Source: Candidatus Yanofskybacteria bacterium
Lineage (GTDB): Bacteria; Patescibacteriota; Minisyncoccia; 2-02-FULL-40-12; GWA2-44-9
DNA length: 64,000 nucleotides
Direction of reading: 5' to 3'
Assembly (NCBI GenBank): GCA_003514055.1
Contig: DOSG01000001.1
Span: 24,571-88,570, forward strand
Part shown: in pieces, positions 1 to 64,000 of the stretch
How the letters are laid out: every line of letters begins with the position of its first letter
Position numbering within the stretch: the stretch's first letter is position 1
Notes under the pieces: generated by a model
Database searches by the model: none
Seen by the model: the letters and a program-made list of their open reading frames with translations, nothing else
Told to the model about the DNA's origin: nothing
Made by a program: the position numbers and the translations under genes

Positions 1-253
1 AAGGTTGGCCATAGCTCGAGCATTAATTCATCGTCCGAGAATAATCTTGGCCGACGAGCCGACCGGTAACTTGGATCAGGTGAATACGTATGATGTGGTA
101 AAGCTACTCTTGAAGATCAACGAGCTTGGCACAACTATAATTCTAGCTACTCACAATCGAGATGTGGTAAATGCTATCGGCCGAAGGGTCATAAGCATGG
201 AGAATGGTAGAATTGTTCGTGATCAAATTGAGCAGGGCAAATACATAATTTAA
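1..253 (+). CDS. ftsE: Cell-division ABC ATPase FtsE, C-terminal part (5' end cut by window)
   Basis: ABC signature/Walker B region ...AIARALIHRPRIILADEPTGNLD; immediately upstream of ftsX. Confidence 0.8.
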   Translation, partial: RLAIARALIHRPRIILADEPTGNLDQVNTYDVVKLLLKINELGTTIILATHNRDVVNAIGRRVISMENGRIVRDQIEQGKYII

Positions 254-263
254 ATTATTTATC

Positions 264-1184
264 ATGCATTATCATCTCAAAGAGACATTAAAGAGAATAT
301 TCAATACTGGCTGGTTAAATTTCGTTAGAAATAGTTATGTGAGCTTTGGCACTACTGGCGTCATGACTTTGGTGTTATTGTTGTTCGCCGGTCTTATGAG
401 TCTTAACTTTTTATCAACAAAAGTCGTAGAAGGCCTGCAAGACAAAGTAGACGTAAGCGCTTATTTCAAGTCTTCGGCTAGTGAAGAAGAGGTGGCTAGC
501 GTAAAGATTGATTTAGAGAAAAATCAGCTGGTTAAGAATGTCCTTTATATATCTAAGGATCAGGCATTAGCTGATTTCAAAAAAAGGCATGCTGGCGATC
601 CGCTGATCCAAGAATCATTGGCAGAATTAGACGAGAATCCTCTGCAGGCGTCTTTAAATATAAAAGCTAATAATCCCGATACTTATGCGGAGATAGTTAA
701 ATTCTTAGAAGCTAATAAATTCAGAAGTCTTATCGACAAGATCAATTACTACGAGAATGAAGCGGTTATTAAGCGTGTTGAAGGAATCTCTGGAGGCATA
801 AAAACTTGGGGTCTCATCGCGACTCTACTCTTGGCCCTGATCGCCATTTTGGTAACTTTCAATACTATTCGGTTAACGATATTTAATCAGAAGCAGGAGA
901 TTGAAATTATGAGATTGGTTGGTGGCTCAAATTGGCATGTGAAGGCGCCATACTTAGTGGAGGGGGCTATCTACGGAGTTTTTGCGGCAGTAATAGCCGG
1001 TGCATTGTTCTATCCGATCGCGTACTTCCTTTCGCCGAAAATAAGTATTTTAATTCCGGGCGTAAGTCTGATCGGATATTTTGGATCTAACTTCTTTAGT
1101 TTTATCTTCCTCCTCTTATTGGTGGGGGTTCTAATCGGCGTAGCTTCTAGCTATATCGCGATTAGAAAGTTCTTGAAGGTTTAG
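264..1184 (+). CDS. ftsX: Cell-division permease FtsX
   Basis: 306 aa, N-terminal TM, large periplasmic loop and C-terminal TM cluster typical of FtsX; follows ftsE. Confidence 0.8.
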   Translation: MHYHLKETLKRIFNTGWLNFVRNSYVSFGTTGVMTLVLLLFAGLMSLNFLSTKVVEGLQDKVDVSAYFKSSASEEEVASVKIDLEKNQLVKNVLYISKDQALADFKKRHAGDPLIQESLAELDENPLQASLNIKANNPDTYAEIVKFLEANKFRSLIDKINYYENEAVIKRVEGISGGIKTWGLIATLLLALIAILVTFNTIRLTIFNQKQEIEIMRLVGGSNWHVKAPYLVEGAIYGVFAAVIAGALFYPIAYFLSPKISILIPGVSLIGYFGSNFFSFIFLLLLVGVLIGVASSYIAIRKFLKV

Positions 1185-1257
1185 GATTTAATAGTGATTT
1201 AAGTGAGCCTCCCGCCCACGGCTCCGGCAATCGCCGGATGCCGAATGGGCGGGAGCT

Positions 1258-1285
1258 TTGACATTCCCGTTGTTGTAGGTATAAT
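1258..1285 (+). promoter_or_regulatory. sigma70-like promoter (TTGACA-16nt-TATAAT) upstream of CYTH gene
   Basis: TTGACA at 1258-1263 and TATAAT at 1280-1285; GGGGAG RBS at 1299-1304 before ATG 1314. Confidence 0.5.
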
Positions 1286-1313
1286 AGGCGAAGATTCTGG
1301 GGGAGCATACTAC

Positions 1314-1838
1314 ATGTCGAAGAACCTTGAAATCGAGAGGCGTTTTATTGTCAACGATATATCGGACATTCCCGTTAATACTGATTTGCCAACCAAGGCC
1401 AGGCTTATCCAAGGCTACTTGCCTGGAAGTTCTTTCGATGGATTGCAAGCTCGTGTTAGATATCAACTTGCGCGACAGTCTAATGGTCAGCTGGCCGTGA
1501 CCTTTTCATTGAACATGAAGTCTGGCTACGGCCTGACACGAACCGAGATAGAGATTGGCCTAGCTGTCCAACAATTCAACCACTTATTTCGACTATGCGA
1601 TCGCTACGTCGAGAAAATGCGTTGGAAGTTGGGGGCATATTATCAGGGTGGCGACGGGGGCTTACTGCCAGTAGTGATTGAAATCAACGAATTCGCTGGG
1701 CGTCACGATGGACTGATCCTTGCCGAGATCGAATTTGACTTTGAAGAAGCCGCCAATAGTTTTTCTCCGCCGGTATGGCTCGGTCGTGAAGTGACCGATG
1801 ATCCAGCGTACAGCGGATTTGCTCTGGCTCGTCGATAA
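1314..1838 (+). CDS. CYTH-domain protein (CyaB/thiamine-triphosphatase-like)
   Basis: Start MSKNLEIERRFIV = CYTH EIE(R/K)K motif; strong RBS; ORF-track start 1203 is probably an upstream extension. Confidence 0.65.
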   Translation: MSKNLEIERRFIVNDISDIPVNTDLPTKARLIQGYLPGSSFDGLQARVRYQLARQSNGQLAVTFSLNMKSGYGLTRTEIEIGLAVQQFNHLFRLCDRYVEKMRWKLGAYYQGGDGGLLPVVIEINEFAGRHDGLILAEIEFDFEEAANSFSPPVWLGREVTDDPAYSGFALARR

Positions 1839-1918
1839 TTCGAAAGTTCTTTGAGACGTTGAATAAACGTCTTTTTTGTTGTAAGTTGTGGCTAGTTCTC
1901 GGCGTTGGGAGGATAGCT

Positions 1919-2395
1919 ATGCCAGAGAGTAGGTCATTTCCAGAATCTCTTAATCGTGAATTTCTAGAAGATTTGGATGGCCTGGTTGGCAGCATGGTAA
2001 TGATTAAATTCAGTCTGGCCCTGAGTCGCGATTCAAGAGATAGTGGCGACTTCGAGAAGGAGCTAAGACGCGCTCGGAAGTTCTTAATAATTATTACGCC
2101 TAGAGACGTCTTCCATGTGGAAAATATTATAGGAGCTCTCAACGGTCACGAAATCGCCCGAAGAGTCTCTCGCTTATTTGGGCCCGGATTGTCTTCTGTC
2201 GAAGATGAAGCAGAAAGACTCAAGGCCTATCGACTAAGACACAAAGCTTGTCTAGCTACCGTTAATAAGGCTATAAGAGGGGCGTCTGTGTCGCCTCAGG
2301 AAGTCGAGGAAGCCGAAAAATTCTTTGATGACGTAAGAGAGATTTTTGATGGTATTCATCTTCTTCAAGCGCAAAGAGCCGCGGAGGATGAGTAA
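1919..2395 (+). CDS. hypothetical protein
   Basis: ORF with GGGAGG RBS before ATG 1919; followed by hairpin terminator. Confidence 0.45.
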   Translation: MPESRSFPESLNREFLEDLDGLVGSMVMIKFSLALSRDSRDSGDFEKELRRARKFLIIITPRDVFHVENIIGALNGHEIARRVSRLFGPGLSSVEDEAERLKAYRLRHKACLATVNKAIRGASVSPQEVEEAEKFFDDVREIFDGIHLLQAQRAAEDE

Positions 2396-2408
2396 TTAAG
2401 GTATATTT

Positions 2409-2431
2409 AGCCGCGTGAAGCGCGGCTTTTA
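2409..2431 (+). terminator. rho-independent terminator
   Basis: GCCGCG-tgaa-GCGCGGC followed by TTTT. Confidence 0.6.
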
Positions 2432-2482
2432 ATTTGAAATTTTTAATGCTAGAATTGGGCCAGCTATTTGAGGAGTGTAACC

Positions 2483-2794
2483 ATGTGGACTGAACCAGTA
2501 ACTATCATGGTGCCATCTAGGATGTGGGAACTGCGAAAAAGGACCAAGAAAAGATTCGAGCAACTTGAGAAGATGGTGAAAACCAGTAAGCGGGTCAATT
2601 GGTTCGATCTGGACAAATTTTTTATGGATACTCGTAGAGATTGGAATATCCAGTGGCAAGGAGTTGATCAACATACTGGTGGCGAAGAGTTCGTCGAAAG
2701 GTGGTGGCACGACTATTTTGTCCCAAGGTTCGATGCTCTTAAGAAAGCTAAGGTAGCCCAGGACAGACGGATGAGGAGGCACGCTAAGAAATAA
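2483..2794 (+). CDS. small conserved protein, family A (paralog of 14342..14668)
   Basis: AGGAG RBS; shares VDQHTGGEEFVERWWHD(Y/F)FVPRF block with second copy; own terminator. Confidence 0.6.
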   Translation: MWTEPVTIMVPSRMWELRKRTKKRFEQLEKMVKTSKRVNWFDLDKFFMDTRRDWNIQWQGVDQHTGGEEFVERWWHDYFVPRFDALKKAKVAQDRRMRRHAKK

Positions 2795-2796
2795 TA

Positions 2797-2815
2797 AGGC
2801 CATTAGGCCTTTTTA
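2797..2815 (+). terminator. rho-independent terminator
   Basis: AGGCC-atta-GGCCT + TTTTT. Confidence 0.6.
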
Positions 2816-2854
2816 TCTTGAAAAAAGTTGGGTTTTGTTGTAAAGTATGGACAT

Positions 2855-2928
2855 TGCGGGATCGTCTAATGGTAGGACACATCCCTCTGGAGGATGGTAT
2901 CTTGGTTCGAATCCAGGTCCCGCAGCCA
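2855..2928 (+). tRNA. tRNA-Gln (anticodon CUG)
   Basis: Acceptor TGCGGGA/TCCCGCA, D-arm, anticodon loop CTCTGGA, T-arm CTTGG-TTCGAAT-CCAGG, discriminator G then CCA. Confidence 0.85.
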
Positions 2929-2981
2929 CTATTGAAAGTATCGAGGTAGACCGAGGAGGGGAAGTATCTATATCTACAATA

Positions 2982-3006
2982 AAAAGCCCCGCGTTAGCGG
3001 GGCTGT
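2982..3006 (-). terminator. rho-independent terminator of AAA gene (minus strand)
   Basis: CCCCGC-gtta-GCGGGG with T-run on minus strand directly after stop at 3018. Confidence 0.6.
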
Positions 3007-3017
3007 GTCTTCGAAAA

Positions 3018-4955
3018 TCAGATGTTTACAATCTTTCTTGCCCGGACCTGGGCCAGGTAGCCATCTAGATCTTCGATCAGATTGCGCTTGGCAATGCCTT
3101 GGACAATCTGACCGACGTTGGGCGGTAGGAGTAGTCGTGACGAGCACTCTAGTAGTCCGACCATTGTCATGAAGTCGATAGCTGACTGAGAAGCGCTCGG
3201 GATGAAGTCATCTATGGCGCTATTCAAGGCATTGCTATCAACTATTTTGCCAGAGGCAAAGCGGAAGGCCGCGAGGATAATGGCCTCGACATCGGCGCCA
3301 GACAGACCATCTGTCTTCTTGGCGAATGTCGCGAAGTTCTTGATATCAGTCGGGATATTGTATCTCTTGAACATAACTCGGAAGATATCAGGCAGTTCGT
3401 CCATCGACGGCATCGGGATCAGGATTCTCTGGTCACCACGGCCGCTGCGCTTGAGGGCTGGATCGATACGATCCGGTCTGTTGGTGCAGGAGATGACGAC
3501 GACTTTACCACGAATTCTTGGATCGGAGAGGAACTCCATCCACATTTTCATCAGACGCTCGGCAACTCCAGAGTCACCCTTGGGTGCGTCGCGCTGTGCG
3601 TCGGCTAGATCGGCTTCGTCGTTCATGACGACAACCGGCGCCAGAGACCGCAAGGCGTAGATGAATTTCTGCATTCGGGCTTCGGATTCTCCGACCCACA
3701 TCGAACGAATATTCTTCGTCTTGATGAAGTTGAAGGCGGCTTCTTTAGCCAGGGCTTCAACCAGGGCGGTTTTGCCGGTTCCCGGCGGGCCCATGAAATA
3801 TATGCCCATTGGCACTAGTCGGTATTCTCCGTTTTTGATGGCATCGAGAACCGATTGGAGATATTTTTTGATATACGTGAGACCACCTATGTCCTCGAAG
3901 CCACGTTGGGCGTCCACGACTTCCATGAGCTCGCCATATTCGCTATTGAGAATATTTCTTTTTCTATTTTTTACGAAATTGAGATCGAGCGTTTGCCCGG
4001 TTTTCAGTGCCTGCAAAAAGATTTCAGAAATTTGTCTAAAGCTCATGCCTTGTGCGGCATGGGCAAAGACCGATACTTCGAAATCTGACGGCAAGGTAAT
4101 GACTGGTCCAAGGCTTTCGACCTCGACGCGCTTCTCATTAACTTCGGCTGCGATCTTCTTGTCGACACTTGTGTCGGCTTTTTTGGACTGCTTATCCAAT
4201 TGCGCGATTTCTCCTTCTAGGACCTGCTTCTGTCTTGACCGATAGGTCGTATTGGAGATAAAGTCAATCCTTTCGTCTTTGTCAGGCTTAGGTATGAATA
4301 CCTGATTCGCAGCTGAGCCGTTATTTCTTAGTTCCGAGGAAACTTTTGTGATTTCGTCGGTGAGAAGAATGATGAGGTTATTCTTAGACCTCAGTCTTTC
4401 GCTCTGGCTCCAATTACGCAGTGTCTGGATAGTTACTCTTTCGTTGGCCGGTAACATCGCATTGGCGCCAGGGTTGGGGGCAATGAAATGTGCCGATTTG
4501 ATAACGACGGCCATGTTCTCGGATTTGTACATTACCTTTTCGATAAGTGGTAGACAAGAATTTGGATCTTGTGGCAGTCCACGTTTGGCGGCTAGGTCTG
4601 CCTTGGCGGCGGCGATAGGATCGGCGCCAGTCGCGGCATCTGTTTCAAGGCCAGCCAGTTTCTTGAATTCCTTTTCCATGGCCGATGTTAGAAATCTCAT
4701 TCCCGAAGCAACGTCGTAGAAGATGACAATCTGGCGAGTATCGAAGACCTGCCGCAAGAACTCCCTAAAAGGGATGTATGCGGTATCGGGTTCGATCTCG
4801 CACTTTGGGTTAAGAACTAGTCCATCGGTATCACCGTGGAAGATAAAGAAGTGTGCCATGCCTGATTTTAAGGGAAGAATAAAGTCCTTCTCCAGCCATT
4901 CGGGCATTTTGTATTCGATTACGTTGGTTAGTGTTTCTTCCTTGGGAGTTTTCAT
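3018..4955 (-). CDS. classic AAA+ ATPase (unfoldase-type) with ~380-aa unknown N-terminal region
   Basis: Walker A GPPGTGKT, Walker B VVVMNDEAD, SRH/Arg-finger ISCTNRPDRIDPALKRSGRGDQ. Confidence 0.8.
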   Translation of the reverse strand: MKTPKEETLTNVIEYKMPEWLEKDFILPLKSGMAHFFIFHGDTDGLVLNPKCEIEPDTAYIPFREFLRQVFDTRQIVIFYDVASGMRFLTSAMEKEFKKLAGLETDAATGADPIAAAKADLAAKRGLPQDPNSCLPLIEKVMYKSENMAVVIKSAHFIAPNPGANAMLPANERVTIQTLRNWSQSERLRSKNNLIILLTDEITKVSSELRNNGSAANQVFIPKPDKDERIDFISNTTYRSRQKQVLEGEIAQLDKQSKKADTSVDKKIAAEVNEKRVEVESLGPVITLPSDFEVSVFAHAAQGMSFRQISEIFLQALKTGQTLDLNFVKNRKRNILNSEYGELMEVVDAQRGFEDIGGLTYIKKYLQSVLDAIKNGEYRLVPMGIYFMGPPGTGKTALVEALAKEAAFNFIKTKNIRSMWVGESEARMQKFIYALRSLAPVVVMNDEADLADAQRDAPKGDSGVAERLMKMWMEFLSDPRIRGKVVVISCTNRPDRIDPALKRSGRGDQRILIPMPSMDELPDIFRVMFKRYNIPTDIKNFATFAKKTDGLSGADVEAIILAAFRFASGKIVDSNALNSAIDDFIPSASQSAIDFMTMVGLLECSSRLLLPPNVGQIVQGIAKRNLIEDLDGYLAQVRARKIVNI

Positions 4956-4959
4956 GATC

Positions 4960-5631
4960 CTACCTCTGCTTTAGGAAGTCGTGATGTTCAACGCCGGTGG
5001 CGATTGGTTGGCCAGATTCGTGCTCTTCCGAAAATCGGATTTTGATACCGAATTTCTGAGCAAGCAACATAAGCTTGGCCCGTTCTTCCTTCAATACGGA
5101 TTTTGATTCGAAATGTTCGAAAGTTAGAACACCATTGCCATTGCTACCGACAGCCACGCTCAGATATCTGTGAACGTCGGCACTTTCATTTTTCTCGCCT
5201 TCAACGATAGTCGTCTTCTTACCGCCGATAACTTTGTTGCTAGTCATCGTGGTGTAATCTAGAAGCTGGGCGATGATGGCAAGGACCTCGATTTGGAAGC
5301 GCTCGCCGACGTTTTTGGCAGCAGTTTCAAGTTGCTGCTTTTCTTTTGGTGTCATGAATTGAGCCTTGATAGCCAACTCGCCATTAGAAATCTGGAACTT
5401 GGCGTTGCCGGTATAGCCGATAGCGCGAAGAGTACGATTCAGGGCCTCTTCAAAAAGGGGATTGATATCTAGTCCAGTAAGCCAATCAATGAATACAGTA
5501 TCTTCGACGCCCATATTGTCCAATAGGGTCTTGTCGATTTTCGGAGCTTTGACCTTCTCCTTGAATTCTTGTGGCAACTTTGGCGCCACGCGGATTCTCG
5601 TAATGTTCTTGTACCCGATGTTGCAAGGCAT
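4960..5631 (-). CDS. hypothetical protein (operon partner of AAA/vWA genes)
   Basis: 223 aa, 5-nt gap to AAA gene, same strand. Confidence 0.55.
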   Translation of the reverse strand: MPCNIGYKNITRIRVAPKLPQEFKEKVKAPKIDKTLLDNMGVEDTVFIDWLTGLDINPLFEEALNRTLRAIGYTGNAKFQISNGELAIKAQFMTPKEKQQLETAAKNVGERFQIEVLAIIAQLLDYTTMTSNKVIGGKKTTIVEGEKNESADVHRYLSVAVGSNGNGVLTFEHFESKSVLKEERAKLMLLAQKFGIKIRFSEEHESGQPIATGVEHHDFLKQR

Positions 5632-5737
5632 GGGGTCTCCTCTCGGTTGTAAACGTGCGAATGAGTCGTCATTGTTTTATCACATAAATCGCGACTTGGC
5701 AAGACTAAAAAACGCTCCGTTTGGAGCGTATATCTTA

Positions 5738-6772
5738 TTAGATCTTCAGGGTACTTGGCTTCTTTTTCGACGAAGATGTCTCGTTGGGAAGTTCTTTGAC
5801 CCTGGCAGTACTTTTTGCCTTAGATCTCGTGGGTTTGCGATTTCGTACCCATTCATCAAGATCCTTGAGTGCAGTCCCGATTTGCTTGATTCTCTTCTCG
5901 CTTTGCGGCTTATACTCGACACCTTCGGCGAGATCGAGTGGTCTCGTTCGCATGTCTTCGAGATACTGCTCTAGCGTCCGGGCTCCGGATACTAAGGCAT
6001 ATACGCCCAGTGTGAGGTCGCCGATTGCCAGATCCTCTGGCAGAATGATAATCCTCTCACTGCCAAGGACCTCAGTCCATTGGCCGACGATACTTGTATT
6101 GTTCCAGCCTTCGCGGGTGGTGGCACCGGTATATCGACGATGAATAAGAAAAACATTTCCTTTGAATTTCTCAATGAGATCAGTGAAGACCTCTCTTGCA
6201 CTGATATTCTTATGCTCGCCACCGAAGTGATCTCTTAGGTCGCTGGCATAGAGGTCAGGCACAAATGCTTCGTCGCCTGTAATTAGGTATATGGGCTTTA
6301 CGGCCTTGGGCATTTTGACGAGATAGGCGTAGTAGTACGCGGTTAACGCATAGGATTCACTGCCTTGACCACCGCCATTGCCTTCGAAGTGGATTCGCTT
6401 GAACCACCTGTCCAAATTGCGGAGTGCCGCGAAGTCGGCCATCTGAAGAGGCGAGACATCGGATCGAATGTCTCCCGTAGCTGCCACACTCATCATCGGA
6501 TCAGGCAGATATTTTCGGGCTACAATCTGGCCGACGATGCCGGGCCATTTGTCCCAGATAATCTTCGGCAAAATGCCCATTGAACCAGTCTCATCGAAAT
6601 CATAGACGAGTGGATTCCCCGCATTACAAACGAGGCGTCGATTCATTGGCGATAATGCCGGATCCATATACGATTGTTGCAAGGCTGTCTCTGCGACGCT
6701 AGTTACGCCATTACTACCTCGATACACGTTGCTGGTAACATCTCGATCGTAGTATGAACCGCCTCCACCCAT
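5738..6772 (-). CDS. von Willebrand factor A (vWA) protein, paralog 2
   Basis: MIDAS motif FDETGSMG; start chosen at MGGGGSYY (AAGGAG RBS) by alignment to paralog; C-terminal ...KKKPSTLKI. Confidence 0.75.
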   Translation of the reverse strand: MGGGGSYYDRDVTSNVYRGSNGVTSVAETALQQSYMDPALSPMNRRLVCNAGNPLVYDFDETGSMGILPKIIWDKWPGIVGQIVARKYLPDPMMSVAATGDIRSDVSPLQMADFAALRNLDRWFKRIHFEGNGGGQGSESYALTAYYYAYLVKMPKAVKPIYLITGDEAFVPDLYASDLRDHFGGEHKNISAREVFTDLIEKFKGNVFLIHRRYTGATTREGWNNTSIVGQWTEVLGSERIIILPEDLAIGDLTLGVYALVSGARTLEQYLEDMRTRPLDLAEGVEYKPQSEKRIKQIGTALKDLDEWVRNRKPTRSKAKSTARVKELPNETSSSKKKPSTLKI

Positions 6773-6859
6773 GTGAGTCTCCTTGTTAATGATCCGGATA
6801 ATATATACCAATCATTTGAAGATCGGTCAAGGACAATAAAAAAGACCGCTGTTAAGCGG

Positions 6860-7873
6860 TCAGATCTTGAGGGATGTCTTTGGATTGCCCTTCTTGCTCT
6901 TGCTTGTGGGTGTATCTTTCGCACTGACCTTCGTGGCGTTGATGCCGGCCAGCTTTCGGAAGGCAGCTTTGGCAATGCCTAGATATTCGGCTTCGAAATC
7001 CTTGCCGCGGAGATTCTCGGTGGCTTTCTCGGCATCGATCTTGCCTTCGCAGACGCCGACGAGCGTGCCGATCAATTCACAGACCTGTTCGGTCTTATCC
7101 ATGCCGACGACGAATTCATTGCCGAGCAATTCGCGCCATCGTTTCCAGACTCGAGGGTCTCGGGCATTATCTGTCAGTCTCGGGATGATATAGAACACCT
7201 GGTATTTTTCTTGGGCTTCTTTGACAATCTGCTCGACTGGGATATCTGTCTCGAATGGGGCCTTGCCCATCAAGGCTGCGATCTCGTCGACGCTGACCGG
7301 TTCGTGAGGAAGCTCGTCGCCGATCAAGAACAGGTAGCCCTTCTTACCTCGTTTTTCGAAGGTGTCGATGGAAGTGTGCCGGGCCATGAAGTAGATGGCG
7401 TTCGGGTATGATTCGCCTCCATTGCCACCGCCTAGACCTTCGAGATACACTCTTTGGAAGAAATCCATCAATTCCTCGGCGCCAGGTTCGAATTCACCGA
7501 TCTGGAGAGGCACCTTATCGCACTTCGAATCTCCGACCGCACCGAATAGGATGTGCACATTCGGGAGATAGTCCTTCTTGAGGAAGTACCCCATCAAATC
7601 CTTGAGACGAACTTCGAGTTCAACTGGCACGGTTCCCATAGAACCAGTGACGTCGAAAATGACAGCCAGAGCATTTGATTGCGGGTGAGTAGCACTATCT
7701 CGACTCTCCCTGATCTTTTTCTTGTCGATAGCAAGATTGGGATGGCACTTGATATCGCTGGTCTTTGTTGCCTTTCGCATATCCGCCGTATAGGCAAAGG
7801 TATCTTTGCCAGAACTCTTGATAGCCTGTTTTCTTGCAGTCAAATCCTCGTCACGATAGGTAGATCCGCCCAT
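6860..7873 (-). CDS. von Willebrand factor A (vWA) protein, paralog 1
   Basis: MIDAS motif FDVTGSMG; start at MGGSTYRDE; C-terminal ...KGNPKTSLKI. Confidence 0.75.
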   Translation of the reverse strand: MGGSTYRDEDLTARKQAIKSSGKDTFAYTADMRKATKTSDIKCHPNLAIDKKKIRESRDSATHPQSNALAVIFDVTGSMGTVPVELEVRLKDLMGYFLKKDYLPNVHILFGAVGDSKCDKVPLQIGEFEPGAEELMDFFQRVYLEGLGGGNGGESYPNAIYFMARHTSIDTFEKRGKKGYLFLIGDELPHEPVSVDEIAALMGKAPFETDIPVEQIVKEAQEKYQVFYIIPRLTDNARDPRVWKRWRELLGNEFVVGMDKTEQVCELIGTLVGVCEGKIDAEKATENLRGKDFEAEYLGIAKAAFRKLAGINATKVSAKDTPTSKSKKGNPKTSLKI

Positions 7874-8026
7874 GAGCCTGTTCCTTTCATGTAAAAGTCC
7901 GCTGTCCCTAACCAGAAAGAGCATATTAGACAAATGCCGTGCTGTCAACGATTGACGTTGGTTCGGAAATAATGTAGGATAATGACAACATTTTGGTCCC
8001 TTTACAAGTAAGAGACGGAGGAAATC

Positions 8027-10450
8027 ATGGCGAGTTTGACCGGAGTCAAGCTGGCAATATGCCAGATGCCAGTCGTGGTCGGAAGGCCTGACCTAAACGT
8101 TCGGTATATGCGTCAGGAGATTTCTGACGCGAAAGATAAGGGCGTAGACATTATTATCTTCCCGGAACTTTCGGTAACTGGGTATATTATCGGCGATATG
8201 TTTGAGCGTGAAGAATTCATTCTCGATGCATACAAGTCGTGTGATGCTATGTTGCGTGAAGTAACGAAAGACGGCATTACGGCGATTGTCGGTGTGCCCG
8301 TCTATGACAACGGTCTTCGTGGCGAAGACGGACGTCGAAGATTATACAATGCAGCTGTTGTATATAGCGACGGTAAGTATATTGGTAAGGCCATCAAAAC
8401 GTTGCAGCCAAACTATCGAATGTTCGACGATGATCGTCATTTCTATTCAGAGCGAAAATTGGCACAGGAGAACGGCCTAGATCTGAATATGATCAATAAC
8501 GTATTTGCCATAAAGTTAAGAGACAGTCGGATAATACGTCCCGGTGTAATGCTTTGCGAAGATGGATGGCCTGATGACTATTATATTGATCCGAGCGAGG
8601 CGCTCATGAATAATGGTGCCGAATTAATTATCAATATATCGGCGTCACCATGGGGTTGGCAGAAGAATCGTAAACGCCACAGCGTCGTCAAGGAGCTCTT
8701 GACCAAACGTAAGGTGTCGATGGTATATGTAAATAACACCGGCTTGCAGAACAATGGCAAGAATTTGATCGTGTTTGATGGCAGCTCAACAGTATACAAC
8801 GCGAACGGAGAAGTTGTTTACGAAGTTGCTCCCTATGCCGTTGGTAATCACTATTTCGAATTTACGGAAAAACTTCCCGTTGTTATTCAAAACAAACAAG
8901 ATGATTCGCGGGAGCTATATCTGGCGGTACATAACGCCATCAAGGAATTCTGTTCATCATTCAAGAAGATTATCATTGGCGTCAGTGGTGGTATTGATTC
9001 AGCTGTCGCCGCTGCGGCATATGTCGATGCGCTGGGCAAAGATAAGGTCCTCGGAGTCTTTATGCCTTTTAGTAAATATAGTTCTACCGAGAGCGAAGTA
9101 AGGGCTCGTGCTATAGCTGAAAGTCTCGGTATTGAATTCCGAGTCGTGAGCATCGATGCAATCGTTGATTCGATTGCGGGATTACTTTCTACACAAGAGG
9201 GAACTCTTGAGTATGAGAATATACAGGCTCGGGCTCGTATGGAAGTCCTAGCAGCCATTGCTCAGAGAGAGGGTGGCGTGTTCGTCTGCAATACAAACAA
9301 AGTCGAAGCCGCATTTGGCTACGGCACGATGTATGGCGATATCGCTGGTGCTCTCGCGTTGTTGGCCGATATGGTGAAGCGCGAAGTCTATCAGTTGGGT
9401 AATTACTACAATGAGCAGGTTTTTGGTAGGCAAGTAATTCCTGCCGATTGTTTCAACATTGCGCCCACGGCCGAGTTGGGCCTGAATCAGAAAGACCCCT
9501 TCGATTATGGGAATCTGCTTCGCCGAGGTTATCACGACGAGATGGTTAGGGCATTCACTGAATTCAGACTTGGTCCGGAATGGTTCATTGAAGCCTATAT
9601 GTCGAAGCAACTTGAGATAGAGTTGAAGCTTGAAGCTGGGACGATCGATCGATTGTTTCCTTCAGCTGGCAAGTTCGTCGCTGATCTCGAAAAACACTGG
9701 GCTTTGTATCGACGAGCATTCTTCAAGACAAATCAAATGCCGCCGATTCTCATCGTGAGCAAGCGCGCATTCGGTTATGATCTGCGAAGGTCAATGGTGA
9801 CGCCCCACTTTACTGGAAGGTATCGACGATTAAAGGCATTCGTATTGCCTAAAGAGCCCAGACGAATTGCGATCTATGGTGGAAGTTTCAATCCGCCCGG
9901 ATTGAATCATCTCCAGGTCGTACAAAGTGCTCTTAAATCATTCGACACAGTTATCGTTGTGCCGTGTGGTCCCAGAGGGGATAAGGATTCTATCAATACG
10001 GTAACCTTCGTGGACCGCAAGAATATGATCGAGATGGCTTTTGGCGATGTACCTGGCGTAGAGATTGATTGGCGAGATTTGAAGTCGGGCGACTTCACTC
10101 CAACCTATCAATTGCAGGAGATCTACAAAGCAGAATTCCCCGACGACGAAATATGGTTCGTGGTCGGGAGTGATATAGTTTTGAAGGGTTCAGATGGCCT
10201 ATCGCTTATTCAGCGAATGTGGCGTCAGGGTAAGAGAATCTGGCAAGAGTTAAACTGGGCAGTGATTGCTCGAAGCAACGTGGCTATTCCAGCCGACAAC
10301 ATGCCGCCGAATTTTCTACTGCTTGCGGCGAGTGACATCTTTGGATCATCGAGTACCATTAGACAGATGGTAGCTGATGGCAAAGATATCGGTGATTTCG
10401 TCGATGACGAAGTTGGTGAATATATTGCCAAGAAGGGATTGTACAGATAG
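8027..10450 (+). CDS. nadE: Tri-domain fusion: glutamine-dependent NAD+ synthetase (nitrilase-type glutaminase + NadE PP-loop) fused to NaMN adenylyltransferase (NadD)
   Basis: N-terminal CN-hydrolase domain; SGGIDSAV PP-loop; C-terminal YGGSFNPPGLNHL HxGH nucleotidyltransferase motif and ...SSTIRQ. Confidence 0.8.
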   Translation: MASLTGVKLAICQMPVVVGRPDLNVRYMRQEISDAKDKGVDIIIFPELSVTGYIIGDMFEREEFILDAYKSCDAMLREVTKDGITAIVGVPVYDNGLRGEDGRRRLYNAAVVYSDGKYIGKAIKTLQPNYRMFDDDRHFYSERKLAQENGLDLNMINNVFAIKLRDSRIIRPGVMLCEDGWPDDYYIDPSEALMNNGAELIINISASPWGWQKNRKRHSVVKELLTKRKVSMVYVNNTGLQNNGKNLIVFDGSSTVYNANGEVVYEVAPYAVGNHYFEFTEKLPVVIQNKQDDSRELYLAVHNAIKEFCSSFKKIIIGVSGGIDSAVAAAAYVDALGKDKVLGVFMPFSKYSSTESEVRARAIAESLGIEFRVVSIDAIVDSIAGLLSTQEGTLEYENIQARARMEVLAAIAQREGGVFVCNTNKVEAAFGYGTMYGDIAGALALLADMVKREVYQLGNYYNEQVFGRQVIPADCFNIAPTAELGLNQKDPFDYGNLLRRGYHDEMVRAFTEFRLGPEWFIEAYMSKQLEIELKLEAGTIDRLFPSAGKFVADLEKHWALYRRAFFKTNQMPPILIVSKRAFGYDLRRSMVTPHFTGRYRRLKAFVLPKEPRRIAIYGGSFNPPGLNHLQVVQSALKSFDTVIVVPCGPRGDKDSINTVTFVDRKNMIEMAFGDVPGVEIDWRDLKSGDFTPTYQLQEIYKAEFPDDEIWFVVGSDIVLKGSDGLSLIQRMWRQGKRIWQELNWAVIARSNVAIPADNMPPNFLLLAASDIFGSSSTIRQMVADGKDIGDFVDDEVGEYIAKKGLYR

Positions 10451-10453
10451 TTA

Positions 10454-10477
10454 GCCCCGCAAAAGCGGGGCTATTTA
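10454..10477 (+). terminator. rho-independent terminator
   Basis: GCCCCGC-aaaa-GCGGGGC + TATTT. Confidence 0.6.
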
Positions 10478-10546
10478 ATTGGCTTGACAAAGCGACAAAT
10501 TATTAGTATTAATATGCCAGTTGGTCTTTGAAAACGGGAGGTCTTC

Positions 10547-11485
10547 GTGCTCATTGGTACGCTTCCGACGTTGGTTAGCCCATCAACATTGATTGTGGCC
10601 GAGAACATGATTGCTCATCCGGCTATCGCCGCAGTTCGTTACAATACTGGTGGCGACAGTCCGCTGGCGCCATTGCAGATATTATCGATGGTAAAGAAAA
10701 TGACGGACAAATATGGAAAGACGCTATACGTCGATCTTGAGGGCCGACAGCTTAGAATTGCTCGCTGGACTCCATTTGAATCGGGCATGGTGGTGCTCAA
10801 CCGAGATTTTTCGGTGAAACCACCGGCTAGGATATTCATTCGTAATGCCGGCTGGTTCGATCTTGTTGCGGCCAAACCAAAAGAAAGAAAGGTATATGTT
10901 GAGAATGGTCCAGCTTTACGCCAGTACTATTTTGGCGAGAGCCAGAGCACTCACATTGTTGGTGGCGATTTCGAAGTCCAGGGATATTTGGGCGGTTTAG
11001 ACTTTGAATATATCGAAGCTGCTAAGCAATCAGGTATAACGAACTTTATGCTTTCGTTCGTCGAAGATGAAAGTGATTTGGATGATTTCTATGTGCACTT
11101 CCCAAGACGAAAACGAAGCAAGATGTCGGTTGTTCTCAAAATCGAGTCCCAAAAGGGATTGGCATTTATTCGGAGCCGGCATTGGCGCATCAATGAGCGA
11201 CTCATGGCAGCGCGAGACGATCTGTTTATCAGCTTTGGCGAGAATCCCGTCGGAATCTACGAAGGGCTGAAGCAGATCATCAAAGTTGATCCAAGCGCTA
11301 TTGTGGCCTCACGTATTTTGCACGGCTTCCAATCGACCGGTATCGTTACGATGGGTGATATTGCAGACATCATATTGATGTCGCGAATCGGTTATCGGAA
11401 TTTTATGTTTTCCGATGGTATTGCCAAGAAATTTCCCGAAGCTATTAAGCTCTGGGAAGAGATTAAGCCATCGATGGAAGTATAG
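10547..11485 (+). CDS. pyruvate-kinase-barrel-like / HpcH-type TIM-barrel protein (tentative)
   Basis: MLSFVEDESDL and KIESQKGL resemble PK motifs SFVRSAEDV / KIENQEG; too short for full PK. Confidence 0.4.
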   Translation: MLIGTLPTLVSPSTLIVAENMIAHPAIAAVRYNTGGDSPLAPLQILSMVKKMTDKYGKTLYVDLEGRQLRIARWTPFESGMVVLNRDFSVKPPARIFIRNAGWFDLVAAKPKERKVYVENGPALRQYYFGESQSTHIVGGDFEVQGYLGGLDFEYIEAAKQSGITNFMLSFVEDESDLDDFYVHFPRRKRSKMSVVLKIESQKGLAFIRSRHWRINERLMAARDDLFISFGENPVGIYEGLKQIIKVDPSAIVASRILHGFQSTGIVTMGDIADIILMSRIGYRNFMFSDGIAKKFPEAIKLWEEIKPSMEV

Positions 11486-11487
11486 TC

Positions 11488-12795
11488 ATGAAACGAGCTT
11501 TTGTTGTTGGTGGTCTTGTCTTTGGAGACGAGGGTAAGGGTACGACCGTAGACTACTTGGTTCGACAATATGACGCCAGCGTTGTAATCCGCTATAACGG
11601 TGGATCGCAGGCCGGACATAATGTTGTTACGCCAGATGGTATCCATCATTGCTTCGCTCAGTTTGGTTCTGGCACGTTGGTGCCGGGCGTCTGGACATAT
11701 CTCAGTCGGTTCATGTTTATTGACCCAATGAGACTCATGTCCGAATACGATGTGTTAGCTGGGAAAGGTTTTGGCGACGCATTAGATCGCTTGATCATTA
11801 GCGGTAGCTGTCCGATTATTACGCCGTATCATAAGTTAGCAGGACAGATCCAGGAATTGATAAACGGCGATGGCAGGCTTGGCAGTTGTGGGATGGGTGT
11901 CGGCGACGCCATGAAGGCTTTCGCCAACGATCCCGTGGATTGTCTGACGATGAGCGACCTATCAGATCCCTGGGTGCTAGAGAGAAAGCTTAGAATTCTT
12001 CAAGCGAAGAAAAAGAGCTTCGTCGAGATGGTCGCCAAGTTTAGTACCGATAAGGCAGTCACCGATAGAATCGCCGAAATTAATTCGGATAAACTGTTTG
12101 AGCGATGCTTAAAATCGTATTCCGCTTTTTCAGTGATTATTCCGAACATCGACGATGGCCGATATCTAAGCGAATTACTTTCTAGGTCGGGTAATATAGT
12201 TTTCGAGGGTGCACAAGGTGCCTTGCTTGATCGTGAGTTAGGCTTCCAGCCGTATATAACCAGATCCAACTGTTCATTTGCAAACGCAGATGAATTGCTG
12301 ACTGGTTACGATGGTCGTATTGTGAAGCTTGGTATCACAAGGGCTTTCGCTACGAGACATGGTAATGGCCCATTTGTTAGCGAGGCTGCTCTGCCTTCTA
12401 GCGTGCTAGTCGGCGAACATAACGTTCAGAACGAGTGGCAAGGTCATTTCCGGGTTGGTTGGCTAGATCTCGTTGCGCTTAGACGAGGCTTCGATATTTT
12501 GGGCAAGCTGGACGGTGTGGTGGTTACCAATCTCGACCGTGTCAGCGAGCTGGATGAGTTGCGAGTATGTATTGCCTACAATACTGCAGAAGGCCTGACA
12601 AAAGACAGGATAATCGGTAGCGGACGTCTGATGACCGATGGGTTATTCACTAGTACCCCCGTATATAGGCTCTTCCGTCGAGAGGGCGTCTTTGAAGAGT
12701 ATATGAAGTATCTGGAGAAGTATATTCCAGTCCCGATAGTTGTAACTTCTCGTGGTCCTACTGCCCGAGACAAGGAATCCATCCTTAATATATAG
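11488..12795 (+). CDS. purA: adenylosuccinate synthetase
   Basis: GDEGKGTTVDYL P-loop, GGSQAGHNVV, 435 aa. Confidence 0.9.
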   Translation: MKRAFVVGGLVFGDEGKGTTVDYLVRQYDASVVIRYNGGSQAGHNVVTPDGIHHCFAQFGSGTLVPGVWTYLSRFMFIDPMRLMSEYDVLAGKGFGDALDRLIISGSCPIITPYHKLAGQIQELINGDGRLGSCGMGVGDAMKAFANDPVDCLTMSDLSDPWVLERKLRILQAKKKSFVEMVAKFSTDKAVTDRIAEINSDKLFERCLKSYSAFSVIIPNIDDGRYLSELLSRSGNIVFEGAQGALLDRELGFQPYITRSNCSFANADELLTGYDGRIVKLGITRAFATRHGNGPFVSEAALPSSVLVGEHNVQNEWQGHFRVGWLDLVALRRGFDILGKLDGVVVTNLDRVSELDELRVCIAYNTAEGLTKDRIIGSGRLMTDGLFTSTPVYRLFRREGVFEEYMKYLEKYIPVPIVVTSRGPTARDKESILNI

Positions 12796-12816
12796 CCCTA
12801 ATCGGGCTATTTTTAT
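12794..12816 (+). terminator. rho-independent terminator
   Basis: AGCCC-taat-CGGGCT + TTTTT. Confidence 0.55.
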
Positions 12817-13122
12817 TAACTATTAGAGATAACGGGAGAGGTTACTGATAAATATTCAAAGTAGTATAATTACGTAAATTGAGATTAGTTTGGTGATGGG
12901 TTATATTAGAAGAAGATCTGGGATGTAGTAATCGTCACGATTCCTATCGATCCAGGTTTTGACAGCCTCTACGGTCCGCAGCAAGCGCTCCCTCATTAAG
13001 ACGACTAAGGGGAGCATAAGGTAAAGGAGCGCACAGTGCCCTGAACGAAGTGAAGGGGTATAAGCGATTTAGATGTTGAGGCAGGTTCGGTATTCAAAGA
13101 GCGTTGAAATAATAGTTCAAAT

Positions 13123-13692
13123 ATGAAAACTGCAATTCTTATTCACGGTATGCCTTCAAAAGAGGAGTACCTTGATGTAAACACCCCAGTCGCTTCAAAT
13201 AATCAGTGGTTCCCGTGGCTACAAAAACAACTTTCGATAATAGGCGTGGCGGCACAAACACCAGAAATGCCTGAGCCTTTTAGGCCAGATTACGAGAAAT
13301 GGAAAAAAGTATTTGAGCAATTTATTATAGATGAACAAACTATTTTAATTGGTCATAGTTGTGGCGGCGGCTTTTTAGTTAGATGGCTAAGCGAGAATAA
13401 TGTGAAAGTTGGCAAGGTAGTCTTGGTTGCACCGTGGATTAATACCGAAGCAGACGACACTGTTCCAGGCTTCTTTGATTTTAAAGTTGATGAAAATTTA
13501 GTTTCTAAAACTGATGAATTGCACCTATTTATTTCTTCGGATGATGAACAGGATGAATTAGATACGGCCGACATGATCGAAAAAAGGGTCCACGGTGTTC
13601 GAGTGCATAGATTTACTAATAAAGGCCACTTTTGTATAGGTTTTAATTTAATAAATGAGAAGTTTCCTGAGTTGTTGGAGATTTTGAGATAG
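13123..13692 (+). CDS. small alpha/beta serine hydrolase (YdeN/RBBP9-like)
   Basis: 189 aa, ILIGHSCGGGF nucleophile elbow. Confidence 0.55.
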   Translation: MKTAILIHGMPSKEEYLDVNTPVASNNQWFPWLQKQLSIIGVAAQTPEMPEPFRPDYEKWKKVFEQFIIDEQTILIGHSCGGGFLVRWLSENNVKVGKVVLVAPWINTEADDTVPGFFDFKVDENLVSKTDELHLFISSDDEQDELDTADMIEKRVHGVRVHRFTNKGHFCIGFNLINEKFPELLEILR

Positions 13693-13725
13693 TTTCAACG
13701 TCTGACCAAGCAGCCAGCAAATATA

Positions 13726-14202
13726 ATGAAGAGCACGAAGTCGGCACTAAAATGGATCGTCGAAATCCTTAATAAAAGAAACATATCCTTCCAGATAGGT
13801 GGAGGATTTGCGGCACGAATTTATGGTGTTAATAGGGAGCTTAATGATATAGATATAACATTGCCGACAAATAGACTTCCCGAATTGGTACCTGAAGTTA
13901 GAGCATGCATAACTCACGAACTGCGTAATTATAAAGATGAAAAATGGGATGTCATTGGCATGACCATAGAATGTATGGGGCAGGTGATTGATTTCCTCGG
14001 GGCACAAGGCAAGAAAATATTTAATAGTATAAGCAAAGAATGGATTGTCTCAGAAAATGATTTTTCGAGCAGTGAATTAAAAGAGGTCTACGGTATAATA
14101 GTTCCGGTTATGGCGAAGGAACGGTTGATTAATTACAAAAGGATTCTTTTACGAGAAGTTGATAGGGAAGATTTGAAAGGGCTGGGAGTCGACCCAGACT
14201 AA
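13726..14202 (+). CDS. minimal nucleotidyltransferase (Pol-beta superfamily)
   Basis: GGGFAARIYG...NDIDI (G[GS]x9-13DxD). Confidence 0.5.
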   Translation: MKSTKSALKWIVEILNKRNISFQIGGGFAARIYGVNRELNDIDITLPTNRLPELVPEVRACITHELRNYKDEKWDVIGMTIECMGQVIDFLGAQGKKIFNSISKEWIVSENDFSSSELKEVYGIIVPVMAKERLINYKRILLREVDREDLKGLGVDPD

Positions 14203-14259
14203 ACATAACAAGCCAGACTTAGTACATAGTAATCATCGTAATTCCTACTATAATTAAAA

Positions 14260-14285
14260 GAGCCGCACTTTGCGCGGCTCTTTTA
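14260..14285 (+). terminator. rho-independent terminator
   Basis: GAGCCGC-loop-GCGGCTC + TTTT. Confidence 0.6.
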
Positions 14286-14341
14286 ATTATAAATTGTTAG
14301 TGTTAAGATACGGCCAGTTACTTGACTGAAGGGTAAAAAGT

Positions 14342-14668
14342 ATGTTTCAGGAACCAGTTACCTTTATTGTTCCCACGAGGATGAGTGGTCTGCGAAAAAA
14401 GGTGCAGCGGATCTTTAGTAGACTCGAGAAACAGGTAAAAACTGAAGAAATTATCGCTGATAAGACCATGATCCATTTTTTCGATAGAACGCATGCAGAC
14501 TGGAAGAATCAATGGGAGATGGTCGACCAACATACTGGCGGAGAGGAGTTTGTTGAGAGATGGTGGCATGACTTTTTTGTGCCAAGATTCAAGGCTCTTG
14601 GTAGGGCTAGAGTCGCTCAAGCTAGAAGGTTATCTCGCGCGAGGATACGCGCTATGAAAAAGAAATAA
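14342..14668 (+). CDS. small conserved protein, family A (paralog of 2483..2794)
   Basis: Shares VDQHTGGEEFVERWWHDFFVPRF; followed by terminator. Confidence 0.6.
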   Translation: MFQEPVTFIVPTRMSGLRKKVQRIFSRLEKQVKTEEIIADKTMIHFFDRTHADWKNQWEMVDQHTGGEEFVERWWHDFFVPRFKALGRARVAQARRLSRARIRAMKKK

Positions 14669-14689
14669 AGGCCCAGAGGGCCTTTTTAT
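14669..14689 (+). terminator. rho-independent terminator
   Basis: AGGCCC-aga-GGGCCT + TTTTT. Confidence 0.6.
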
Positions 14690-14789
14690 ATTGGATAAAC
14701 CCAGATTTTATTGTAAAGTATTGGGGCGATCGTATAAAGAATGATTTTGAGCAGACATGGACCATTGAGATATTTACCGGAAAATAATT

Positions 14790-15482
14790 ATGCCAATAAA
14801 TTTACAAGATAAAATTGTACTTGCTCACAAGGGTTGTTTTAATAAAGAATGCGAGAAGATGTATAGAGAAAACTCTAAGGAAGTCTGTGCGCTTTCTGTC
14901 CGCAAAGATTATATTCACATTATTGAAATCGATGTTAGAAAATCTAAGGATGGAATACTTTACTGCTATCATGGAACTCTAATGCAATATTGGCTTTATC
15001 TTGTAATCCCTCGGATATTTTTCGATATTAAGAAGAGATACCACGTAGACACTCTTGAAGAAATATTAGGGGTAATACCGGAAGATAAAATTATTGTCCT
15101 TGATCTTAAAAGTAAATCCATTACCAAGACAGATATTTTAGATGCCCTAAGAGGCAAAAAATATAAAAAAGTCATTCTCGGCAACACCTCGTTGTCCTCG
15201 GTGTCTTTTTTAGAACGCTTTAATGATATGCCAGAAGAGTTTGTAAAAGTTATGAATGGCAATATTTTCTGTAAATTTTATGACCTCGCAAAACTCAAGG
15301 ATAAGAATTATAAATATTTTGAGGCGGTCTTTCCTTTTCAAGTAAGCAAAAAGATAATTGATGACGTATCTAGGTGCGGTATGGAATTTAGATGTGCCGG
15401 CTTATTCTTTTCGAGCAAAGAAAGCTATTGGAACAAGATTAATAAGTACAACATTAAACACGTTTCAAGCGATTTTATTTAA
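14790..15482 (+). CDS. hypothetical protein (AT-rich)
   Basis: 230-aa ORF, no recognisable motif. Confidence 0.4.
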   Translation: MPINLQDKIVLAHKGCFNKECEKMYRENSKEVCALSVRKDYIHIIEIDVRKSKDGILYCYHGTLMQYWLYLVIPRIFFDIKKRYHVDTLEEILGVIPEDKIIVLDLKSKSITKTDILDALRGKKYKKVILGNTSLSSVSFLERFNDMPEEFVKVMNGNIFCKFYDLAKLKDKNYKYFEAVFPFQVSKKIIDDVSRCGMEFRCAGLFFSSKESYWNKINKYNIKHVSSDFI

Positions 15483-15488
15483 AAACAT

Positions 15489-15821
15489 ATGTCTCAAGAA
15501 TTTCCATCGTTGAGCAAAAAAGAGTTGCCCGATCAAGAGTTAATTGATGCTCTACATTCGCATGGTCCAAAAGACCCAGCTACTAGGACAATGCTAGATT
15601 CATGGGTACGCGTCACTGAGCGCGAATTTAATGAAAATCCGGAATCTGTTTCGAGAATTGAGATGAATATCCGCCGTGGCAGATTATTCTTTGTGGCCGG
15701 ATATATCGATGAAGCCTATGACAGCTTAAGTGCCGCCGCTACTCAAGCCGATAATGAAGGAAAGACCGAGCTTTACGCCTCTATCATAGCGGAGATGGAT
15801 GAAATGGATACTAAGCTCTAA
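15489..15821 (+). CDS. hypothetical protein
   Basis: 110-aa ORF directly downstream. Confidence 0.35.
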   Translation: MSQEFPSLSKKELPDQELIDALHSHGPKDPATRTMLDSWVRVTEREFNENPESVSRIEMNIRRGRLFFVAGYIDEAYDSLSAAATQADNEGKTELYASIIAEMDEMDTKL

Positions 15822-17226
15822 TTATAGTTTTAAAATCTCGCAGAGCTCGAGCTGGGTCATTAAAATACGTATCAATCAATCCGGCGATTAACTTCGGACT
15901 TTTTTTGGTCTGCTCACTCAGAGCATAGAAAATGGGGCCCAGGTCAGTCTCTAGAAGATTATTGAAGATCTGTTGTCGAAGACCTCTTTTCATCTCATCG
16001 CCGAAAGCATCAATCGTGGTGGTCCCGGGTATGACGGTTTCAAATAGGCCTTCGACGATGGCCTGCATTCGACCAATGAGAATGACATGGTATGCGAATG
16101 GAATCCTGTGTTTAATAAATATTCGAGCAATACCGGTGAACCAGAATCCCATGGCACTGTCTTTCGTGGTCTCTAGGTATTCTTTTACGTCTTCCCTAAT
16201 TCTCGGTCTGTATTTCTCGTATGATGCTCCACACATTTTCAGGGCAGTCCGAATAGTTGCCTCTAAATCTTGAGCATAAATAGCCAATAGAAGATCTCTA
16301 GTCTCCCGAGTGTCTTTTTTGCTGAGATAACCTAAAAGACCGAAATCTAAGAAGGCCAATTTTCCATGAGGAAGAATGAGTAAATTTGAAGGATGAGGGT
16401 CTCCATGAAAGGCAAATTCGTCGCCATTAAGCCACGTCCGCATAATTGCCCCCATAGATGACTTAATCGAACCCTTAATGTTATAGAGAGGATTGTTTTC
16501 GATTGATTTAAAATTCCTAACTGGAATGCCTTCAATAAATTCCATCGTGATAATCTGATCGGACGAAAGATCACGATAAACTTTTGCGAAGATCATGCTA
16601 TCGGCATATTCCCCAATAGTTTCTCTCATCTTGCCATGATACTGATTTGATATCCGATCTAGATTATTGGCTTCATTTCTGAAATCAATCTCAGCCAACA
16701 GCCATGATTCAACTTGGTTGAAGATCTCGTTTAGATTGATTCGTCGCAGATTTTTTGAAAATATCTGAGCAATCTTGCCGAGTCGTTTAAGTATCGCCAA
16801 ATCAGATCGTATATTTTTCTCTACACTAGGCCGACGAACTTTCACGGCCACATCTCCATATTTTAGAGTATGCGCCTTATAAACTTGGGCGACAGAGGCC
16901 GAGGCTATGGGGATAGGGTTCCAGTTTTGGAATATGGTCTCTGGAGTGACTTTAAAATCTTCAAGGAAGATTTTCTCCACTTGCTCATACGGAATAGGCG
17001 GAACTGAATCTAGAAGTTTTTGCAACTCAGTGCAATCTTCACGAGACAATAATTCGTAACGGGTACTCAAAATTTGACCGATCTTGATAAATACAAATCC
17101 TAATTCTTCACAGGCAAGACGAAGCCGAGTACCGAGGGTCTTGTTTCGATGCTTAGTAAGTTTATACAGCGCTAAGTATTTAATACTCGTGGATGAGATC
17201 TGCAATGAACGACGAATTTTTTCCAT
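15811..17226 (-). CDS. ABC1/UbiB-family atypical protein kinase
   Basis: ELGFVFIKIGQ, HGDPHPSNLLI, FLDFGL; start moved to MEKIRRS because the upstream ORF extension overlaps the RHH gene. Confidence 0.8.
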   Translation of the reverse strand: MEKIRRSLQISSTSIKYLALYKLTKHRNKTLGTRLRLACEELGFVFIKIGQILSTRYELLSREDCTELQKLLDSVPPIPYEQVEKIFLEDFKVTPETIFQNWNPIPIASASVAQVYKAHTLKYGDVAVKVRRPSVEKNIRSDLAILKRLGKIAQIFSKNLRRINLNEIFNQVESWLLAEIDFRNEANNLDRISNQYHGKMRETIGEYADSMIFAKVYRDLSSDQIITMEFIEGIPVRNFKSIENNPLYNIKGSIKSSMGAIMRTWLNGDEFAFHGDPHPSNLLILPHGKLAFLDFGLLGYLSKKDTRETRDLLLAIYAQDLEATIRTALKMCGASYEKYRPRIREDVKEYLETTKDSAMGFWFTGIARIFIKHRIPFAYHVILIGRMQAIVEGLFETVIPGTTTIDAFGDEMKRGLRQQIFNNLLETDLGPIFYALSEQTKKSPKLIAGLIDTYFNDPARALRDFKTIIRA

Positions 17227-17227
17227 G

Positions 17228-17563
17228 CTAGGGCCTGCAATTCTTGCAGAAGAAATACTTCTTAGATTTTTCAGTTTCACCAACAGTGGCTGTTTCTCCG
17301 GCAGGTATTTTCGATTGGCATTGAGAGCATTCCAACTCTTGAGCCGTTTTAAAGCGGTGATAGCCGATAATATCTTTAAACTTGTCTTGCTTTTGAAATA
17401 GTTCTCCCGATAAATCATCTATAATTTCAGCACTGTCGCTAATAGCCTTGCGAATAAGAGTCGAGATGCTCTCGCTATTCTCTTTGGCCTTGTGCTTTAT
17501 CTTCTCGTAGGTAGCACGAGATACGCGAAGATTGATAATGTAGTCCTTGTTTGTGTCTTCCAT
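17228..17563 (-). CDS. ribbon-helix-helix (CopG-like) protein with C-terminal Cys4 zinc ribbon
   Basis: INLRVSRATYEKIKHKAKENSESISTLIRKAI then CSQCQ...CKNC. Confidence 0.5.
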   Translation of the reverse strand: MEDTNKDYIINLRVSRATYEKIKHKAKENSESISTLIRKAISDSAEIIDDLSGELFQKQDKFKDIIGYHRFKTAQELECSQCQSKIPAGETATVGETEKSKKYFFCKNCRP

Positions 17564-17755
17564 GGGTAGTGATTAGGTGTTATTAAGCCGATTGTATTAC
17601 GTTTGTATTACAAATACAACTTATACTGTTGATAATCGAATTGATCTATAGACGACCCAATCGTTATGGTTCGAGATGAATGACTGGGGTTGGAGGCACC
17701 TGGGTAGCCTAAATGGTTATATTTAATTTAGAAATAGTGTATAATTCATCTTATT

Positions 17756-18718
17756 ATGACTAATGAAATTCCAAACAAACAGCCAGAACCAATATTAGAG
17801 AAAAAACCAGAAACGATTGATAATCTTATTCCAAAGCAGGAAAACAGAGATGGCTTGCTGGTTAATGTTATAGAAAACAAGAGATTAAAGGGAGAAATTT
17901 TGCCAGAACAACTAGGTGATTTTACTAAAATCGTGCATAGCCGTATCGCCGAAGAAATGGCACAAGAAAAAACCACTCTTCCCAAAGACAGACTCCAGGG
18001 GCTAGACGAAGAACTTGAGCGCAATCCCCAGATTGTAAAAGCGATTATAGAATCATTTGGCCTGGGCGTAGCCAGCGACTCGTTCATGCTTTATGGCCTC
18101 ATAAGAAAAACCAAAGATCTTATTAGAATAACCCTTAATTTCTACAATGAAACAAAGCCACGCGTAAGTCCCGGTGACGCAAAGCCAATTAGCGAGCGAA
18201 CCGATGATGATATTTTAAGAGCCTTGAAACAATTCTGGCCGGATGACGTAGATGGGCCAAATAAAACAGAATTTCCGCACGGTGATGATATTAATTATTA
18301 TTCCGGTAAAGATACTCTTATAGACGATGAGCATCCACGCTTTATGTTAGAGAGGGGTCATGCCGTGCCGGGCTATCGTTATATTTTTGGGCCTACTAGA
18401 AAAAATAAAACCGATTACGCCGAAAGCATGGGTTTATTCGGTGGGGCAGGAATTCTTACTCCAAAACCGACCGAAAGGGGTCCCATAGCCGAGGATGATG
18501 TAAAAAGAGTTGTAGATGGAGAATTGAAATTACATAATTTTTCACTTCGATTTAGGGACAATAGTGATATGGTTGGACAAAAATGGTACGAGCTTGTTAT
18601 GGGCTATCCTGCCGAATGGTATATAGCTGGCTCTGTAAAAAGTAAGATACTTTCGGATTATTTTAAAAAATATGTTATCCCTGAGATCAGAAAGAATTCA
18701 ACTAAAGTTGGGATTTAA
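17756..18718 (+). CDS. hypothetical protein
   Basis: 320-aa ORF. Confidence 0.45.
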   Translation: MTNEIPNKQPEPILEKKPETIDNLIPKQENRDGLLVNVIENKRLKGEILPEQLGDFTKIVHSRIAEEMAQEKTTLPKDRLQGLDEELERNPQIVKAIIESFGLGVASDSFMLYGLIRKTKDLIRITLNFYNETKPRVSPGDAKPISERTDDDILRALKQFWPDDVDGPNKTEFPHGDDINYYSGKDTLIDDEHPRFMLERGHAVPGYRYIFGPTRKNKTDYAESMGLFGGAGILTPKPTERGPIAEDDVKRVVDGELKLHNFSLRFRDNSDMVGQKWYELVMGYPAEWYIAGSVKSKILSDYFKKYVIPEIRKNSTKVGI

Positions 18719-18965
18719 ATGATCGTAATCAAAATATAGTGCAGGCAGTATAGATAAAAGAATTGAGATGATAGTCAAGGATGATAAAAGTTTATTTGTG
18801 CAATATTTAGCAAAAAGAAAGTAACTTAACGACCCATCTATAATTAGTTCGAATCGTAGCTCGGCAGCCAAGGTTGGGAGTATCGAGGTGCCCTATGTGC
18901 GTCGATATTCGCCTCACTTGCTATTCCATTGAGGCATACTGGCTGAGCGCCGCATTCAAGACCTA

Positions 18966-18991
18966 AAACCGCCGATATCGGCGGTTTTATA
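18966..18991 (+). terminator. hairpin terminator 250 nt after preceding gene (possible end of a small RNA or leader)
   Basis: ACCGCCGATATCGGCGGT + TTTT. Confidence 0.5.
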
Positions 18992-19027
18992 TTTGCTCAC
19001 TTTCTGTCATAATGATAATAATTACTT

Positions 19028-20059
19028 ATGAATTTTAAGGTTATCAATCAAAAATTAAACGACTTACTAACCTCGCTTGGTCTAACTAGAAAACAGGGAT
19101 TTTATGCTGCCCTGTCTGTAGGAGTAATTATTCTAGCCCTTATTTCCTATGTGGCCTTATTTACTGCACCCCAAAATAACACTGGCTTAGAAATATTTTC
19201 GGTTGAGGCTGATCTATCAAGCAAAGGTAATGTCGCTCAAAGTTTGGAATACAAAGGCTTTGTTAAGAGTTCTTTGGGGTTCCAGATAGCTTTTGCTTTG
19301 CGTGGGAATAAAGAAATTCGATCTGGTGCATATCAGATTTCCAAATCTATGAATGTTTGGGAGATTGCCAAGATATTAAACGGAGAGCCGACTTTGAAAT
19401 GGGTTACGATTCCTGAAGGGCTACGAAAAGAAGAGATAGCCGATATTCTCGCAATGACTCTTAAGTGGAGCGATGAGGATAAGCTTAAATGGATTACCAC
19501 GTATACGGCAATGGAGTATGATTATATGGAAGGAGTCTACTTCCCCGATACTTATCTCATCCCCATCAATGAGACACCGCTTCAGGTAGCAAATCGTCTC
19601 CGAGCTCACTTTGAAGAAAAGTTTGCACCATTTGCTCAAGAAGCTTTGAAACAAAATATTAAATGGGATACTGCCCTTAAACTTGCTTCGATTGTTCAAA
19701 GAGAAGCCGCGGGCAAAGACGACATGTCATTAATTGCTGGGGTACTTTGGAATCGCTTACTCAAAGGTATGAAATTGGAAGTGGATGCGACGGTACAGTA
19801 TGCTCGTGGAAAAACTGCTCAGGGTTGGTGGACACCGATTAAACCAGCAGATAAACAGATCCAATCAGCATATAATACCTATTTGAATAAAGGATTACCG
19901 CCTCATCCGATTTCAAATCCTGGCATAGACGCTATTAACGCTACGCTGAATTCAACTGAGACAAAGTGTCTATATTATCTCCACGAAGAGTCGGGAATAA
20001 TCCACTGTGCGGAGACATACGAAGAGCATTTGAGTAATATAGAAAAATATTTAAAATGA
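19028..20059 (+). CDS. mltG: endolytic murein transglycosylase MltG (YceG family)
   Basis: N-terminal TM; YceG-like domain (GVYFPDTYLIP...). Confidence 0.75.
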   Translation: MNFKVINQKLNDLLTSLGLTRKQGFYAALSVGVIILALISYVALFTAPQNNTGLEIFSVEADLSSKGNVAQSLEYKGFVKSSLGFQIAFALRGNKEIRSGAYQISKSMNVWEIAKILNGEPTLKWVTIPEGLRKEEIADILAMTLKWSDEDKLKWITTYTAMEYDYMEGVYFPDTYLIPINETPLQVANRLRAHFEEKFAPFAQEALKQNIKWDTALKLASIVQREAAGKDDMSLIAGVLWNRLLKGMKLEVDATVQYARGKTAQGWWTPIKPADKQIQSAYNTYLNKGLPPHPISNPGIDAINATLNSTETKCLYYLHEESGIIHCAETYEEHLSNIEKYLK

Positions 20060-20065
20060 TTCCCG

Positions 20066-20431
20066 ATGTCTATGCCTTACGATGAATGGAAAGCTATCAC
20101 TGATGCCATGTATGGCGGGAAGATTTCGGACCATGAAGCGACGAACCAGTTAGTTGAACTGTTGAAGAAGAATGGAATAAATCAGCGTTCGCCTGACCAT
20201 GATTATCTTGCGGCAAGCTACTTTGTTTATGACAAAGAAAATTGGGCGACACAAGAGAACAAACCTCTGGGGCTAGGCTTGCTTTATAAAAAGCCTGACG
20301 GAACAAATACTCAAGATATTTTTATAGCTCATCCGAATGGTCATATTGAAAGATATTATTCGGAACAAGAAATGGTAGAAAAATACCCCAGTATGGTAGG
20401 GGTTCACAAGAAAACCCATCCCCAATTTTAA
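20066..20431 (+). CDS. hypothetical protein
   Basis: 121-aa ORF. Confidence 0.4.
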   Translation: MSMPYDEWKAITDAMYGGKISDHEATNQLVELLKKNGINQRSPDHDYLAASYFVYDKENWATQENKPLGLGLLYKKPDGTNTQDIFIAHPNGHIERYYSEQEMVEKYPSMVGVHKKTHPQF

Positions 20432-20433
20432 GA

Positions 20434-21735
20434 TTACTCTATCGTTAGCACCTTGTCTTTAAGGACTATCCGGTTCTTAAGATGAGAGAGTATTTGACGC
20501 TTCTCATCTGTTGCTCCGGATTTTAATACGTGTTTGGCGTAATTTTTTATATCAAAATCTTGTAGTTTAAATTCTTGCCTCTCAATGCCTAGCATTGCCT
20601 GAAAGTTTTGATGCCGTTCGATATCTTCTTTGAGATGATTTCGGAGTCCCAACTCATCCAGACTCATCGTATCAATCAGACCAATGAGTTGAAGAATAAG
20701 ATCTTCTTCGCGAAGATAGGTGATGGGGCAATTAATATCTTTCGTCCGAGTACAGCCGTAGTAGATATAAGTGGCTATGCCACCGCCAGCGAGTTTCTTA
20801 TGTTTTTCTTGGGCCGTAACTCCCGAGCTACAATGTCCGCATCGCATGAGTCTGGTAAATGCGAAGTCCTTAGATAGGTAGCGGAACTCACTTTCCCGCT
20901 TCATTGCCTCGCGGGTGCGCAAGTACAACTCTTTACTGATAAGGGGTTCGTGCTGACCTTTGTACCAAGTACCGCTACCGGCAGGGTATTGGAATTCACC
21001 CATATAAAGAGAAGTACTCAATATTTTTTGAACACTAGAAACCCAGATCGGTTTGTTATGTATTGTCTGGAAATTTATTTCTCGCAACCATCGGTATACT
21101 TTTCGACCACTCCAACCGTCATTGCCAACCTTTTCGAACATCTGTGTGATAATCGGAGCACGCTCAGGATCGGGTATTATGTAACCCTTACGGTCCGTTC
21201 TCATTTCATTAAGATATCCAGTCGGAGCAGGACAAGGCCAGAGGCCCATCTCACACTTAGCCCGCAAGCCCCTTTTTACATTTACACCCTTCTGATCGTT
21301 TTCTAGTTTGCCTTGTGCCCCGAGAATCATGAATAGGAACTTCTCACTCGGGCTATTTGTGAATCTCTGGCCGTATGTCCGAATTTCTATTAGAAGCTTT
21401 TGATCCAGTAAGTCGACTATTGAACCCAAGTCTCCAGCGTTACGGCTGAGGCGGTCTGGTGCCCAAGAAAGGATGGCATTGAATTTATCGTTCTTAATAT
21501 CCTGAATCAGTCTATTAAACTCAGGCCGTTGTCCGGCCGCTTTGGCAGAATGGGATTCTTGTCTTACATCTGTCACTTGCAAGCCATCCTTTTGAGCCAG
21601 TTGGAGCATCTCCTTAATCTGGCTATCTATACTCATCGTCTGTCGCTCGTCCGATTCACTCGACTTGCGGGCATATAGACAGTACCGCAAAGACTCCCCA
21701 TAAGTCCCTAAATTGCCTTGTTGTGTGTTTTCCAT
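20434..21735 (-). CDS. large serine recombinase (resolvase/invertase catalytic domain + recombinase domain + zinc ribbon)
   Basis: YARKSSESD catalytic Ser region, ...DRLSRN, C-terminal CGHCSS...YYGCTR. Confidence 0.85.
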   Translation of the reverse strand: MENTQQGNLGTYGESLRYCLYARKSSESDERQTMSIDSQIKEMLQLAQKDGLQVTDVRQESHSAKAAGQRPEFNRLIQDIKNDKFNAILSWAPDRLSRNAGDLGSIVDLLDQKLLIEIRTYGQRFTNSPSEKFLFMILGAQGKLENDQKGVNVKRGLRAKCEMGLWPCPAPTGYLNEMRTDRKGYIIPDPERAPIITQMFEKVGNDGWSGRKVYRWLREINFQTIHNKPIWVSSVQKILSTSLYMGEFQYPAGSGTWYKGQHEPLISKELYLRTREAMKRESEFRYLSKDFAFTRLMRCGHCSSGVTAQEKHKKLAGGGIATYIYYGCTRTKDINCPITYLREEDLILQLIGLIDTMSLDELGLRNHLKEDIERHQNFQAMLGIERQEFKLQDFDIKNYAKHVLKSGATDEKRQILSHLKNRIVLKDKVLTIE

Positions 21736-21837
21736 ACCAACATTGATGACGCGACCTTGTTCTATCGTCCAGACCTGAGTTGGTAAGTTTTATTGTAAAG
21801 AAAGAGCCCGCGAAGACTTGCACGATTGTGTGGGTCT

Positions 21838-22030
21838 TTCACGGGCATATGTGCAGTAGTCAAATGGGAATTGAACCCATACTAACTTAGAAATTGAGCG
21901 TGGAGGGCATTTAATTCTCCAGTCCCCAGTTAAGGGGTCATATCCCGCCTTCCCTTCGTCGAAACGAAGAGGCGGGGCCTCAATCTCCGTAGAACAGCCG
22001 TGCTTCCATGACACTGTTGGCTACCGTACC
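21838..22030 (-). other. structured noncoding element next to recombinase (candidate att site or unidentified ncRNA)
   Basis: minus-strand tRNA-like T-arm ATGGG-TTCAATT-CCCAT; GNRA-capped hairpin CCCCGCCTCTTCG-TTTCGA-CGAAGGGAAGGCGGG; no ORF. Confidence 0.35.
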
Positions 22031-22120
22031 TATATATTAACATATCTTTTTACGATTGACAAGGTTGGCTAAATTTGTTAAAATCTCAACAATAGTAGCC
22101 CTTTTTCAAAGAGGTGATTC

Positions 22121-22939
22121 GTGAGAGCTCCATTGTATATCGGTGTGACGGGGTTTATGACCCCACAAGAAGTCCGTGCCGGCCTGCGGTGCTTTGAGGC
22201 ATCGTCAGACCGCAAGCTCATGGTGGGTGTGCTCGTCAGTTCCAAGACGCTCGTCGGCAAGATCAACAAGTGGCCTGGCCGTTATCCGAAAGTCGACAGC
22301 AGGATTACCGAGCTGTTCGAGAAACAGAAGCTCGACGCGTACAAGGTCTTCCAGCGACACGAATGCGCGGTCAACCTCATTCACTACAACACGGATGAGC
22401 CGAAGACGCTGTCTGAACAACTCATCAAACTCGCGCACATGTATGGTCCGAATCTCGACGGCTTCCAGCTCAACGTCGCGTGGCCGCACGTGAGCGAGAT
22501 CGAGAAGTTCCACGCGTCGACTCACTGGGAACAGCGTCTCGTCTTGCAGGTCGGTGGTCATGCGCTGGAGAAAGTCGACCACGACCCAAAGAAGCTCGCT
22601 GACATGATCAGTCACTACGGCGGTTCGGTCAGAGTGATCAACGACGTTCTCATCGATCCGAGCGGCGGCAAGGGCCAGCCCTTCGACGCCGAGAAAGCAC
22701 TCAGCTACCTGAAAGAGATTGCCAGCCGAGGGTTCGACATCAATCTCGGCGTCGCTGGCGGTCTCGGCCCAGACACCATGGCGTTGCTCAATCCGTTGCT
22801 GGATGACTTTCCTGATCTGAACATCGATGCGGAAGGTCAACTGCGCGACAAGGAGACGGACGACCTCGACATCATCAAGATGTCGTCCTACCTCACGCAG
22901 GCACAGCAGTGGTTCGCAACCACCAGTAAGGGGGCTTAG
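22121..22939 (+). CDS. TIM-barrel protein, TrpF/PRAI-like (tentative); GC-rich foreign gene
   Basis: IDPSGGKGQPFD and GVAGGLGPD resemble PRAI phosphate-binding motifs; ~58% GC. Confidence 0.45.
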   Translation: MRAPLYIGVTGFMTPQEVRAGLRCFEASSDRKLMVGVLVSSKTLVGKINKWPGRYPKVDSRITELFEKQKLDAYKVFQRHECAVNLIHYNTDEPKTLSEQLIKLAHMYGPNLDGFQLNVAWPHVSEIEKFHASTHWEQRLVLQVGGHALEKVDHDPKKLADMISHYGGSVRVINDVLIDPSGGKGQPFDAEKALSYLKEIASRGFDINLGVAGGLGPDTMALLNPLLDDFPDLNIDAEGQLRDKETDDLDIIKMSSYLTQAQQWFATTSKGA

Positions 22940-23000
22940 CCCCGCAAGAGAGATCCCGTACAGAAATGTACGATCTTCTGTGCGGGGCTCTTTTGTTTTA
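22937..23000. terminator. long bidirectional hairpin terminator between convergent genes
   Basis: GCCCCGCA...TGCGGGGC extended hairpin followed by TCTTTTGTTTT. Confidence 0.55.
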
Positions 23001-23017
23001 ATATAACTAAGTTAAGA

Positions 23018-23599
23018 TTACTTACCCTCAAGATCACTCTCTAAGGCTTTCCGTACTCGTTCTTTATGTGCTTCGGACTCTTTGACCCTTCGATCTATCC
23101 TCTCGTGTTCTCTCCGAATGGCTTCTTTAAGGTCTTTGGGAGTCATCTTGAAGGAGAACATCGGAGCGAACATATGAATCAAAGCCGCGGCTCGTTGCTT
23201 ATCTTCTTCAGGTGTAAGGTCATGCCATGTATTATCAACGCTGATGCCGTGGTCGTGCTTCATGTGTTCGGTGAACTCTTCTTTCCTATGAGTCTTAAGC
23301 CAAAAAATACTAGCCACAAGATTACCATCACCAATCTTCTTGATGATCTGGCTCTCAGCCATATCAGAAATGAAGTCTTTACCTTCTCTGCGAGATTCCT
23401 GAAAGACATCTGCAAAGATAGCATCATCTTTAATCCAACGGTATGCCGTTGATCGGCTTACACCGATACGAGTACACGCAATCTGGAGAACGGGTTGTTT
23501 GCGTAGCTCTATAACTAGTTCCTGTTTTTGTTTTAGTATTCGAGCGGCAATGGTTTCAGCTTTTTTATCCGTTTTGGTAGATTTTTGTTTCTTACCCAT
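23018..23599 (-). CDS. HTH protein, phage terminase small-subunit-like
   Basis: ACTRIGVSRSTAYRWIKDD helix-turn-helix; basic N-terminus; layout typical of TerS. Confidence 0.45.
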   Translation of the reverse strand: MGKKQKSTKTDKKAETIAARILKQKQELVIELRKQPVLQIACTRIGVSRSTAYRWIKDDAIFADVFQESRREGKDFISDMAESQIIKKIGDGNLVASIFWLKTHRKEEFTEHMKHDHGISVDNTWHDLTPEEDKQRAAALIHMFAPMFSFKMTPKDLKEAIRREHERIDRRVKESEAHKERVRKALESDLEGK

Positions 23600-23611
23600 A
23601 GGATAAATAGG

Positions 23612-24793
23612 TTAATTAATTTTTGTAGCTACTTTGCCAGTTAGTTTTTCCCAACGTGCCTTAATAACCTCGGCATAGGTCGGAGACTTCTCCATGAGGT
23701 AGCATCGACGACCAAGTTTGATTGATGCAATCAGCGTACTGCCTGAGCCGCCAAACGGCTCTACCACGAGGTCGCCACGCTTAGTAAGTACCTTGAGATA
23801 AGGAATGAGAACTTCAAGTGGCTTGGTACCGAAGATGATACCTTGCCCTGATGACTTTTCATCGGCGGCGATATGCTCAATGAAGTCAGTCGGACAAATC
23901 TGTTCGCCTTTTTTGTACCCCTCCCAGTGCGGTTTGCCCGCAGTGGCATAGAGGGCTGTCTCGTATTCGCTTTGGAAGAGTTCATCTGTTTCCGGTTCGG
24001 TATTCAGGGGAACATCTCCAGAAGTACCCACCACAGCGATGTCGCTTTTGTTGAAGAACTTATACTTAGCACTAAAGCCTTGAACCCTATTAGGGACATG
24101 CCAAATAATGGTGTTGCGATAGCGCCAATGCTTTTCCAATTCATTCCAGATAGTTCGAAGATTCTTCGGATTCTCAAAGATGATAATGGAGAAATCAGGC
24201 TTCTGTATTTTAGCTATACCAGCCATCCAAAGTTCAGTGAAGTTATCCGGCAGAGTATCTGTCTCTAAGTACTTACGGTTTTTCTTTAACCCAAAGCCTT
24301 CCACAGGCTTTCCATTTTTCGTCTTGCCTTTGAGGTAGTTTAAAATGTAAGGAGGATCAGTTAGACATAGGTCTGCTTTGTCTTTACCCATCAGTTTAAG
24401 CATCTCGGATTCTACAGTACTATCTCCACACCCAAGCCGACTGCCATCCAATTCATAGATGTCGCCCTTTTGTATTTTGACCTCCATGATATTGAGCTTT
24501 TCTAATTCTTTCTTGATGTTGAATTGCTCGGGAGTGGGGTCAACGGCAAATATGTTGTCGAGGCTTTGGCTATCAAATCCGATATCAGCGAGAAATGCCT
24601 CGTCAAAATCTTTTAAGAGGTCAAGATCAAACTCCCCAACATTTTTGTTTAGTCGGATTATAATCTCAGATTCCTTTTTGAGGTCTGATACAGTAATGTA
24701 GACAACAGGAACGTCTTTGATTCCCATCTCTTTCAATACTTTTGCTCTAAAGTTACCACCAATAATAATGTTCTTTCGATTGGGGGGCATCAT
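23612..24793 (-). CDS. ParB-like nuclease domain / DNA methyltransferase (DPPY), C-terminal major part of frameshifted gene
   Basis: LCLTDPPY motif IV, FGGSGST motif I; N-terminus continues ParB domain of 24753..24935. Confidence 0.75.
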   Translation of the reverse strand: MMPPNRKNIIIGGNFRAKVLKEMGIKDVPVVYITVSDLKKESEIIIRLNKNVGEFDLDLLKDFDEAFLADIGFDSQSLDNIFAVDPTPEQFNIKKELEKLNIMEVKIQKGDIYELDGSRLGCGDSTVESEMLKLMGKDKADLCLTDPPYILNYLKGKTKNGKPVEGFGLKKNRKYLETDTLPDNFTELWMAGIAKIQKPDFSIIIFENPKNLRTIWNELEKHWRYRNTIIWHVPNRVQGFSAKYKFFNKSDIAVVGTSGDVPLNTEPETDELFQSEYETALYATAGKPHWEGYKKGEQICPTDFIEHIAADEKSSGQGIIFGTKPLEVLIPYLKVLTKRGDLVVEPFGGSGSTLIASIKLGRRCYLMEKSPTYAEVIKARWEKLTGKVATKIN

Positions 24794-24935
24794 TTACAAT
24801 CAGTGGATCAATTATTCCATGACGATTGATACTTTCCTGAAGTTGTTCGGTGGCTTCTTTCGTCCAGCGTCTTGGATTTTTTTCTGGGTGACGAAGCGAT
24901 GCTAACGGTACGTAAACTATCTTGAGTTGTGACAT
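24753..24935 (-). CDS. ParB N-terminal fragment (same gene, upstream frame)
   Basis: VPLASLRHPEKNPRRW...IIDPLIVND; joins downstream frame if the G6 run at 24784-24789 were G5. Confidence 0.6.
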   Translation of the reverse strand: MSQLKIVYVPLASLRHPEKNPRRWTKEATEQLQESINRHGIIDPLIVNDAPQSKEHYYWW

Positions 24936-25450
24936 GACGGTACATAGGTTGTTATTTTATATGTCCGTTTAGGTATCAGTTTAGGTCTTCAAAAAGAGAA
25001 GACTCCCAATTGAATAGAGCGAGATCGACCAGATCGCTCAATACAATTTAGGGAGTCTGCTTAAGAATTATCCTCATTATATATCCACCCAAAAGATGAG
25101 CAATACCTAACTGTGGATAAGACCACATGTGTAAATACTGTCAATAACGTAAATTGGGCCACTGTTGGTAAGGCCCCTTCGCAACCCCTCAATACTAAGG
25201 TAGAAGGGAGGGTGGTCATTTAGCTCTCAAACTGCTAAAATACCCTTAACAATTCAGACCTAACCCCTAAGATTCGTCTCAGGATATGGTCAAAAATCCC
25301 GCTAGAGAATAAAAGACTCCTCGTCCGGAGTCGCTCTAGCGGGTCACGTCTCGAAAGGGATGTGGGTGAAGCCGAAAGGTTTCATCGCAACGGGCGGGGA
25401 GTCTTTTGCGTCCAGACTCTCTGTCTTGCACTTAAAACCCGCTAGAGTGC

Positions 25451-26011
25451 ATGCATAACAATATTCAACCCAAGGGCGACGCTCTTGGGTTTCTTGATTC
25501 TTATCCATCCGATAAGGAGACAATTATTTTACCTTCTGGGAGTTCAGTCGAGGTAAAGAAATATATCCTCAAGTTTAAAGCATGGCAGGGCGATAAGCCC
25601 GTTTTTGATTTTGGTCGAAAGCCGATTATTGATTTTGATGGCGAAGGTTGTTTTGCCGAGCTCGCAATATTACGAATGTTTTTGAAAAATGGCTGGCAGG
25701 GTGTTTGGGTTGAAGCATATGGCGGTACTCATTTTTTAAATTCTATGCCCACCAGCTGGTCACTTAAACCAGAACATATTTCTATACCTGAAGAAAAAGA
25801 AAAACTACTTAAGAGAATCTGGATGGCCGGTAAAACGAAAGCTTGTTTCGATGTAGTTGTTTGGCAAGATGACAAAATCCTATTTTGCGAAGCCAAACGA
25901 TCCAAAAAGGACCGTCTTACCAAAGCACAGGAAAAGTTTATCCAAGGCGTAATAACTTGCGGCATTCCATTGTCCGCACTCATTATTATCGAATGGGATT
26001 TCCAGCCATAA
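25451..26011 (+). CDS. VRR-NUC-like PD-(D/E)xK nuclease
   Basis: FDVVVWQDDKILFCEAKRSKKDRLTKAQ (D...E-x-K...Q). Confidence 0.55.
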   Translation: MHNNIQPKGDALGFLDSYPSDKETIILPSGSSVEVKKYILKFKAWQGDKPVFDFGRKPIIDFDGEGCFAELAILRMFLKNGWQGVWVEAYGGTHFLNSMPTSWSLKPEHISIPEEKEKLLKRIWMAGKTKACFDVVVWQDDKILFCEAKRSKKDRLTKAQEKFIQGVITCGIPLSALIIIEWDFQP

Positions 26012-26053
26012 AGGCCCTTTATCTAACAGAGAAATTAAGCTAAACTAGTATTA

Positions 26054-27970
26054 ATGAAGAAATCTCTCATAGAAGAACTACCTAAAATTGTTGCTGATGG
26101 CAGAAAAGAGGTTGAGGAGATTCTCGAACGGCTTTCAAGTACCAGTAAACTCGGGCTTCAAACAAATGAGCTTGTTCTGCCCGCTAAAGATACAGCTGGA
26201 CTTTTCCAAGGACAAGTAACCGAAGTAAATGAAAAAGAATGGATGAACCGACTTATCTACGGAGATAATCTTTTAGCTATGCAAGCATTGCTTGCAGGCG
26301 ATCCATCCAGTGGACTTCCTAGTATGCGAGGCAAGATTGATTTGATTTATATAGATCCACCATTTGATTCAAAGGCTGACTATCGCACGAAAGTGACTCT
26401 TCCTGGTGTTGATTTAGAGCAGAAGCCGACGGTTATCGAGCAATTTGCATATGCTGACACTTGGAAAGACGGCACAGTGTCATACTTAAAGATGCTCTAT
26501 CCTCGACTTGTATTAATGCGGGAACTTTTGTCTGATAAGGGAACAATCTATGTGCACATTGACTGGCATGTTGGGTGTTATGTTAGGGCATTATTAGATG
26601 ATGTCTTCGGGAAAAGTAATCTTATAAACGAGATTATTTGGAATAAAGGTTTCAGAGGCACTGAATCCAAGAAAATTTTTCAACATTCCCACGATTCGAT
26701 CTTCTTTTATGGGAAATCTCAAGATTATATATGGAATCAGCAAGGGCAACCATACAAAGATGAAAGTTTGGGAAGATATAATAAAATCGATGAGGAGGGG
26801 AAGAGATACGCAGAAATAAAAAGAGTTAGAACTGACGGGTCTATATACTATGGAAAAACTTACCCAAATGAGGATGGTAAAAAGATTAACGACGTTATCT
26901 CTCATGTCCCAACTATGGCATCTACCAATTCTGAGCGCATAGGTTACGATACCCAGAAACCCGAAGCTTTGTTGGAAATATTAATCAAATCTTCATCGAA
27001 TGAAGGCGATGTGGTTGCCGACTTTTTTGGTGGATCTGGCACTACTGCCGCAGCAGCAGAAAAACTTAATCGTAATTGGATTATTTCTGATCTTGGCAAG
27101 CCAGCGGCAATGATTATGAGGAAACGGTTAATTGACCAGAACTCAAAGCCATTTTTATACCAAGCCATCGGAGACTACCAAAAGGAGGTTTTCTCAAGCT
27201 CGAAAATGTATCGAAGAGTTGGGGATTTATCCCATGTTGTTCTCCAGTTATTTGGTGCAATACCTTTTGCTGACGTAGAGCAACACCAAAGGAATCTCGG
27301 CTACATTAAGGAGAGTAAAACATTAATTTTAGTAGATTCTCCAAACAAGATGACGGGTCTCGCAACCTTAAAACGTGCACAAGAATTACGCAATTCGTTT
27401 ATGGGTGGTTGGCAAAAAGTGGTAGTTCTGGGTTGGAATTTCACTTACGATATTACAGAAGCAATCCAATCACTTAATGACGATAAATTAGAAGTTTTGG
27501 TCATCCCTCCAGATCTATTAGATAAATTGAAAACAAAAGCTAGTTATAAAAATCTTGTAGATAGTGGAAAGGTGCGTTTTTCCTCACTACAATACTTGTC
27601 TCTCAAGCCAATCAGAAAAGAAAATACTACCAAAGAAAACGAAGAGCAGATTATAGTTCCATTGGATACCTACGTGCTTTTATCGCCAGATAATGTACCA
27701 CTTGATGACAAAGATAGAGAGAAGCTATCGGGAATCATTGCCAAAGATCCACTAGCTCTCATCGAGTATTGGAGCGTAGATCCTGATTACGATGGCGAAA
27801 CTTTTCGTAGTAGATGGCAAGATTATCGTGGCAATATAGAGAATGATAGAGATGAGCTTCATGTTATCCGAGAAGCCAGAATTATTGTGCCTAAAAAATC
27901 AAAACGAACCATAGCGGTTAAAGCCGTCGATGTTTTTGGTTTTGAAAGTGTTGTTATAAAAGAAATTTAG
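26054..27970 (+). CDS. mod: Type III restriction-modification Mod (N6-adenine/N4-cytosine methyltransferase, beta class)
   Basis: [10 protein letters not shown] (motif IV) precedes [10 protein letters not shown] (motif I); 638 aa; directly upstream of res. Confidence 0.85.
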
Positions 27971-27972
27971 CT

Positions 27973-30885
27973 ATGCCAACACCACTTAACATTGGGACAC
28001 GCGATGTCCCTCTCCGCCTTGCCAAAGTACTGACGGAAAAAGTTAATGAAGCATGGGCGAGCGGAGAAATATTATCCAAAGTTACACCAGTAACAAGAGA
28101 GTTACTGACTTTTTGGTTTAGTGAGTCTCATGTTGAAACTAGAAATATAAATTTTCACCAAGGGCAACGGCAAGCCATACTAAATACGATCTATCTGCAC
28201 GAGATTGTGGGTGTTAAAGCAGTCAAAGATATCTATGAAAATATAGAGTTTGAGCTTCTCTCGGAGCTCGATATGACTGAATTCAAGAAGCCAAAGTATG
28301 AAATTCCAAAATATGGAATAAAAATGGCCACGGGTACTGGGAAAACGTTAGTTATGAACGCTCTTTTGATTTGGCAATATTTGAATGCAAAATATGAAGA
28401 ACAGCCATCGGGGAGATATTCTAAAAATTTCTTGCTGGTCGCACCTGGGCTTATTGTGTATGAGCGACTTCTTGACGCATACCTTGGTAAAGAAGACGAG
28501 AACGGGGAGCGAGCATTTGAGACTTCTGATATATACAACTTTCGAGACTTATTCGCACCACTAAGTTTCCGTGAAGATATTTTTGGATTCATCCAAAATA
28601 ATGTGGCTCGCAAGCAAGAAATTGGTAGCAAGGTTACTGGGGCCGGTATCATTGCAATTGCCAACTGGCATCTGTTTATGGAAGAAGAGGAGCATGAAGA
28701 AAGTAGCACGCCACTAGATGATGTAAGTGGCATCATAAAGGATGTTTTTCCAATAAGACCTGGTGTGTCTGGAGGTAACTCTATAGATTCTTTGGATGCT
28801 CAGTATTTAAGCGGTAGAGAAATTGAATATCTTGCAAGTTTGCCGGATCTGGTTGCGTTTAATGATGAAGCTCATCACATCCACGAAAATAAATCATATG
28901 GAGAGGTAAAGGAAGTTGAATGGCAGAAGAGTCTTAATTCTATAGCAAAAAATAAGGGCTCCAAATTTATCCAAGTGGATTTTTCTGCTACCCCGTATGA
29001 TGTAACTGGTAGCGGACAAAATCGAGTTAAGCATTATTTCCCACATATAATTGTGGATTTTGACTTGAAAACAGCGATACGTTCCGGTCTCGTTAAGACG
29101 ATAGCTATTGATAAGAGAAAAGAGCTCACGGATTTGCCGTTGGAATTTAACGCCATAAGAGAAAACGGAGAAGTTATTGGATTGTCTGACGGTCAGAAAA
29201 TGATGTTGCGAGCAGGACTAAGTAAGTTGCGTATTCTAGAAAAGAGCTTTGTGGATTTTACGGCTGATAAGAATGGGGTTTCTAATAAACACCCCAAGAT
29301 GCTTGTTATGAGTGAGGATACGTCAGTTACTCCATTCATTGAGGATTTTTTGAGAAGTGAAGGTCTTAGTGAGGAAGATGTGATGCGAGTTGATTCTAAT
29401 AGAAAAGGCGAAGTATCAGAAGAGGAATGGTTTGAAATTAAACAACGCTTATTTAATATAGATAAACACTCGAGACCTAAAGTTATTGTCTCGGTCCTTA
29501 TGTTGCGTGAGGGATTTGATGTAAATAATATTTGCGTAATTGTACCTCTACGTTCTTCATCCGCACCTATTTTGCTTGAACAAACTATTGGTAGAGGTTT
29601 GCGTATTATGTGGCGTGAACCAGAGTTTGAGGAAATAAAATCAGAGAACAGGAGAAGACTTCTTGTCGAGAAAAAAGAACCAAATAGCTATATTGACCTA
29701 CTCACCATTATTGAGCATCCAGCCTTTATCCAATTTTATGACGAATTACTCAAGGAAGGTCTTCTTGGTGAGTTGGAGCATGATCCCAAAGGAGGACAAG
29801 TCCTCGGCGATATTATCAGAGTTGGCCTTAAATCAAACTACAAAGACTACGATTTGTCTTGGCCGGTGATTATTAAGGATGCCGACGAAGAACTAGTTGA
29901 GTCTGAAATTGATATAAATAAATTAGAAAAGTTTACTGCCTACGAAACAAAAGACTTAAAGAAGTTTTTCAGTAAAGATGGGGAGCAATTTATTTCCGAG
30001 GAGATGACCGTCAAAACTCGTTTTGGTGAGTATGTGGTTGATGCCAATCTTTTTAAATCACAGAGCTATAATGAATATCTTCAGAAAATAGTCGATTGCG
30101 TAGTGAATAGAATGGCAAGAATAAGCCAGAGAAAAAATAAGGTGTTTCCGGCGATGCAGATTAATAACGTCCTTATCGCCAAAACAATAGACAGGTATAT
30201 AAGAGAAAGACTTTTCGGTGAGCCATTTGACCCATTCGTTGATAATAATTGGAAAATACTGCTTCTAAAAAATGGTCTCATCACTAACCATATCGTAAAA
30301 GAAATTGGCAAAGCAATTTTTGAGATGCAACAGTCTGTCCAGCCAACTGAGGCAAAAGTGAACCATAATTATTTCTCAGGAATTAGTGAGTTGAGAATGC
30401 GCGAAAACTTTTCGCTACCAATTGTAAAAACTATCTATGAGCGTCTGCCATATCCATCAAATCGTGGCGGTTTTGAGAAAGATTTTATGGAGTATATCGA
30501 TGGAGATACTGCCGTTGAAAGCATTATGAAGGTCAATGAATACTATCACTCATTTGCAACAGTTCTATATATACGAACTGATGGTCTCATGGCAACGTAT
30601 TCTCCGGATTTTATAGTTAAAACTAAGGACAAGCTATACGTGATTGAAACTAAGGCCGAGAAAGATATTAATGATGAAAATGTTAAACAAAAACAGCTGG
30701 CTACTCTTGATTGGATAAAACGTATTAATTCTCTAGACGCAAAAGATAGGTCAGAACGCGAATGGGCGTACATTCTTTTGGGGGAAAATCACTTCTATAG
30801 CCTAAAGCAAAATAGTGCCTCCATCGAAGAGATCTGTGAGCTTGCTAGGGTTAAGGAGAATAAGGTTAGAGGAACCTTATTATAG
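27973..30885 (+). CDS. res: Type III restriction enzyme Res (SF2 helicase + PD-(D/E)xK endonuclease)
   Basis: ATGTGKT motif I, DEAHH motif II, C-terminal PDFIV...VIETKAEKD. Confidence 0.85.
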   Translation: MPTPLNIGTRDVPLRLAKVLTEKVNEAWASGEILSKVTPVTRELLTFWFSESHVETRNINFHQGQRQAILNTIYLHEIVGVKAVKDIYENIEFELLSELDMTEFKKPKYEIPKYGIKMATGTGKTLVMNALLIWQYLNAKYEEQPSGRYSKNFLLVAPGLIVYERLLDAYLGKEDENGERAFETSDIYNFRDLFAPLSFREDIFGFIQNNVARKQEIGSKVTGAGIIAIANWHLFMEEEEHEESSTPLDDVSGIIKDVFPIRPGVSGGNSIDSLDAQYLSGREIEYLASLPDLVAFNDEAHHIHENKSYGEVKEVEWQKSLNSIAKNKGSKFIQVDFSATPYDVTGSGQNRVKHYFPHIIVDFDLKTAIRSGLVKTIAIDKRKELTDLPLEFNAIRENGEVIGLSDGQKMMLRAGLSKLRILEKSFVDFTADKNGVSNKHPKMLVMSEDTSVTPFIEDFLRSEGLSEEDVMRVDSNRKGEVSEEEWFEIKQRLFNIDKHSRPKVIVSVLMLREGFDVNNICVIVPLRSSSAPILLEQTIGRGLRIMWREPEFEEIKSENRRRLLVEKKEPNSYIDLLTIIEHPAFIQFYDELLKEGLLGELEHDPKGGQVLGDIIRVGLKSNYKDYDLSWPVIIKDADEELVESEIDINKLEKFTAYETKDLKKFFSKDGEQFISEEMTVKTRFGEYVVDANLFKSQSYNEYLQKIVDCVVNRMARISQRKNKVFPAMQINNVLIAKTIDRYIRERLFGEPFDPFVDNNWKILLLKNGLITNHIVKEIGKAIFEMQQSVQPTEAKVNHNYFSGISELRMRENFSLPIVKTIYERLPYPSNRGGFEKDFMEYIDGDTAVESIMKVNEYYHSFATVLYIRTDGLMATYSPDFIVKTKDKLYVIETKAEKDINDENVKQKQLATLDWIKRINSLDAKDRSEREWAYILLGENHFYSLKQNSASIEEICELARVKENKVRGTLL

Positions 30886-30888
30886 CTT

Positions 30889-31431
30889 TTACTTTCGAAG
30901 ATTTAGGTTGATTAATCTAAATCTCATTGCATTTTCACTCACTTGATATTTCTCAGCTAGCTTTTCTAGTTCAACCTCAGTAAAACCATCTTTGGCAATA
31001 TTTATAAAATCTTTAGATAGTAAGCTTTGAGGCATAAGTAGTGCTGCCGCAAACATGTTTGCATGTCTTTCGGTGGGTGTCCTCATTATTTCTTTTTTAT
31101 TGTCTCTATAATCAACAAAAGCATCTTTCCTTGGATGCAAAAAATAGTGCCCCAACTCATGGGCAATAGTGAACCTCTGTCTTACTGGAGCTTCATTACT
31201 ATTTACTCCAATCAAAGCGTGTCCATTTTTTCTGATGAGTAGTCCCGAGAAATCTTTACTTGGTGCACGACTTATCTTTATTCCGTGTCGCGTAGCGATA
31301 TCTTCTACGGGAATTGGTAATGTTTTACTTTCTAAATCGCTCAGTATCTTTTCAACTTCTGACTCAATTTTTTCTAAAATCATAATATTATTTTCAATCT
31401 TTAAAAAGTATTGCTGCCCATTTGGCTGCAT
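30889..31431 (-). CDS. ImmA/IrrE-family zinc metallopeptidase
   Basis: TIAHELGHYFLH (HExxH). Confidence 0.8.
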   Translation of the reverse strand: MQPNGQQYFLKIENNIMILEKIESEVEKILSDLESKTLPIPVEDIATRHGIKISRAPSKDFSGLLIRKNGHALIGVNSNEAPVRQRFTIAHELGHYFLHPRKDAFVDYRDNKKEIMRTPTERHANMFAAALLMPQSLLSKDFINIAKDGFTEVELEKLAEKYQVSENAMRFRLINLNLRK

Positions 31432-31741
31432 TTTTGTCCTCCTGAGCTACTTTATGGAGGTCGACCTTAGTTAATGCAAAACCATCCGGTATAGCAGGAA
31501 AGAAATCTTTTATATCGCAATGAAATAATGTCGCAAGTTTCCATAAAGATACAGCCGATATGTTATTTCTTCCTGTTTCAATATGAGTCACCGCTTCGCG
31601 GGAGATGCCAAGCTTCTTAGCTATTTGTGATGCACTCAAATTCAACTTCTTGCGCATCTCGCGTACTCTCTTGGCAATATCTGCCTTGATTTCAGCGTCT
31701 GTGGCGTCCTTAGGATTAATTATATCTTTTTTCTTTTGCAT
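31394..31741 (-). CDS. XRE-family HTH transcriptional regulator
   Basis: LSASQIAKKLGISREAVTHIETGRNNISAVSLWKLA; overlaps ImmA start. Confidence 0.8.
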   Translation of the reverse strand: MQKKKDIINPKDATDAEIKADIAKRVREMRKKLNLSASQIAKKLGISREAVTHIETGRNNISAVSLWKLATLFHCDIKDFFPAIPDGFALTKVDLHKVAQEDKNAAKWAAILFKD

Positions 31742-31938
31742 CTTTAATAGGCTGATGTTGGTAACTTGTTATAGATTATACCGATTGTTATTAATTGTAC
31801 CCATTATGTTATCTCAGGTAACATCTGGTACATCTAATTCCCTTGATATGGTATCAACTCTAGGTGTAGAATTCAAGTATACAAACTAATCAGCCCCGAT
31901 GCCAAGCCGCAATGCGTGCAAAGCACAGGACTAAAGCC

Positions 31939-32211
31939 ATGAGCGAAGACAAAAAACACGACGGGGGCGACAATAAGGACACAATCATTATTGTAAACGC
32001 CAGGGAGAAGGTCTGGAATAAGAAGGAGATATCGTACGAGGAGGTCATCGTACTAGCCTTCGGTTCGTATTCCAATGACGAGAATGTTGTTTATACTGTG
32101 ACATTCTCAAAGGGCGAAAATCCTCATCACGAAGGGTCGATGGTAAGGGGGGACGTTGTTAAAGTTAAGAAAGGTATGATATTCAATGTCACACAGACTA
32201 ATAAATCGTAA
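31939..32211 (+). CDS. small beta-grasp (ubiquitin/ThiS-like, multiubiquitin-type) protein, candidate Ubl
   Basis: TIIIVNAREK...ISYEEVIVLAF...GDVVKVKKGMIFNVTQT pattern; overlaps start of E1 gene; start at 2nd ATG with AGGA RBS. Confidence 0.45.
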   Translation: MSEDKKHDGGDNKDTIIIVNAREKVWNKKEISYEEVIVLAFGSYSNDENVVYTVTFSKGENPHHEGSMVRGDVVKVKKGMIFNVTQTNKS

Positions 32212-33367
32212 TTCTGACCTATTAAGGCTCAGAAGTGAAGGGTATGATATCGAGGTAAAGAACGGGCATCTTTTGGCTCATCATATTCCATATGTCAATT
32301 CGAAAAAGGAGATCGCTTTCGGGGTTCTTGTCACCCCGCTTGGCGATCTAGCTGGGGATAAAACGACCAAGCCACAAGATCACGTGATCCATTTTCATGG
32401 CGAACATCCTTGTGATAAAGAAGGACTGGTTATAAAAGGGATCCAACATTCGAGCGAAAAGAAAACTCTGGTAGAAGGAGTCGAAGTTGACCACTCTTTC
32501 TCTAATAAGCCGACCGATGGCTATCCAGATTACTATGAAAAAATAGCCACCTACGCAAAAATAATTTCTGCACCCGCTGAATCAATTGATCACTCCGTTA
32601 CGGCCAAGGTATTTAGGCCGGTGAGGACAGATAATGATCCGGATGAGGTTTTTAATTATTTGGATTCAAATTCAAGTAGGGCAGAAATTCAGAACATCAC
32701 TTCTAAACTTCAGAACCTTAAGATAGCCATCATCGGTTTAGGGGGTACGGGTTCATATGTATTGGATTTTGTCTCTAAGACGCCAGTTAAGGAAATCCAT
32801 ATTTTTGATCAAGACGGCTTCCTCTCTCACAATGCTTTTCGCGCTCCCGGAGCGCCTGCGATCGAAACGTTAGAATTGCAACCAAAGAAAGTGGCTTATC
32901 TGCATGGCGTTTACTCAAAGATGCATAAATATATTACGCCTCATGAGTACCACCTTACCGCCGAAGTTTCTGAAGAATTATCGGGAATGGATTTTGTTTT
33001 TATATGCGTAGACAAGGGGGAAAGTAAAAAGTTAATCGTCGATAAGTTAGAAGAAAAGAAGATTCCCTTCATAGACGTTGGGGTTGGTATTGAAGCTGTC
33101 GGTGGCAAGTTAACTGGAAGTGTTCGGACTACCGCAGTTACGGAAGGCAAAAACGACCATATTGATAAAAGAATTTCTTTTGCCGATAATGGAAGTGAAG
33201 ACTATCATAATAATATCCAAATAGCAGAGTTGAACGCACTTAATGCCGCTTTTGCTGTTATAAAATGGAAAAAGATTTTTGGTGTCTATCATGATTTTGG
33301 GAATGAGCACGATTCCGTCTATAGCATCAATGTTAACCAGCTAATCAACAATGACGTTATCTCATAA
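32186..33367 (+). CDS. E1-like (ThiF/MoeB) adenylyltransferase with ~175-aa N-terminal extension (candidate E2-like domain; Cap2/BubCD-like)
   Basis: IAIIGLGGTGSYV Rossmann, IFDQDGFLSHNAFR, FVFICVDKGES; N-terminal HFHGEHPC candidate catalytic-Cys motif. Confidence 0.65.
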   Translation: MSHRLINRNSDLLRLRSEGYDIEVKNGHLLAHHIPYVNSKKEIAFGVLVTPLGDLAGDKTTKPQDHVIHFHGEHPCDKEGLVIKGIQHSSEKKTLVEGVEVDHSFSNKPTDGYPDYYEKIATYAKIISAPAESIDHSVTAKVFRPVRTDNDPDEVFNYLDSNSSRAEIQNITSKLQNLKIAIIGLGGTGSYVLDFVSKTPVKEIHIFDQDGFLSHNAFRAPGAPAIETLELQPKKVAYLHGVYSKMHKYITPHEYHLTAEVSEELSGMDFVFICVDKGESKKLIVDKLEEKKIPFIDVGVGIEAVGGKLTGSVRTTAVTEGKNDHIDKRISFADNGSEDYHNNIQIAELNALNAAFAVIKWKKIFGVYHDFGNEHDSVYSINVNQLINNDVIS

Positions 33368-33731
33368 ATTTGTACAAAATATACCGGAACATTTAGATGA
33401 TGGGGTAATTTATGTTTCTATAGAGTACGCCACGGCCATCCACAAATGTTGTTGTGGATGTGGCAATGAAGTTGTCACCCCTTTTTCCCCAACTGATTGG
33501 GAATTGATATTTAACGGTGAGGCAATCTCCCTATATCCATCGATTGGGAATTGGAATTTTAAATGCCAGTCGCACTATTGGATCACCAATGACGCTGTTG
33601 AGTGGGCACCTAAGTGGTCTAAACGCCAGATTGAAGAAGGTAATAAAAGAGACCAGAAAGTTAAGGGTGCATATTATAGAAAAGATAAAGGACGTAAATC
33701 ATTACTTGATTTTCTGAAGATTAGATTCTAG
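33351..33731 (+). CDS. small Cys-rich (CCCGCG...C..H) protein, operon partner of E1
   Basis: 126 aa, overlaps E1 stop; HKCCCGCGNE and FKCQSHYW potential metal ligands. Confidence 0.45.
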   Translation: MTLSHKFVQNIPEHLDDGVIYVSIEYATAIHKCCCGCGNEVVTPFSPTDWELIFNGEAISLYPSIGNWNFKCQSHYWITNDAVEWAPKWSKRQIEEGNKRDQKVKGAYYRKDKGRKSLLDFLKIRF

Positions 33732-33987
33732 TTTAGATCTAGTTTTTTGCCAGCACTCAATAGGACGTTCTTAAGTCCTTTTTATACTGTCGCATTTGTC
33801 TCATTTACCCCGACCAAGGAGCTTCGTTTAGTCGCTGGCTAAAGCTCTCAAAAACCTTTAGAATACCCCTAACAGCCTCGTACTAGACATACGAGTCCAG
33901 CAAGCGAACGTAGGTGAGCGCAGTGCCCAGCGCCAGTAGGCGGTAGGTATTAAATTTAGATAGGTTATTTCACTCGAGACATAAATT

Positions 33988-34542
33988 ATGAGCTTAGAAA
34001 ATCCCAATTCTGATAGAGAGGAGCTAATTAGGGCAGTTTTAGAATATGGAAATCGATTAATTGAATCGTCTATGGAGATGATATCCGTGTTGCCGTTCGA
34101 GATTAAAGGAGAAAAATTTACTTTGGTATATGGAATATTCCCAAGAGAGTCTGGTAATGTGTGGGTAAGAGTTGGGTTGTTTAATGATTATCAAGGCGCT
34201 AAATTAGAAAATGGAAGCAGTTTTAACGTAGGAGAGATTTCAATGACACGGTTAATGTTTAATCTTGAATCCAGTAGCGTGCATGGAGAATTCGGTACAG
34301 ATGAGAAATATGAAGGTAGGGGATTTGGCAGCGCTCTCTTGTACTTAAGAGACGGTATCATTAAAGACATTATAAAAAAATATAAAGATAAGTTTTCATC
34401 AAGTTTATTAAGAAGTGAAATCGCAGATAATTCTCGGGCACAAAGCGAGAATAGGCAACATGATGGGCTAACAACTTTTCTCGCCAAAAAAATGGGATAT
34501 ACAAAGGAAGGCGAAAAACTAGTTAAAGATTATATTATTTAG
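33988..34542 (+). CDS. hypothetical protein
   Basis: 184-aa ORF preceded by conserved noncoding element X2. Confidence 0.45.
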   Translation: MSLENPNSDREELIRAVLEYGNRLIESSMEMISVLPFEIKGEKFTLVYGIFPRESGNVWVRVGLFNDYQGAKLENGSSFNVGEISMTRLMFNLESSSVHGEFGTDEKYEGRGFGSALLYLRDGIIKDIIKKYKDKFSSSLLRSEIADNSRAQSENRQHDGLTTFLAKKMGYTKEGEKLVKDYII

Positions 34543-34576
34543 CCTGCTCGAGACGGTCAGTAAATATTTTACTATT

Positions 34577-35194
34577 ATGGCAGCACCGATAACCCACATA
34601 GTTTTAGCCAATAAAGTTTTTTCTAAAGAATTTCCACTTTTTTCTAGGGAAAAATTTTTTGTTGGGACTAGTTTCCCGGATATAAGGTATCTTGGAGTAA
34701 TTGAAAGAAGTAAGACGCATTTTACAAGCCCCCTGTTGGCAGATATTAAGAAAGAGAACGATGCCCAGGCAGGTATGATGTTTCATTCATTCGTAGATGG
34801 AGTCAGGGAAAAAGTTTTGAAGGAAGCTGGGATATACAAGATGATTCCGAAGAATGGGATTAGTATCCAAACACTCAAGCTGTTGGAGGATGAGGTCTTG
34901 TACAATAAAATAGAAGACTGGAAAGTCATTGCTTCTTATTTTGATTCCATACTGGCAGAGGAGCTAGCCTATCCAATAGGCGAAGATTCTATAAAAAGAT
35001 GGCACAATGCACTGCAACATTATTTCGTGGAAGGCCCTAATGCGGGGAGTAGAAAAGTTCTATTTACGGAAATGAATTTTAGCGACGAGAATACTTTTGA
35101 GACAGAAGAAATTTTAGCAGAGATGAGGCAAAATGATAAAATCATAGATATGATAAATGATTTCTATAATAAGTTTGGAGAAAAGATAAACTAG
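34577..35194 (+). CDS. hypothetical protein
   Basis: 205-aa ORF. Confidence 0.45.
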   Translation: MAAPITHIVLANKVFSKEFPLFSREKFFVGTSFPDIRYLGVIERSKTHFTSPLLADIKKENDAQAGMMFHSFVDGVREKVLKEAGIYKMIPKNGISIQTLKLLEDEVLYNKIEDWKVIASYFDSILAEELAYPIGEDSIKRWHNALQHYFVEGPNAGSRKVLFTEMNFSDENTFETEEILAEMRQNDKIIDMINDFYNKFGEKIN

Positions 35195-35215
35195 CCTGCC
35201 CGAGAAGAGCTGCCT

Positions 35216-35692
35216 ATGATCATAAGAATTGCTCAAGAAAAAGATTTGGGAGATATCAAAGAAATCTATTCTTTATATTACGATGATCAGAAAGATCTCG
35301 AGCACTTTTTAAATCGAGTAAGAGAAGCTATCAATCGATCAGATATCGCCCAACAGTGGGACTTTCATTATTTGGTAGCAGAAATTGATAATAGAGTTCT
35401 TGGATTGATTGGTTTTTGTAAGCCACTTAAAAAGTTGCTATCATTTACCAAGACATCAAGGCCAGTCGAACTGTACAGTCTTTTTGTAAAAGAGAAATTT
35501 AAAGGAATCGGGCGCCCGCTCCTTGAAGAAATGACCAAACAAGTTAAGGAAGCTGGATATACAGAGATAGTTGTATACAGCGACGAAAAATGGAGTGATA
35601 GTTGGGGGTTTTACGATAAGCTCGGCTTCGCAAGAGTTGGCAAGCTCGATGTTAGCGGAAACGGTCAAGTTTGGACAATAGCTTTAAATTAG
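35216..35692 (+). CDS. GNAT-family N-acetyltransferase
   Basis: FKGIGRPLLEEM...GY acetyl-CoA-binding motif. Confidence 0.7.
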   Translation: MIIRIAQEKDLGDIKEIYSLYYDDQKDLEHFLNRVREAINRSDIAQQWDFHYLVAEIDNRVLGLIGFCKPLKKLLSFTKTSRPVELYSLFVKEKFKGIGRPLLEEMTKQVKEAGYTEIVVYSDEKWSDSWGFYDKLGFARVGKLDVSGNGQVWTIALN

Positions 35693-35815
35693 ACAGAAGT
35701 AGCGGTGCCCGAGATGCATTGTTTGTGATAAGACTTGAATAGCTAAAATAACCTTGTTGGGCTTGACCCGTTAGGGGTTCGAGCTCGACTTGGCCAGCAA
35801 AAAAATTTTTAAAGC

Positions 35816-36346
35816 ATGAAATATTTTGTCGGATACATCATTGAAGGAGAAGCAGTAGATTACTATAAGACTTTAGGCGAGGATTTATCAAAGCGTTTTG
35901 GCGTGAAAAATATATCACTAACCAAGCCTTTACATATGACTTTTAAGGCTCCTTTTGAATCAGATGATATCAAGCCTTTCGATAAGCGATTAAGGGAATT
36001 AGCACAAAGAGAGGCTATACCGTTCGTATTAAATAAATTTGGACGTTTCGGAGACTATGACTTAACAATATATTTAGCTCCAGCCGGGAATGAGATCCTT
36101 CAAAAAAACGTAGACGAGATCGCGAATGCTATTTATGAATTTGGAGATAAAAGATTACCAACCCATCTTCCGATTCGTCTCCACGCGTCCATCGCGCGCT
36201 ATCTTAGCCCGGAATTGGCAAAAAAAGTTTGGGAATATCTTGAGACACTTCCCGCTCCTCATTTTGAATTAAGTTTTAATAATATAGCCCTATTTATACA
36301 TAGCGAAGACCGCTGGAGCGTGGAATCTAGGTATCCCTTTAAATAG
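35816..36346 (+). CDS. 2H phosphoesterase (LigT / 2'-5' RNA ligase-like)
   Basis: two H-x-[TS]-x motifs: PLHMTFKA and LHASIA. Confidence 0.65.
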   Translation: MKYFVGYIIEGEAVDYYKTLGEDLSKRFGVKNISLTKPLHMTFKAPFESDDIKPFDKRLRELAQREAIPFVLNKFGRFGDYDLTIYLAPAGNEILQKNVDEIANAIYEFGDKRLPTHLPIRLHASIARYLSPELAKKVWEYLETLPAPHFELSFNNIALFIHSEDRWSVESRYPFK

Positions 36347-36429
36347 ACCAGTCCGGCGACATCGACAATAGGGCGCTCGCTCGGCGGGCCCTTATTGTTC
36401 TTGTGGAGAAATGCCAGTATCGTTCCAAC

Positions 36430-36451
36430 TTCGAATCCAGGCCCCACAGCA
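36430..36451 (+). other. degenerate copy of tRNA-Gln 3' end (T-loop + acceptor), possible att remnant
   Basis: TTCGAATCCAGGCCCCACAGCA vs tRNA-Gln 2906-2928 TTCGAATCCAGGTCCCGCAGCCA (19/23). Confidence 0.4.
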
Positions 36452-36674
36452 CTATGATTGACCTAGTCAGCGTATTATAGTATAATCTTGGAATCATGAA
36501 TATTGCCCAGAATAACAATACGTTGAATACGGTTGCCACTTATAAGAAAAGCGTCTTTTCGGCTTATTTGACCAAGATTTTTTTGAAGTAATATTATTTG
36601 CAAAAGCGCCTTGGCCAGATTGGCCGAGGCGCTTTTTTTGTTGCCAACTGGAGAACTTTAACAAGGAGGTAGTC

Positions 36675-37496
36675 ATGATCAGGAGAAAAGAAGTTACGCT
36701 AGAGAGTCGAATCAATGATCATTGTTCTGCGGGCGAATATGAGAACGCCCTAACTCTAGGTGCTAATGACCCATTCTATCTGTCTCGTATTATTATCAAT
36801 GCATTCAAGGACGCCAATATTGGTCAAGACATGATCGATCGTCTGCTGGGTATGTATATCGAAATGATGCAAGATCGTGATTCTTGGGCCTTGGAAAACC
36901 GTTTTCGGTACTGTCTGATATGGTTTGATCATTTTTCTTACTATCTATGGCAAAGAAGGATGATGGAATGGTTGAGGAGATTCTATAGAATAATCGTCTT
37001 ATCTGGCCTAGAGAAAGATGAGTCTACGGTAAGAGAGGTTCGGCATTTAATATATAGATTTGTCGAATCAGCAAGGTGGGATGATAATCCTAGAGAATTC
37101 GGGCTATTGCCTGGCATATTGAATGGTCTAAGAAAGGACTACAGAGGTGATGATTATATAATTCCTCGGCTAACAAGGACGTTCAGCTCCGAAGAAGAGT
37201 TTCTCTTTTGGAAGTTGGGTCGAGTATCGGCTATCAGCGACTTTGATTCCGATGTCCAAGAAGAAGGACTGGTCAGCCTGAATATGGTGTCGAATATTTT
37301 CGACAGAATTAGGCAGGTCGGTGGGAACATGAATCGTGCCAGAGATATAGTAGAGGCGATTATTAAATCACAGCTGAATGGATGGACAATAGTAGCTGGT
37401 CGAGCTAGGAACCAAAAGGGCGCCATGCAGGCGCTGAGAGTATCGATGGCTATGGCGAGGAAACTAGAGGAGTATAGGTCTCGATTCAGAGAATAG
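36675..37496 (+). CDS. hypothetical protein
   Basis: 273-aa ORF; terminator follows. Confidence 0.5.
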   Translation: MIRRKEVTLESRINDHCSAGEYENALTLGANDPFYLSRIIINAFKDANIGQDMIDRLLGMYIEMMQDRDSWALENRFRYCLIWFDHFSYYLWQRRMMEWLRRFYRIIVLSGLEKDESTVREVRHLIYRFVESARWDDNPREFGLLPGILNGLRKDYRGDDYIIPRLTRTFSSEEEFLFWKLGRVSAISDFDSDVQEEGLVSLNMVSNIFDRIRQVGGNMNRARDIVEAIIKSQLNGWTIVAGRARNQKGAMQALRVSMAMARKLEEYRSRFRE

Positions 37497-37510
37497 GCAA
37501 AGACAGTATG

Positions 37511-37535
37511 GCCCCGCTTTAGCGGGGCTTTTCTT
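37511..37535 (+). terminator. rho-independent terminator
   Basis: GCCCCGC-ttta-GCGGGGC + TTTTCTT. Confidence 0.6.
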
Positions 37536-37572
37536 GTAAATAAAAAACGGGCGGCCTGGTGGCCGCCCGTTG
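37536..37572 (-). terminator. repeat-family-A terminator (minus strand) after small paralog 1
   Basis: ACGGGCGGCC-tggt-GGCCGCCCGT with T-run on minus; identical copy at 38439-38464. Confidence 0.65.
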
Positions 37573-37594
37573 GTGTACCTGATGCTGGGGCTGA

Positions 37595-37987
37595 TTAGGA
37601 TTCGACGACTGGCGTCGTCGGCGCCGACACCATGGCGAGGATCTTCTCGGCCTCTTCGGTACTGATGACTCCGTCTTCGATTGCCATGTCGAGCATTTTG
37701 CGGTGGTTGGCCGGTGGAAAATTCACGAAGACCTCGGCTGTGTCTTTTAGGAATTGTTCCGAAGCCAACTCGTCCGTCATCGGCAGGCCGCAGGATTCGA
37801 TTTCTTGCGTGGTCGCCGCCGTCTCCTCATCAGTCTGCTCGATATTGCCTTTGGCAATCAACTTGGCAAGGAGTTCTTTGCCGCTGTCGATAGAGAAGAA
37901 GCCTCGCGACTGTTCGCCGTCGGGGCTTTCGAGCTTCCGATGAGCTCGTGGGTTTCCACAATCACAACGTACAACTACTAGTTCCAT
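37595..37987 (-). CDS. small Cys-containing protein, GC-rich, paralog 1
   Basis: MELVVVRCDCG...; shares CxCG, HRKL, SFFSI, GKIEQT.EETAAT, SCGLP, C-terminal APTTPVVES with paralog 2; GGAGGG RBS. Confidence 0.55.
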   Translation of the reverse strand: MELVVVRCDCGNPRAHRKLESPDGEQSRGFFSIDSGKELLAKLIAKGNIEQTDEETAATTQEIESCGLPMTDELASEQFLKDTAEVFVNFPPANHRKMLDMAIEDGVISTEEAEKILAMVSAPTTPVVES

Positions 37988-38427
37988 GAGACCCTCCACG
38001 TCTGTTGAAAGAACCTTCTACGCGATGAGGATGATAACATGTTGGTAGATATCGTCAAGTTGCTTAGGCCTCAATACAAAACATCGGCCAGAGGCCGATG
38101 TGGGGGGGGCAGAAGGTATCTACTTCTTTATGACTGTAGCTGGGCATTCTGCCGCTTTTTTTACAAGACTATCATATTCAAACGATTCGTTTCCGCTGGT
38201 GGTTACTTTACGAGTGGTGCTCGGCAAGGCGATCGCATCGCCAGAATCGTCAGAAATCAAATGCAATTGGACTGAGCCGCTGGGCCAAATTCTGACTCTG
38301 AGTACGCGATTGTGATCGTCCAAGAAAAATCTGTGTTTAGGAATCGCCACGGCACTTCTCCTTAGAGAACGAATGGACTAAGAATATGCTGCCACAATAG
38401 GGCCCCCGTGTCAATGTAGAGCCTCTG

Positions 38428-38464
38428 CTAAATAAAAAGACGGGCGGCCTGGTGGCCGCCCGTT
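38428..38464 (-). terminator. repeat-family-A terminator (minus strand) after small paralog 2
   Basis: identical palindrome ACGGGCGGCCTGGTGGCCGCCCGT preceded by AAATAAAAAGA. Confidence 0.65.
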
Positions 38465-38488
38465 GGCACCTATGGTGCTTGGCGCTAA

Positions 38489-38929
38489 CTACGATTCGAC
38501 GACTGGCGTCGTCGGCGCTATCGCGTCCGTGAGGGTGAGGATTTTCTCGGCATTCTCGACGCTGACCACGCCTTCTGCGATTGCCAGGGCCATTACGCTC
38601 GGCCAATCTAATAACGCCGGCCACCTCGAGAGTTTGATGGCGGAGAGCCTAACTTCCTTGTCTGAGAGGCTCGACGACTTTGCTTTCTCGGCTGCTGCCG
38701 CCACGGCCTCGACATCAGTCGCCGGCAGACCGCAGGAGTCCAACTCCTGCATCGTGGCCGCCGTCTCTTCCGGCGTTTGCTCGATCTTGCCTTCGGCGAG
38801 GCCGCTGGTCACGAGCTCCTCTCCGCCCGCGATGGAGAAGAAGCTTCGCGATGTTGGCCCGCCTTCGGCCTGGAGCTTGCGATGGGGCCGTTCGAGGCCA
38901 CACGGACACTGAATGACTGTGATCTTCAT
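38489..38929 (-). CDS. small Cys-containing protein, GC-rich, paralog 2
   Basis: MKITVIQCPCG... with AGGAGG RBS; same conserved blocks and APTTPVVES C-terminus. Confidence 0.55.
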   Translation of the reverse strand: MKITVIQCPCGLERPHRKLQAEGGPTSRSFFSIAGGEELVTSGLAEGKIEQTPEETAATMQELDSCGLPATDVEAVAAAAEKAKSSSLSDKEVRLSAIKLSRWPALLDWPSVMALAIAEGVVSVENAEKILTLTDAIAPTTPVVES

Positions 38930-39007
38930 GGAAAGAACCTCCTGGTTGACGATGGCCACATACTAGCACGCTAGGGCATAATGTCAAGCGTGTGAACTTG
39001 GCGTGAC

Positions 39008-39070
39008 TAGAATACAATGGCTGCCTTTTCCGGCAGCTGCCGGAGCCAAAAAGGCAGCCATTGTATTCTA
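39008..39070. repeat. palindromic repeat, family B variant (21-bp arms + CCGGCAGCTGCCGG core)
   Basis: TAGAATACAATGGCTGCCTTTT...AAAAGGCAGCCATTGTATTCTA. Confidence 0.7.
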
Positions 39071-39094
39071 AGTCGTTTATGATTAAATTTAGAT

Positions 39095-39562
39095 ATGAAG
39101 AAACTTTCCTGGGATGATATCGAAACAATGACAGACGAACTGGCCGGCAAGATTAAGGCCAGCGGTTTTGAGCCAGACTATATTATCGGCATAACCATTG
39201 GCGGATTGATTCCGCTTCATTTTTTGGCCAAGAAGTTAGGCGGCACATCTAATATCCTGACCATATCCGTCAATTCGTATAACAAAGACAAGAAGGGAAG
39301 CGTGAATATCAAATATATGCCCGAAGTAGATCTGAGCGGTAAGAAGGTGTTACTCTTGGATGAAATTGTGGGTACAGGCGATACCATCAAAGAAGTCTCG
39401 GCTGTTCTGAACGACAAGTACAAAGTCGGAGAACTGAAGACGATCTCCCTTGTTGTTCTGAAAGATAGTAATCCTCATCCTGACTTCTACGCATTAGAGG
39501 TGGATGGCGATTGGGTTGTGTTTCCATGGGACAAGCACGAATTCCCCGAACATTTTAAATAA
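39095..39562 (+). CDS. phosphoribosyltransferase (purine PRTase-like)
   Basis: VLLLDEIVGTGDTIK PRPP-binding motif. Confidence 0.75.
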   Translation: MKKLSWDDIETMTDELAGKIKASGFEPDYIIGITIGGLIPLHFLAKKLGGTSNILTISVNSYNKDKKGSVNIKYMPEVDLSGKKVLLLDEIVGTGDTIKEVSAVLNDKYKVGELKTISLVVLKDSNPHPDFYALEVDGDWVVFPWDKHEFPEHFK

Positions 39563-39567
39563 TTATG

Positions 39568-39617
39568 AAAATGGCGGTCTTTTTGTCCGGCAACTGCCGG
39601 ATCAAAGACCGCCATTA
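39568..39617. repeat. palindromic repeat family B (terminator-like)
   Basis: AAAATGGCGGTCTTTTT-gtCCGGCAACTGCCGGatc-AAAGACCGCCATT. Confidence 0.7.
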
Positions 39618-39630
39618 AGATCTAATCACA

Positions 39631-40158
39631 ATGAGCAGACATAACTATGCGGGTAGAAAATATGAAGTTGTGGCGTATGATCCAGAATGGCCGAAACTTT
39701 TTGAATTAGAAGCCTCCAGGCTTAGATTAACTTTCGGAGAGGATGCTCTAATGATTGAGCACATTGGTAGCACCTCGGTTCCAGGATTAGACAGTAAGCC
39801 GACCGTGGATATACTAATAACTGTTAAAGATATCGCTACCGTGGAATCTCATGTTTTAGATATGGAATCTATAGGGTATAAACATCTCGGAGAGTATGTG
39901 AAGCCTGGGACGCACCTTTTCGTTAAAGAACGACCCGATAACGCAGACAGGCTTTTCAACGTCCACGTATTCCCCAGCGATCATCCGCACGTACAAGATA
40001 TGCTTAAACTAAGAGATTATTTCCGCACTCATCCAGAAGAAGTAACGAAGTATATGAATCTCAAGCGAGAATTATTTGAAAAATATCCCGACGACTATGG
40101 TCAATATCGAAGATTTAAAGACGAATACATGGAGGAGTTAAAAAAGAGGATCATATAA
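39631..40158 (+). CDS. GrpB/UPF0157-family protein
   Basis: EHIGSTSVPGLDSKPTVDILI. Confidence 0.7.
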   Translation: MSRHNYAGRKYEVVAYDPEWPKLFELEASRLRLTFGEDALMIEHIGSTSVPGLDSKPTVDILITVKDIATVESHVLDMESIGYKHLGEYVKPGTHLFVKERPDNADRLFNVHVFPSDHPHVQDMLKLRDYFRTHPEEVTKYMNLKRELFEKYPDDYGQYRRFKDEYMEELKKRII

Positions 40159-40193
40159 AAATGGCGGTCTTTTAGGCGGCAAAGACCGCCATT
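40157..40193. repeat. palindromic repeat family B (terminator-like)
   Basis: AAAATGGCGGTCTTTT-aggcggc-AAAGACCGCCATT. Confidence 0.7.
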
Positions 40194-40228
40194 GTTAATT
40201 AAAAGACCGTCATTAAGACTTAATTCCA

Positions 40229-40714
40229 ATGGGTAATATCGAATCAAAATTTAAAGATTTTCTAAAAGTTGCTAAGATTTTAAACGACAAGAACATCGTA
40301 CCCGTTCTCTATGGTTCTTTAGGCTTATATCAAATCATTAAACCTTTGAGCGAAATTGATGACATCGATATGCTTGTATCTGACGAATGGTTGAAAGATA
40401 GGTGGCCAGAGTTTAAAGCGTACTTAGAATCTCATGGCTTTAGAATGGACGATGAGCATGAGCACGAATTCTCCCATCCGGATATTAAAGGTTGGATAGC
40501 TTTCGCTTCAATCCAAGAATCGCATATTCACTCTGGGCTAAACAGAGACGACCTTCAAGAAGTCGTCCACGACGGCGTAAATTACTTGGTACTTACTCCA
40601 GAACAATATCTACGTGCCTATCGGGCTTGTCTCAAAGATAGCTATCGCCAGAGTAAAAAAGGCGACGCTGATTTAATAAAAATCAAAGCCCTCGAAGAAT
40701 ATATGGCGAGATAA
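40229..40714 (+). CDS. minimal nucleotidyltransferase-domain protein
   Basis: LYGSLGLYQ...IDDIDMLV (GSx9-13DxD). Confidence 0.5.
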   Translation: MGNIESKFKDFLKVAKILNDKNIVPVLYGSLGLYQIIKPLSEIDDIDMLVSDEWLKDRWPEFKAYLESHGFRMDDEHEHEFSHPDIKGWIAFASIQESHIHSGLNRDDLQEVVHDGVNYLVLTPEQYLRAYRACLKDSYRQSKKGDADLIKIKALEEYMAR

Positions 40715-40715
40715 C

Positions 40716-40763
40716 AATGGCGGTCTTTTGAGCTCCGGCAGCTGCCGGAAAAGACCGCCATTA
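40716..40763. repeat. palindromic repeat family B (terminator-like) with CCGGCAGCTGCCGG core
   Basis: CAATGGCGGTCTTTTgagctCCGGCAGCTGCCGGaaAAGACCGCCATT. Confidence 0.7.
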
Positions 40764-40776
40764 AGATTGAACTAAG

Positions 40777-41199
40777 ATGCCAGAAGAAAACCAAAGCATA
40801 CCACCGATAGTTGAAGATCAATCCACGACACGGCAGGATGTGCCGCAGGTTGAGATCAAAGTTGAAGAATCGCCGACAGCGTCGGCCCCGGAGCCAATGG
40901 CTCCTCAGCCGCCACCGACCACAGAACCCCCTCCGGCAGCTGCCGGATCATCCGAAAGCATTATCTCTCGTCTTCTGACTAAAGCTCGCCAAGCCATCAA
41001 ACAACGCAAAGAGAAAAAGAAACAGAAGATTCTCTCCGCCCTCGCCGAAAAAGGCCAGCTGACCAATGAAGATATCCGTAAGCTTCTCCGATGTTCTGAC
41101 GCCACGGCCAGACGCTTTTTGACTGAGCTAGAGAAAGAAGGCAAGATTCAGCAGATTGGCAATGATGGTAGAAGCGTCCACTACAAACCGCTCAACTAA
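40777..41199 (+). CDS. Pro-rich protein with C-terminal winged-HTH
   Basis: LTNEDIRKLLRCSDATARRFLTELEKEGKIQQIG. Confidence 0.45.
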   Translation: MPEENQSIPPIVEDQSTTRQDVPQVEIKVEESPTASAPEPMAPQPPPTTEPPPAAAGSSESIISRLLTKARQAIKQRKEKKKQKILSALAEKGQLTNEDIRKLLRCSDATARRFLTELEKEGKIQQIGNDGRSVHYKPLN

Positions 41200-41207
41200 T
41201 CCCTTCT

Positions 41208-41240
41208 AAACCGCTCATTTCCACCAAATGAGCGGTTATT
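41208..41240 (+). terminator. rho-independent terminator
   Basis: AAACCGCTCATTT-ccacc-AAATGAGCGGTT + ATTCTT. Confidence 0.5.
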
Positions 41241-41502
41241 CTTGTATGAGCTTATCAACATTCTTTGCGCTTGTATTGATGCGCCCAAGTGCTTAAATGA
41301 ATGCATATGTTCTTTGGAAGCTGACGGGGAGACAAGGTTCCGGGCTCTTTTTAACTTCACGCTAAGTCGCTTTTATTTCTCCCTCCATAGCTGCTTTAGG
41401 GCAATTATGGTGGGGGAAAGAATAAAGGTCGACGACCCTCGCTGTTAATCAATTGCACGACTACTTAGGATGAAAGAGGGTCATCGACACTCGATCATCT
41501 AA

Positions 41503-41706
41503 TTGTCGTGGTATATCAATATGTCCAAAAAACATGTTGTAGTCCATACCGGGGAGGTAACTCCCAAGTCTGGACAGTACCATCCTGCGGGAGCTCCGCG
41601 GAATCGCGAAATTACCCTTTCTAAGGGTGATCGTGTTCCGCCGAACAATCAAGGGAAGCAGCAGCGTTTCACCATAATCGATCCGACTAAGGTGAAAAAT
41701 CGCTAG
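41503..41706 (+). CDS. small hypothetical protein
   Basis: 67-aa ORF. Confidence 0.3.
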   Translation: MSWYINMSKKHVVVHTGEVTPKSGQYHPAGAPRNREITLSKGDRVPPNNQGKQQRFTIIDPTKVKNR

Positions 41707-41762
41707 TTGCTAGTCGTTCTTCTCGTTGGCTTTCAGGGAATATATAATTTGCGTAAATAAAT

Positions 41763-42173
41763 ATGAATAGCGAGATAGAAAAATTAAAATTACTTGAAGA
41801 ATCAAGATCGTCTCATGAAAAATTTCATTGGAACTGGACCTTTCTTTCAGGCGGAACACTCACCTTGCTAATAGGATTCATAGAGAGAATAAGTCCAATA
41901 GATAATCCGTCTCTTAGATTACTGGCGAGATACTCGATCATTTTTATGATAGCCGCCTTAGTCTTATCACCCATTAGAAATCTTTTGTCTGCGCTAATTG
42001 TTGGCAAGATGGCGAGTATAGAATCTATGAGCACTCGTAAGGAGATATTGAGTTTTTTTAATGATGCAAAGATAGTTGGCTTTTTCGTAAACGTCATAGC
42101 TCTACTCAGTATATGTTTATATATACTTGGGTTAAGCATTATGTCATATGTAGCTATATCAACTTTTTTGTAA
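41763..42173 (+). CDS. hypothetical membrane protein
   Basis: 136 aa, several hydrophobic segments. Confidence 0.4.
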   Translation: MNSEIEKLKLLEESRSSHEKFHWNWTFLSGGTLTLLIGFIERISPIDNPSLRLLARYSIIFMIAALVLSPIRNLLSALIVGKMASIESMSTRKEILSFFNDAKIVGFFVNVIALLSICLYILGLSIMSYVAISTFL

Positions 42174-42205
42174 GCCAATAAAAAGAATGGGCTAAGTTCA
42201 AATAT

Positions 42206-42664
42206 ATGGATCAATATTTAGAGGATCAGAAAAAAGAGCTTTTTGAGCGATTATCTCCAGAAGAGAAGATCAATCTTTTGGGTCCGCAATTGCAACTATA
42301 TGCGTCAGCTGTTTCTAAAAAAATGGCCACGTTGTCATCGGTTGCTGCGTTGTCGGCTACCCTTATAATTATCTCCACGCTTAATAGGGCCTTAGTGCCA
42401 CTAAGCGATAACGAAATACGTACGGTTCTCTCAATATTTCTAATCCTTATACCTATCTCTTTGCATATCTACATTAAGGACATTGAAGACAGCGCAAAAA
42501 ATTCCCTAGAAACTATAAAGTCATATCATAGAGAAGATATACTTGGAGATCTAGAAAAAGATGTATTATTTAGTGATAAGCTTGTCTCTAAATCCCCAAT
42601 GGTAATGACGTGTATATTTTATATCCTCATAGGCTTTATCATATTAAAGATCTGGTTAAGATGA
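42206..42664 (+). CDS. hypothetical membrane protein
   Basis: 152 aa, hydrophobic segments. Confidence 0.4.
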   Translation: MDQYLEDQKKELFERLSPEEKINLLGPQLQLYASAVSKKMATLSSVAALSATLIIISTLNRALVPLSDNEIRTVLSIFLILIPISLHIYIKDIEDSAKNSLETIKSYHREDILGDLEKDVLFSDKLVSKSPMVMTCIFYILIGFIILKIWLR

Positions 42665-43188
42665 GCGAATATTCAATAATAATTGATGGCGTTAAATGGT
42701 ATATAGATAGTTTTAGACATGTTAAACCCTTGTGTCCAAAACATCACCTCCCACTCTATCTAGAAGTTAACGACTACAACGAGTGTTATCTAAAATGCGA
42801 AGAATGTGCTAACTCTTACATGTTCAAGAGAGAATTTAATGCTCAGAAACAATACATCTTAGACAAGCTCGATTCGAAGATGTTTAAGAACATGAGATTT
42901 ATCAACCTGGACGACGAAGCCATTCCGATTGCAGAAGCAAAAGCATCATCCAAAGATAATAAATATTTTGCAACCGCCGTTCTTACAGAATCTAAAGTTG
43001 GTAAAAGATTGGTGGTATATGCCGGAGAAAAAGGTAAGCCTACGAAAACTCAAATTTTCGTAGAGCCGGAGATTAAAAGATTATCCTTCGACCAGAAAGA
43101 CCTTCATCCGGCAGATGTTTTTACAAAACTTGAGGCAACTTTTGATAACGGAGATGCCACAGTCATTAAGAAAAGTAAAAAACCATGA
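42661..43188 (+). CDS. hypothetical protein with Cys/His cluster
   Basis: ATGA overlap with previous stop; CPKHH...CYLKCEEC. Confidence 0.4.
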   Translation: MSEYSIIIDGVKWYIDSFRHVKPLCPKHHLPLYLEVNDYNECYLKCEECANSYMFKREFNAQKQYILDKLDSKMFKNMRFINLDDEAIPIAEAKASSKDNKYFATAVLTESKVGKRLVVYAGEKGKPTKTQIFVEPEIKRLSFDQKDLHPADVFTKLEATFDNGDATVIKKSKKP

Positions 43189-43865
43189 AAACTGTTGTAA
43201 TAACGGGGACGAGCAAGGGAATTGGATTGGCCACGGCCAAGAAGTTTTTGGATGAGGGCTGGCGTGTTATCGGCACATACTTCGATAAGCCAATTCCGCT
43301 AGAACACGAGAATCTGGTTGCCATTCAATATGATCAAGGTAATTCGGAGAGTGTGGCCGAAGTGGCCACGCAGATTGCCAAGATCGCACCAAGCGTGGAT
43401 GCATTGGTTAACAACGCTGGAATCCTTATTGACGCCACCGACAAAGTTGCTGATCCGGTCAAAATCAGAAAAACACTCGAAGTTAATGTAATCGGCGTCA
43501 TTGATTTAACTGAACGACTGCTGGCACTACTTCACACGGGCAGTCATATTGTAAACATGAATTCCGGCTATGGCTCGATCTCGAAACCAGAATTAGACGA
43601 CGAGACCTCTTCCGGATATCGCATATCGAAAGCGGCTTTAAATATGTATACTCGTCATTTAGCTTTTCGAGTAGAATCAAAGGGGATTATAGTTTCGGCT
43701 TTTGCACCGGGCTGGGTGAATACGGATATGGGCAATATTATCGCTACAGACACAGATAGACCCTATCGAGAACCCGAAGAGGCGGCTGATGATATATTTC
43801 AATTAGTAACTACCGTCACAGAAACCGGCCAATTTTGGAAAGAAGGCCAAAAAATGGATTGGTAA
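43185..43865 (+). CDS. short-chain dehydrogenase/reductase (SDR)
   Basis: VVITGTSKGIGLATAKKF, NAG, YRISKAALN. Confidence 0.85.
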   Translation: MKTVVITGTSKGIGLATAKKFLDEGWRVIGTYFDKPIPLEHENLVAIQYDQGNSESVAEVATQIAKIAPSVDALVNNAGILIDATDKVADPVKIRKTLEVNVIGVIDLTERLLALLHTGSHIVNMNSGYGSISKPELDDETSSGYRISKAALNMYTRHLAFRVESKGIIVSAFAPGWVNTDMGNIIATDTDRPYREPEEAADDIFQLVTTVTETGQFWKEGQKMDW

Positions 43866-43873
43866 TCAACGAA

Positions 43874-44389
43874 ATGGCACATATTAATGTAGAGATAAAA
43901 GCTCGATGCGATAATCACGAAAAGATTCGTGAAATCTTAAAATCGAAGTCTGCCAACTTTAAAGGCACCGATCATCAAATTGATACATATTTCAATGTGC
44001 CCAATGGCAGGTTAAAATTAAGATAGGGGAATATCGAAAATTGTCTTATATTTTATGAGAGAGAAGACAAGGAGGGTCCAAAACAATCTAACGTGTCGCT
44101 TTTTAAAAACGATCCAAGCTCACCGCTCAAGAGTGTGCTCTGTAGCTCTTTGGGAGGATTGGTCGTAGTAGATAAGCAAAGGGAAATATATTTTATAGAT
44201 AACGTAAAATTTCATATTGATACCGTTGCTAATCTCGGCACTTTTATAGAAATTGAAGCTATCGATAAGGATGACGTTATCGGGAAGAATAAGCTTCAAG
44301 AGCAGTGCCAGTATTATCTAGATCTTTTCGGAATCTCTGCCGGCGATCTAATATCAAATTCTTATTCCGACATGTTGTTAAAAAAATAA
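43874..44389 (+). pseudogene. CYTH-domain (CyaB-like) gene interrupted by in-frame TAG at 44024-44026
   Basis: MAHINVEIKARCD...GRLKLR*GNIENCLIFYERED...FIEIEAI one frame across the stop; ORF track splits it into 43835..44026 and 44093..44389. Confidence 0.55.
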
Positions 44390-44395
44390 CTAAGT

Positions 44396-44995
44396 ATGGC
44401 GATTAATCACAAAGATAAAACTATAGAGACATATAACACTAGCATCCAAGCGCTGGTAAAGAAATTCGCGAATTTTGGACCCCGCATCGAAGACATTAAG
44501 CGAGGATTCTCGTATATTTCTAAAGAAAATCCAAATGTCTTAGAAATTGGCTGTGGCTATGGCCGAGAAGCGAAAGAAATATTGAAGTTAACTAGCCACT
44601 ACCTAGGGATGGATATTTCCGAAGAGATGATAAGGAAGGCGAAAAACGATGTGCCTGATGGCAATTTCGTTGTATCTGACATCGAGAATTATGTGTTTCC
44701 GGACGGTTTGGATATTATTTTCTCGTTCGCATCATTGTTGCACTCAGACATAGAAAATCTTAGGCTAATAGCCGAACGAGCCTATGAAGCGCTTGCAAAA
44801 AATGGCATATTTTATATATCTTTGAAGCGAGGCGTCTATCATAGGGAGATTCAAGAAGATGAATTTGGCACTAGGGTTTACTACTATTATGCTCCCGAAG
44901 ATATTGAAGCGCTGGATCCTAGGTTTACTACCGTTTGGAAAGACGAACACGAGCATGGGGGCCAAGATTGGTTTACAATAATTTTAAAGAGATAA
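44396..44995 (+). CDS. class I SAM-dependent methyltransferase
   Basis: VLEIGCGYGREA motif I. Confidence 0.7.
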   Translation: MAINHKDKTIETYNTSIQALVKKFANFGPRIEDIKRGFSYISKENPNVLEIGCGYGREAKEILKLTSHYLGMDISEEMIRKAKNDVPDGNFVVSDIENYVFPDGLDIIFSFASLLHSDIENLRLIAERAYEALAKNGIFYISLKRGVYHREIQEDEFGTRVYYYYAPEDIEALDPRFTTVWKDEHEHGGQDWFTIILKR

Positions 44996-45002
44996 AGCTA
45001 CA

Positions 45003-45374
45003 ATGAAAAAGATTTTTTATAACAAACTCATAAGAGACAGAATACCAGAGAAGATTAAGCGCAATGGCGGAGATTACGCGATTGAGAAACTTAATAAAAA
45101 AGCATTCGAGGCTGCACTTTTGACTAAAGTGGGTGAGGAAGCAAGCGGGTTGCTATCTTCTAAAACCAGAGAGGAGATAACTTCTGAATTAGCTGACATT
45201 ATTGCCGTTATCGACGAAATAAAGAAATTCAAAAAGATTACAGATAAACAAATATCCCAAGCTCTAGAAGAGAATTTTAATAAAAAGGGCGGTTTCGATA
45301 AAAGGTTATTCTTAATATGGTCTTCTGATACTGGGTACAAGACTAATGAGCGTAGGAATAAGTCAAAAAAATAA
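45003..45374 (+). CDS. MazG/HisE-like all-alpha NTP pyrophosphohydrolase (tentative)
   Basis: KLIRDRIPE...E.xxE..D helical pattern. Confidence 0.45.
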   Translation: MKKIFYNKLIRDRIPEKIKRNGGDYAIEKLNKKAFEAALLTKVGEEASGLLSSKTREEITSELADIIAVIDEIKKFKKITDKQISQALEENFNKKGGFDKRLFLIWSSDTGYKTNERRNKSKK

Positions 45375-45395
45375 AATTATAATTAATAAAAACAT

Positions 45396-45554
45396 ATGTG
45401 TAAAGGAACATCAGGGACGGTGTATGGCTTGGGTCTAATCGGTGCGGCTGTTTTCTATATTCAGCACGCAACGTCGTTTGGCGCTGGAGTGGTGGGCGTT
45501 CTCAAGGCCATCGTCTGGCCAGCGATGTTGGTTTACAAGCTACTCGGGCTCTAA
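45396..45554 (+). CDS. 52-aa small membrane protein (not in ORF track)
   Basis: ATG..TAA, Gly-rich single TM helix GLGLIGAAVF...GAGVVGVL; stop abuts next gene start. Confidence 0.3.
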   Translation: MCKGTSGTVYGLGLIGAAVFYIQHATSFGAGVVGVLKAIVWPAMLVYKLLGL

Positions 45555-45558
45555 AAAC

Positions 45559-46620
45559 ATGAAACTATACGATATTGCCATGCTCCGCATGTACAACCAG
45601 CGGATCGTTGGCGACAAATTTAATAGACCCGAGGAAGTTGTCAGGCATTTGGGTGCCATTCAAGCTCAAGATTATCAAAGCGCTTTGTGGGCCATTGGTT
45701 TGCGCATGAAGAAAGCCGATAAGGCTGACGTCGAGAGGGCACTGGCCGAGGGAAAGATTGTTCGAACATGGCCGATGCGCGGGACGTTGCATTTCGTGGC
45801 CACGGAAGATGCTCATTGGATGATGGATCTGCTGGTGTCTAAGAATATCAGAGCCGCGGCCTTACGCGGCGATAAAAGATTCGGTCTCAATGATAACGTC
45901 ATTAATCAATGCAAACGAGTAATTCAAAAAGCTTTACGTGGCGGCAAATCATTATCTCGTCCAGAGCTTTACCAAGTTCTAGAGAGGCAGGACATAGATA
46001 CTAAGAACAGTCGTGGACTACACATTCTGGGTCGCCTAGCTCTTGAAAAAGTAATATGCTTTGGTCCTAGAAAAGATAAGCAGCAGGTTTTTGTACTCTT
46101 TGACGAATGGATTTCTGAATCCAAAAAACTTAGCCGAGATGAGTCTCTGGCCAAGTTAGCAATTAGATATTTCACTGGTCATGGCCCAGCTCAAATTAAG
46201 GACTTGGCTTGGTGGTCGGGTCTTTCGATTAAAGACATTGGCGTCGGGATTGAACTCGCTGGGCCTGAACTCGTAAAAGAAGTGGCTGATGGTAAAACAT
46301 ATTGGATGGCGCCCAAGCAGTCTAGGGTAGTAAAAAGTAACACGGCCTATTTGCTACCGGCGTTCGATGAGTTTTTGGTGGCCTATCGCGATCGGAGCGC
46401 TTCTCTTGAGGCGATCCACGCTAAGCATATAAATCCAGGAGCAAATGGCATGTTGAGTCCAGTGATCGTGATTAATGGACAAGTACTCGGGACTTGGAAG
46501 AGGATTACCAAGAGAGGCATGATCGATATCGAGCTCAAACCATTTGCCCAGCTTGCGACTGACCAAATGAAATCCATCGATAAGGAGAAAGAGGCTTATC
46601 TTAAATTCTTAAATCTTTGA
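45559..46620 (+). CDS. AlkZ/YcaQ-family winged-helix DNA glycosylase (HTH_42)
   Basis: IQAQDY QxQ motif near N-terminus, ~354 aa; ORF-track N-terminal extension judged spurious. Confidence 0.6.
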   Translation: MKLYDIAMLRMYNQRIVGDKFNRPEEVVRHLGAIQAQDYQSALWAIGLRMKKADKADVERALAEGKIVRTWPMRGTLHFVATEDAHWMMDLLVSKNIRAAALRGDKRFGLNDNVINQCKRVIQKALRGGKSLSRPELYQVLERQDIDTKNSRGLHILGRLALEKVICFGPRKDKQQVFVLFDEWISESKKLSRDESLAKLAIRYFTGHGPAQIKDLAWWSGLSIKDIGVGIELAGPELVKEVADGKTYWMAPKQSRVVKSNTAYLLPAFDEFLVAYRDRSASLEAIHAKHINPGANGMLSPVIVINGQVLGTWKRITKRGMIDIELKPFAQLATDQMKSIDKEKEAYLKFLNL

Positions 46621-46793
46621 ACCTAAGAAATTTTTTCATTGGCAGAGCAATCGGCTTTATTATTGTTTTGGGCCTAGTCTTGCTTTGGTATCTCATATCC
46701 AGATAGTCAGTCATTGGCAGATGATGCTTAGCTTGACTTCCCTCGGCTTAGTTGCGATACTATCGCCAGCATTTTGATAGCGGGAGGCACCTG

Positions 46794-47318
46794 ATGAGAG
46801 GATTCCTCGAAAACATAGGCAGGTCTACGATAAAATTTTTTCGAGATATTAGTATTAATGGTGAGATGATCCGTATCATCCTCGCAGACCCCAATGGGGT
46901 AGAGCTGACGTCATTATTTGAAGAGGTCCATAGGCGCGTACCTCGAGCGAACAAATTTGATATCGGGCCGGCATTGAGCGGCCTAATGTCCACTGGGCGA
47001 TATTCGTATGTCACGCTTACCGATAAAGATGGTTCAAAGCTTGCTGTAAGATATAACAAATTCAACAAAGTATCACTGTCGAGAAAACAGCAATGTCTCA
47101 AGCTCGGTCACGATGTGCCCGATGACGTGGCTTATCAGGCCGGTGGTGCTATTATGCGAGGCGGCTATTGTCGCAGGTGTCATGAGCTCGTAGATCTGGG
47201 TTGTCTAGGGAACGTCTGGACTAAGGAAACTGTCCAGACCAATGGCGTAGTGTCGCTGGAAGGATTCGACGTTTCGGTAGCAACTAACCAAGGTCTTAAG
47301 GTTTTCAATCTGAGTTAA
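46794..47318 (+). CDS. hypothetical protein
   Basis: GGGAGG RBS before ATG 46794. Confidence 0.45.
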   Translation: MRGFLENIGRSTIKFFRDISINGEMIRIILADPNGVELTSLFEEVHRRVPRANKFDIGPALSGLMSTGRYSYVTLTDKDGSKLAVRYNKFNKVSLSRKQQCLKLGHDVPDDVAYQAGGAIMRGGYCRRCHELVDLGCLGNVWTKETVQTNGVVSLEGFDVSVATNQGLKVFNLS

Positions 47319-47364
47319 GCATTGTCCCCAATTGGGGACTTTTTGTTTGAATTTACATATTTGA

Positions 47365-48720
47365 ATGCTTGATCAGAAGGTAGCACGTCAAATTGACGGA
47401 CATCTCATGTCGGTATATAATGTTGTCCAACAGGCAGAGGCTCTTTTACACCCAGAGGAGGGGTTTGCTATGTGGGACCCATATGCGGAGCTAAAGAAAT
47501 TTCAATTACCCAACGGCCTTACAGTCTACTTGGGCACCTGGGATCGCCCCTGGCTGAAAGTCGGGATAGTGGTCCATAGTGGTGCTAGGCAAGATGTCGA
47601 TGGCAAGGAGGGCACAGCCCACTTTGTTGAGCATCTTGTCGGCGAAAATGTTCGACCCTGGACTAACGAAACAATCAAGCGGTATTTTCAGGAATCTGGC
47701 GGTAAGGCATCGCTTGGATCAACTGGCTATAACGCTACTTCTTTTCATTTTGATATGCCGTTGGAAGGCGATAATCTTGAGCGTGCCTTAGATCTATTCG
47801 GGCACATGCTAGTGGATTGTAAAATTGAACATATGGTTGAGCGTGAGCGTCAGGTTATCATTCAGGAATTTGCTAGAAGATTTCCAATACGATGGATGGC
47901 CGATAGAGTGCTCAGGCGACGCCAATTGTTATTCCCTGGAGTTAAGCTAGCGAGGAGTCCTGGCTGGGTTGGAACTCCGGAATCTATTCTTCGTATTACT
48001 GCTGAAGATATGCAGTCGTTTTATGATCAATACTATACGCCAGCTAATATGACTATCGTGGCCGTGGGAGGATTAAAGCCAGAAGAATTCGCAGCTATTC
48101 TTAGCAAGAGTCCATTTGGCTTTGAGAAATCTGGCATACGCACTCCATTGGTGAAGCTCATCGATCATTTCAATCCACCAGAAGAGAATATGTTAATTCA
48201 TAAGATATCAGATTATTCATTACAAGCCGCTGATCGATCGGCAATTGAAAGCTTTGTTGCAATGCCTGGCACCGTGAGGCGTAAGGCTTTGGCTAGAGTC
48301 TCCGATGTATTAGGAGACGTTTTCTTCAGAGAGATTCGTGAAAAGCGAGGCTGGACTTATGGCTTTAGTTCTGGATGGGAGGACTTCGGAGAAGCCTATG
48401 AGTTTAATATCCAAGGAGCTTTCCCGTGGAATGGGCTAGAGGCCATAGAAGGTTTAGTAGATGACTGCCTTGCTATGGCAGAGAAGAATGATGATCTAAT
48501 CCAGCATCACATCAAGGCGTCTGTCCTTGGCTATAAGATTATAGACGTCAGTGGCAGTAAAGTAGTCGACGGCTCTGTGGGTGACCTTAAGTTCCATCAT
48601 CGTGTTCTATCAAATGAGGAAGAGGCCAGGGTTTCGGCCGCTGTTACGGTAGAAGAGGTCAAGTCTATCTTTCCGCTGTTAGCGAGAGATCGTCGCTGGA
48701 CCGTAATTATACATCCTTAG
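47365..48720 (+). CDS. M16-family (insulinase-like) zinc peptidase
   Basis: HFVEHLV inverted HxxEH zinc motif. Confidence 0.75.
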   Translation: MLDQKVARQIDGHLMSVYNVVQQAEALLHPEEGFAMWDPYAELKKFQLPNGLTVYLGTWDRPWLKVGIVVHSGARQDVDGKEGTAHFVEHLVGENVRPWTNETIKRYFQESGGKASLGSTGYNATSFHFDMPLEGDNLERALDLFGHMLVDCKIEHMVERERQVIIQEFARRFPIRWMADRVLRRRQLLFPGVKLARSPGWVGTPESILRITAEDMQSFYDQYYTPANMTIVAVGGLKPEEFAAILSKSPFGFEKSGIRTPLVKLIDHFNPPEENMLIHKISDYSLQAADRSAIESFVAMPGTVRRKALARVSDVLGDVFFREIREKRGWTYGFSSGWEDFGEAYEFNIQGAFPWNGLEAIEGLVDDCLAMAEKNDDLIQHHIKASVLGYKIIDVSGSKVVDGSVGDLKFHHRVLSNEEEARVSAAVTVEEVKSIFPLLARDRRWTVIIHP

Positions 48721-48746
48721 CTCAGAATTGATCATTAAATAAAGAT

Positions 48747-48776
48747 GAAGAGCCTGACCAGCTCTTTTTTGTTGGG
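48747..48776 (+). terminator. terminator, repeat family C
   Basis: GAAGAGC-ctgacca-GCTCTTTTTTGTTGG; near-identical copy at 58141-58172. Confidence 0.6.
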
Positions 48777-48811
48777 CCTAGTTTACGAAACGAGAAAAGC
48801 GTGTTATACTT

Positions 48812-50278
48812 TTGTCTTTAACTATTGCCATGGCACAAGGTGAAGCTATAATCAGGTTCGATAAGGTGTCATTCGACTATGGACACAATAAACCCATCCT
48901 CCACGAGGTGGATTTTTCGGTTCGCCGAGAGATTAAGATGACTATCATGGGCCAGAATGGATCGGGCAAGAGCACGATTTTTCAACTTATAACTGGTGGA
49001 TTAAAGCCCGAGTCTGGAACTATTAGTACTGTGTCTAATTTAACGATAGCTATCGCTCGGCAGGTTATTCCCCGTGAGCAACTCGATCTAACTGTGCGAG
49101 ATTTTTTTCAGGCCTGTTTTGCTGACAAGATTTATGACATTGATCCACGCATCGATGCCGTGCTGGACGTAGTTAATCTACATGCGCCGCACGAGCGTAT
49201 TGTGCGTACTTTCTCTGGCGGCCAGCAGGCCCGCCTCTTATTGGCTTCGGCCCTAATCCAAGACGCCGATGTTCTGTTGCTGGATGAGCCGACTAACAAT
49301 CTGGACAAGGCTGGTATTACTCATCTTCGTCAGTTTCTAATTGATTACAAAAAAACATGTATTGTCATTTCTCACGACGCTGATTTCTTGAACGCCTTTA
49401 CTCAGGGTGTGCTGTATTTAGACTTGCATACTAGGAAAGTCGAGCAATATCAGGGCAACTACTTAAACGTGGTTGAGCAAATTGCGGCTCGTATCGAAAG
49501 AGAGAATAGTGCTAACGCTCGTTTGGCCAAGATCGCAATCGAGAAAAAAGAGAAGGCCAATTTCTTTGCCATGAAGGGTGGGCGGTTGAGATTGTTAGCC
49601 AAGCGTATGCGTGAGGATGCCGAAGATATGGAAGAAGCCCAAGTTGACGTTCGTAAGGAAGACAAGATTTTAAGGCAGTTTACGATTCCGAATCAAGAAG
49701 AATTGATTGGAAATATTGTCACGCTAAGTTCGGTTAGTATTTTTAAGAATCACAAGCCAGCCCAAAAGAAGATAAGCGTGGCACTCAATAAAAACCAGCA
49801 CCTATTACTGACTGGGCCAAACGGTATTGGCAAAAGTACTTTACTTGAAGCTCTGGCTTCGGGTAAGGCTAAGGGCGCCAAGATAGCCGAAGACGTTGTT
49901 GTCGGTTATTATCGCCAGGACTTTTCTACGCTTAATTTTGAAGATACGGTTATAGAATCGCTTAGAGCCGTGGCCAAAGGACTTGATGAGCAAGAGATAC
50001 GCTCAATAGCCGCAGGGTTTTTAATAACCGGAGAAACAATTAAGACTAAGGTTGGCGATCTTTCTGAAGGTCAGAAGGGATTGGTTGCTTTTGCTCGATT
50101 GGTAATGCAGAGACCCGGCTTACTTATTCTTGATGAGCCGACTAACCATATTAATTTTCGTCATTTGCCAGTTATTGCCAAAGCCCTTGATCAGTATCGA
50201 GGCGCAATGATTCTCGTAAGTCACGTGCCAGATTTTGTAGATCAAATTCGTATCGACCAGACGCTCGACCTGGGTTAA
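48812..50278 (+). CDS. ABC-F family ATPase (two tandem ABC domains, no TMD)
   Basis: two Walker A (GQNGSGKST, GPNGIGKST) and two signatures (FSGGQQARL, LSEGQKGL). Confidence 0.85.
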   Translation: MSLTIAMAQGEAIIRFDKVSFDYGHNKPILHEVDFSVRREIKMTIMGQNGSGKSTIFQLITGGLKPESGTISTVSNLTIAIARQVIPREQLDLTVRDFFQACFADKIYDIDPRIDAVLDVVNLHAPHERIVRTFSGGQQARLLLASALIQDADVLLLDEPTNNLDKAGITHLRQFLIDYKKTCIVISHDADFLNAFTQGVLYLDLHTRKVEQYQGNYLNVVEQIAARIERENSANARLAKIAIEKKEKANFFAMKGGRLRLLAKRMREDAEDMEEAQVDVRKEDKILRQFTIPNQEELIGNIVTLSSVSIFKNHKPAQKKISVALNKNQHLLLTGPNGIGKSTLLEALASGKAKGAKIAEDVVVGYYRQDFSTLNFEDTVIESLRAVAKGLDEQEIRSIAAGFLITGETIKTKVGDLSEGQKGLVAFARLVMQRPGLLILDEPTNHINFRHLPVIAKALDQYRGAMILVSHVPDFVDQIRIDQTLDLG

Positions 50279-50288
50279 TATCAAACAT

Positions 50289-51569
50289 ATGCAGGACAAC
50301 AAACAATGGGACGTTGTGGTTATCGGCGGCGGCCCAGCTGGAATGATGGCCGCCGGACGCGCGGCAGAGCGTGGCCGGAGTGTTTTGTTGTTAGAAAAGA
50401 ATCCTGTTCTTGGAAAGAAGTTGCTGATCACTGGTGGCGGAAGATGCAATGTTACCAATAATAAGCCTGAGATTCGGACGATGCTTTCGCAATACAAGGA
50501 AAGTGACAAGTTCTTGTTCTCTGCTTTCTCTCAGTTCGGCGTTACGGAGACTTTAAAATTTTTTAATGATCGCGGCATGGTCACCAAAGAGGAGGCTGAA
50601 GGTAGGGTATTCCCGGTTTCAAACAAATCGAAGAGTGTATTGGACGTACTCGTCCAATACATGAAGATTGGTGGCATAGAAGTACGTACCGATTCTGATG
50701 TTGCAGGGTTGGCCGTCGATGAGGCGGACAAGCAGATGATCGTAATTCTTGCTGATGGTTCAAAAATATTTGCTCAGTCCTGCGTCGTGGCCACGGGTGG
50801 CGTGTCCCACCCCGAGACTGGTTCCACCGGCGAGGGATTTCAATGGCTAGAAAAGTTAGGCCACAAGATAGTCAAGAACGATATGGCCTTGGTGCCCATT
50901 GCGCTCAAGGATTCTTGGGTAGAGAGTTTGGCCGGAGTAACACTGAGTCATATTAAGCTAACGACATACAAGAACGGCGCAAAGCAGGCAGCACACAAAG
51001 GTAAGATGCTATTTACGCACGTCGGCATAAGCGGGCCCGTGGTTTTAAATATGAGTCGAGAGGTGGGAGAATTATTGCATGACTCTGAAGGATCAGCGTA
51101 TGCAAAATCTTTTGAAAATGATGTCGTGATCACGCTAGATCTATTTCCATCGGAAGATATGGGCGCATTGAGGCAGAGAATCCAGACCGTTTTAGTCGAG
51201 CAGAGCAACAAGAAAATCAAGAACTCACTTTCTGAATTAATAGCTCCGGCTCTTGTCGATACGATTCTAATGCTCAGCCACATAGACGGCGAAACGCCGA
51301 ATCACAGCGTTCGCACCGAGGACCGAAAAATACTCGTCGCGATTCTTAAGTCCGTATCCATGAGCGTGGCCGGATTACTTGGCAAAGAGAAGGCGATAGT
51401 GTCGTCCGGCGGTGTAGCACTGGAAGAAGTTGACTTCAAAACGATGCAGTCTAGGCTCATCTCACAATTGTACTTGGTAGGCGATGTCCTCGACGTTGAT
51501 CGCCCTTCGGGCGGCTACAGCCTCCAGCTTTGCTGGACTACCGGCTATGTCGCCGGAAGCCACTGCTAA
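50289..51569 (+). CDS. HI0933/BaiN-family FAD-dependent oxidoreductase
   Basis: VVVIGGGPAGMMAA dinucleotide motif, GGGRCNVTN. Confidence 0.85.
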   Translation: MQDNKQWDVVVIGGGPAGMMAAGRAAERGRSVLLLEKNPVLGKKLLITGGGRCNVTNNKPEIRTMLSQYKESDKFLFSAFSQFGVTETLKFFNDRGMVTKEEAEGRVFPVSNKSKSVLDVLVQYMKIGGIEVRTDSDVAGLAVDEADKQMIVILADGSKIFAQSCVVATGGVSHPETGSTGEGFQWLEKLGHKIVKNDMALVPIALKDSWVESLAGVTLSHIKLTTYKNGAKQAAHKGKMLFTHVGISGPVVLNMSREVGELLHDSEGSAYAKSFENDVVITLDLFPSEDMGALRQRIQTVLVEQSNKKIKNSLSELIAPALVDTILMLSHIDGETPNHSVRTEDRKILVAILKSVSMSVAGLLGKEKAIVSSGGVALEEVDFKTMQSRLISQLYLVGDVLDVDRPSGGYSLQLCWTTGYVAGSHC

Positions 51570-51625
51570 TTAGTTTGTGCGTGGCTGCTTGTGCTATAAT
51601 CTGAGGATATAGAATTATTATTTGT

Positions 51626-51958
51626 ATGAAGAAAATAAAAAGAAAAACGCAGATAGAACAGCTGACAGATAAGGCAAAAATTATCGTAAGGATGTATAAG
51701 GAGCAATATCCAGATGTAAAGATGGATAGAGATTATTTTCCATTTAAAATTACCGAAGAATGGGGTGAGTGCTTACAGACGTATCTAATGCTGACAGATC
51801 GCGGGAGACAAAAGGGTAAAAGTAAAAAGGAGATACAAGACCTTTTCGCGAACGAATTTGCCGACATGTTCGCCTATTTACTTCTTTTCGCCGAAAGTGA
51901 GGGCGTTGATCCGGTAAAGGCAATGACCAAGAAGTGGTTCTCGTATTTAAAGAAATAA
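51626..51958 (+). CDS. MazG-like nucleotide pyrophosphohydrolase
   Basis: EEWGEC...EFADMFAYLL EExxE/D motif arrangement. Confidence 0.55.
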   Translation: MKKIKRKTQIEQLTDKAKIIVRMYKEQYPDVKMDRDYFPFKITEEWGECLQTYLMLTDRGRQKGKSKKEIQDLFANEFADMFAYLLLFAESEGVDPVKAMTKKWFSYLKK

Positions 51959-52007
51959 AATTCGAATCATAGAGTTTTCAGTAAAAAAGTGATTTAATTC
52001 AGATTAT

Positions 52008-52517
52008 ATGACCACAGAATTACCGGGACAGGAACAAAAAGATGGGGCGCTAGTTGGGAACAAGTGGATTCTGCCTACGGATATGAATATCGTGTCTAGG
52101 GCCGAAGAAGAATTCGGCAAGCGACTAGTGGCGACTGGCTGGACCAATGATGAGATTAATTGGTTGAGGGTTGCATTTAGAGAGGCTTTGATCAATGCCA
52201 TCGTTCACGGTAACCTGAGCATAAAAGACAAACTTGAGACTCAAGATTGGGCTGAAGCCGCCGACGCGGTGCTTAATGCTCAGCCGACTGGCAAGAAAGT
52301 GTTTGTAAAATTAGACATTTCTCCTTATCGGATAGAAGTTGTTGTACGTGATGAGGGCAAGGGCTTTGACTACACGAAAGTAGCTGATCCGACAGAAGGA
52401 ACCGCCGTATTGGAGAGTAGTGGCCGCGGGATGCTTTTTATGAAGACTTTTTTCGATTCAATAACATATAACGGAGTTGGCAACGAGGTAACTATGGTTA
52501 AAATTAAAAGTGATTAA
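52008..52517 (+). CDS. HATPase_c protein (anti-sigma factor / Ser-protein-kinase-like, RsbW/SpoIIAB type)
   Basis: EALINAIVHGN (N box), VRDEGKGFD (G1), SGRGMLFM (G2). Confidence 0.65.
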   Translation: MTTELPGQEQKDGALVGNKWILPTDMNIVSRAEEEFGKRLVATGWTNDEINWLRVAFREALINAIVHGNLSIKDKLETQDWAEAADAVLNAQPTGKKVFVKLDISPYRIEVVVRDEGKGFDYTKVADPTEGTAVLESSGRGMLFMKTFFDSITYNGVGNEVTMVKIKSD

Positions 52518-53289
52518 TATGAAACAGAAAAAACTTAAAATCCTTTTTTTAGATATTTTCACGGATAACGAGAAATTTAGAAAAGAAATTAGCCACATGT
52601 TATATGATGGCGGGAGCTACTCTGATCATGTTCGGAAGCTGTTCGGATTAGATAAGAGTCAATGGTTGCGCTTAGATGCGTCCAAGGGAAAGTTTCCGAT
52701 AAAGGCCCTAGATGTTTCAGCTATAGTAATTGGCGGATCGGTTAAAGATCCCGTAGAAGGCCAAGAAGATAAATGGATGAAGGAAACATATAAGTTTATA
52801 AATAAGGGCATAAAAAAGCAGTTGCCCATATTAGGTATTTGCGGTGGTTTGCAGTTCGTAATTAGGGCTTTGGGCGGAGAAATAATACTTAATCCTAAGG
52901 GTAAAGAGTTCGGCGCCATAACCGTACATATTAAAAGATCCGATCCACTTTTTGAGGGCCTAAAAAAGAGTTTTATCGTGCCATCAAATCACAAATGTAT
53001 GGTCGGTAAATTTGATGGAGATGCCAAGCTATTGGCCAGTTCAAAGATGTGCGCAATCCAAGCTCTGGCCATCGGTGACAGGATACGCCTCGTACAATTT
53101 CATCCGGAAAGAACCGAGGACCAGAATATGGCCATAGCTAAGGCGTCGAAGGAGCAGCTTATTAAGGACGGAGTCATTAGAAGCGGGAAAGAATATCCCA
53201 AATTTCTAAAATCCCTGAAGGTTAACTCCGAAGCTGGGAGGATAATAATTAATAATTTCTTAAATAATTTTGTAATCAACGGAGATTGA
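52510..53289 (+). CDS. class I glutamine amidotransferase
   Basis: ILGICGGLQF catalytic Cys, VQFHPE His; alternative ATG at 52519. Confidence 0.7.
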   Translation: MINMKQKKLKILFLDIFTDNEKFRKEISHMLYDGGSYSDHVRKLFGLDKSQWLRLDASKGKFPIKALDVSAIVIGGSVKDPVEGQEDKWMKETYKFINKGIKKQLPILGICGGLQFVIRALGGEIILNPKGKEFGAITVHIKRSDPLFEGLKKSFIVPSNHKCMVGKFDGDAKLLASSKMCAIQALAIGDRIRLVQFHPERTEDQNMAIAKASKEQLIKDGVIRSGKEYPKFLKSLKVNSEAGRIIINNFLNNFVINGD

Positions 53290-53501
53290 CTTCGCAGTTA
53301 ACACGCTATATACTAGCATAAAGCATGGAATCAAGGCATATACAAAGCTATTCATATTTCTGGTTTATAAACCTCTCTCGAGAAAGGGATTTTTTGCTGT
53401 CATAATATAAAATACATAAACTTGCAAAAACCTCTTTCTCGGAAGAGGTTTTTGTTAACTCTTCCGAGTGTTCGTTAACAATTGAAGGAAGGAGAGCGAG
53501 T

Positions 53502-54263
53502 ATGGACTCACAGAACAATTTCGCTGCTCTATTTAAGTTTAGGCCAGAATTATCAGGATATATCGGTATTGAAAGGGAACAATTTTTGAAAGGCGACTCT
53601 GGGATATATGTGCCAGAGTCGCCAAGATTTCTTAGTCTTGCGATGAATGAGAAGTGGACATATGAATTATCGGCTTGTCAGGTTGAATCGAGGACTAATC
53701 CTCAGACTGGTTTGGCCGTCATCAAGGCAGAACTATTGGCAAATGAGAATGTCGGAAATAGAGTTGCTAACCAGCTGGGCCTAGAATTGGTGAATGAGGA
53801 AGTCGCGGCGGAAGATATGCCGCTTGATGTATATCCTAATCCTAGATATCTCAAGATTGCTAAGGTCATTTCCAGGGATCGCCTAAGAGCGGCTTGCCGT
53901 GTTGCTGGTATCCATATTCATTTAGGGGTAAGGGATCTTTCCCACGCGATTGAGGTTAACAATCTACTTGTTCCACATCTTAATGCATTGTGTGATCGCG
54001 GAGATCATTCAGGCGGGGAGAGGTTGCGACTTTATCGCGACATGGCACAGAATTGGCAGCCCGTTGTGTATGCCGGGCCTGAGCATTTATTCGAGGTTGC
54101 TCGGGCTAATGGCTTCGCCGATAATCCAAGAAATTGTTGGAAACTAATCAGGATTAGTATCCACGGGACGGTCGAGTTGCGAATGTTCGGTTCGACGAAT
54201 AGTGTCGATGAAATAATCGAATGGATTTCTGTTGTGAAGGCAATCACGAAAGGAGCGCTGTGA
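53502..54263 (+). CDS. GCS2/YbdK-like carboxylate-amine ligase, copy 1
   Basis: GIHIHLGV...VPHLNALCDRGDHSGGERLRLYR resembles YbdK GlHvHVGv...LSAsSPF..G..tG..S.R. Confidence 0.6.
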   Translation: MDSQNNFAALFKFRPELSGYIGIEREQFLKGDSGIYVPESPRFLSLAMNEKWTYELSACQVESRTNPQTGLAVIKAELLANENVGNRVANQLGLELVNEEVAAEDMPLDVYPNPRYLKIAKVISRDRLRAACRVAGIHIHLGVRDLSHAIEVNNLLVPHLNALCDRGDHSGGERLRLYRDMAQNWQPVVYAGPEHLFEVARANGFADNPRNCWKLIRISIHGTVELRMFGSTNSVDEIIEWISVVKAITKGAL

Positions 54264-55657
54264 TGTCTAAACACGAAAAAGAGATGCGCGAATCTTTCGA
54301 TATCCAAGCGAAAAGTTTGTTGGAATCTGGTGATAGATTCGTAAAGATCGCCGGAGGTGCTAAGGTCGGGCTCGAATCAGAGTTAGCAGTTCACGCTAGG
54401 CTGAGCGACGAGGAATTAGTTAAAAGACGAGACGCCATAATCGCCGATAACATAGATTTCGCCGACTTTGAGCTTGGAGCTAGCCAGGTAGAGATAAGGA
54501 CTCCGCCCATAGATTTACTTTCCAGTAATGGCGTCGTGATGCTGAGAGATGTATACGAGAAAAGATTTACTAATGTGCTGGAATCAGCTCGCAGGAATAA
54601 GGTTGGGATATTGCGCGTGGGTGCAAATCCATTCCTGCCGACAATTGGTACTCCCAGGACAGATAAGCCGAAGTATCGCTTGGTCCCAGATTTCTATAAT
54701 CAACATCGGAATCCGAACTTGGATACCATAATTGGTTTTGGCAAGGGAAGAGTCGACATCGGAGACGCAGCTATCGTGTCTCTATTCCAGTCTTTCCAAG
54801 TAAATCTGGAGGCCAGCTCGCTAGATGATGTTTGTGACAAAATGAATAGATCGTTAGCCATCGCTCCGTACCTGCTAGCTTTTTCTGGTAACGCCAGATA
54901 CCTCAGTCGCCAAGACACTAAGATCCAAGATGCTCGGATGATGAGTTGGGAAGTAAGTCATAATGATCGAGCTTTTCAAGATACAAGATTGCAGGATCTG
55001 AGAATAATATCTTGGGAAAAGAGCTTCGATGTAAGACCAGGGAAGAGTGAAGATTGGTCCAATGAGCTGCGAGTTGGTTTACCCGGCAGATATTTCAGAG
55101 ACATGGCGGGCTATCTTAAAAGAGCCGGAACGTTTCCTTTCATTCTGCATGCTCCGGAATCAGCGCTAGCGATATCAATAGGGATGACTTGGCTCGACGC
55201 TCGTGCGAAGTTCATCGGTGACTCGGCCATAGTTGAATTGAGACTACCATCTACACAACCAACGATAGAAGAAGAGATGCTACTTACTCTTCTATACGTT
55301 GGTAGGCTGCACTACTCTCAGATGAGTGGCGAAAGACTGTTGCCGATCAATATGGTCAGAGAAAATAGACTTTCAGCCATGCTCTACGGCCTCAAGAGAC
55401 CGATGTGGTTCTTGGATAAAGACGGCAATTCGATAAAGCTACCAGCTAGGACTGGCATAGAAGCAGAGATCGAATTGGCGATGAGTGGCCTAGATCAATT
55501 AGGTTTGTTACCGGCGTTGAATGTAGAATTGCTTGATTCATTGTTCGATGTTGGTTCTCCATCTGATAGGCTAGGGAAGTTGCTAGATCCGATCGACAGC
55601 ATATCGATTGGCGACATGGAAGATGCTCTTTCGGCAACTAAAATGCTAGTTGTGTAA
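54263..55657 (+). CDS. GCS2-like carboxylate-amine ligase, copy 2 (larger)
   Basis: TGATG overlap with upstream gene, AGGAG RBS; E-x-E / R-rich ligase-like blocks. Confidence 0.5.
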   Translation: MSKHEKEMRESFDIQAKSLLESGDRFVKIAGGAKVGLESELAVHARLSDEELVKRRDAIIADNIDFADFELGASQVEIRTPPIDLLSSNGVVMLRDVYEKRFTNVLESARRNKVGILRVGANPFLPTIGTPRTDKPKYRLVPDFYNQHRNPNLDTIIGFGKGRVDIGDAAIVSLFQSFQVNLEASSLDDVCDKMNRSLAIAPYLLAFSGNARYLSRQDTKIQDARMMSWEVSHNDRAFQDTRLQDLRIISWEKSFDVRPGKSEDWSNELRVGLPGRYFRDMAGYLKRAGTFPFILHAPESALAISIGMTWLDARAKFIGDSAIVELRLPSTQPTIEEEMLLTLLYVGRLHYSQMSGERLLPINMVRENRLSAMLYGLKRPMWFLDKDGNSIKLPARTGIEAEIELAMSGLDQLGLLPALNVELLDSLFDVGSPSDRLGKLLDPIDSISIGDMEDALSATKMLVV

Positions 55658-55711
55658 TGGGGATCGAGTAACTGCGGCTCAGGTTGTGAAAGCGACCTGA
55701 GCCATTTTTAA

Positions 55712-55987
55712 TTGCTCCAGCCAGTCTTATGCTATAATCTGATGTATATGTATTTTGTATATCTTATTGAGTGCGGCGATAAAAGTATTTATACGGGCAT
55801 AACCACGGACGTGGCGCGTAGGTTTGAGGAACACAAAACTGGTAAAGGTGGGCACTATACGAGATCGAGAGGAGTCGCCAGAGTTGTGTATACTGAGAAG
55901 CTTAAAACAAGAAGCAAGGCACTAAAACGTGAATTTGAAATAAAAAGTTGGCCTCGCCAGAGAAAGCTAGGCCTAATCAAAAAATAG
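55712..55987 (+). CDS. GIY-YIG nuclease-domain protein (YhbQ/UPF0213-like)
   Basis: YFVYLIECGDKSIYTGITTDVARRFEEH...R..E. Confidence 0.7.
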   Translation: MLQPVLCYNLMYMYFVYLIECGDKSIYTGITTDVARRFEEHKTGKGGHYTRSRGVARVVYTEKLKTRSKALKREFEIKSWPRQRKLGLIKK

Positions 55988-56325
55988 AGACGATATTTGA
56001 CCCGTATCCTAGGCCGTGGTATGATATCTATACCTTGACTCTTTATCATTGATGAGTCTGGGTGATTGTCAGTCCGAAAGGGCTATAAAAGCTAGGCAAT
56101 CTAAATCGTAAAAATGTCCAACAATACTGTAGAAATCAATATTTTCCTTAATTATGTGCCTTCTGGCACTGGTTATAGTATTCGCGATTGTATCGCGGCA
56201 TTTAGACATAAACGATTCCTGGATTCTATTTAATCTTATTCGTTTGTAGATAAGCGCCGCGGATGGAATCCGCGGCGCTGTTGTTTTTATCAGCGCCAAT
56301 GCTCTTTAACAATGGAGGCAAAAGT

Positions 56326-58125
56326 ATGTCTGTCGCAGAGAAAACCAGAGAAGGAAATCCTCTTCTGTATCTGTTTGGCCAAACCTGGCGCTATTCAGAG
56401 GGCAATCGACACAAAGTTGTTTGGTATTGGATCATGTTCGTAGTGGCCAATTCAATAGAACTTTTTTGTCAGCCGCTAGTAATGGCCAAAATTATAGATA
56501 CGATTCAGAAGCAAGGTATTACAACGGCCAACATTAATTTTCTGTTTGGACTTCTGATGCTGACGCTTGTAGCCGAGCTGGCTTTTTGGGCCATACATGG
56601 TCCAGCCAGATGTATCGAGCGTTACAATGCATTCTTGGTGCGCTTAAATTATCGGAAATTTCTATTGAAAGGCGTAATGACCTTACCTATGGAGTGGCAT
56701 GCCGATCACCACTCTGGTGATACTATTGATAAGATTGAGAAGGGGACAAATTCACTATTCTCATTTTCTGAAGATTCTTTCCAGGTCATCTATTCAATCG
56801 TCCAGTTGGTTGTGAGTTATTCGATATTGGCTTATTTTAGTAGGCCGGCCGCATTCATCGTTCTAGGCATGATCATAATCTCTGTATGGATAACAATGCG
56901 ATTCGATAAAGTTCTTATAGGTCAATACAAAGAACTTAATCGTAGTGAAAATAATATCTCTGAAAGCGTATTCGATGCCATTAGCAACATCACGACGGTA
57001 ATCATATTGCGCGTGGAGAAATTGGTTTTTGGTGCGATTATGCGTAAAGTCGAGAAGCCATTTGAGCTTTTCAAGCGCAACCAACGACTAAGCGAGATTA
57101 AGTGGTTCATGACAAGTTTGACTTGCACGGTAATGGTTATAATCGTGATGGGGGTCTATTTCTGGCAGAATATCGGCGCAACTCAGGGTATCGCCATTGG
57201 TAGCGTGTATCTATTAATGAATTATTTGAATAAGATCAGCGAGCTGTTCTTCAGATTCACGAGTATGTATAGCGATATCCTCAAGCGAAAATCCAGGGTT
57301 ATGAATTCCGAGGAGCTAACTAAGGATTTTAAGACCGAGAATTTCGCTAACCACGTGTTGCCTAATATGTGGCGGCGTCTTGATGTAAGTAACTTAAACT
57401 TCTCATATCATGGTAGCGGGAATGGTGATAGGCATCTTGAGGATATATCAATGTCACTAGCTCGCGGCGAGCGTATCGCTCTGGTTGGCGAGAGTGGTAG
57501 CGGCAAGACCACGATTCTGAAAATCATGCGTGACCTGTATCGTCCCCAAGATATGAAGCTTACGGTGGATGGTAAAAATATTCCTGATGGCTTTGGAGGA
57601 GTTAGTCGAGCGATCGCCCTCATTCCACAGAATCCAGAGATATTCGCTACGACGATTCTGGAGAACATTACATTGGGTGCTGATTATGATCCGGAATTTG
57701 TGCGGCGCTTTACCGATATGGCATGTTTCACTGATGTGGCAGAAAGTCTGCCTAACAAGTTTGATTCTTCGATTAAAGAGAAGGGGGTCAATCTCAGTGG
57801 CGGCCAACAGCAACGCTTAGCTCTTGCTCGCGGATTGTTGGCTTGTCACGATAAAGACATAGTTCTGCTGGATGAGCCGACTAGCAGTCTAGATACTGGC
57901 ACAGAGATGAAAGTCTACGGAAACATATTCAGAGAATTCTACGACAAAACGATCGTGTCATCTATCCATCGATTACATCTTTTGCCATTGTTTAACCGGA
58001 TTTATTTCTTTAGCAATGGACAGATCATCGCCTCAGGTAGTCTGAGCGAATTGCTGAACCAGTGTCTTGAATTCCAGGAACTGTGGCGACAATACAATGA
58101 GCATAAAGAGGAAGCGACGAGTTAA
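56326..58125 (+). CDS. ABC exporter, fused permease + ATPase
   Basis: six-TM N-half; GESGSGKTT, LSGGQQQRLALAR, LLDEPTS; GGAGG RBS before ATG 56326. Confidence 0.85.
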   Translation: MSVAEKTREGNPLLYLFGQTWRYSEGNRHKVVWYWIMFVVANSIELFCQPLVMAKIIDTIQKQGITTANINFLFGLLMLTLVAELAFWAIHGPARCIERYNAFLVRLNYRKFLLKGVMTLPMEWHADHHSGDTIDKIEKGTNSLFSFSEDSFQVIYSIVQLVVSYSILAYFSRPAAFIVLGMIIISVWITMRFDKVLIGQYKELNRSENNISESVFDAISNITTVIILRVEKLVFGAIMRKVEKPFELFKRNQRLSEIKWFMTSLTCTVMVIIVMGVYFWQNIGATQGIAIGSVYLLMNYLNKISELFFRFTSMYSDILKRKSRVMNSEELTKDFKTENFANHVLPNMWRRLDVSNLNFSYHGSGNGDRHLEDISMSLARGERIALVGESGSGKTTILKIMRDLYRPQDMKLTVDGKNIPDGFGGVSRAIALIPQNPEIFATTILENITLGADYDPEFVRRFTDMACFTDVAESLPNKFDSSIKEKGVNLSGGQQQRLALARGLLACHDKDIVLLDEPTSSLDTGTEMKVYGNIFREFYDKTIVSSIHRLHLLPLFNRIYFFSNGQIIASGSLSELLNQCLEFQELWRQYNEHKEEATS

Positions 58126-58140
58126 ATTGGTCGTTAAGCA

Positions 58141-58172
58141 AAAAGAGCCTGACCAGCTCTTTTTTTGTTGGT
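58141..58172 (+). terminator. terminator, repeat family C
   Basis: AAAAGAGC-ctgacca-GCTCTTTTTTTGTTGG. Confidence 0.6.
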
Positions 58173-58294
58173 CAGGGCGTACTTGCTTTGTTGATAATCG
58201 GCTTGATGGTCGATGCAGGGGTGTTAATATGAGGTAGTCACCTAATCAAGGTAATTACTCGTCTTTCCTAACGGAAAGCGGGTTTAAATAAAAA

Positions 58295-59158
58295 ATGGCG
58301 AAAAATATAAAAATCAGTCTCGGGATATTAGTCTTAGCGCTCGCGATCGTCGTAGTTGGCGTAGACACAGCAAGTGCGTATGGCGTGGATATTAATGTTA
58401 ACGGCAACTCAGTAAATGTCGACAGAACAACCGGCAATGTTAATGTAAATAGCGCCGGTACTAATGCGAATGTTAATGTTAATAGTGTTCCTGGCGGAGG
58501 CGTGAATGTAAATGCTGGTAATTCTAATGCGAACGTAAACGTCAATGCTGTTCCGGGGTCGGTTAGGATTGATGCTAATGGTCGGGGAGTTACAGTACAA
58601 AACCAGGCCAGTGGTGTGAATGTCGTTGTTCCAGGCACGTCTATAAATGTTAGGAAGGCGGATGGTAATTTGAACGTCCTGGTCAACAAAAATAGTCTTA
58701 GCGAAAAAGATAAGGGCGTGCTGGTTAATCTCCAGAATGGCTCGGAGATTCTTATAAATAGTGACCAGGATGTCGATGCCTATGCAAAGATAGTTGTCGA
58801 AGAAAGGCCGGCGATCACTAACGTAGAAGTCAGCAATAACAGATTAGAAGTTTCATATAGGCAGCCTAGCAGGTTTTTAGGAATTTTTAGTACAGAGTTG
58901 GATGGTACGGTTTACGTTGACGTTGGTAAAAACGTAACTATTAAATTACCGTGGTACAGTTTCTTATTTAGAAAAAATTCTAGCGCTACGGCCAAGCAAG
59001 TTTCTATCGCAATTAACGACGCTAGTAGTAATGGCACGGTTCAGGTCTCTGCCCTGGGATCAGCCGAAGTCAGTAACCAGTCTCGCGAACAAGCCAGATT
59101 AATAAACATAGTTACCGGTTCCGTAAATAACAGTGTTTCCATAAGTGTTTCGCAGTAG
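58295..59158 (+). CDS. secreted/anchored protein with Asn/Val-rich VNVN repeats
   Basis: signal peptide/TM, then NVNVNS(A/V) low-complexity repeats. Confidence 0.55.
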   Translation: MAKNIKISLGILVLALAIVVVGVDTASAYGVDINVNGNSVNVDRTTGNVNVNSAGTNANVNVNSVPGGGVNVNAGNSNANVNVNAVPGSVRIDANGRGVTVQNQASGVNVVVPGTSINVRKADGNLNVLVNKNSLSEKDKGVLVNLQNGSEILINSDQDVDAYAKIVVEERPAITNVEVSNNRLEVSYRQPSRFLGIFSTELDGTVYVDVGKNVTIKLPWYSFLFRKNSSATAKQVSIAINDASSNGTVQVSALGSAEVSNQSREQARLINIVTGSVNNSVSISVSQ

Positions 59159-59226
59159 GGGCGGGTAGAGGTTATTGGCCGCGGCCGACGCTTGTCGGCC
59201 GCGGTGTTTTTAATTAAGATTAGAGT

Positions 59227-60618
59227 ATGCCAGACATATTTCTATACGATACCTATTCCAGGGAAAAGAAAGAGTTCAAATCACTTGAGCCAATGAAGGT
59301 GGCTATGTATTCTTGTGGGCCAACTGTCTACGATTACCCCCATATCGGCAACCTAAGGGCTTATGTCTTTTCGGATCTACTAAGGCGGACCCTCAAATAT
59401 AATGGATTTGAAGTCAATCAAGTTATGAATATTACCGACGTGGGGCATCTTACGTCTGATGGAGACGATGGAGAAGATAAAATTGAACAACAGGCTGAAA
59501 AAACCGGTAAGACTGCCCAAGAGATTTCTCAATTTTTCACCAATGTTTTTATTCGTGATTTGGCAATGCTTAATATCGTATCGCCAGCTACTTTGGTTAA
59601 GGCCACTTCGACTATCGACGATCAAATTAAGCTAATAGAAAAGCTTGAGATTCTCGGCTATACCTATAAGACCAGCGATGGCATTTATTACGATACTTCG
59701 AAATTCAAAGACTATGGGCATATGGCCAATCTAAACAAGGATGCCATCAAGCCCGGTGCTAGAGTTGAGCTGAATCAAGAGAAGAGAAATCAGACCGACT
59801 TCGCTCTCTGGAAATTTTCTCCTCAAAACATTAAGAGACAGATGGAGTGGGAGAGTCCATGGGGAGTCGGTTTTCCCGGTTGGCATATCGAGTGTTCGGC
59901 CATGGCCATGAAATTCTTGGGAGATACTATTGATATTCATACTGGCGGTATCGATCACATCAATATCCATCATACTAACGAGATTGCTCAGTCTGAAGCG
60001 GCTACGGGTAAGCAGTTCGTCAGATATTGGATGCACAACGCCTTTCTGTTGGTTGAGGGTAAGAAAATGTCTAAAAGCTTGGGCACTGTTTTTACACTAG
60101 AAGATTTATTTGGCAGAGGATACGACCCACTTGTTTTTAGATATCTAATGCTTACGGCTCATTATCGTTCTGAGATGAATTTTACCTGGGAATCGCTATC
60201 TAGCGCTAAGATTGCGCTTGATGGGCTACGTAAAATCATAGCTGGCCTCGATGATGGTGGTATTTCTGATGAAGGCTATGTAGCTAAATTTAGAGAGATC
60301 GTGAATAATGATGTCGATGCTCCTAGGGGGTTAGCTCTAGCTTGGGAAGTAGCTAAAAGCGATCTATCGTCGGCTACAAAGAAGGCTACGCTGTTAGATT
60401 TTGATAAGGTGCTAGGCCTGAAGTTGTCCGAGGTTTCGGTCGTCGACGATACACCGGAGGTTATTCCAGATGAAGTTGTTAGGCTGGCCGAAGAGAGGGA
60501 AGAGATGAGAAAGTCCAAAAATTGGTCTGCCGCTGATGCCGCTAGACAGAAGATCTTGGATTTAGGGTATACTGTAGATGACGCTCCTGACGGTTATAAA
60601 ATAAAAAAACAGGTATAA
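59227..60618 (+). CDS. cysS: cysteinyl-tRNA synthetase
   Basis: CGPTVYDYPHIGN (HIGH), KMSKSLG (KMSKS), Zn ligands. Confidence 0.95.
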   Translation: MPDIFLYDTYSREKKEFKSLEPMKVAMYSCGPTVYDYPHIGNLRAYVFSDLLRRTLKYNGFEVNQVMNITDVGHLTSDGDDGEDKIEQQAEKTGKTAQEISQFFTNVFIRDLAMLNIVSPATLVKATSTIDDQIKLIEKLEILGYTYKTSDGIYYDTSKFKDYGHMANLNKDAIKPGARVELNQEKRNQTDFALWKFSPQNIKRQMEWESPWGVGFPGWHIECSAMAMKFLGDTIDIHTGGIDHINIHHTNEIAQSEAATGKQFVRYWMHNAFLLVEGKKMSKSLGTVFTLEDLFGRGYDPLVFRYLMLTAHYRSEMNFTWESLSSAKIALDGLRKIIAGLDDGGISDEGYVAKFREIVNNDVDAPRGLALAWEVAKSDLSSATKKATLLDFDKVLGLKLSEVSVVDDTPEVIPDEVVRLAEEREEMRKSKNWSAADAARQKILDLGYTVDDAPDGYKIKKQV

Positions 60619-60758
60619 AATTAAAAAACGAGCCGTAGATACAAGTTTTGAGAGGCTCTCGGAGCGCGACTGGCGCGAGAGAGCGAGAGAGAGGGTGATT
60701 TTCAGTAGAAAATACAGCCCGTACTCGAAAAACCTGTGTCTAAAGCTCGGCAAACATT

Positions 60759-61160
60759 ATGAACAAAGGATTTGTATCAAATATCGAGAAGGACACACTG
60801 GAGAATGACAATTTTAGAAAGGTTCTCTATACGGGCAAGTTTAGTCAATTGGTGGTCATGTCGCTAAAGCCGGGTGAGGATATAGGAATGGAAATACACG
60901 ATACCGTCGATCAATTTTTCAGAATTGATAGCGGCAAAGGTAAGGTCGTGATTGAAGGAGTCGAGCATGAAGTTGAGGATGGTTTTGCCATTATCATTCC
61001 CGCAAGCACGAATCATAACGTGATTAATACTTCCACTGATCAGGACATGAAGTTGTATACCATATATTCTCCGGCTAACCACAAAGACGGCACTATTCAT
61101 GTTACCAAGGCTGAAGCCGAAGCTAACGAGGAGCATTTCGATGGAGTAACCACAGAGTAA
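60759..61160 (+). CDS. cupin-domain protein
   Basis: 133 aa, G(X)5HXH-like GMEIHDTVDQ...IIPASTNHNVIN. Confidence 0.55.
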   Translation: MNKGFVSNIEKDTLENDNFRKVLYTGKFSQLVVMSLKPGEDIGMEIHDTVDQFFRIDSGKGKVVIEGVEHEVEDGFAIIIPASTNHNVINTSTDQDMKLYTIYSPANHKDGTIHVTKAEAEANEEHFDGVTTE

Positions 61161-61170
61161 ATTGATTTAA

Positions 61171-61205
61171 AACAGAGCCGTCGCTAGCGACGGCTCTGTT
61201 TTTTG
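61171..61205 (+). terminator. rho-independent terminator
   Basis: AACAGAGCCGTCGC-ta-GCGACGGCTCTGTT + TTTT. Confidence 0.65.
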
Positions 61206-61268
61206 TAAGAAAAGAGCCCGACCGGGGGATGAAGGGCTCTTCCCTTATCCCGCGGTCGGGCTAGACGA

Positions 61269-61877
61269 CTAGTCGCGATCGCTGTTCAGGAGTCGCGCGA
61301 TTTGCCCCAGCGGATCCTCCGCGGCGGTCTGCTCCTTAGCGCGGGCCATCTCGCTGGCGATGACGGCCTCTGTCGCTTTAGACAGCGCCACTCTCACCGC
61401 TGACTTGATCTCGTCAGTCATCTCGATGCCGACGGCCTCTGCGTTCTGTCGCACATTGATGACGACTTTCGTCGCCCTGGCGCCTCCCGCTACGGGGATG
61501 GCGAACAGGAATGCCACAGCTTCAGCCGCCGCCGCGTGGGCGTCAGCGTTCTGGTACTGGCCCTTCCAGTAGTCGGCGCTCCCTCGCAGTCGCTTGGCTT
61601 CTTCCGCGATGTTCGTGACATCGCTTCGGAGGTTCTCGATCCAGGTGTTCCGGATGCGGATCACCTCGTTGCATTCGGCGAGGAGATTGTCCCTGGCGCG
61701 AATGGTCTCCGTCAGCTCGCCGATCTTCATCGTCAGGTTGGCGTTCAGGCGATATGCCGCCTGAGTTTCGGCCTGTGCGGCCTGGTGTCGGCGTTCGGCC
61801 GCTTGTCCCTCGGCCATCGCTGCTACCAGCTTGGCTTCGAGTACGGCCTTTGTCTCTCGTTTTGCCATGATGCACAC
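61269..61877 (-). CDS. GC-rich Ala/Glu-rich coiled-coil protein, hypothetical
   Basis: 202-aa ORF in ~60% GC segment; hairpin AGCCCGACCG...CGGTCGGGCT 3' of stop. Confidence 0.4.
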   Translation of the reverse strand: MCIMAKRETKAVLEAKLVAAMAEGQAAERRHQAAQAETQAAYRLNANLTMKIGELTETIRARDNLLAECNEVIRIRNTWIENLRSDVTNIAEEAKRLRGSADYWKGQYQNADAHAAAAEAVAFLFAIPVAGGARATKVVINVRQNAEAVGIEMTDEIKSAVRVALSKATEAVIASEMARAKEQTAAEDPLGQIARLLNSDRD

Positions 61878-62023
61878 TCCCGTCCTGTCGTTTACGAGTC
61901 GGGCTACCCGTCTGAGTGCCCGATAGTGAAAAGAACCGACTGACTATTACATAATTATAGCACATTGTACGCCATTTAGTCAATAGTGATACTTGGTCCG
62001 GCGACTGGATTTTTTGGAGGGAG

Positions 62024-62057
62024 ATGGCGGTCTTTTTGGCTTCAAAGACCGCCATCA
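62024..62057. repeat. palindromic repeat family B (fifth copy)
   Basis: GATGGCGGTCTTTTT-ggcttc-AAAGACCGCCATC. Confidence 0.65.
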
Positions 62058-62105
62058 AATTCATGCAATCTTTGTTATTCGTATCTTGTGTGATAAATTA
62101 ATCGT

Positions 62106-62798
62106 ATGAGATTATATAGATTTTTCGTAAAATTCAAGATTAATGGCGACGCGGTTTTCGTCGAAGATGCTAATTTCGTCAATCAAGTGCGCAATGTTCT
62201 ACGTATGGAGCTGGGAGATAGCATTTTGCTATGTGACGATGGTATCGATATTCTTTCGGAACTTGAATCATTTGATGGTAACAAGGTTATACTTAAAAAA
62301 ATCAAAGAATCTAAGAATGATAGCGAGCCGGAGAAAAAGATAACTCTGTACTGCTCCATTCTTAAGCATGACAATTTCGAGGTGGTTGCCCAGAAGGCCG
62401 TAGAAGTCGGCGCTACCAATATTGTGCCCATAGTTAGCGCTAGGACGGTCAAAACCAATGTCCGTCTGGATAGGCTAGAGAAGATAGTCAAGGAAGCGGC
62501 GGAGCAATCTGGTCGCGCTATAATTCCCACAGTCTGCGGGGTAATGACTTTTGAAGAAGCTCTGACATCGGCAAAATCGAATGACGCTAACATAATTTTC
62601 GATGTATCTAGTCACGATCTTCCCGATAAATCTGATTACGGTATCAATCTAGGTATATTCATAGGTCCAGAAGGAGGATGGACAGAGGAAGAAGTTGAAC
62701 GGGCCAGAATTAATGGCTTTAAAGTATTTTCTCTTGGAAAGCTTGTCCTGCGAGCCGAAACGGCTGCTATTATTGCAACGTATATATTCGCCAAATAA
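62106..62798 (+). CDS. rsmE: 16S rRNA (m3U1498) methyltransferase RsmE
   Basis: SPOUT C-terminal GPEGGWTEEEV...LGKLVLRAETAA. Confidence 0.8.
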   Translation: MRLYRFFVKFKINGDAVFVEDANFVNQVRNVLRMELGDSILLCDDGIDILSELESFDGNKVILKKIKESKNDSEPEKKITLYCSILKHDNFEVVAQKAVEVGATNIVPIVSARTVKTNVRLDRLEKIVKEAAEQSGRAIIPTVCGVMTFEEALTSAKSNDANIIFDVSSHDLPDKSDYGINLGIFIGPEGGWTEEEVERARINGFKVFSLGKLVLRAETAAIIATYIFAK

Positions 62799-62851
62799 CC
62801 AAAACATCTATATTCCGTGGATGTTCTTGATTATTGGTATATAATTAATTT

Positions 62852-64000
62852 ATGGTAACAAAAGAGCTCACCTCTTATATTTTAGAGGCCAAAAGGTCGG
62901 GTTTATCCGAGAAACAAATTAGAATCGGATTAAAAAGCGTGGGTTGGTTGGATCAAGATATTGAAGAAGCTTTAATTCATCCGGATTCCGTTCGAGTCCA
63001 ATCACAAGAACGACTTACGTCTCAGATCGATAAGGCCAATAATAATAACGCAGGGCGTCGATTAATATTCTTAAAAAAAATATTAAATGAAAAACTCGCC
63101 GCCGTATTAGGAGTAATTTTGGTTATCAGCGGTATTAGTTTTTGGTATTTTAATTATTACGAAACCTCGCTTGTAAGGGCAGATTTTAAATTGTCAGCCA
63201 ATATATCCGATGCGACTGGGATTAGACCAGATGCAACCTTTATTCTAGAGAGCACGGAGGATCTCTCGGCTAAATCTATAAAGAAATATCTGGTGACATC
63301 TTCGAATATCGAAGTGGATGTAGATAAAATAGGGGTTGGCAAGTACGAGATTAAGCCCACGGCAGAGTTAGCTACGAATAAGATATTTACGATTAGCATT
63401 GATAAGGGTCCCGTGGCTTTAAAGTCTTATAGCTGGGCTTATCAGGTTAAGGCTCCATTTTCTGTTGTCGGCACTATTCCAAGAGATAAGTCGACCAGGA
63501 ATCCAGTTAAAACTGGTATCGAAGTGAAATTCAATAGAGAGAAGATTAAGGATCCTAACCAGAACTTCGATATTTTCCCCAAAGTGGAAGGGAAATTTGA
63601 ATTTAATAAGGATAAGTTAGTATTTGCTCCTGCCAAGGATTTGGCTTATTCGACAGTTTATACCGTTACAATAAAGAAGGGCTTGTCTGTCGAGGGTAGT
63701 GACGACGCTTTGTTAGTTGATAAGATCTTCAGCTTTGAGACCGAGGCTAAGTCTGATGTTTCTAATAATTATGGAGACCGTTATGGCTATCTTGGTTTCG
63801 GTAAAACGTTCTGGGAGTTTCGGCCCGATACTGAGCCAACATTCACGACTTATAATAGTAGTCAGTCGGAGAGCAATAAGTTTGATGTGAAAATATATAG
63901 ATTCACTTCGGCCAAGGAATACATGGATGCATACTCTGGATCGATAAGGCCAGACAGAATGTGGTCTGAGCACAATCGTTATTATCCGTACAAACCTAAG
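62852..64000 (+). CDS. large membrane-anchored surface protein, N-terminal part (runs off window; absent from ORF track as no stop in window)
   Basis: ATG 62852, TM helix, then beta-rich Ig/MG-like repeats; open to window end. Confidence 0.45.
   Translation, partial: MVTKELTSYILEAKRSGLSEKQIRIGLKSVGWLDQDIEEALIHPDSVRVQSQERLTSQIDKANNNNAGRRLIFLKKILNEKLAAVLGVILVISGISFWYFNYYETSLVRADFKLSANISDATGIRPDATFILESTEDLSAKSIKKYLVTSSNIEVDVDKIGVGKYEIKPTAELATNKIFTISIDKGPVALKSYSWAYQVKAPFSVVGTIPRDKSTRNPVKTGIEVKFNREKIKDPNQNFDIFPKVEGKFEFNKDKLVFAPAKDLAYSTVYTVTIKKGLSVEGSDDALLVDKIFSFETEAKSDVSNNYGDRYGYLGFGKTFWEFRPDTEPTFTTYNSSQSESNKFDVKIYRFTSAKEYMDAYSGSIRPDRMWSEHNRYYPYKPK

Follow-up and report, generated by a model that had tools for sequence, protein, structure and literature searches.

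Results

We find that positions 18847–36450 of a 64,000-nucleotide stretch of Candidatus Yanofskybacteria DNA (hereafter the window) probably form a worn-out integrated mobile element that is rich in anti-virus genes, is bounded by repeats at a tRNA-Gln gene, and encloses the gene mltG. We assign a probability of about 0.68 to this reading, in which the element has decayed, is probably immobile now, and belongs to a family specific to Patescibacteria (CPR). The initial annotation had described a defence island derived from a mobile element, and this view is upheld; every gene listed there, from the recombinase to the 2H phosphoesterase, is present by gene calls and by Pfam, PHROG, and PADLOC matches. 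The family of integrative elements is large and Patescibacteria-specific, and apparently undescribed.

Copies of the tRNA-Gln 3′ end at the island boundaries

The window contains three direct copies of the tRNA-Gln 3′ end. One belongs to the intact tRNA-Gln(CTG) gene (2855–2928, plus strand; ARAGORN and Rfam), which shows no differences from tRNA-Gln in relative L133 and is the probable integration target, on the attL side of a tandem array. Its trailer (2929–3005, plus strand) carries the motif TATCGAGGTAGACC (2939–2952) and a hairpin. The same motif lies 9–13 nt 3′ of tRNAs that face a large serine recombinase (LSR) gene in loci L053, L060, L064, L065, and L072, and it also occurs at a tRNA-Asp in L130 with no LSR nearby. 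The second copy, fragB (18847–18870), is followed by a trailer of the element type with a hairpin at 18964–18989, and the whole (18847–18988, plus strand) shares 81.8% identity over 143 nt (E 3e-34) with the 3′ half of the tRNA-Gln and the trailer of L053. That locus has the closest LSR cassette, and the FtsX protein of its species is only 66% identical. The third copy, fragC (36430–36450), precedes the motif TGACCTAG (together 36430–36466, plus strand) and matches positions 2906–2926 of the intact gene on the same strand at 19 of 21 positions, which occurred in 0 of 100 shuffles. The tRNA-Gln 3′-end copy reported earlier near the right end is thus a genuine att-type boundary. The recombinase, which had been taken as the other edge, is not the outer limit, because the extra tRNA-Gln 3′ copy and its element-type trailer place the left boundary 1.6 kb further left, at 18847–18870. 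fragB would fail to pair with the 5′ half of the present tRNA, and it is more diverged than fragC, which misfits a simple order in which the most recent island lies closest to the tRNA.

Between the intact tRNA-Gln and fragB lies the 15.9-kb island A (2929–18846), delimited by the flanking direct repeats. It has no recombinase, and Pfam matches identify a GC-rich AAA+ operon, a NadE/NadD fusion, PurA, a hydrolase, a nucleotidyltransferase, and an ABC1 kinase. A block at 14790–17563 has 77–95% protein identity to another species, for whose mltG the figure is only 68%.

Since the left boundary is at the fragB copy, both mltG (YceG; 19028–20059, plus strand; Pfam E 7e-69), which the cell presumably needs, and ORF121 (20066–20431, plus strand; no family match) fall inside the repeat-bounded segment. 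ORF121 directly adjoins the LSR stop codon and is variable; its position is held by unrelated genes in relatives: d322 in L053, DUF4238 in L135, and ORF120 in L133. Of 73 LSRs, 30 have a convergent ORF whose end lies no more than 40 nt from the LSR stop. Relatives L131, L133, and L135 hold different cargo; homology to the closest relative, L134, stops at the mltG stop codon, and homology to L135 at the LSR stop codon. Comparison with close genomes, proposed earlier as a way to find the repeats and the empty site, showed these synteny breaks but no empty site. No excised circle was detected either, and all same-species contigs are 100% identical to the window. The source organism is a tiny groundwater bacterium.

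A full-length recombinase beside a decayed cassette

The LSR (20434–21735, minus strand) is full length, with Pfam Resolvase, Recombinase, and Zn_ribbon_recom domains, and the 100+ alignment columns that do not vary among 17 family members, the R23/S25 motif among them, are all conserved in it. It has homologues of up to 95% identity, and its closest relatives all adjoin tRNA-Gln with the tRNA 3′ end toward the LSR stop. The suggested search against phage integrases returned a PHROG integrase match (E 2e-63). Annotated phage TerL and integrase proteins come no closer than 24–29% identity. Next to the LSR is a structured noncoding spacer of 385 nt (21736–22120), which folds better than shuffled sequences (z −4.6 and −3.9). 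A T-loop scan of its minus strand finds a piece at 21856–21880 that resembles a tRNA T-arm and acceptor; the spacer has no Rfam family and no homologue among 76 related loci.

The adjoining gene (22121–22939, plus strand) encodes a PRAI-like (TrpF-like) protein with a weak NCBIfam PRAI match, and it fills the slot held by the large terminase gene, TerL, in relatives. The initial annotation called it a GC-rich foreign gene. It is GC-rich (GC 0.57, GC3 0.75), and composition is patchy across 2.9–45 kb as a whole, but the gene belongs to a CPR-wide chromosomal family with 663 homologues and ordinary chromosomal contexts in L129 and L130. tblastn found no TerL remnant in the window. A small-terminase-like protein (TerS; 23018–23599, minus strand) matches the PHROG small terminase at E 3e-9 and is 38–46% identical to the gene preceding TerL in relatives. 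It is followed by a ParB_N-N6/N4 DNA methylase gene (23612–24935, minus strand; Pfam, PADLOC, and PHROG) that is frameshifted in a C6 run at 24782–24787, such that intact 447-aa homologues align over two frames.

Defence cargo

Judged from predicted domains, the cargo looks complete. It includes a LOOT RNA (Rfam RF03000; 25257–25383, plus strand) that scores 77.5 bits, above the gathering threshold of 46.4. A promoter-like site lies upstream at 25213–25241, and LOOT is probably the 5′ leader of a nuclease and Type III restriction-modification (R-M) operon. The first gene of this operon (25451–26011, plus strand) encodes a VRR-NUC or PD-(D/E)xK nuclease-like protein. Its Pfam match is weak (E 0.003), but the VRR-NUC label is upheld by invariant D134/E147/K149 residues, by an AlphaFold model with pLDDT 93.5, and by FAN1 and Hjc as the best fold matches. 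The TerS label given earlier likewise has a weak family score, and homologues and context support both labels. The Type III R-M genes (26054–30885, plus strand) are mod (26054–27970; Pfam, and PADLOC MTase_III at E 6e-78) and res (27973–30885). The order LOOT, small ORF, mod, res is also found in L067.

Further right is a putative Type II Bub operon (31912–33731, plus strand; Pfam, and NCBIfam PRK06153 at 571 bits) that encodes BubA (Multi_ubiq; 31912–32211), BubBD (DUF6791 E2-like and ThiF E1; 32186–33367), and BubE (DUF6527; 33351–33731). Divergent from it, on the minus strand at 30889–31741, are genes for an M78 peptidase (ImmA, CapP-like; 30889–31431) and an XRE HTH protein (CapH-like; 31394–31741), both by Pfam. 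We rejected these two as phage immunity genes; they are better read as CapH/CapP-type regulators of the Bub operon, as Bub operons are associated with CapH and CapP regulators (PMC11601596). No Bub operon has so far been shown to have anti-phage activity (PMC11601596). Four further cargo genes (33988–36346, plus strand) comprise two of 184 and 205 aa with no PHROG, PADLOC, NCBIfam, or PDB match, a GNAT acetyltransferase (35216–35692), and a 2H phosphoesterase (35816–36346), the last two by Pfam.

A recombinase family in Patescibacteria

The LSR belongs to a very large family in Patescibacteria, where it normally ends a cassette of one fixed order: ParB_N-DNA methylase, TerS, TerL, LSR. Among 77 LSR loci, the methylase is present in 67, TerS in 59, and TerL in 55, and the LSR directly follows TerL in most. 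An integrase with TerS and without the large terminase, as the initial annotation had noted, is therefore a decayed state. The cassette usually sits beside the 3′ end of a tRNA gene. In about 25 loci the distance between the LSR stop and a tRNA that points its 3′ end toward it is 0.1–5.6 kb. Variable cargo flanks the LSR on both sides, mostly R-M and other defence genes, and on the other side of the cassette this cargo is antisense; genes that recur nearby are Type I and Type III R-M, a reverse transcriptase, DUF2779, and PLD-SNF2. Of the 77 sources searched, 24 contain LOOT, namely the window and 23 loci. It is antisense in the family loci, often leads a cargo operon, and in most of these sources is followed 5–90 nt downstream by a variable ORF.

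The loci were read to 10 kb on each side, most of them on contigs already predicted to be viral, and within that distance of the cassettes we found no replication module and no recurrent portal, capsid, or other structural genes. One contig holds a complete unit between two LSRs; this unit spans 16.7 kb, and no structural gene was recognised in it.

Discussion

We propose that the recombinase would have joined the T-loop region of the host's tRNA-Gln to an element site bearing a tRNA-Gln 3′ end and trailer, displacing the old tRNA 3′ end to the far side, and that a later second insertion at the same tRNA would have produced the tandem array. Intact family members probably spread as phage satellites that package themselves into helper phage capsids, because they carry their own TerS and TerL but no recognisable capsid genes. 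The window copy most likely now survives as a defence island and nothing more, with LOOT-led VRR-NUC and Type III R-M genes, a CapH/CapP-controlled Bub operon, the GNAT, the 2H protein, and two unknowns, because TerL is gone, the methylase is frameshifted, and mltG is enclosed. The presence of a housekeeping gene inside the repeat-bounded segment speaks against integration as modelled. So does the length of the repeats, as we know of no serine recombinase that needs or makes repeats of 20–140 nt. The pairing and divergence of fragB, the trailer motif at the L130 tRNA-Asp, and the lack of an LSR within 600 nt 3′ of mltG in L134 are further difficulties for this model.

A different placement of the boundaries is a possibility that we hold to be unlikely: mltG, the upstream tRNA fragment, and its trailer would be host DNA, fragB would be the right end of island A, and an LSR element of about 20060–36450 would have inserted separately just 3′ of mltG. 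Such an element has roughly the extent first annotated. The 86 nt just before mltG share 88% identity with mltG-linked sequence from L134, the closest relative, and homology to it ends exactly at the mltG stop codon. The mltG identities to relatives (84%, 69%, and 67%) resemble vertical inheritance, and the 16.0 kb from the LSR stop to fragC is near the 16.5–16.7-kb units of some tandem contigs. However, the trailer beside mltG is the one that is 82% identical to the LSR-linked trailer of the distant species L053, and there is no room for an att site between mltG and the LSR because the gaps on either side of ORF121 are only 6 nt and 2 nt. Moreover, the sequence right of fragC is unrelated to that downstream of mltG in L134, and L133 shares the order tRNA-Gln, trailer, mltG, small ORF, convergent LSR.

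It is quite improbable that the region is an ordinary decayed prophage. The cassettes would then be the packaging and integration ends of temperate CPR phages that are complete, with structural genes situated beyond 10 kb, and the window copy would have lost these along with TerL. Phages typically carry TerS, TerL, a ParB-methylase, and a serine integrase, IMG/VR classes 71 related contigs as viral, units on some two-LSR contigs measure 22–37 kb, and a single "tail protein" PHROG match occurs among 129 neighbouring ORFs. Nevertheless, in most loci the LSR comes straight after TerL, the opposite flank of the cassette is antisense defence cargo, portal and capsid families do not recur, the complete 16.7-kb unit is without such genes, and the nearest annotated phage proteins are distant. 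We regard as very improbable a recombination hotspot beside tRNA-Gln that gained defence genes piecemeal, with the recombinase a relic or acting elsewhere, for example in inversion or cassette exchange at LOOT-marked junctions. Cargo that is wholly different between L133 and the window despite their common mltG, small ORF, and LSR order would fit it, as would variable genes on both LSR sides, LOOT at cassette/cargo junctions in three different positions, and the patchy composition. Against it stand several hallmarks of site-specific integration: a four-gene cassette that is fixed and keeps one orientation relative to tRNAs, tandem arrays whose LSR units are distinct (57–86% identical), and the direct tRNA-derived repeats.

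Comparison with known systems

The element that we favour resembles phage satellites (PICI/SaPI, cf-PICI, and Vibrio PLE) in being integrated, about 16–18 kb long, and att-flanked, in having an integrase and packaging gene(s) but an incomplete virion gene set, and in its anti-phage cargo. Vibrio PLE reportedly likewise uses a large serine recombinase (PMC6002521). Unlike satellites, family members hold both TerS and TerL, with the window copy lacking TerL, the host is a CPR bacterium, and helper dependence is putative. The PICI-like satellite proposed initially therefore fits the family as regards its lack of recurrent structural genes near the cassettes, but the element is not a PICI by membership because Pfam and PHROG searches of its ORFs found no primase/replicase and no AlpA/Stl-type control genes; they also found no capsid-remodelling genes.

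Temperate phages such as phiC31, Bxb1, A118, TP901-1, and SPbeta carry large-serine-recombinase integration modules, and the element shares with them a three-domain recombinase at one end. It differs in the low identity of its LSR to annotated phage integrases and in that the family LSR adjoins tRNA 3′ ends and lies between direct repeats derived from a tRNA, a pattern that usually marks tyrosine integrases. Prochlorococcus tycheposons are reportedly tandem tRNA-linked islands with partial tRNA 3′ copies between them in a small streamlined genome. As in tycheposons, several islands are stacked at one tRNA gene, whereas the window recombinase is of the serine and not the tyrosine type and a terminase cassette and LOOT RNA are present.

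The Bub genes resemble the Type II (6E/DUF6527) operon in their order BubA, BubBD, BubE with a divergent XRE/M78 pair and in their location in a mobile/defence locus (PMC11601596); they differ in lying, as a putative operon, in a CPR genome. The LOOT match is full length, but Rfam lists the motif as an sRNA gene, whereas in the window it lies between the promoter-like site and a variable ORF, as a 5′ leader would, and is here tied to one element family. To our knowledge, LOOT had been described only from unclassified environmental sequence, and the family supplies a genomic home for this orphan RNA motif.

A recombinase from a CPR cassette family

The genes that the initial annotation had listed for the island are all present, as judged by Pfam, PADLOC, PHROGs or NCBIfam, and among them is its large serine recombinase (LSR) at 20434–21735 on the minus strand. 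The protein has an N-terminal resolvase catalytic domain (PF00239, E 5e-23), C-terminal to which lie a Recombinase domain (PF07508, E 2e-12) and a zinc ribbon (PF13408, E 2e-6). Its R23 and S25, the Arg/Ser nucleophile motif, are invariant across a 17-member LSR alignment, and the window protein is full length and retains every column that is invariant there. These domains mark it as an integrase-type LSR, and tRNA adjacency together with direct repeats points indirectly to attP × attB integration at defined sites as its candidate activity.

Homologues of the LSR number in the thousands. The best 120 of at least 8000 candidates are 55–95% identical to it, and the named sources among those best 120 are CPR (Patescibacteria) lineages. 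The window LSR is 85% identical to that of locus L053 and 71% identical to that of L057, both of which have full cassettes, and it clusters with cassette-linked LSRs. The order at these two relatives is ParB_N-methylase, small protein, TerL (Terminase_6C), LSR and then host genes. When IMG/VR viral contigs were scanned with the LSR alignment, 71 further loci were found, and a scan with a single LSR sequence found nothing. The four proteins, mapped on all loci, come in the same order throughout: one or two methylase copies, TerS, one or two copies of TerL, 0–8 kb of variable DNA and LSR. By ORF clustering, 77 loci have the LSR, 67 a gene of the methylase cluster, 59 TerS and 55 TerL, and in some loci that seem to have no TerL the slot is occupied by a diverged one. 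Nearest among annotated phage TerL proteins are those of Mu-like phages (26–29% identical); for the LSR, a comparison with phage integrase families that had been proposed earlier brought up annotated integrases that are at best 24–29% identical.

Beyond the cassette genes, the clustering found no gene family that is frequent among the loci. Neighbours that recur are HsdM (16 loci), HsdR (11), Type III res (10), HsdS (7), reverse transcriptase (7), DUF2779/Cas4-like (6) and PLD-SNF2 (4). We also scanned 129 representative neighbour ORFs against PHROGs, and the best 25 of 160 families comprised nucleases, helicases and one 'tail protein' match, with no recurrent portal or capsid family among those 25. 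One contig has two tandem cassettes, in which the complete unit between LSR stops is 16.7 kb and contains methylases and unknown proteins on the opposite strand. The LSR pairs on two-LSR contigs are 57–86% identical, so these contigs are arrays of different elements.

tRNA linkage and the bounds of the island

About 25 loci have a tRNA gene past the LSR stop; it is encoded on the other strand, points its 3′ end at the LSR and is separated from it by 94–186 nt in five loci and by 0.75–5.6 kb in the rest. It is tRNA-Gln at all of the window's closest relatives (L053, L057, L066, L099, L106 and L117). A motif, TAYCGRGG..GACC, is found 9–13 nt past several LSR-facing tRNAs and likewise past the intact tRNA-Gln of the window (motif at 2939–2952). 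The tRNAs that bear it vary in identity (Gln, Asp and Ser, in L053, L060, L064, L065, L072 and L130); most of these tRNAs face an LSR, and the tRNA-Asp of L130 carries the motif with no LSR nearby. At 30 of 73 LSRs an unrelated convergent gene abuts the LSR stop, so the DNA on this side of the recombinase is also variable. In the window itself, the DNA past the LSR stop carries, on the strand opposite to the LSR, a partial copy of the tRNA-Gln 3′ end (18847–18870) with a trailer (the DNA directly 3′ of the tRNA) homologous to that of L053, the intact tRNA-Gln being located at 2855.

This partial copy, fragB, moves the left edge of the island, which the initial annotation had put at the LSR, leftward to 18847–18988, where a third tRNA-Gln 3′ copy (GTTCGAATCGTAGCTCGGCAGCCA) is followed by trailer. 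The right edge stands where it had been proposed, at a second partial copy, fragC (36430–36450), which matches tRNA-Gln 2906–2926 on the same strand at 19 of 21 positions, a match that occurred in none of 100 shuffles. FragB and its trailer align with the cassette-side tRNA-Gln 3′ half and trailer of L053 at 81.8% over 143 nt (E 3e-34), while the FtsX proteins of the window and of the L053 organism are 66% identical. Because its DNA identity of 82% compares with 66% for FtsX, this non-coding DNA is more likely to have been carried along by the element than by the host.

The layout along the window is tRNA-Gln (2855–2928), island A (2929–18846), fragB with its trailer, mltG, ORF121 (a variable gene at the LSR stop), the convergent LSR, the cassette remnant, cargo and fragC (36430–36450). 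Both fragB and fragC start at the T-loop and, since they bound it, the LSR island is 17.6 kb long (18847–36450) with mltG inside. FragB was revealed solely by homology to relatives; mismatch-limited tRNA scans missed it, and a generic repeat search of 18.5–40 kb did not list it. In that search fragC went unpaired, as the tRNA-Gln gene is not within 18.5–40 kb. The closest LSR, that of L135, is 95% identical to the window LSR, and nucleotide homology between L135 and the window is confined to the DNA from the LSR stop through 54 nt upstream of the LSR start, plus an 89-nt stretch that in the window lies directly upstream of mltG. GC content and codon usage, the second of which had been suggested as a check, are patchy throughout the window and do not mark the boundaries.

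Several features adjoin these bounds. Island A (15.9 kb), which is flanked by the intact tRNA-Gln and, along the window, by the second tRNA 3′ copy, lacks a recombinase. Its first genes form a GC-rich operon of four on the minus strand, an AAA+ ATPase (3018–4955) and three unknowns (GC3 0.53–0.60), and the island further contains an NadE/NadD fusion, PurA and other metabolic genes. Directly after fragC is a sigma-70-type promoter, TTGACC-17 nt-TATAAT (36458–36486), one base off consensus, which together with a strong hairpin terminator at 36602–36639 brackets a unit of ~145 nt with a possible leaderless ORF of 31 codons, read by eye. To the right of the island are two GC-rich paralogous minus-strand genes that belong to no family (37595–37999 and 38489–38959, GC3 0.64–0.75), and directly downstream of each is a near-identical hairpin, AAAARACGGGCGGCCTGGTGGCCGCCCGTTGG (37542–37573 and 38435–38466).

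mltG in related species

In L133, where mltG is 67% identical, the order is FtsE, FtsX, an identical tRNA-Gln, a trailer-like stretch, mltG, an unrelated 120-aa ORF and a convergent LSR (57%), and the cargo past the LSR (bAvd, AAA_5, VWA) is wholly different from that of the window. In L131 (mltG 69%), LSR, TerS and methylase lie on one strand and are followed by HNH, KAP NTPase and GmrSD, past which come a degenerate tRNA-Gln-like piece, read by eye, and then mltG. In L134 (mltG 84%), the last 86 nt before mltG are 88% identical to the window, and homology is nil past the mltG stop codon. A four-gene block of the window (14790–17563; 230 aa, 110 aa, ABC1 kinase and 111 aa) shares 77–95% protein identity with L131 13723–16487. 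That locus is from another Parcubacteria species, its mltG is only 68% identical and the block lies on the other side of mltG, which suggests a recent transfer or rearrangement of the block.

Two boundary histories can be set against these layouts. In one, mltG would have been captured between trailer and LSR in an ancestor, as the same succession of trailer-like stretch, mltG and convergent LSR in L133 might suggest, and fragB would belong to the LSR element, as its resemblance to the cassette-side DNA of L053 suggests. In the other, which we think less likely but still plausible, the LSR element lies downstream of a host mltG and fragB is the right end of island A. Enclosure of the housekeeping gene mltG by the element, if true, would lock the island into the chromosome.

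Decay of the cassette

The window lacks the full cassette order of methylase, TerS, TerL and LSR on one strand; its minus strand reads methylase, TerS, a 1.28-kb gap and LSR, and tblastn found no TerL remnant in the window. The gap consists of a structured spacer and, on the other strand, a GC-rich ORF, ORF272; in 76 related loci nothing resembles this TerL-slot DNA at the nucleotide level. The spacer (385 nt) folds better than its shuffles (z -4.6 and -3.9); its assignment to a known RNA is unsupported, as it has no Rfam match. On its minus strand, at 21856–21880, is a piece resembling a tRNA T-arm and acceptor strand, ATGGG-TTCAATT-CCCAT-TTGACTAC, which may be a scar of TerL replacement.

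ORF272 (22121–22939, opposite to the LSR, GC3 0.75) had been taken for a foreign gene. Its family has 663 CPR proteins of ~250 aa with no Pfam model and a weak phosphoribosylanthranilate-isomerase (PRAI) signature, and its homologues elsewhere (L129, L130) lie among ordinary chromosomal genes. Because the family is CPR-wide and chromosomal, we dropped an origin outside the CPR and regard ORF272 as a captured CPR gene. The reading frame of the methylase, a ParB_N-N6/N4 protein, breaks inside a C6 run (24782–24787) that is of equal length in all assemblies, and intact homologues align over the two frames; the frameshift could be simple decay or phase variation. PDB sequence searches brought no useful match for ORF272, ORF121 or the ORFs of 184 aa and 205 aa. 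The earlier observation of an integrase with a TerS-like protein but no large terminase agrees with the decayed state of this copy.

Cargo genes and the LOOT RNA

Besides the genes treated here, the cargo includes two ORFs that belong to no family, a GNAT and a 2H phosphoesterase. The VRR-NUC-like gene has a weak Pfam match (E 0.003), and D134...E147-x-K149 is invariant in 42 homologues of its product. Its structural model (pLDDT 93.5) finds the FAN1 VRR-NUC domain and Hjc as best fold matches with weak E-values, and places D...E-x-K on a restriction-endonuclease-like fold. The adjoining mod (MTase_III, 261 bits) and res (REase_III, E 5e-29, with ResIII and a C-terminal endonuclease-like region) make up a Type III restriction-modification system.

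Multi_ubiq (PF14452), DUF6791-ThiF (PF20590 and PF00899) and DUF6527 (PF20137) follow one another in Bub order, and with the upstream XRE/M78 pair they match the published Type II Bub operon of BubA, a BubBD E2-E1 fusion and BubE. Such operons often come with CapH/CapP regulators and often reside in mobile or defence loci, and so far anti-phage activity has been shown for none (PMC11601596). The XRE/ImmA pair listed earlier is present as an XRE protein with an M78 peptidase, which we place as the regulator of the Bub operon.

A LOOT RNA (Rfam RF03000, 77.5 bits) lies at 25257–25383 on the plus strand, directly downstream of a promoter-like site (25213–25241), and the VRR-NUC ORF begins 68 nt further on. 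With Rfam, LOOT was detected in 7 of the 10 first related loci; with a model built from those copies and the window copy, it turns up in the window and 23 loci, or 24 of the 77 sources searched, and it is absent from three unrelated mltG loci that we searched. Almost all copies run antisense to the cassette. They occur upstream of the methylase, immediately 5′ of the LSR or immediately past it, and in most loci a variable small ORF (VRR-NUC-like, OB-fold/zinc-ribbon, GIY-YIG or others) lies 5–90 nt 3′ of the RNA. The window copy is likewise antisense to the cassette and leads a cargo ORF, and the order LOOT, small ORF, mod, res is repeated in L067. LOOT is a recurrent part of the CPR cassette elements, apparently as a 5′-leader-like RNA between a promoter-like site and the variable small ORF, and it is not obligatory for the family, as it occurs in only about a third of the loci. 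The literature that we searched contains no description of the cassette family or of its link to LOOT, which is not proof of absence.

Source population and search for an empty site

The mltG protein of the window is identical to one named 'Candidatus Yanofskybacteria bacterium GW2011_GWF1_44_227', and the DNA recurs in several MAGs and metagenome contigs from the Rifle aquifer, among them GCA_001794775.1, GCA_003483035.1 and JGI 3300025095. All 11 contigs compared base by base, which jointly cover 10.1–47.5 kb, are 100% identical to the window where they overlap it, so the population offers neither polymorphism nor the empty site that had been suggested as a check. Exact-protein look-ups with mltG, LSR, ORF121 and a right-flank ORF returned solely contigs 100% identical to the window. 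Relatives of mltG in one-genome-per-species contigs are at most 63% identical, with no synteny. Metagenome contigs were scanned for two exact patterns, the right flank by itself and tRNA-Gln fused to it, with 0 matches. As a control, a 36-nt exact pattern of JGI contig Ga0208977_1000013 (L041) likewise had 0 matches, which shows that this metagenome_contigs collection lacks the window's own JGI contig; the scans are therefore uninformative, and negatives from the collection are untrustworthy for this organism. One MEGAHIT contig (ENA ERZ27254746 k141_351432; L002/L006) repeats itself in inverted orientation about a pivot ~100 bp upstream of mltG and is most likely an assembly artefact.

Mechanism, meaning and comparison with PICIs

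A mechanism can be proposed from what was observed: the family of cassettes with its linkage to tRNAs, three direct repeats, a lost TerL and a frameshifted methylase, and the cargo genes as identified. The LSR would have integrated at the T-loop region of tRNA-Gln, and two islands would have accreted there in tandem; intact members would spread satellite-like by means of their own terminase and a helper's capsids, and this copy would no longer be mobile. Against this, serine recombinases normally leave no long repeats, fragB has diverged further than fragC and would fail to pair with the 5′ half of the present tRNA, and neither replication genes nor an excision product or empty site were found. 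We give a probability of about 0.3 to the joint reading that the methylase-TerS-TerL-LSR elements are a distinct CPR-wide class of satellite or defence island, with their own complete terminase and helper capsids, tandem serine integration at tRNA 3′ ends, LOOT as a leader or regulator of exchangeable defence cassettes and, in the Yanofskybacteria lineage, an enclosed mltG.

The mobile or defence island seen by the initial annotation is confirmed as an observation, and its interpretation is upheld in part, with corrected boundaries and a sharper identity. Taken alone, the island is rather ordinary, an integrative element that has decayed and now acts as a defence island; the element family and its LOOT link are more interesting. 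CPR bacteria account for a large part of bacterial diversity, mostly have no CRISPR and are thought to rely on restriction-modification, and to our knowledge little is known of how they acquire and exchange defence genes. One very abundant element family that combines a terminase cassette, a tRNA-targeting serine recombinase and restriction-modification cargo would be a concrete vehicle for this exchange and a handle on CPR phage-satellite biology. For the orphan LOOT motif, the result supplies a group of hosts, a constant genomic context and a role that can be tested, and genome engineering gains a large set of diverged serine integrases, for part of which the neighbouring tRNA hints at a candidate natural target site.

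The earlier likening to PICI-like phage satellites holds in part. PICI satellites have an integrase at one end and att repeats at both, to which the LSR, fragB and fragC of the window correspond, but Pfam and PHROGs found no primase/replicase domain or replication genes among the island ORFs. As to packaging redirection, the window has only the TerS-like gene, and its relatives have TerS and TerL with no recurrent structural genes within 10 kb. PICIs have a master repressor or AlpA-type control and are induced by a helper phage; the only XRE/M78 pair here is the one placed with the Bub operon. The integrase of PICIs also differs in being of the tyrosine type, while that of the window is of the serine type.

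Follow-up and report, generated by a model that had tools for sequence, protein, structure and literature searches.

The window analysed here, a stretch of 64,000 nucleotides from Candidatus Yanofskybacteria (a CPR bacterium), contains an intact copy of the already described Type II Bub operon, and not a new kind of system. Very probably, the operon is under CapH/CapP-like control and forms part of a mobile defence island in its host. It consists of three co-oriented genes that overlap by 26 and 17 nt, at the positions and with the overlaps given in an earlier sequence-only reading of the same DNA:

31939–32211, plus strand: bubA, 90 aa, one-domain beta-grasp protein (Pfam Multi_ubiq, PF14452, E = 4.9e-16)
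32186–33367, plus strand: bubBD, 393 aa, E2-like/E1 fusion (DUF6791 and ThiF)
33351–33731, plus strand: bubE, 126 aa, Cys-rich protein (Pfam DUF6527, E = 2.4e-25)
33762–33789, plus strand: terminator-like hairpin and T-run directly past the bubE stop codon (terminator scan)

The sequence-only reading had proposed a Bub-related ubiquitin-like conjugation module made up of a beta-grasp protein (Ubl), an E2-like/E1 fusion and a Cys-rich partner, and both Pfam and structure matches bear this out. For BubBD, the Pfam matches were DUF6791 (E = 1.4e-55) and ThiF (E = 1e-12); the family DUF6527 is now named BubE in Pfam. The suggestion that the composition might be a distinct variant falls away, as the gene set reproduces in full the layout published for Type II Bub: a BubA Ubl, a BubBD E2–E1 fusion and a DUF6527 BubE, in that order. 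As that reading had also remarked, neither a JAB peptidase nor a CD-NTase is present among the called genes within ~6 kb. The reference for Type II Bub (6E.2/DUF6527 operon) is bubA-bubBD-bubE of E. coli ZDHYS365, described by Ye, Gong, Chambers and Corbett (bioRxiv 10.1101/2024.11.21.623953) and by Gong et al. (bioRxiv 10.1101/2024.11.21.623966), which likewise has three genes in the same order and lacks JAB.

Because of the Pfam matches and the number of homologues of the fusion protein, bubA, bubBD and bubE are considered real genes and not chance ORFs. Homologues of the BubBD fusion number more than 6,700 at E ≤ 1e-5, and 515 representative clusters (50% clustering) were found at E ≤ 1e-30. 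The gene order is constant, with bubE directly 3' of bubBD in 82 of 82 loci and bubA directly 5' of it in all 80 loci for which upstream sequence was available. BubBD is 42% identical to the E. coli ZDHYS365 protein over the full length (E = 5e-103) and BubE is 55% identical to its E. coli counterpart; the reference sequences came from the preprint's supplementary Table S2, machine-read with errors (Val at the invariant Tyr342, an offset of 1–2 residues and a missing BubE Cys), and served for pairwise identity only, conservation being judged on database homologues. At the DNA level, the operon had no match among complete E. coli genomes. It is highly improbable that the locus is the relic of a Bub operon that decayed and lost its function. 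CPR bacteria have reduced genomes, and islands gained by horizontal transfer may decay, but neither point is specific to this locus. Its three ORFs are full-length with every catalytic and structural residue intact, the conserved 26-nt overlap is kept, and the identical BubBD protein occurs in 78 blocks of a public assembly collection.

The hairpin and T-run after bubE probably mark the end of the operon; the nearest ORFs past bubE begin 256 nt downstream. The downstream ORFs (encoding proteins of 184 and 205 aa, a GNAT and a 2'-5' RNA ligase-like protein) were rejected as operon members, since they are absent from 80 of 80 other loci.

The fusion protein BubBD comprises two domains:

32186–32680, plus strand: E2-like domain of BubBD, residues 1 to ~165 (Pfam DUF6791)
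32681–33367, plus strand: E1 adenylation domain of BubBD, residues ~166–393 (ThiF fold)

The motifs picked out beforehand were all located in the translations: HFHGEHPC at residues 69–76, GLGGTGS at 184–190 and NxxR as NAFR at 216–219 of BubBD, and, in BubE, CCCGCG at 33–38 and C..H as CQSH at 72–75. The E2-like domain has a UBC-like fold in which an invariant Ser106 (codon 32501–32503) replaces the catalytic Cys, accompanied by the conserved Lys108 and the invariant His66. The E1 domain combines the conserved Arg219 (codon 32840–32842) with an invariant crossover-loop Tyr340 (codon 33203–33205) and lacks a catalytic Cys domain. Ser106, Arg219 and Tyr340 were invariant in 100 close homologues and present in 147–148 of 148 diverse ones (Arg219 in all 148; Tyr340 in 147, the lone exception being the machine-read E. 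coli row). All three are conserved in E. coli BubBD, where Ser106 and Arg219 carry the same numbers and Tyr340 corresponds to Tyr342. On this conservation Ser106 is assigned as the predicted E2 nucleophile and Tyr340 as the predicted E1 nucleophile. The earlier proposal that the Cys of HFHGEHPC is catalytic had to be abandoned: Cys76 is conserved in 101 of 148 homologues (68%) and is otherwise His, Tyr or Ser, the published S106A result speaks against it, and Bub chemistry runs via Ser/Tyr oxyesters. Similarly, the invariant His66 was preferred to His103 as the accompanying His, the latter being found in only 58 of the 148 homologues.

In structural comparisons (Foldseek of the AF2 model, pLDDT 90), BubCD accounted for the top 8 matches (E = 1.9e-14), and BubB was the best match of the E2 domain; by sequence the E1 domain matched PDB BubCD 9ea4 (E = 1.5e-5). 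ThiF and MoeB structures were also among the Foldseek matches (E ~1e-10), in keeping with an E1 domain of the ThiF/MoeB/UBA5 fold class. The sequence-only reading had named as its refutation a plain ThiF/MoeB-type system, with neither an E2 fold nor a beta-grasp protein; both were found, the E2 domain through BubB and BubA through its match to 9cd2. We attach next to no weight to such a sulfur-carrier system, in which the beta-grasp carrier would be adenylated for thiocarboxylate formation: the carrier ends in ...NKS with an invariant Ser and not in Gly-Gly, the adenylating enzyme has a fused E2-fold domain, BubE, a dedicated peptidase, is linked every time, and in structure and sequence alike BubCD and BubBD match best, ahead of ThiF and MoeB. 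Moreover, no thiamine or molybdopterin biosynthesis genes were called nearby.

The order E2 then E1 is identical to that of Cap2, and the PADLOC E1–E2 (Cap2) profiles match the adenylation domain at E = 1e-7, which could indicate a ligase of the Type II CBASS/Pycsar/MBL kind that conjugates a signalling enzyme and not a free Ubl. These matches, however, span only the Rossmann core (residues ~170–300), and the E2 nucleophile position is Ser and not Cys. Inspection of ~6 kb around the locus revealed none of the hallmarks of CBASS (a CD-NTase with an effector, the JAB protein Cap3, a catalytic Cys in E2 or E1), nor a cyclase, and the chance that the protein works in this way is close to negligible. 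Type II CBASS shares with the Type II Bub locus the E2–E1 fusion and the CapH/CapP-type regulators, but the catalytic cysteines, the CD-NTase C-terminus as substrate and the JAB peptidase Cap3 of the Cap2 system are absent from the window.

The third protein, BubE, contains Cys33, Cys35, Cys37 and Cys72 together with Ser64 (codon 33540–33542) and His75 (codon 33573–33575), followed by a basic C-terminal extension that ends in hydrophobic residues. Cys35, Cys37 and Ser64 occur in 83 of 83 BubE sequences, and Cys33, Cys72 and His75 in 82 of 83. The protein is 34% identical to Citrobacter BubE (E = 3e-7), and the six residues align with C57, C59, C61, C99, S92 and H102 of that protein. This conservation of a C4 zinc site and a Ser-His dyad identifies BubE as a predicted Zn-binding Ser/His peptidase and not an E3-like factor. 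A sequence search against solved structures returned zero relatives of BubE, in agreement with the statement of the Bub authors that no BubE structure exists.

The 90-aa start of bubA used here is also that of the JGI gene call on the source contig; an upstream ATG at 31912 would give a protein of 99 aa. The beta-grasp nature of BubA follows from the Multi_ubiq profile and from a match (E = 5.2e-14) to domain 3 in the crystal structure of E. coli ZDHYS365 BubA (PDB 9cd2, residues 148–222). With a single such domain BubA has the Ubl_1 architecture, which was found in 42 of 79 loci and is a common one in the published Bub work. [quoted passage not shown] The earlier observation that BubA does not end in Gly-Gly thus stands, the terminal residue being Ser and not Gly in all 79 related loci. 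The conclusion once drawn from it, that processing or an unusual C-terminus would be needed, does not, because a Ser end is the norm of the family. Nor is there a sign of a processing step: for in vitro conjugation of the untrimmed E. coli BubA, with its ...DKS end, BubBD and ATP suffice.

Other ubiquitin-like systems share parts of this arrangement. Type I Bub uses the same Tyr/Ser oxyester chemistry, has a homologous BubE and provides the best structural match for both the E1 and the E2 domain of the window BubBD. In Type I, however, the Ubl is fused to E2 and the JAB peptidase to E1, and JAB cleavage exposes a C-terminal Gly, whereas in the window E2 is fused to E1, JAB is absent and Ser is the last residue of the Ubl as translated. 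The Bil (bacterial ISG15-like) system resembles the window locus in its free Ubl, conjugation by E1 and E2, and defence context; it differs in having separate E1 (IAD-AAD-CYS), E2 and JAB proteins, thioester chemistry and a demonstrated phage tail target. From the E. coli Type II reference, the window operon differs in its CPR host and in a short regulator peptidase that lacks a GAF domain.

This peptidase is part of a regulator pair that is encoded upstream of bubA on the opposite strand, separated from the operon by an intergenic region:

30889–31431, minus strand: capP-like/ImmA-like Zn-metallopeptidase, 180 aa, M78 with HELGH (Peptidase_M78, E = 9.1e-26)
31394–31741, minus strand: capH-like XRE-family HTH repressor, 115 aa (HTH_3, E = 8.7e-14; PADLOC capH, E = 3e-6)
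31742–31938, no strand: divergent regulatory region, 197 nt between the capH-like gene and bubA
31766–31803: tandem 19-nt direct repeats (repeat search)
31806–31824: imperfect palindrome ATGTTATCT-C-AGGTAACAT (repeat search)
31843–31872, plus strand: sigma-70-like promoter match TTGATA-18-TAGAAT (promoter scan); promoter matches in the region equal the shuffle expectation and are no better than chance

The two genes overlap by 38 nt, and the capH-like protein has PDB matches to XRE/C-protein HTH regulators. The peptidase matches PADLOC capP at E = 3.5e-36 (profile positions 3–154 of 242) and, among solved structures, IrrE (8slm, E = 1.6e-8) and CapP (7t5t, E = 7.9e-6), the latter in the peptidase part only (residues 56–172 of 291). 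An HTH repressor and an HExxH M78 metallopeptidase thus adjoin the operon and diverge from it, as in CapH/CapP-type pairs, and association with an HTH and M78 pair is also known from Type II Bub. The three-domain architecture of CapP with a C-terminal GAF domain was not found; like ImmA, the window protein of 180 aa is a peptidase domain alone, and the pair is therefore classed as CapH/CapP-like of the short ImmA type. In the literature, activation of CapP by ssDNA has tentatively been put down to its GAF domain as an allosteric ligand site, so ssDNA sensing may not apply here. Of 82 Bub loci, 36 have an M78 peptidase gene nearby, almost always upstream of bubA, which agrees with the published association of 31% of Bub operons with CapH and CapP. 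From their position, the repeats, the palindrome and the promoter-like site may have a regulatory function.

At rest, the HTH repressor would occupy the repeat and palindrome region of the 197-nt intergenic space and keep the operon off. By analogy to CapH/CapP and ImmR/ImmA, DNA damage or phage infection would lead to an active M78 metallopeptidase that cleaves the repressor, the mode of sensing being uncertain for a protein with no GAF domain. A BubBD dimer would then bind the beta-grasp of BubA and, by means of Arg219 and the Rossmann site, use ATP to adenylate the carboxylate of its terminal Ser, after which Tyr340 on the flexible crossover loop would attack the adenylate to form a BubA~Tyr oxyester. 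Ser106 of the fused E2, probably that of the other protomer, would take over BubA in a second oxyester (BubA~Ser), from which BubA would pass to a lysine of a target protein. BubE, as a zinc-stabilised Ser64/His75 peptidase, would undo the conjugation and so limit the pathway. The steps from BubA binding to target modification have been demonstrated biochemically for E. coli ZDHYS365 BubBD and deconjugation for Citrobacter BubE; we infer the same chemistry at the window locus because every residue involved is conserved with these homologues.

The genomic context predicted earlier, a Type III R-M system and an XRE/ImmA pair, was confirmed, the latter at 30889–31741 and the former at 26054–30885:

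26054–27970: Type III R-M mod
27973–30885: Type III R-M res

Comparison with 80 other loci led us to reject the Type III res as a conserved Bub partner. A further DNA methyltransferase lies near the operon and a large serine recombinase ~10 kb upstream of it; a literature search on LOOT RNA gave no useful result. No Bub operon has yet been demonstrated to protect against phage, so a defence role rests on this context. The same Bub conjugation might instead have a role that is not antiviral, be it in a general response to DNA damage or stress or for the benefit of the mobile element on which it resides; we regard this as a serious possibility, though short of an even chance. The Bub authors failed to find a Bub operon that protected E. 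coli from phage and in 2026 still described protection as undemonstrated and a part in more global stress responses as possible; regulator pairs of the ImmR/ImmA type are used by prophages and ICEs too, and the serine recombinase is a further point in favour of such a role. On the other hand, the Type III R-M system and the additional methyltransferase adjoin the operon, and the regulators often linked to Bub operons govern CBASS and other defence systems as well.

As an intact Type II Bub operon, the locus adds no new system type; it is a clean minimal example, in which the Ubl has one domain, the regulator is short and ImmA-like, and an R-M system lies alongside. The main question about Bub concerns the conjugation targets and phage defence, and the window locus is no easier route to it because the host is uncultivated. 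Its source is a group missing from the isolate-based catalogue that defined Bub: "archae", "Methano" and "Patescibacteria" are absent from that catalogue, Table S1 of the preprint. Among named relatives, the closest come from archaeal MAGs of the Methanoperedens type. Closely related Type II operons were also found in cultivable Bacteroidota or Bacillota. A bolder reading, which we consider unlikely, is that Type II Bub has its own C-terminal chemistry through the BubA Ser tail and that the locus was recently transferred across domains. If so, the Methanoperedens-type relatives and the CPR episymbiont host would reflect a recent cross-domain transfer of a ubiquitin-like system, and a terminal Ser or tail that acts in catalysis or recognition would make Type II Bub mechanistically unlike every Gly-terminated Ubl system. 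The tail might serve the geometry of the Tyr/Ser oxyester relay or BubE specificity, or reflect obligatory translational coupling that fixes the BubA:BubBD stoichiometry. The invariant BubA Ser, the universal 26-nt overlap and the non-conserved Cys of GEHPC are by-products that may be useful for work on Bub chemistry. The overlap itself is as follows:

32186–32211, plus strand: dual-coding overlap (26 nt) where bubA ends and bubBD begins, in the same −26 register in 79 of 79 loci

At this register the bubBD start codon is ATG in 77 loci and TTG in 2, and many positions of the overlap are 90–100% conserved among the 79. The invariant BubA tail is encoded within this dual-coding stretch, together with the start of bubBD.

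The window encodes three overlapping + strand genes, designated bubA, bubBD and bubE:

31939-32211, + strand: bubA, beta-grasp ubiquitin-like protein (Ubl) of 90 aa; an in-frame upstream ATG at 31912 gives a 99-aa alternative
32186-33367, + strand: bubBD, E2-like/E1 fusion of 393 aa
33351-33731, + strand: bubE, Cys-rich DUF6527 protein of 126 aa

bubA and bubBD share 26 nt, and bubBD and bubE share 17 nt. The JGI annotation of the source contig (metagenome 3300025095, Ga0208977_1000013, 280 kb) agrees on all three genes and starts bubA at the 90-aa position. Pfam searches assigned Multi_ubiq (PF14452, E 4.9e-16) to BubA, DUF6791 (PF20590, E 1.4e-55) and ThiF (E 1e-12) to residues 10-161 and 172-301 of BubBD, and DUF6527 (PF20137, E 2.4e-25) to BubE; PF20137 is labelled "BubE" in the precomputed Pfam matches of the source contig. 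More than 6,700 homologues of BubBD were found at E <= 1e-5, and clustering at 50% left 515 representative clusters with E <= 1e-30. Each motif cited in a sequence-only reading of 31939-33731 was found where that reading had placed it. Judged by these sequence comparisons, bubA, bubBD and bubE are genuine, widespread genes.

Bacterial ubiquitination-like (Bub) operons, earlier named 6E or DUF6527 operons, were described in two preprints from the Corbett laboratory (bioRxiv 10.1101/2024.11.21.623953 and 10.1101/2024.11.21.623966). In Type II operons BubA is a free Ubl, the E2 and E1 are fused in BubBD, BubE is the third protein, and a JAB peptidase is typically lacking; the gene layout in the window is exactly this one. 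In sequence searches against solved structures, BubA matched residues 148-222 of PDB 9cd2 ("ZDHYS365 multi-ubiquitin domain protein", E 5.2e-14) and the E1 part of BubBD matched Citrobacter BubCD (9ea4, 9ea5 and 9eav, E 1.5e-5); the Bub structures were released in September 2025. The sequence-only reading, which had proposed a Ubl conjugation module, was essentially right, but the operon is not the distinct variant that it had suggested as a possibility. It is intact and ordinary for its family, which has already been characterised.

The catalytic residues were assessed by comparison with the Type II proteins of E. coli ZDHYS365, whose sequences were machine-read from Table S2 of the Bub preprint. 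The two BubBD proteins are 42% identical over their full length (E 5e-103). E. coli BubBD no longer formed conjugates in vitro when any one of three residues was changed, namely R219A in adenylation, Y342F at the nucleophile of the crossover loop or S106A at that of the E2 domain; mutation of K108 did not have this effect (Bub preprints). The window protein has Arg219, Tyr340, Ser106 and Lys108 at the aligned positions. S106, R219 and Y340 are invariant among 100 close homologues; in an alignment of 148 homologues that includes 50%-cluster representatives, S106 and Y340 are each kept in 147, and R219 and H66 in all 148, the sole Y340 exception being the machine-read E. coli row. The cysteine of HFHGEHPC (C76) was ruled out as an essential nucleophile, since it is kept in only 101 of the 148 and is otherwise His, Tyr or Ser. 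One homologue of the 148 has Cys rather than Ser at position 106, and could be a natural thioester-using variant inside an oxyester family.

The AlphaFold2 model of whole BubBD had a mean pLDDT of 90.1 and a pTM of 0.84. The best eight Foldseek matches in the PDB were all Citrobacter BubCD (E 1.9e-14 to 3.8e-13), and UBA5, ThiF, MoeB and Atg7 ranked after these entries. A separate model of residues 1-166 (pLDDT 82) gave no significant Foldseek match, the list consisting mostly of E2 enzymes. The sequence-only reading had named a plain ThiF/MoeB sulfur-carrier system as the alternative if the N-terminal extension lacked an E2/UBC fold and the small proteins a beta-grasp fold; the locus was checked for this joint absence, which was not found, and the sulfur-carrier alternative is rejected.

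The Type II operon was compared with related loci. When GTDB was scanned with one genome for each species, at least 545 loci were confirmed, of which 80 were kept; two from exact-protein look-ups brought the set to 82. All 82 loci have a BubE homologue immediately after bubBD, and all 80 with upstream sequence have a BubA homologue immediately before it. The hosts belong to many bacterial phyla (Acidobacteriota, Bacteroidota, Cyanobacteria, Bacillota, Chloroflexota, Planctomycetota, Nitrospirota, Proteobacteria, Patescibacteria and others), and two of the assemblies carry an archaeal label. The nearest named relatives of the window's BubBD, at 69-70% identity, are encoded in a MAG of Ca. Methanoperedens and on a 47-kb contig labelled "uncultured archaeon", and thus, by MAG labels, this "bacterial" operon seems to be present in archaea too. 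On the 47-kb contig the Bub operon adjoins a TrmB-family regulator and a DUF1699 gene. The window itself contains a CysRS (59227-60618) with 100% identity to that of Ca. Yanofskybacteria GW2011_GWF1_44_227, as well as FtsX (264-1184) and YceG/MltG (19028-20059) genes; on sequence evidence, its host is a CPR bacterium.

BubA comes in three length groups, which fit one beta-grasp domain (42 loci), two (17 loci) or three (20 loci). The window protein is of the one-domain form, a common architecture already published (Bub preprint). Type I BubA ends in Gly after JAB cleavage, whereas Type II BubA ended in Ser in all 79 non-redundant loci, with Thr at position -4 in 77. Across these loci the tail (window 32185-32211) reads F-N-V-T-x-T-[D/N]-[K/R/Q]-S, with the consensus F-N-V-T-x-T-D-K-S. 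The sequence-only reading had correctly noted the missing Gly-Gly; a Ser end is, however, the Type II norm, and since E. coli BubA with its native ...DKS end is conjugated by BubBD and ATP alone (Bub preprint), the processing that it raised as one option is not indicated. In the text of neither Bub preprint did we find the terminal Ser mentioned, although their figures may show it.

In 79/79 loci bubBD starts (with ATG in 77) inside the Asn-Val codons of this tail, 26 nt ahead of the point where bubA ends. This out-of-frame overlap (window 32186-32211; consensus TTCAATGTCACAGCAACTGATAAATCGTAG, many positions 90-100% conserved) keeps its register in every locus across many phyla. The tail of BubA and the N-terminus of BubBD are thus dual-coded, which suggests that translation of the two genes is coupled. 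The interest of the locus is low to modest; what makes it modest is that the host is a CPR bacterium, that archaeal MAGs hold near relatives, and that the Ser terminus and the overlap are conserved.

The window's BubE shares 55% identity with its E. coli counterpart and 34% with Citrobacter BubE. The latter has a zinc site (C57/C59/C61/C99) and a catalytic dyad (S92/H102), mutation of which abolishes peptidase activity (Bub preprint). C33/C35/C37/C72 and S64/H75 of the window protein align with these residues, and the positions are kept in 82-83 of 83 sequences; C34 is kept in only 44. The CCCGCG motif is thus a CxCxC zinc knuckle plus one extra, non-conserved Cys. The C-terminal third is basic with hydrophobic residues at the end, in agreement with the hydrophobic N- or C-terminal extensions published for BubE (Bub preprint).

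Two genes divergent from bubA overlap each other by 38 nt:

31394-31741, - strand: XRE-family HTH gene (HTH_3, E 8.7e-14; PADLOC capH profile, 3e-6)
30889-31431, - strand: M78 metallopeptidase gene (E 9.1e-26; HELGH motif; PADLOC capP profile, E 3.5e-36)

Canonical CapP has about 290 aa, whereas the window peptidase has 180 and consists of the M78 domain alone, with no GAF domain; its match to the capP profile and to PDB 7t5t is confined to the peptidase part of each. It is closer to ImmA than to canonical CapP, and the pair is therefore named CapH/CapP-like, of a short ImmA-like type. Of the 36 M78 proteins encoded near Bub operons in the related loci, about 11 are of a similarly short form. 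Within the 197 nt between bubA and the divergent HTH gene are 19-nt repeats in tandem, a palindrome of 9+9 nt and a match resembling a promoter, and a terminator-like hairpin lies 3' of bubE.

The operon most likely works by the published Bub pathway. By analogy, it would be derepressed once the peptidase cleaves the HTH repressor. A BubBD dimer would adenylate the BubA C-terminus, which would pass to Tyr340 and then to Ser106 of the E2 domain, as an oxyester each time, and from Ser106 to a target lysine; BubE would reverse the conjugation. We infer this chemistry from complete residue conservation with homologues in which it was shown, and the regulatory steps from analogous systems. The Bub authors have so far reported no phage protection, a statement repeated in 2026.

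Further features of the surrounding DNA are:

33988-34542 and 34577-35194, + strand: ORFs of 184 aa and 205 aa that follow bubE directly
26054-27970 and 27973-30885: Type III R-M mod and res genes, upstream of the Bub operon
20434-21735, - strand: large serine recombinase (Resolvase, Recombinase and Zn-ribbon domains)
25257-25383, + strand: LOOT RNA (Rfam RF03000), full-length match scoring 77.5 bits (gathering score 46.4; E 7e-13)
8027-10450, + strand: 807-aa protein, apparent fusion of glutamine-dependent NAD+ synthase (nitrilase and NadE) with a C-terminal NadD

Four ORFs downstream of bubE were found in no other Bub locus. The 184-aa and 205-aa ORFs had no Pfam or PADLOC match and were absent from all 80 other loci, and thus lie outside the Bub system. 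A second N6/N4 methyltransferase is also encoded upstream of the operon. The GC content is reduced across about 24-37 kb, a stretch that the large serine recombinase adjoins. Besides the Bub operon and the regulator pair, this stretch encodes both DNA methyltransferases and the Type III Res protein; it is probably an integrated mobile defence island. Just 3' of the LOOT RNA match come an ORF of 186 aa that has no annotation (25451-26011) and the mod gene of the Type III system. The 807-aa protein appears to be a fusion of NAD+ synthase with nicotinate-nucleotide adenylyltransferase, which, if true, would place two consecutive steps of NAD biosynthesis on one polypeptide.
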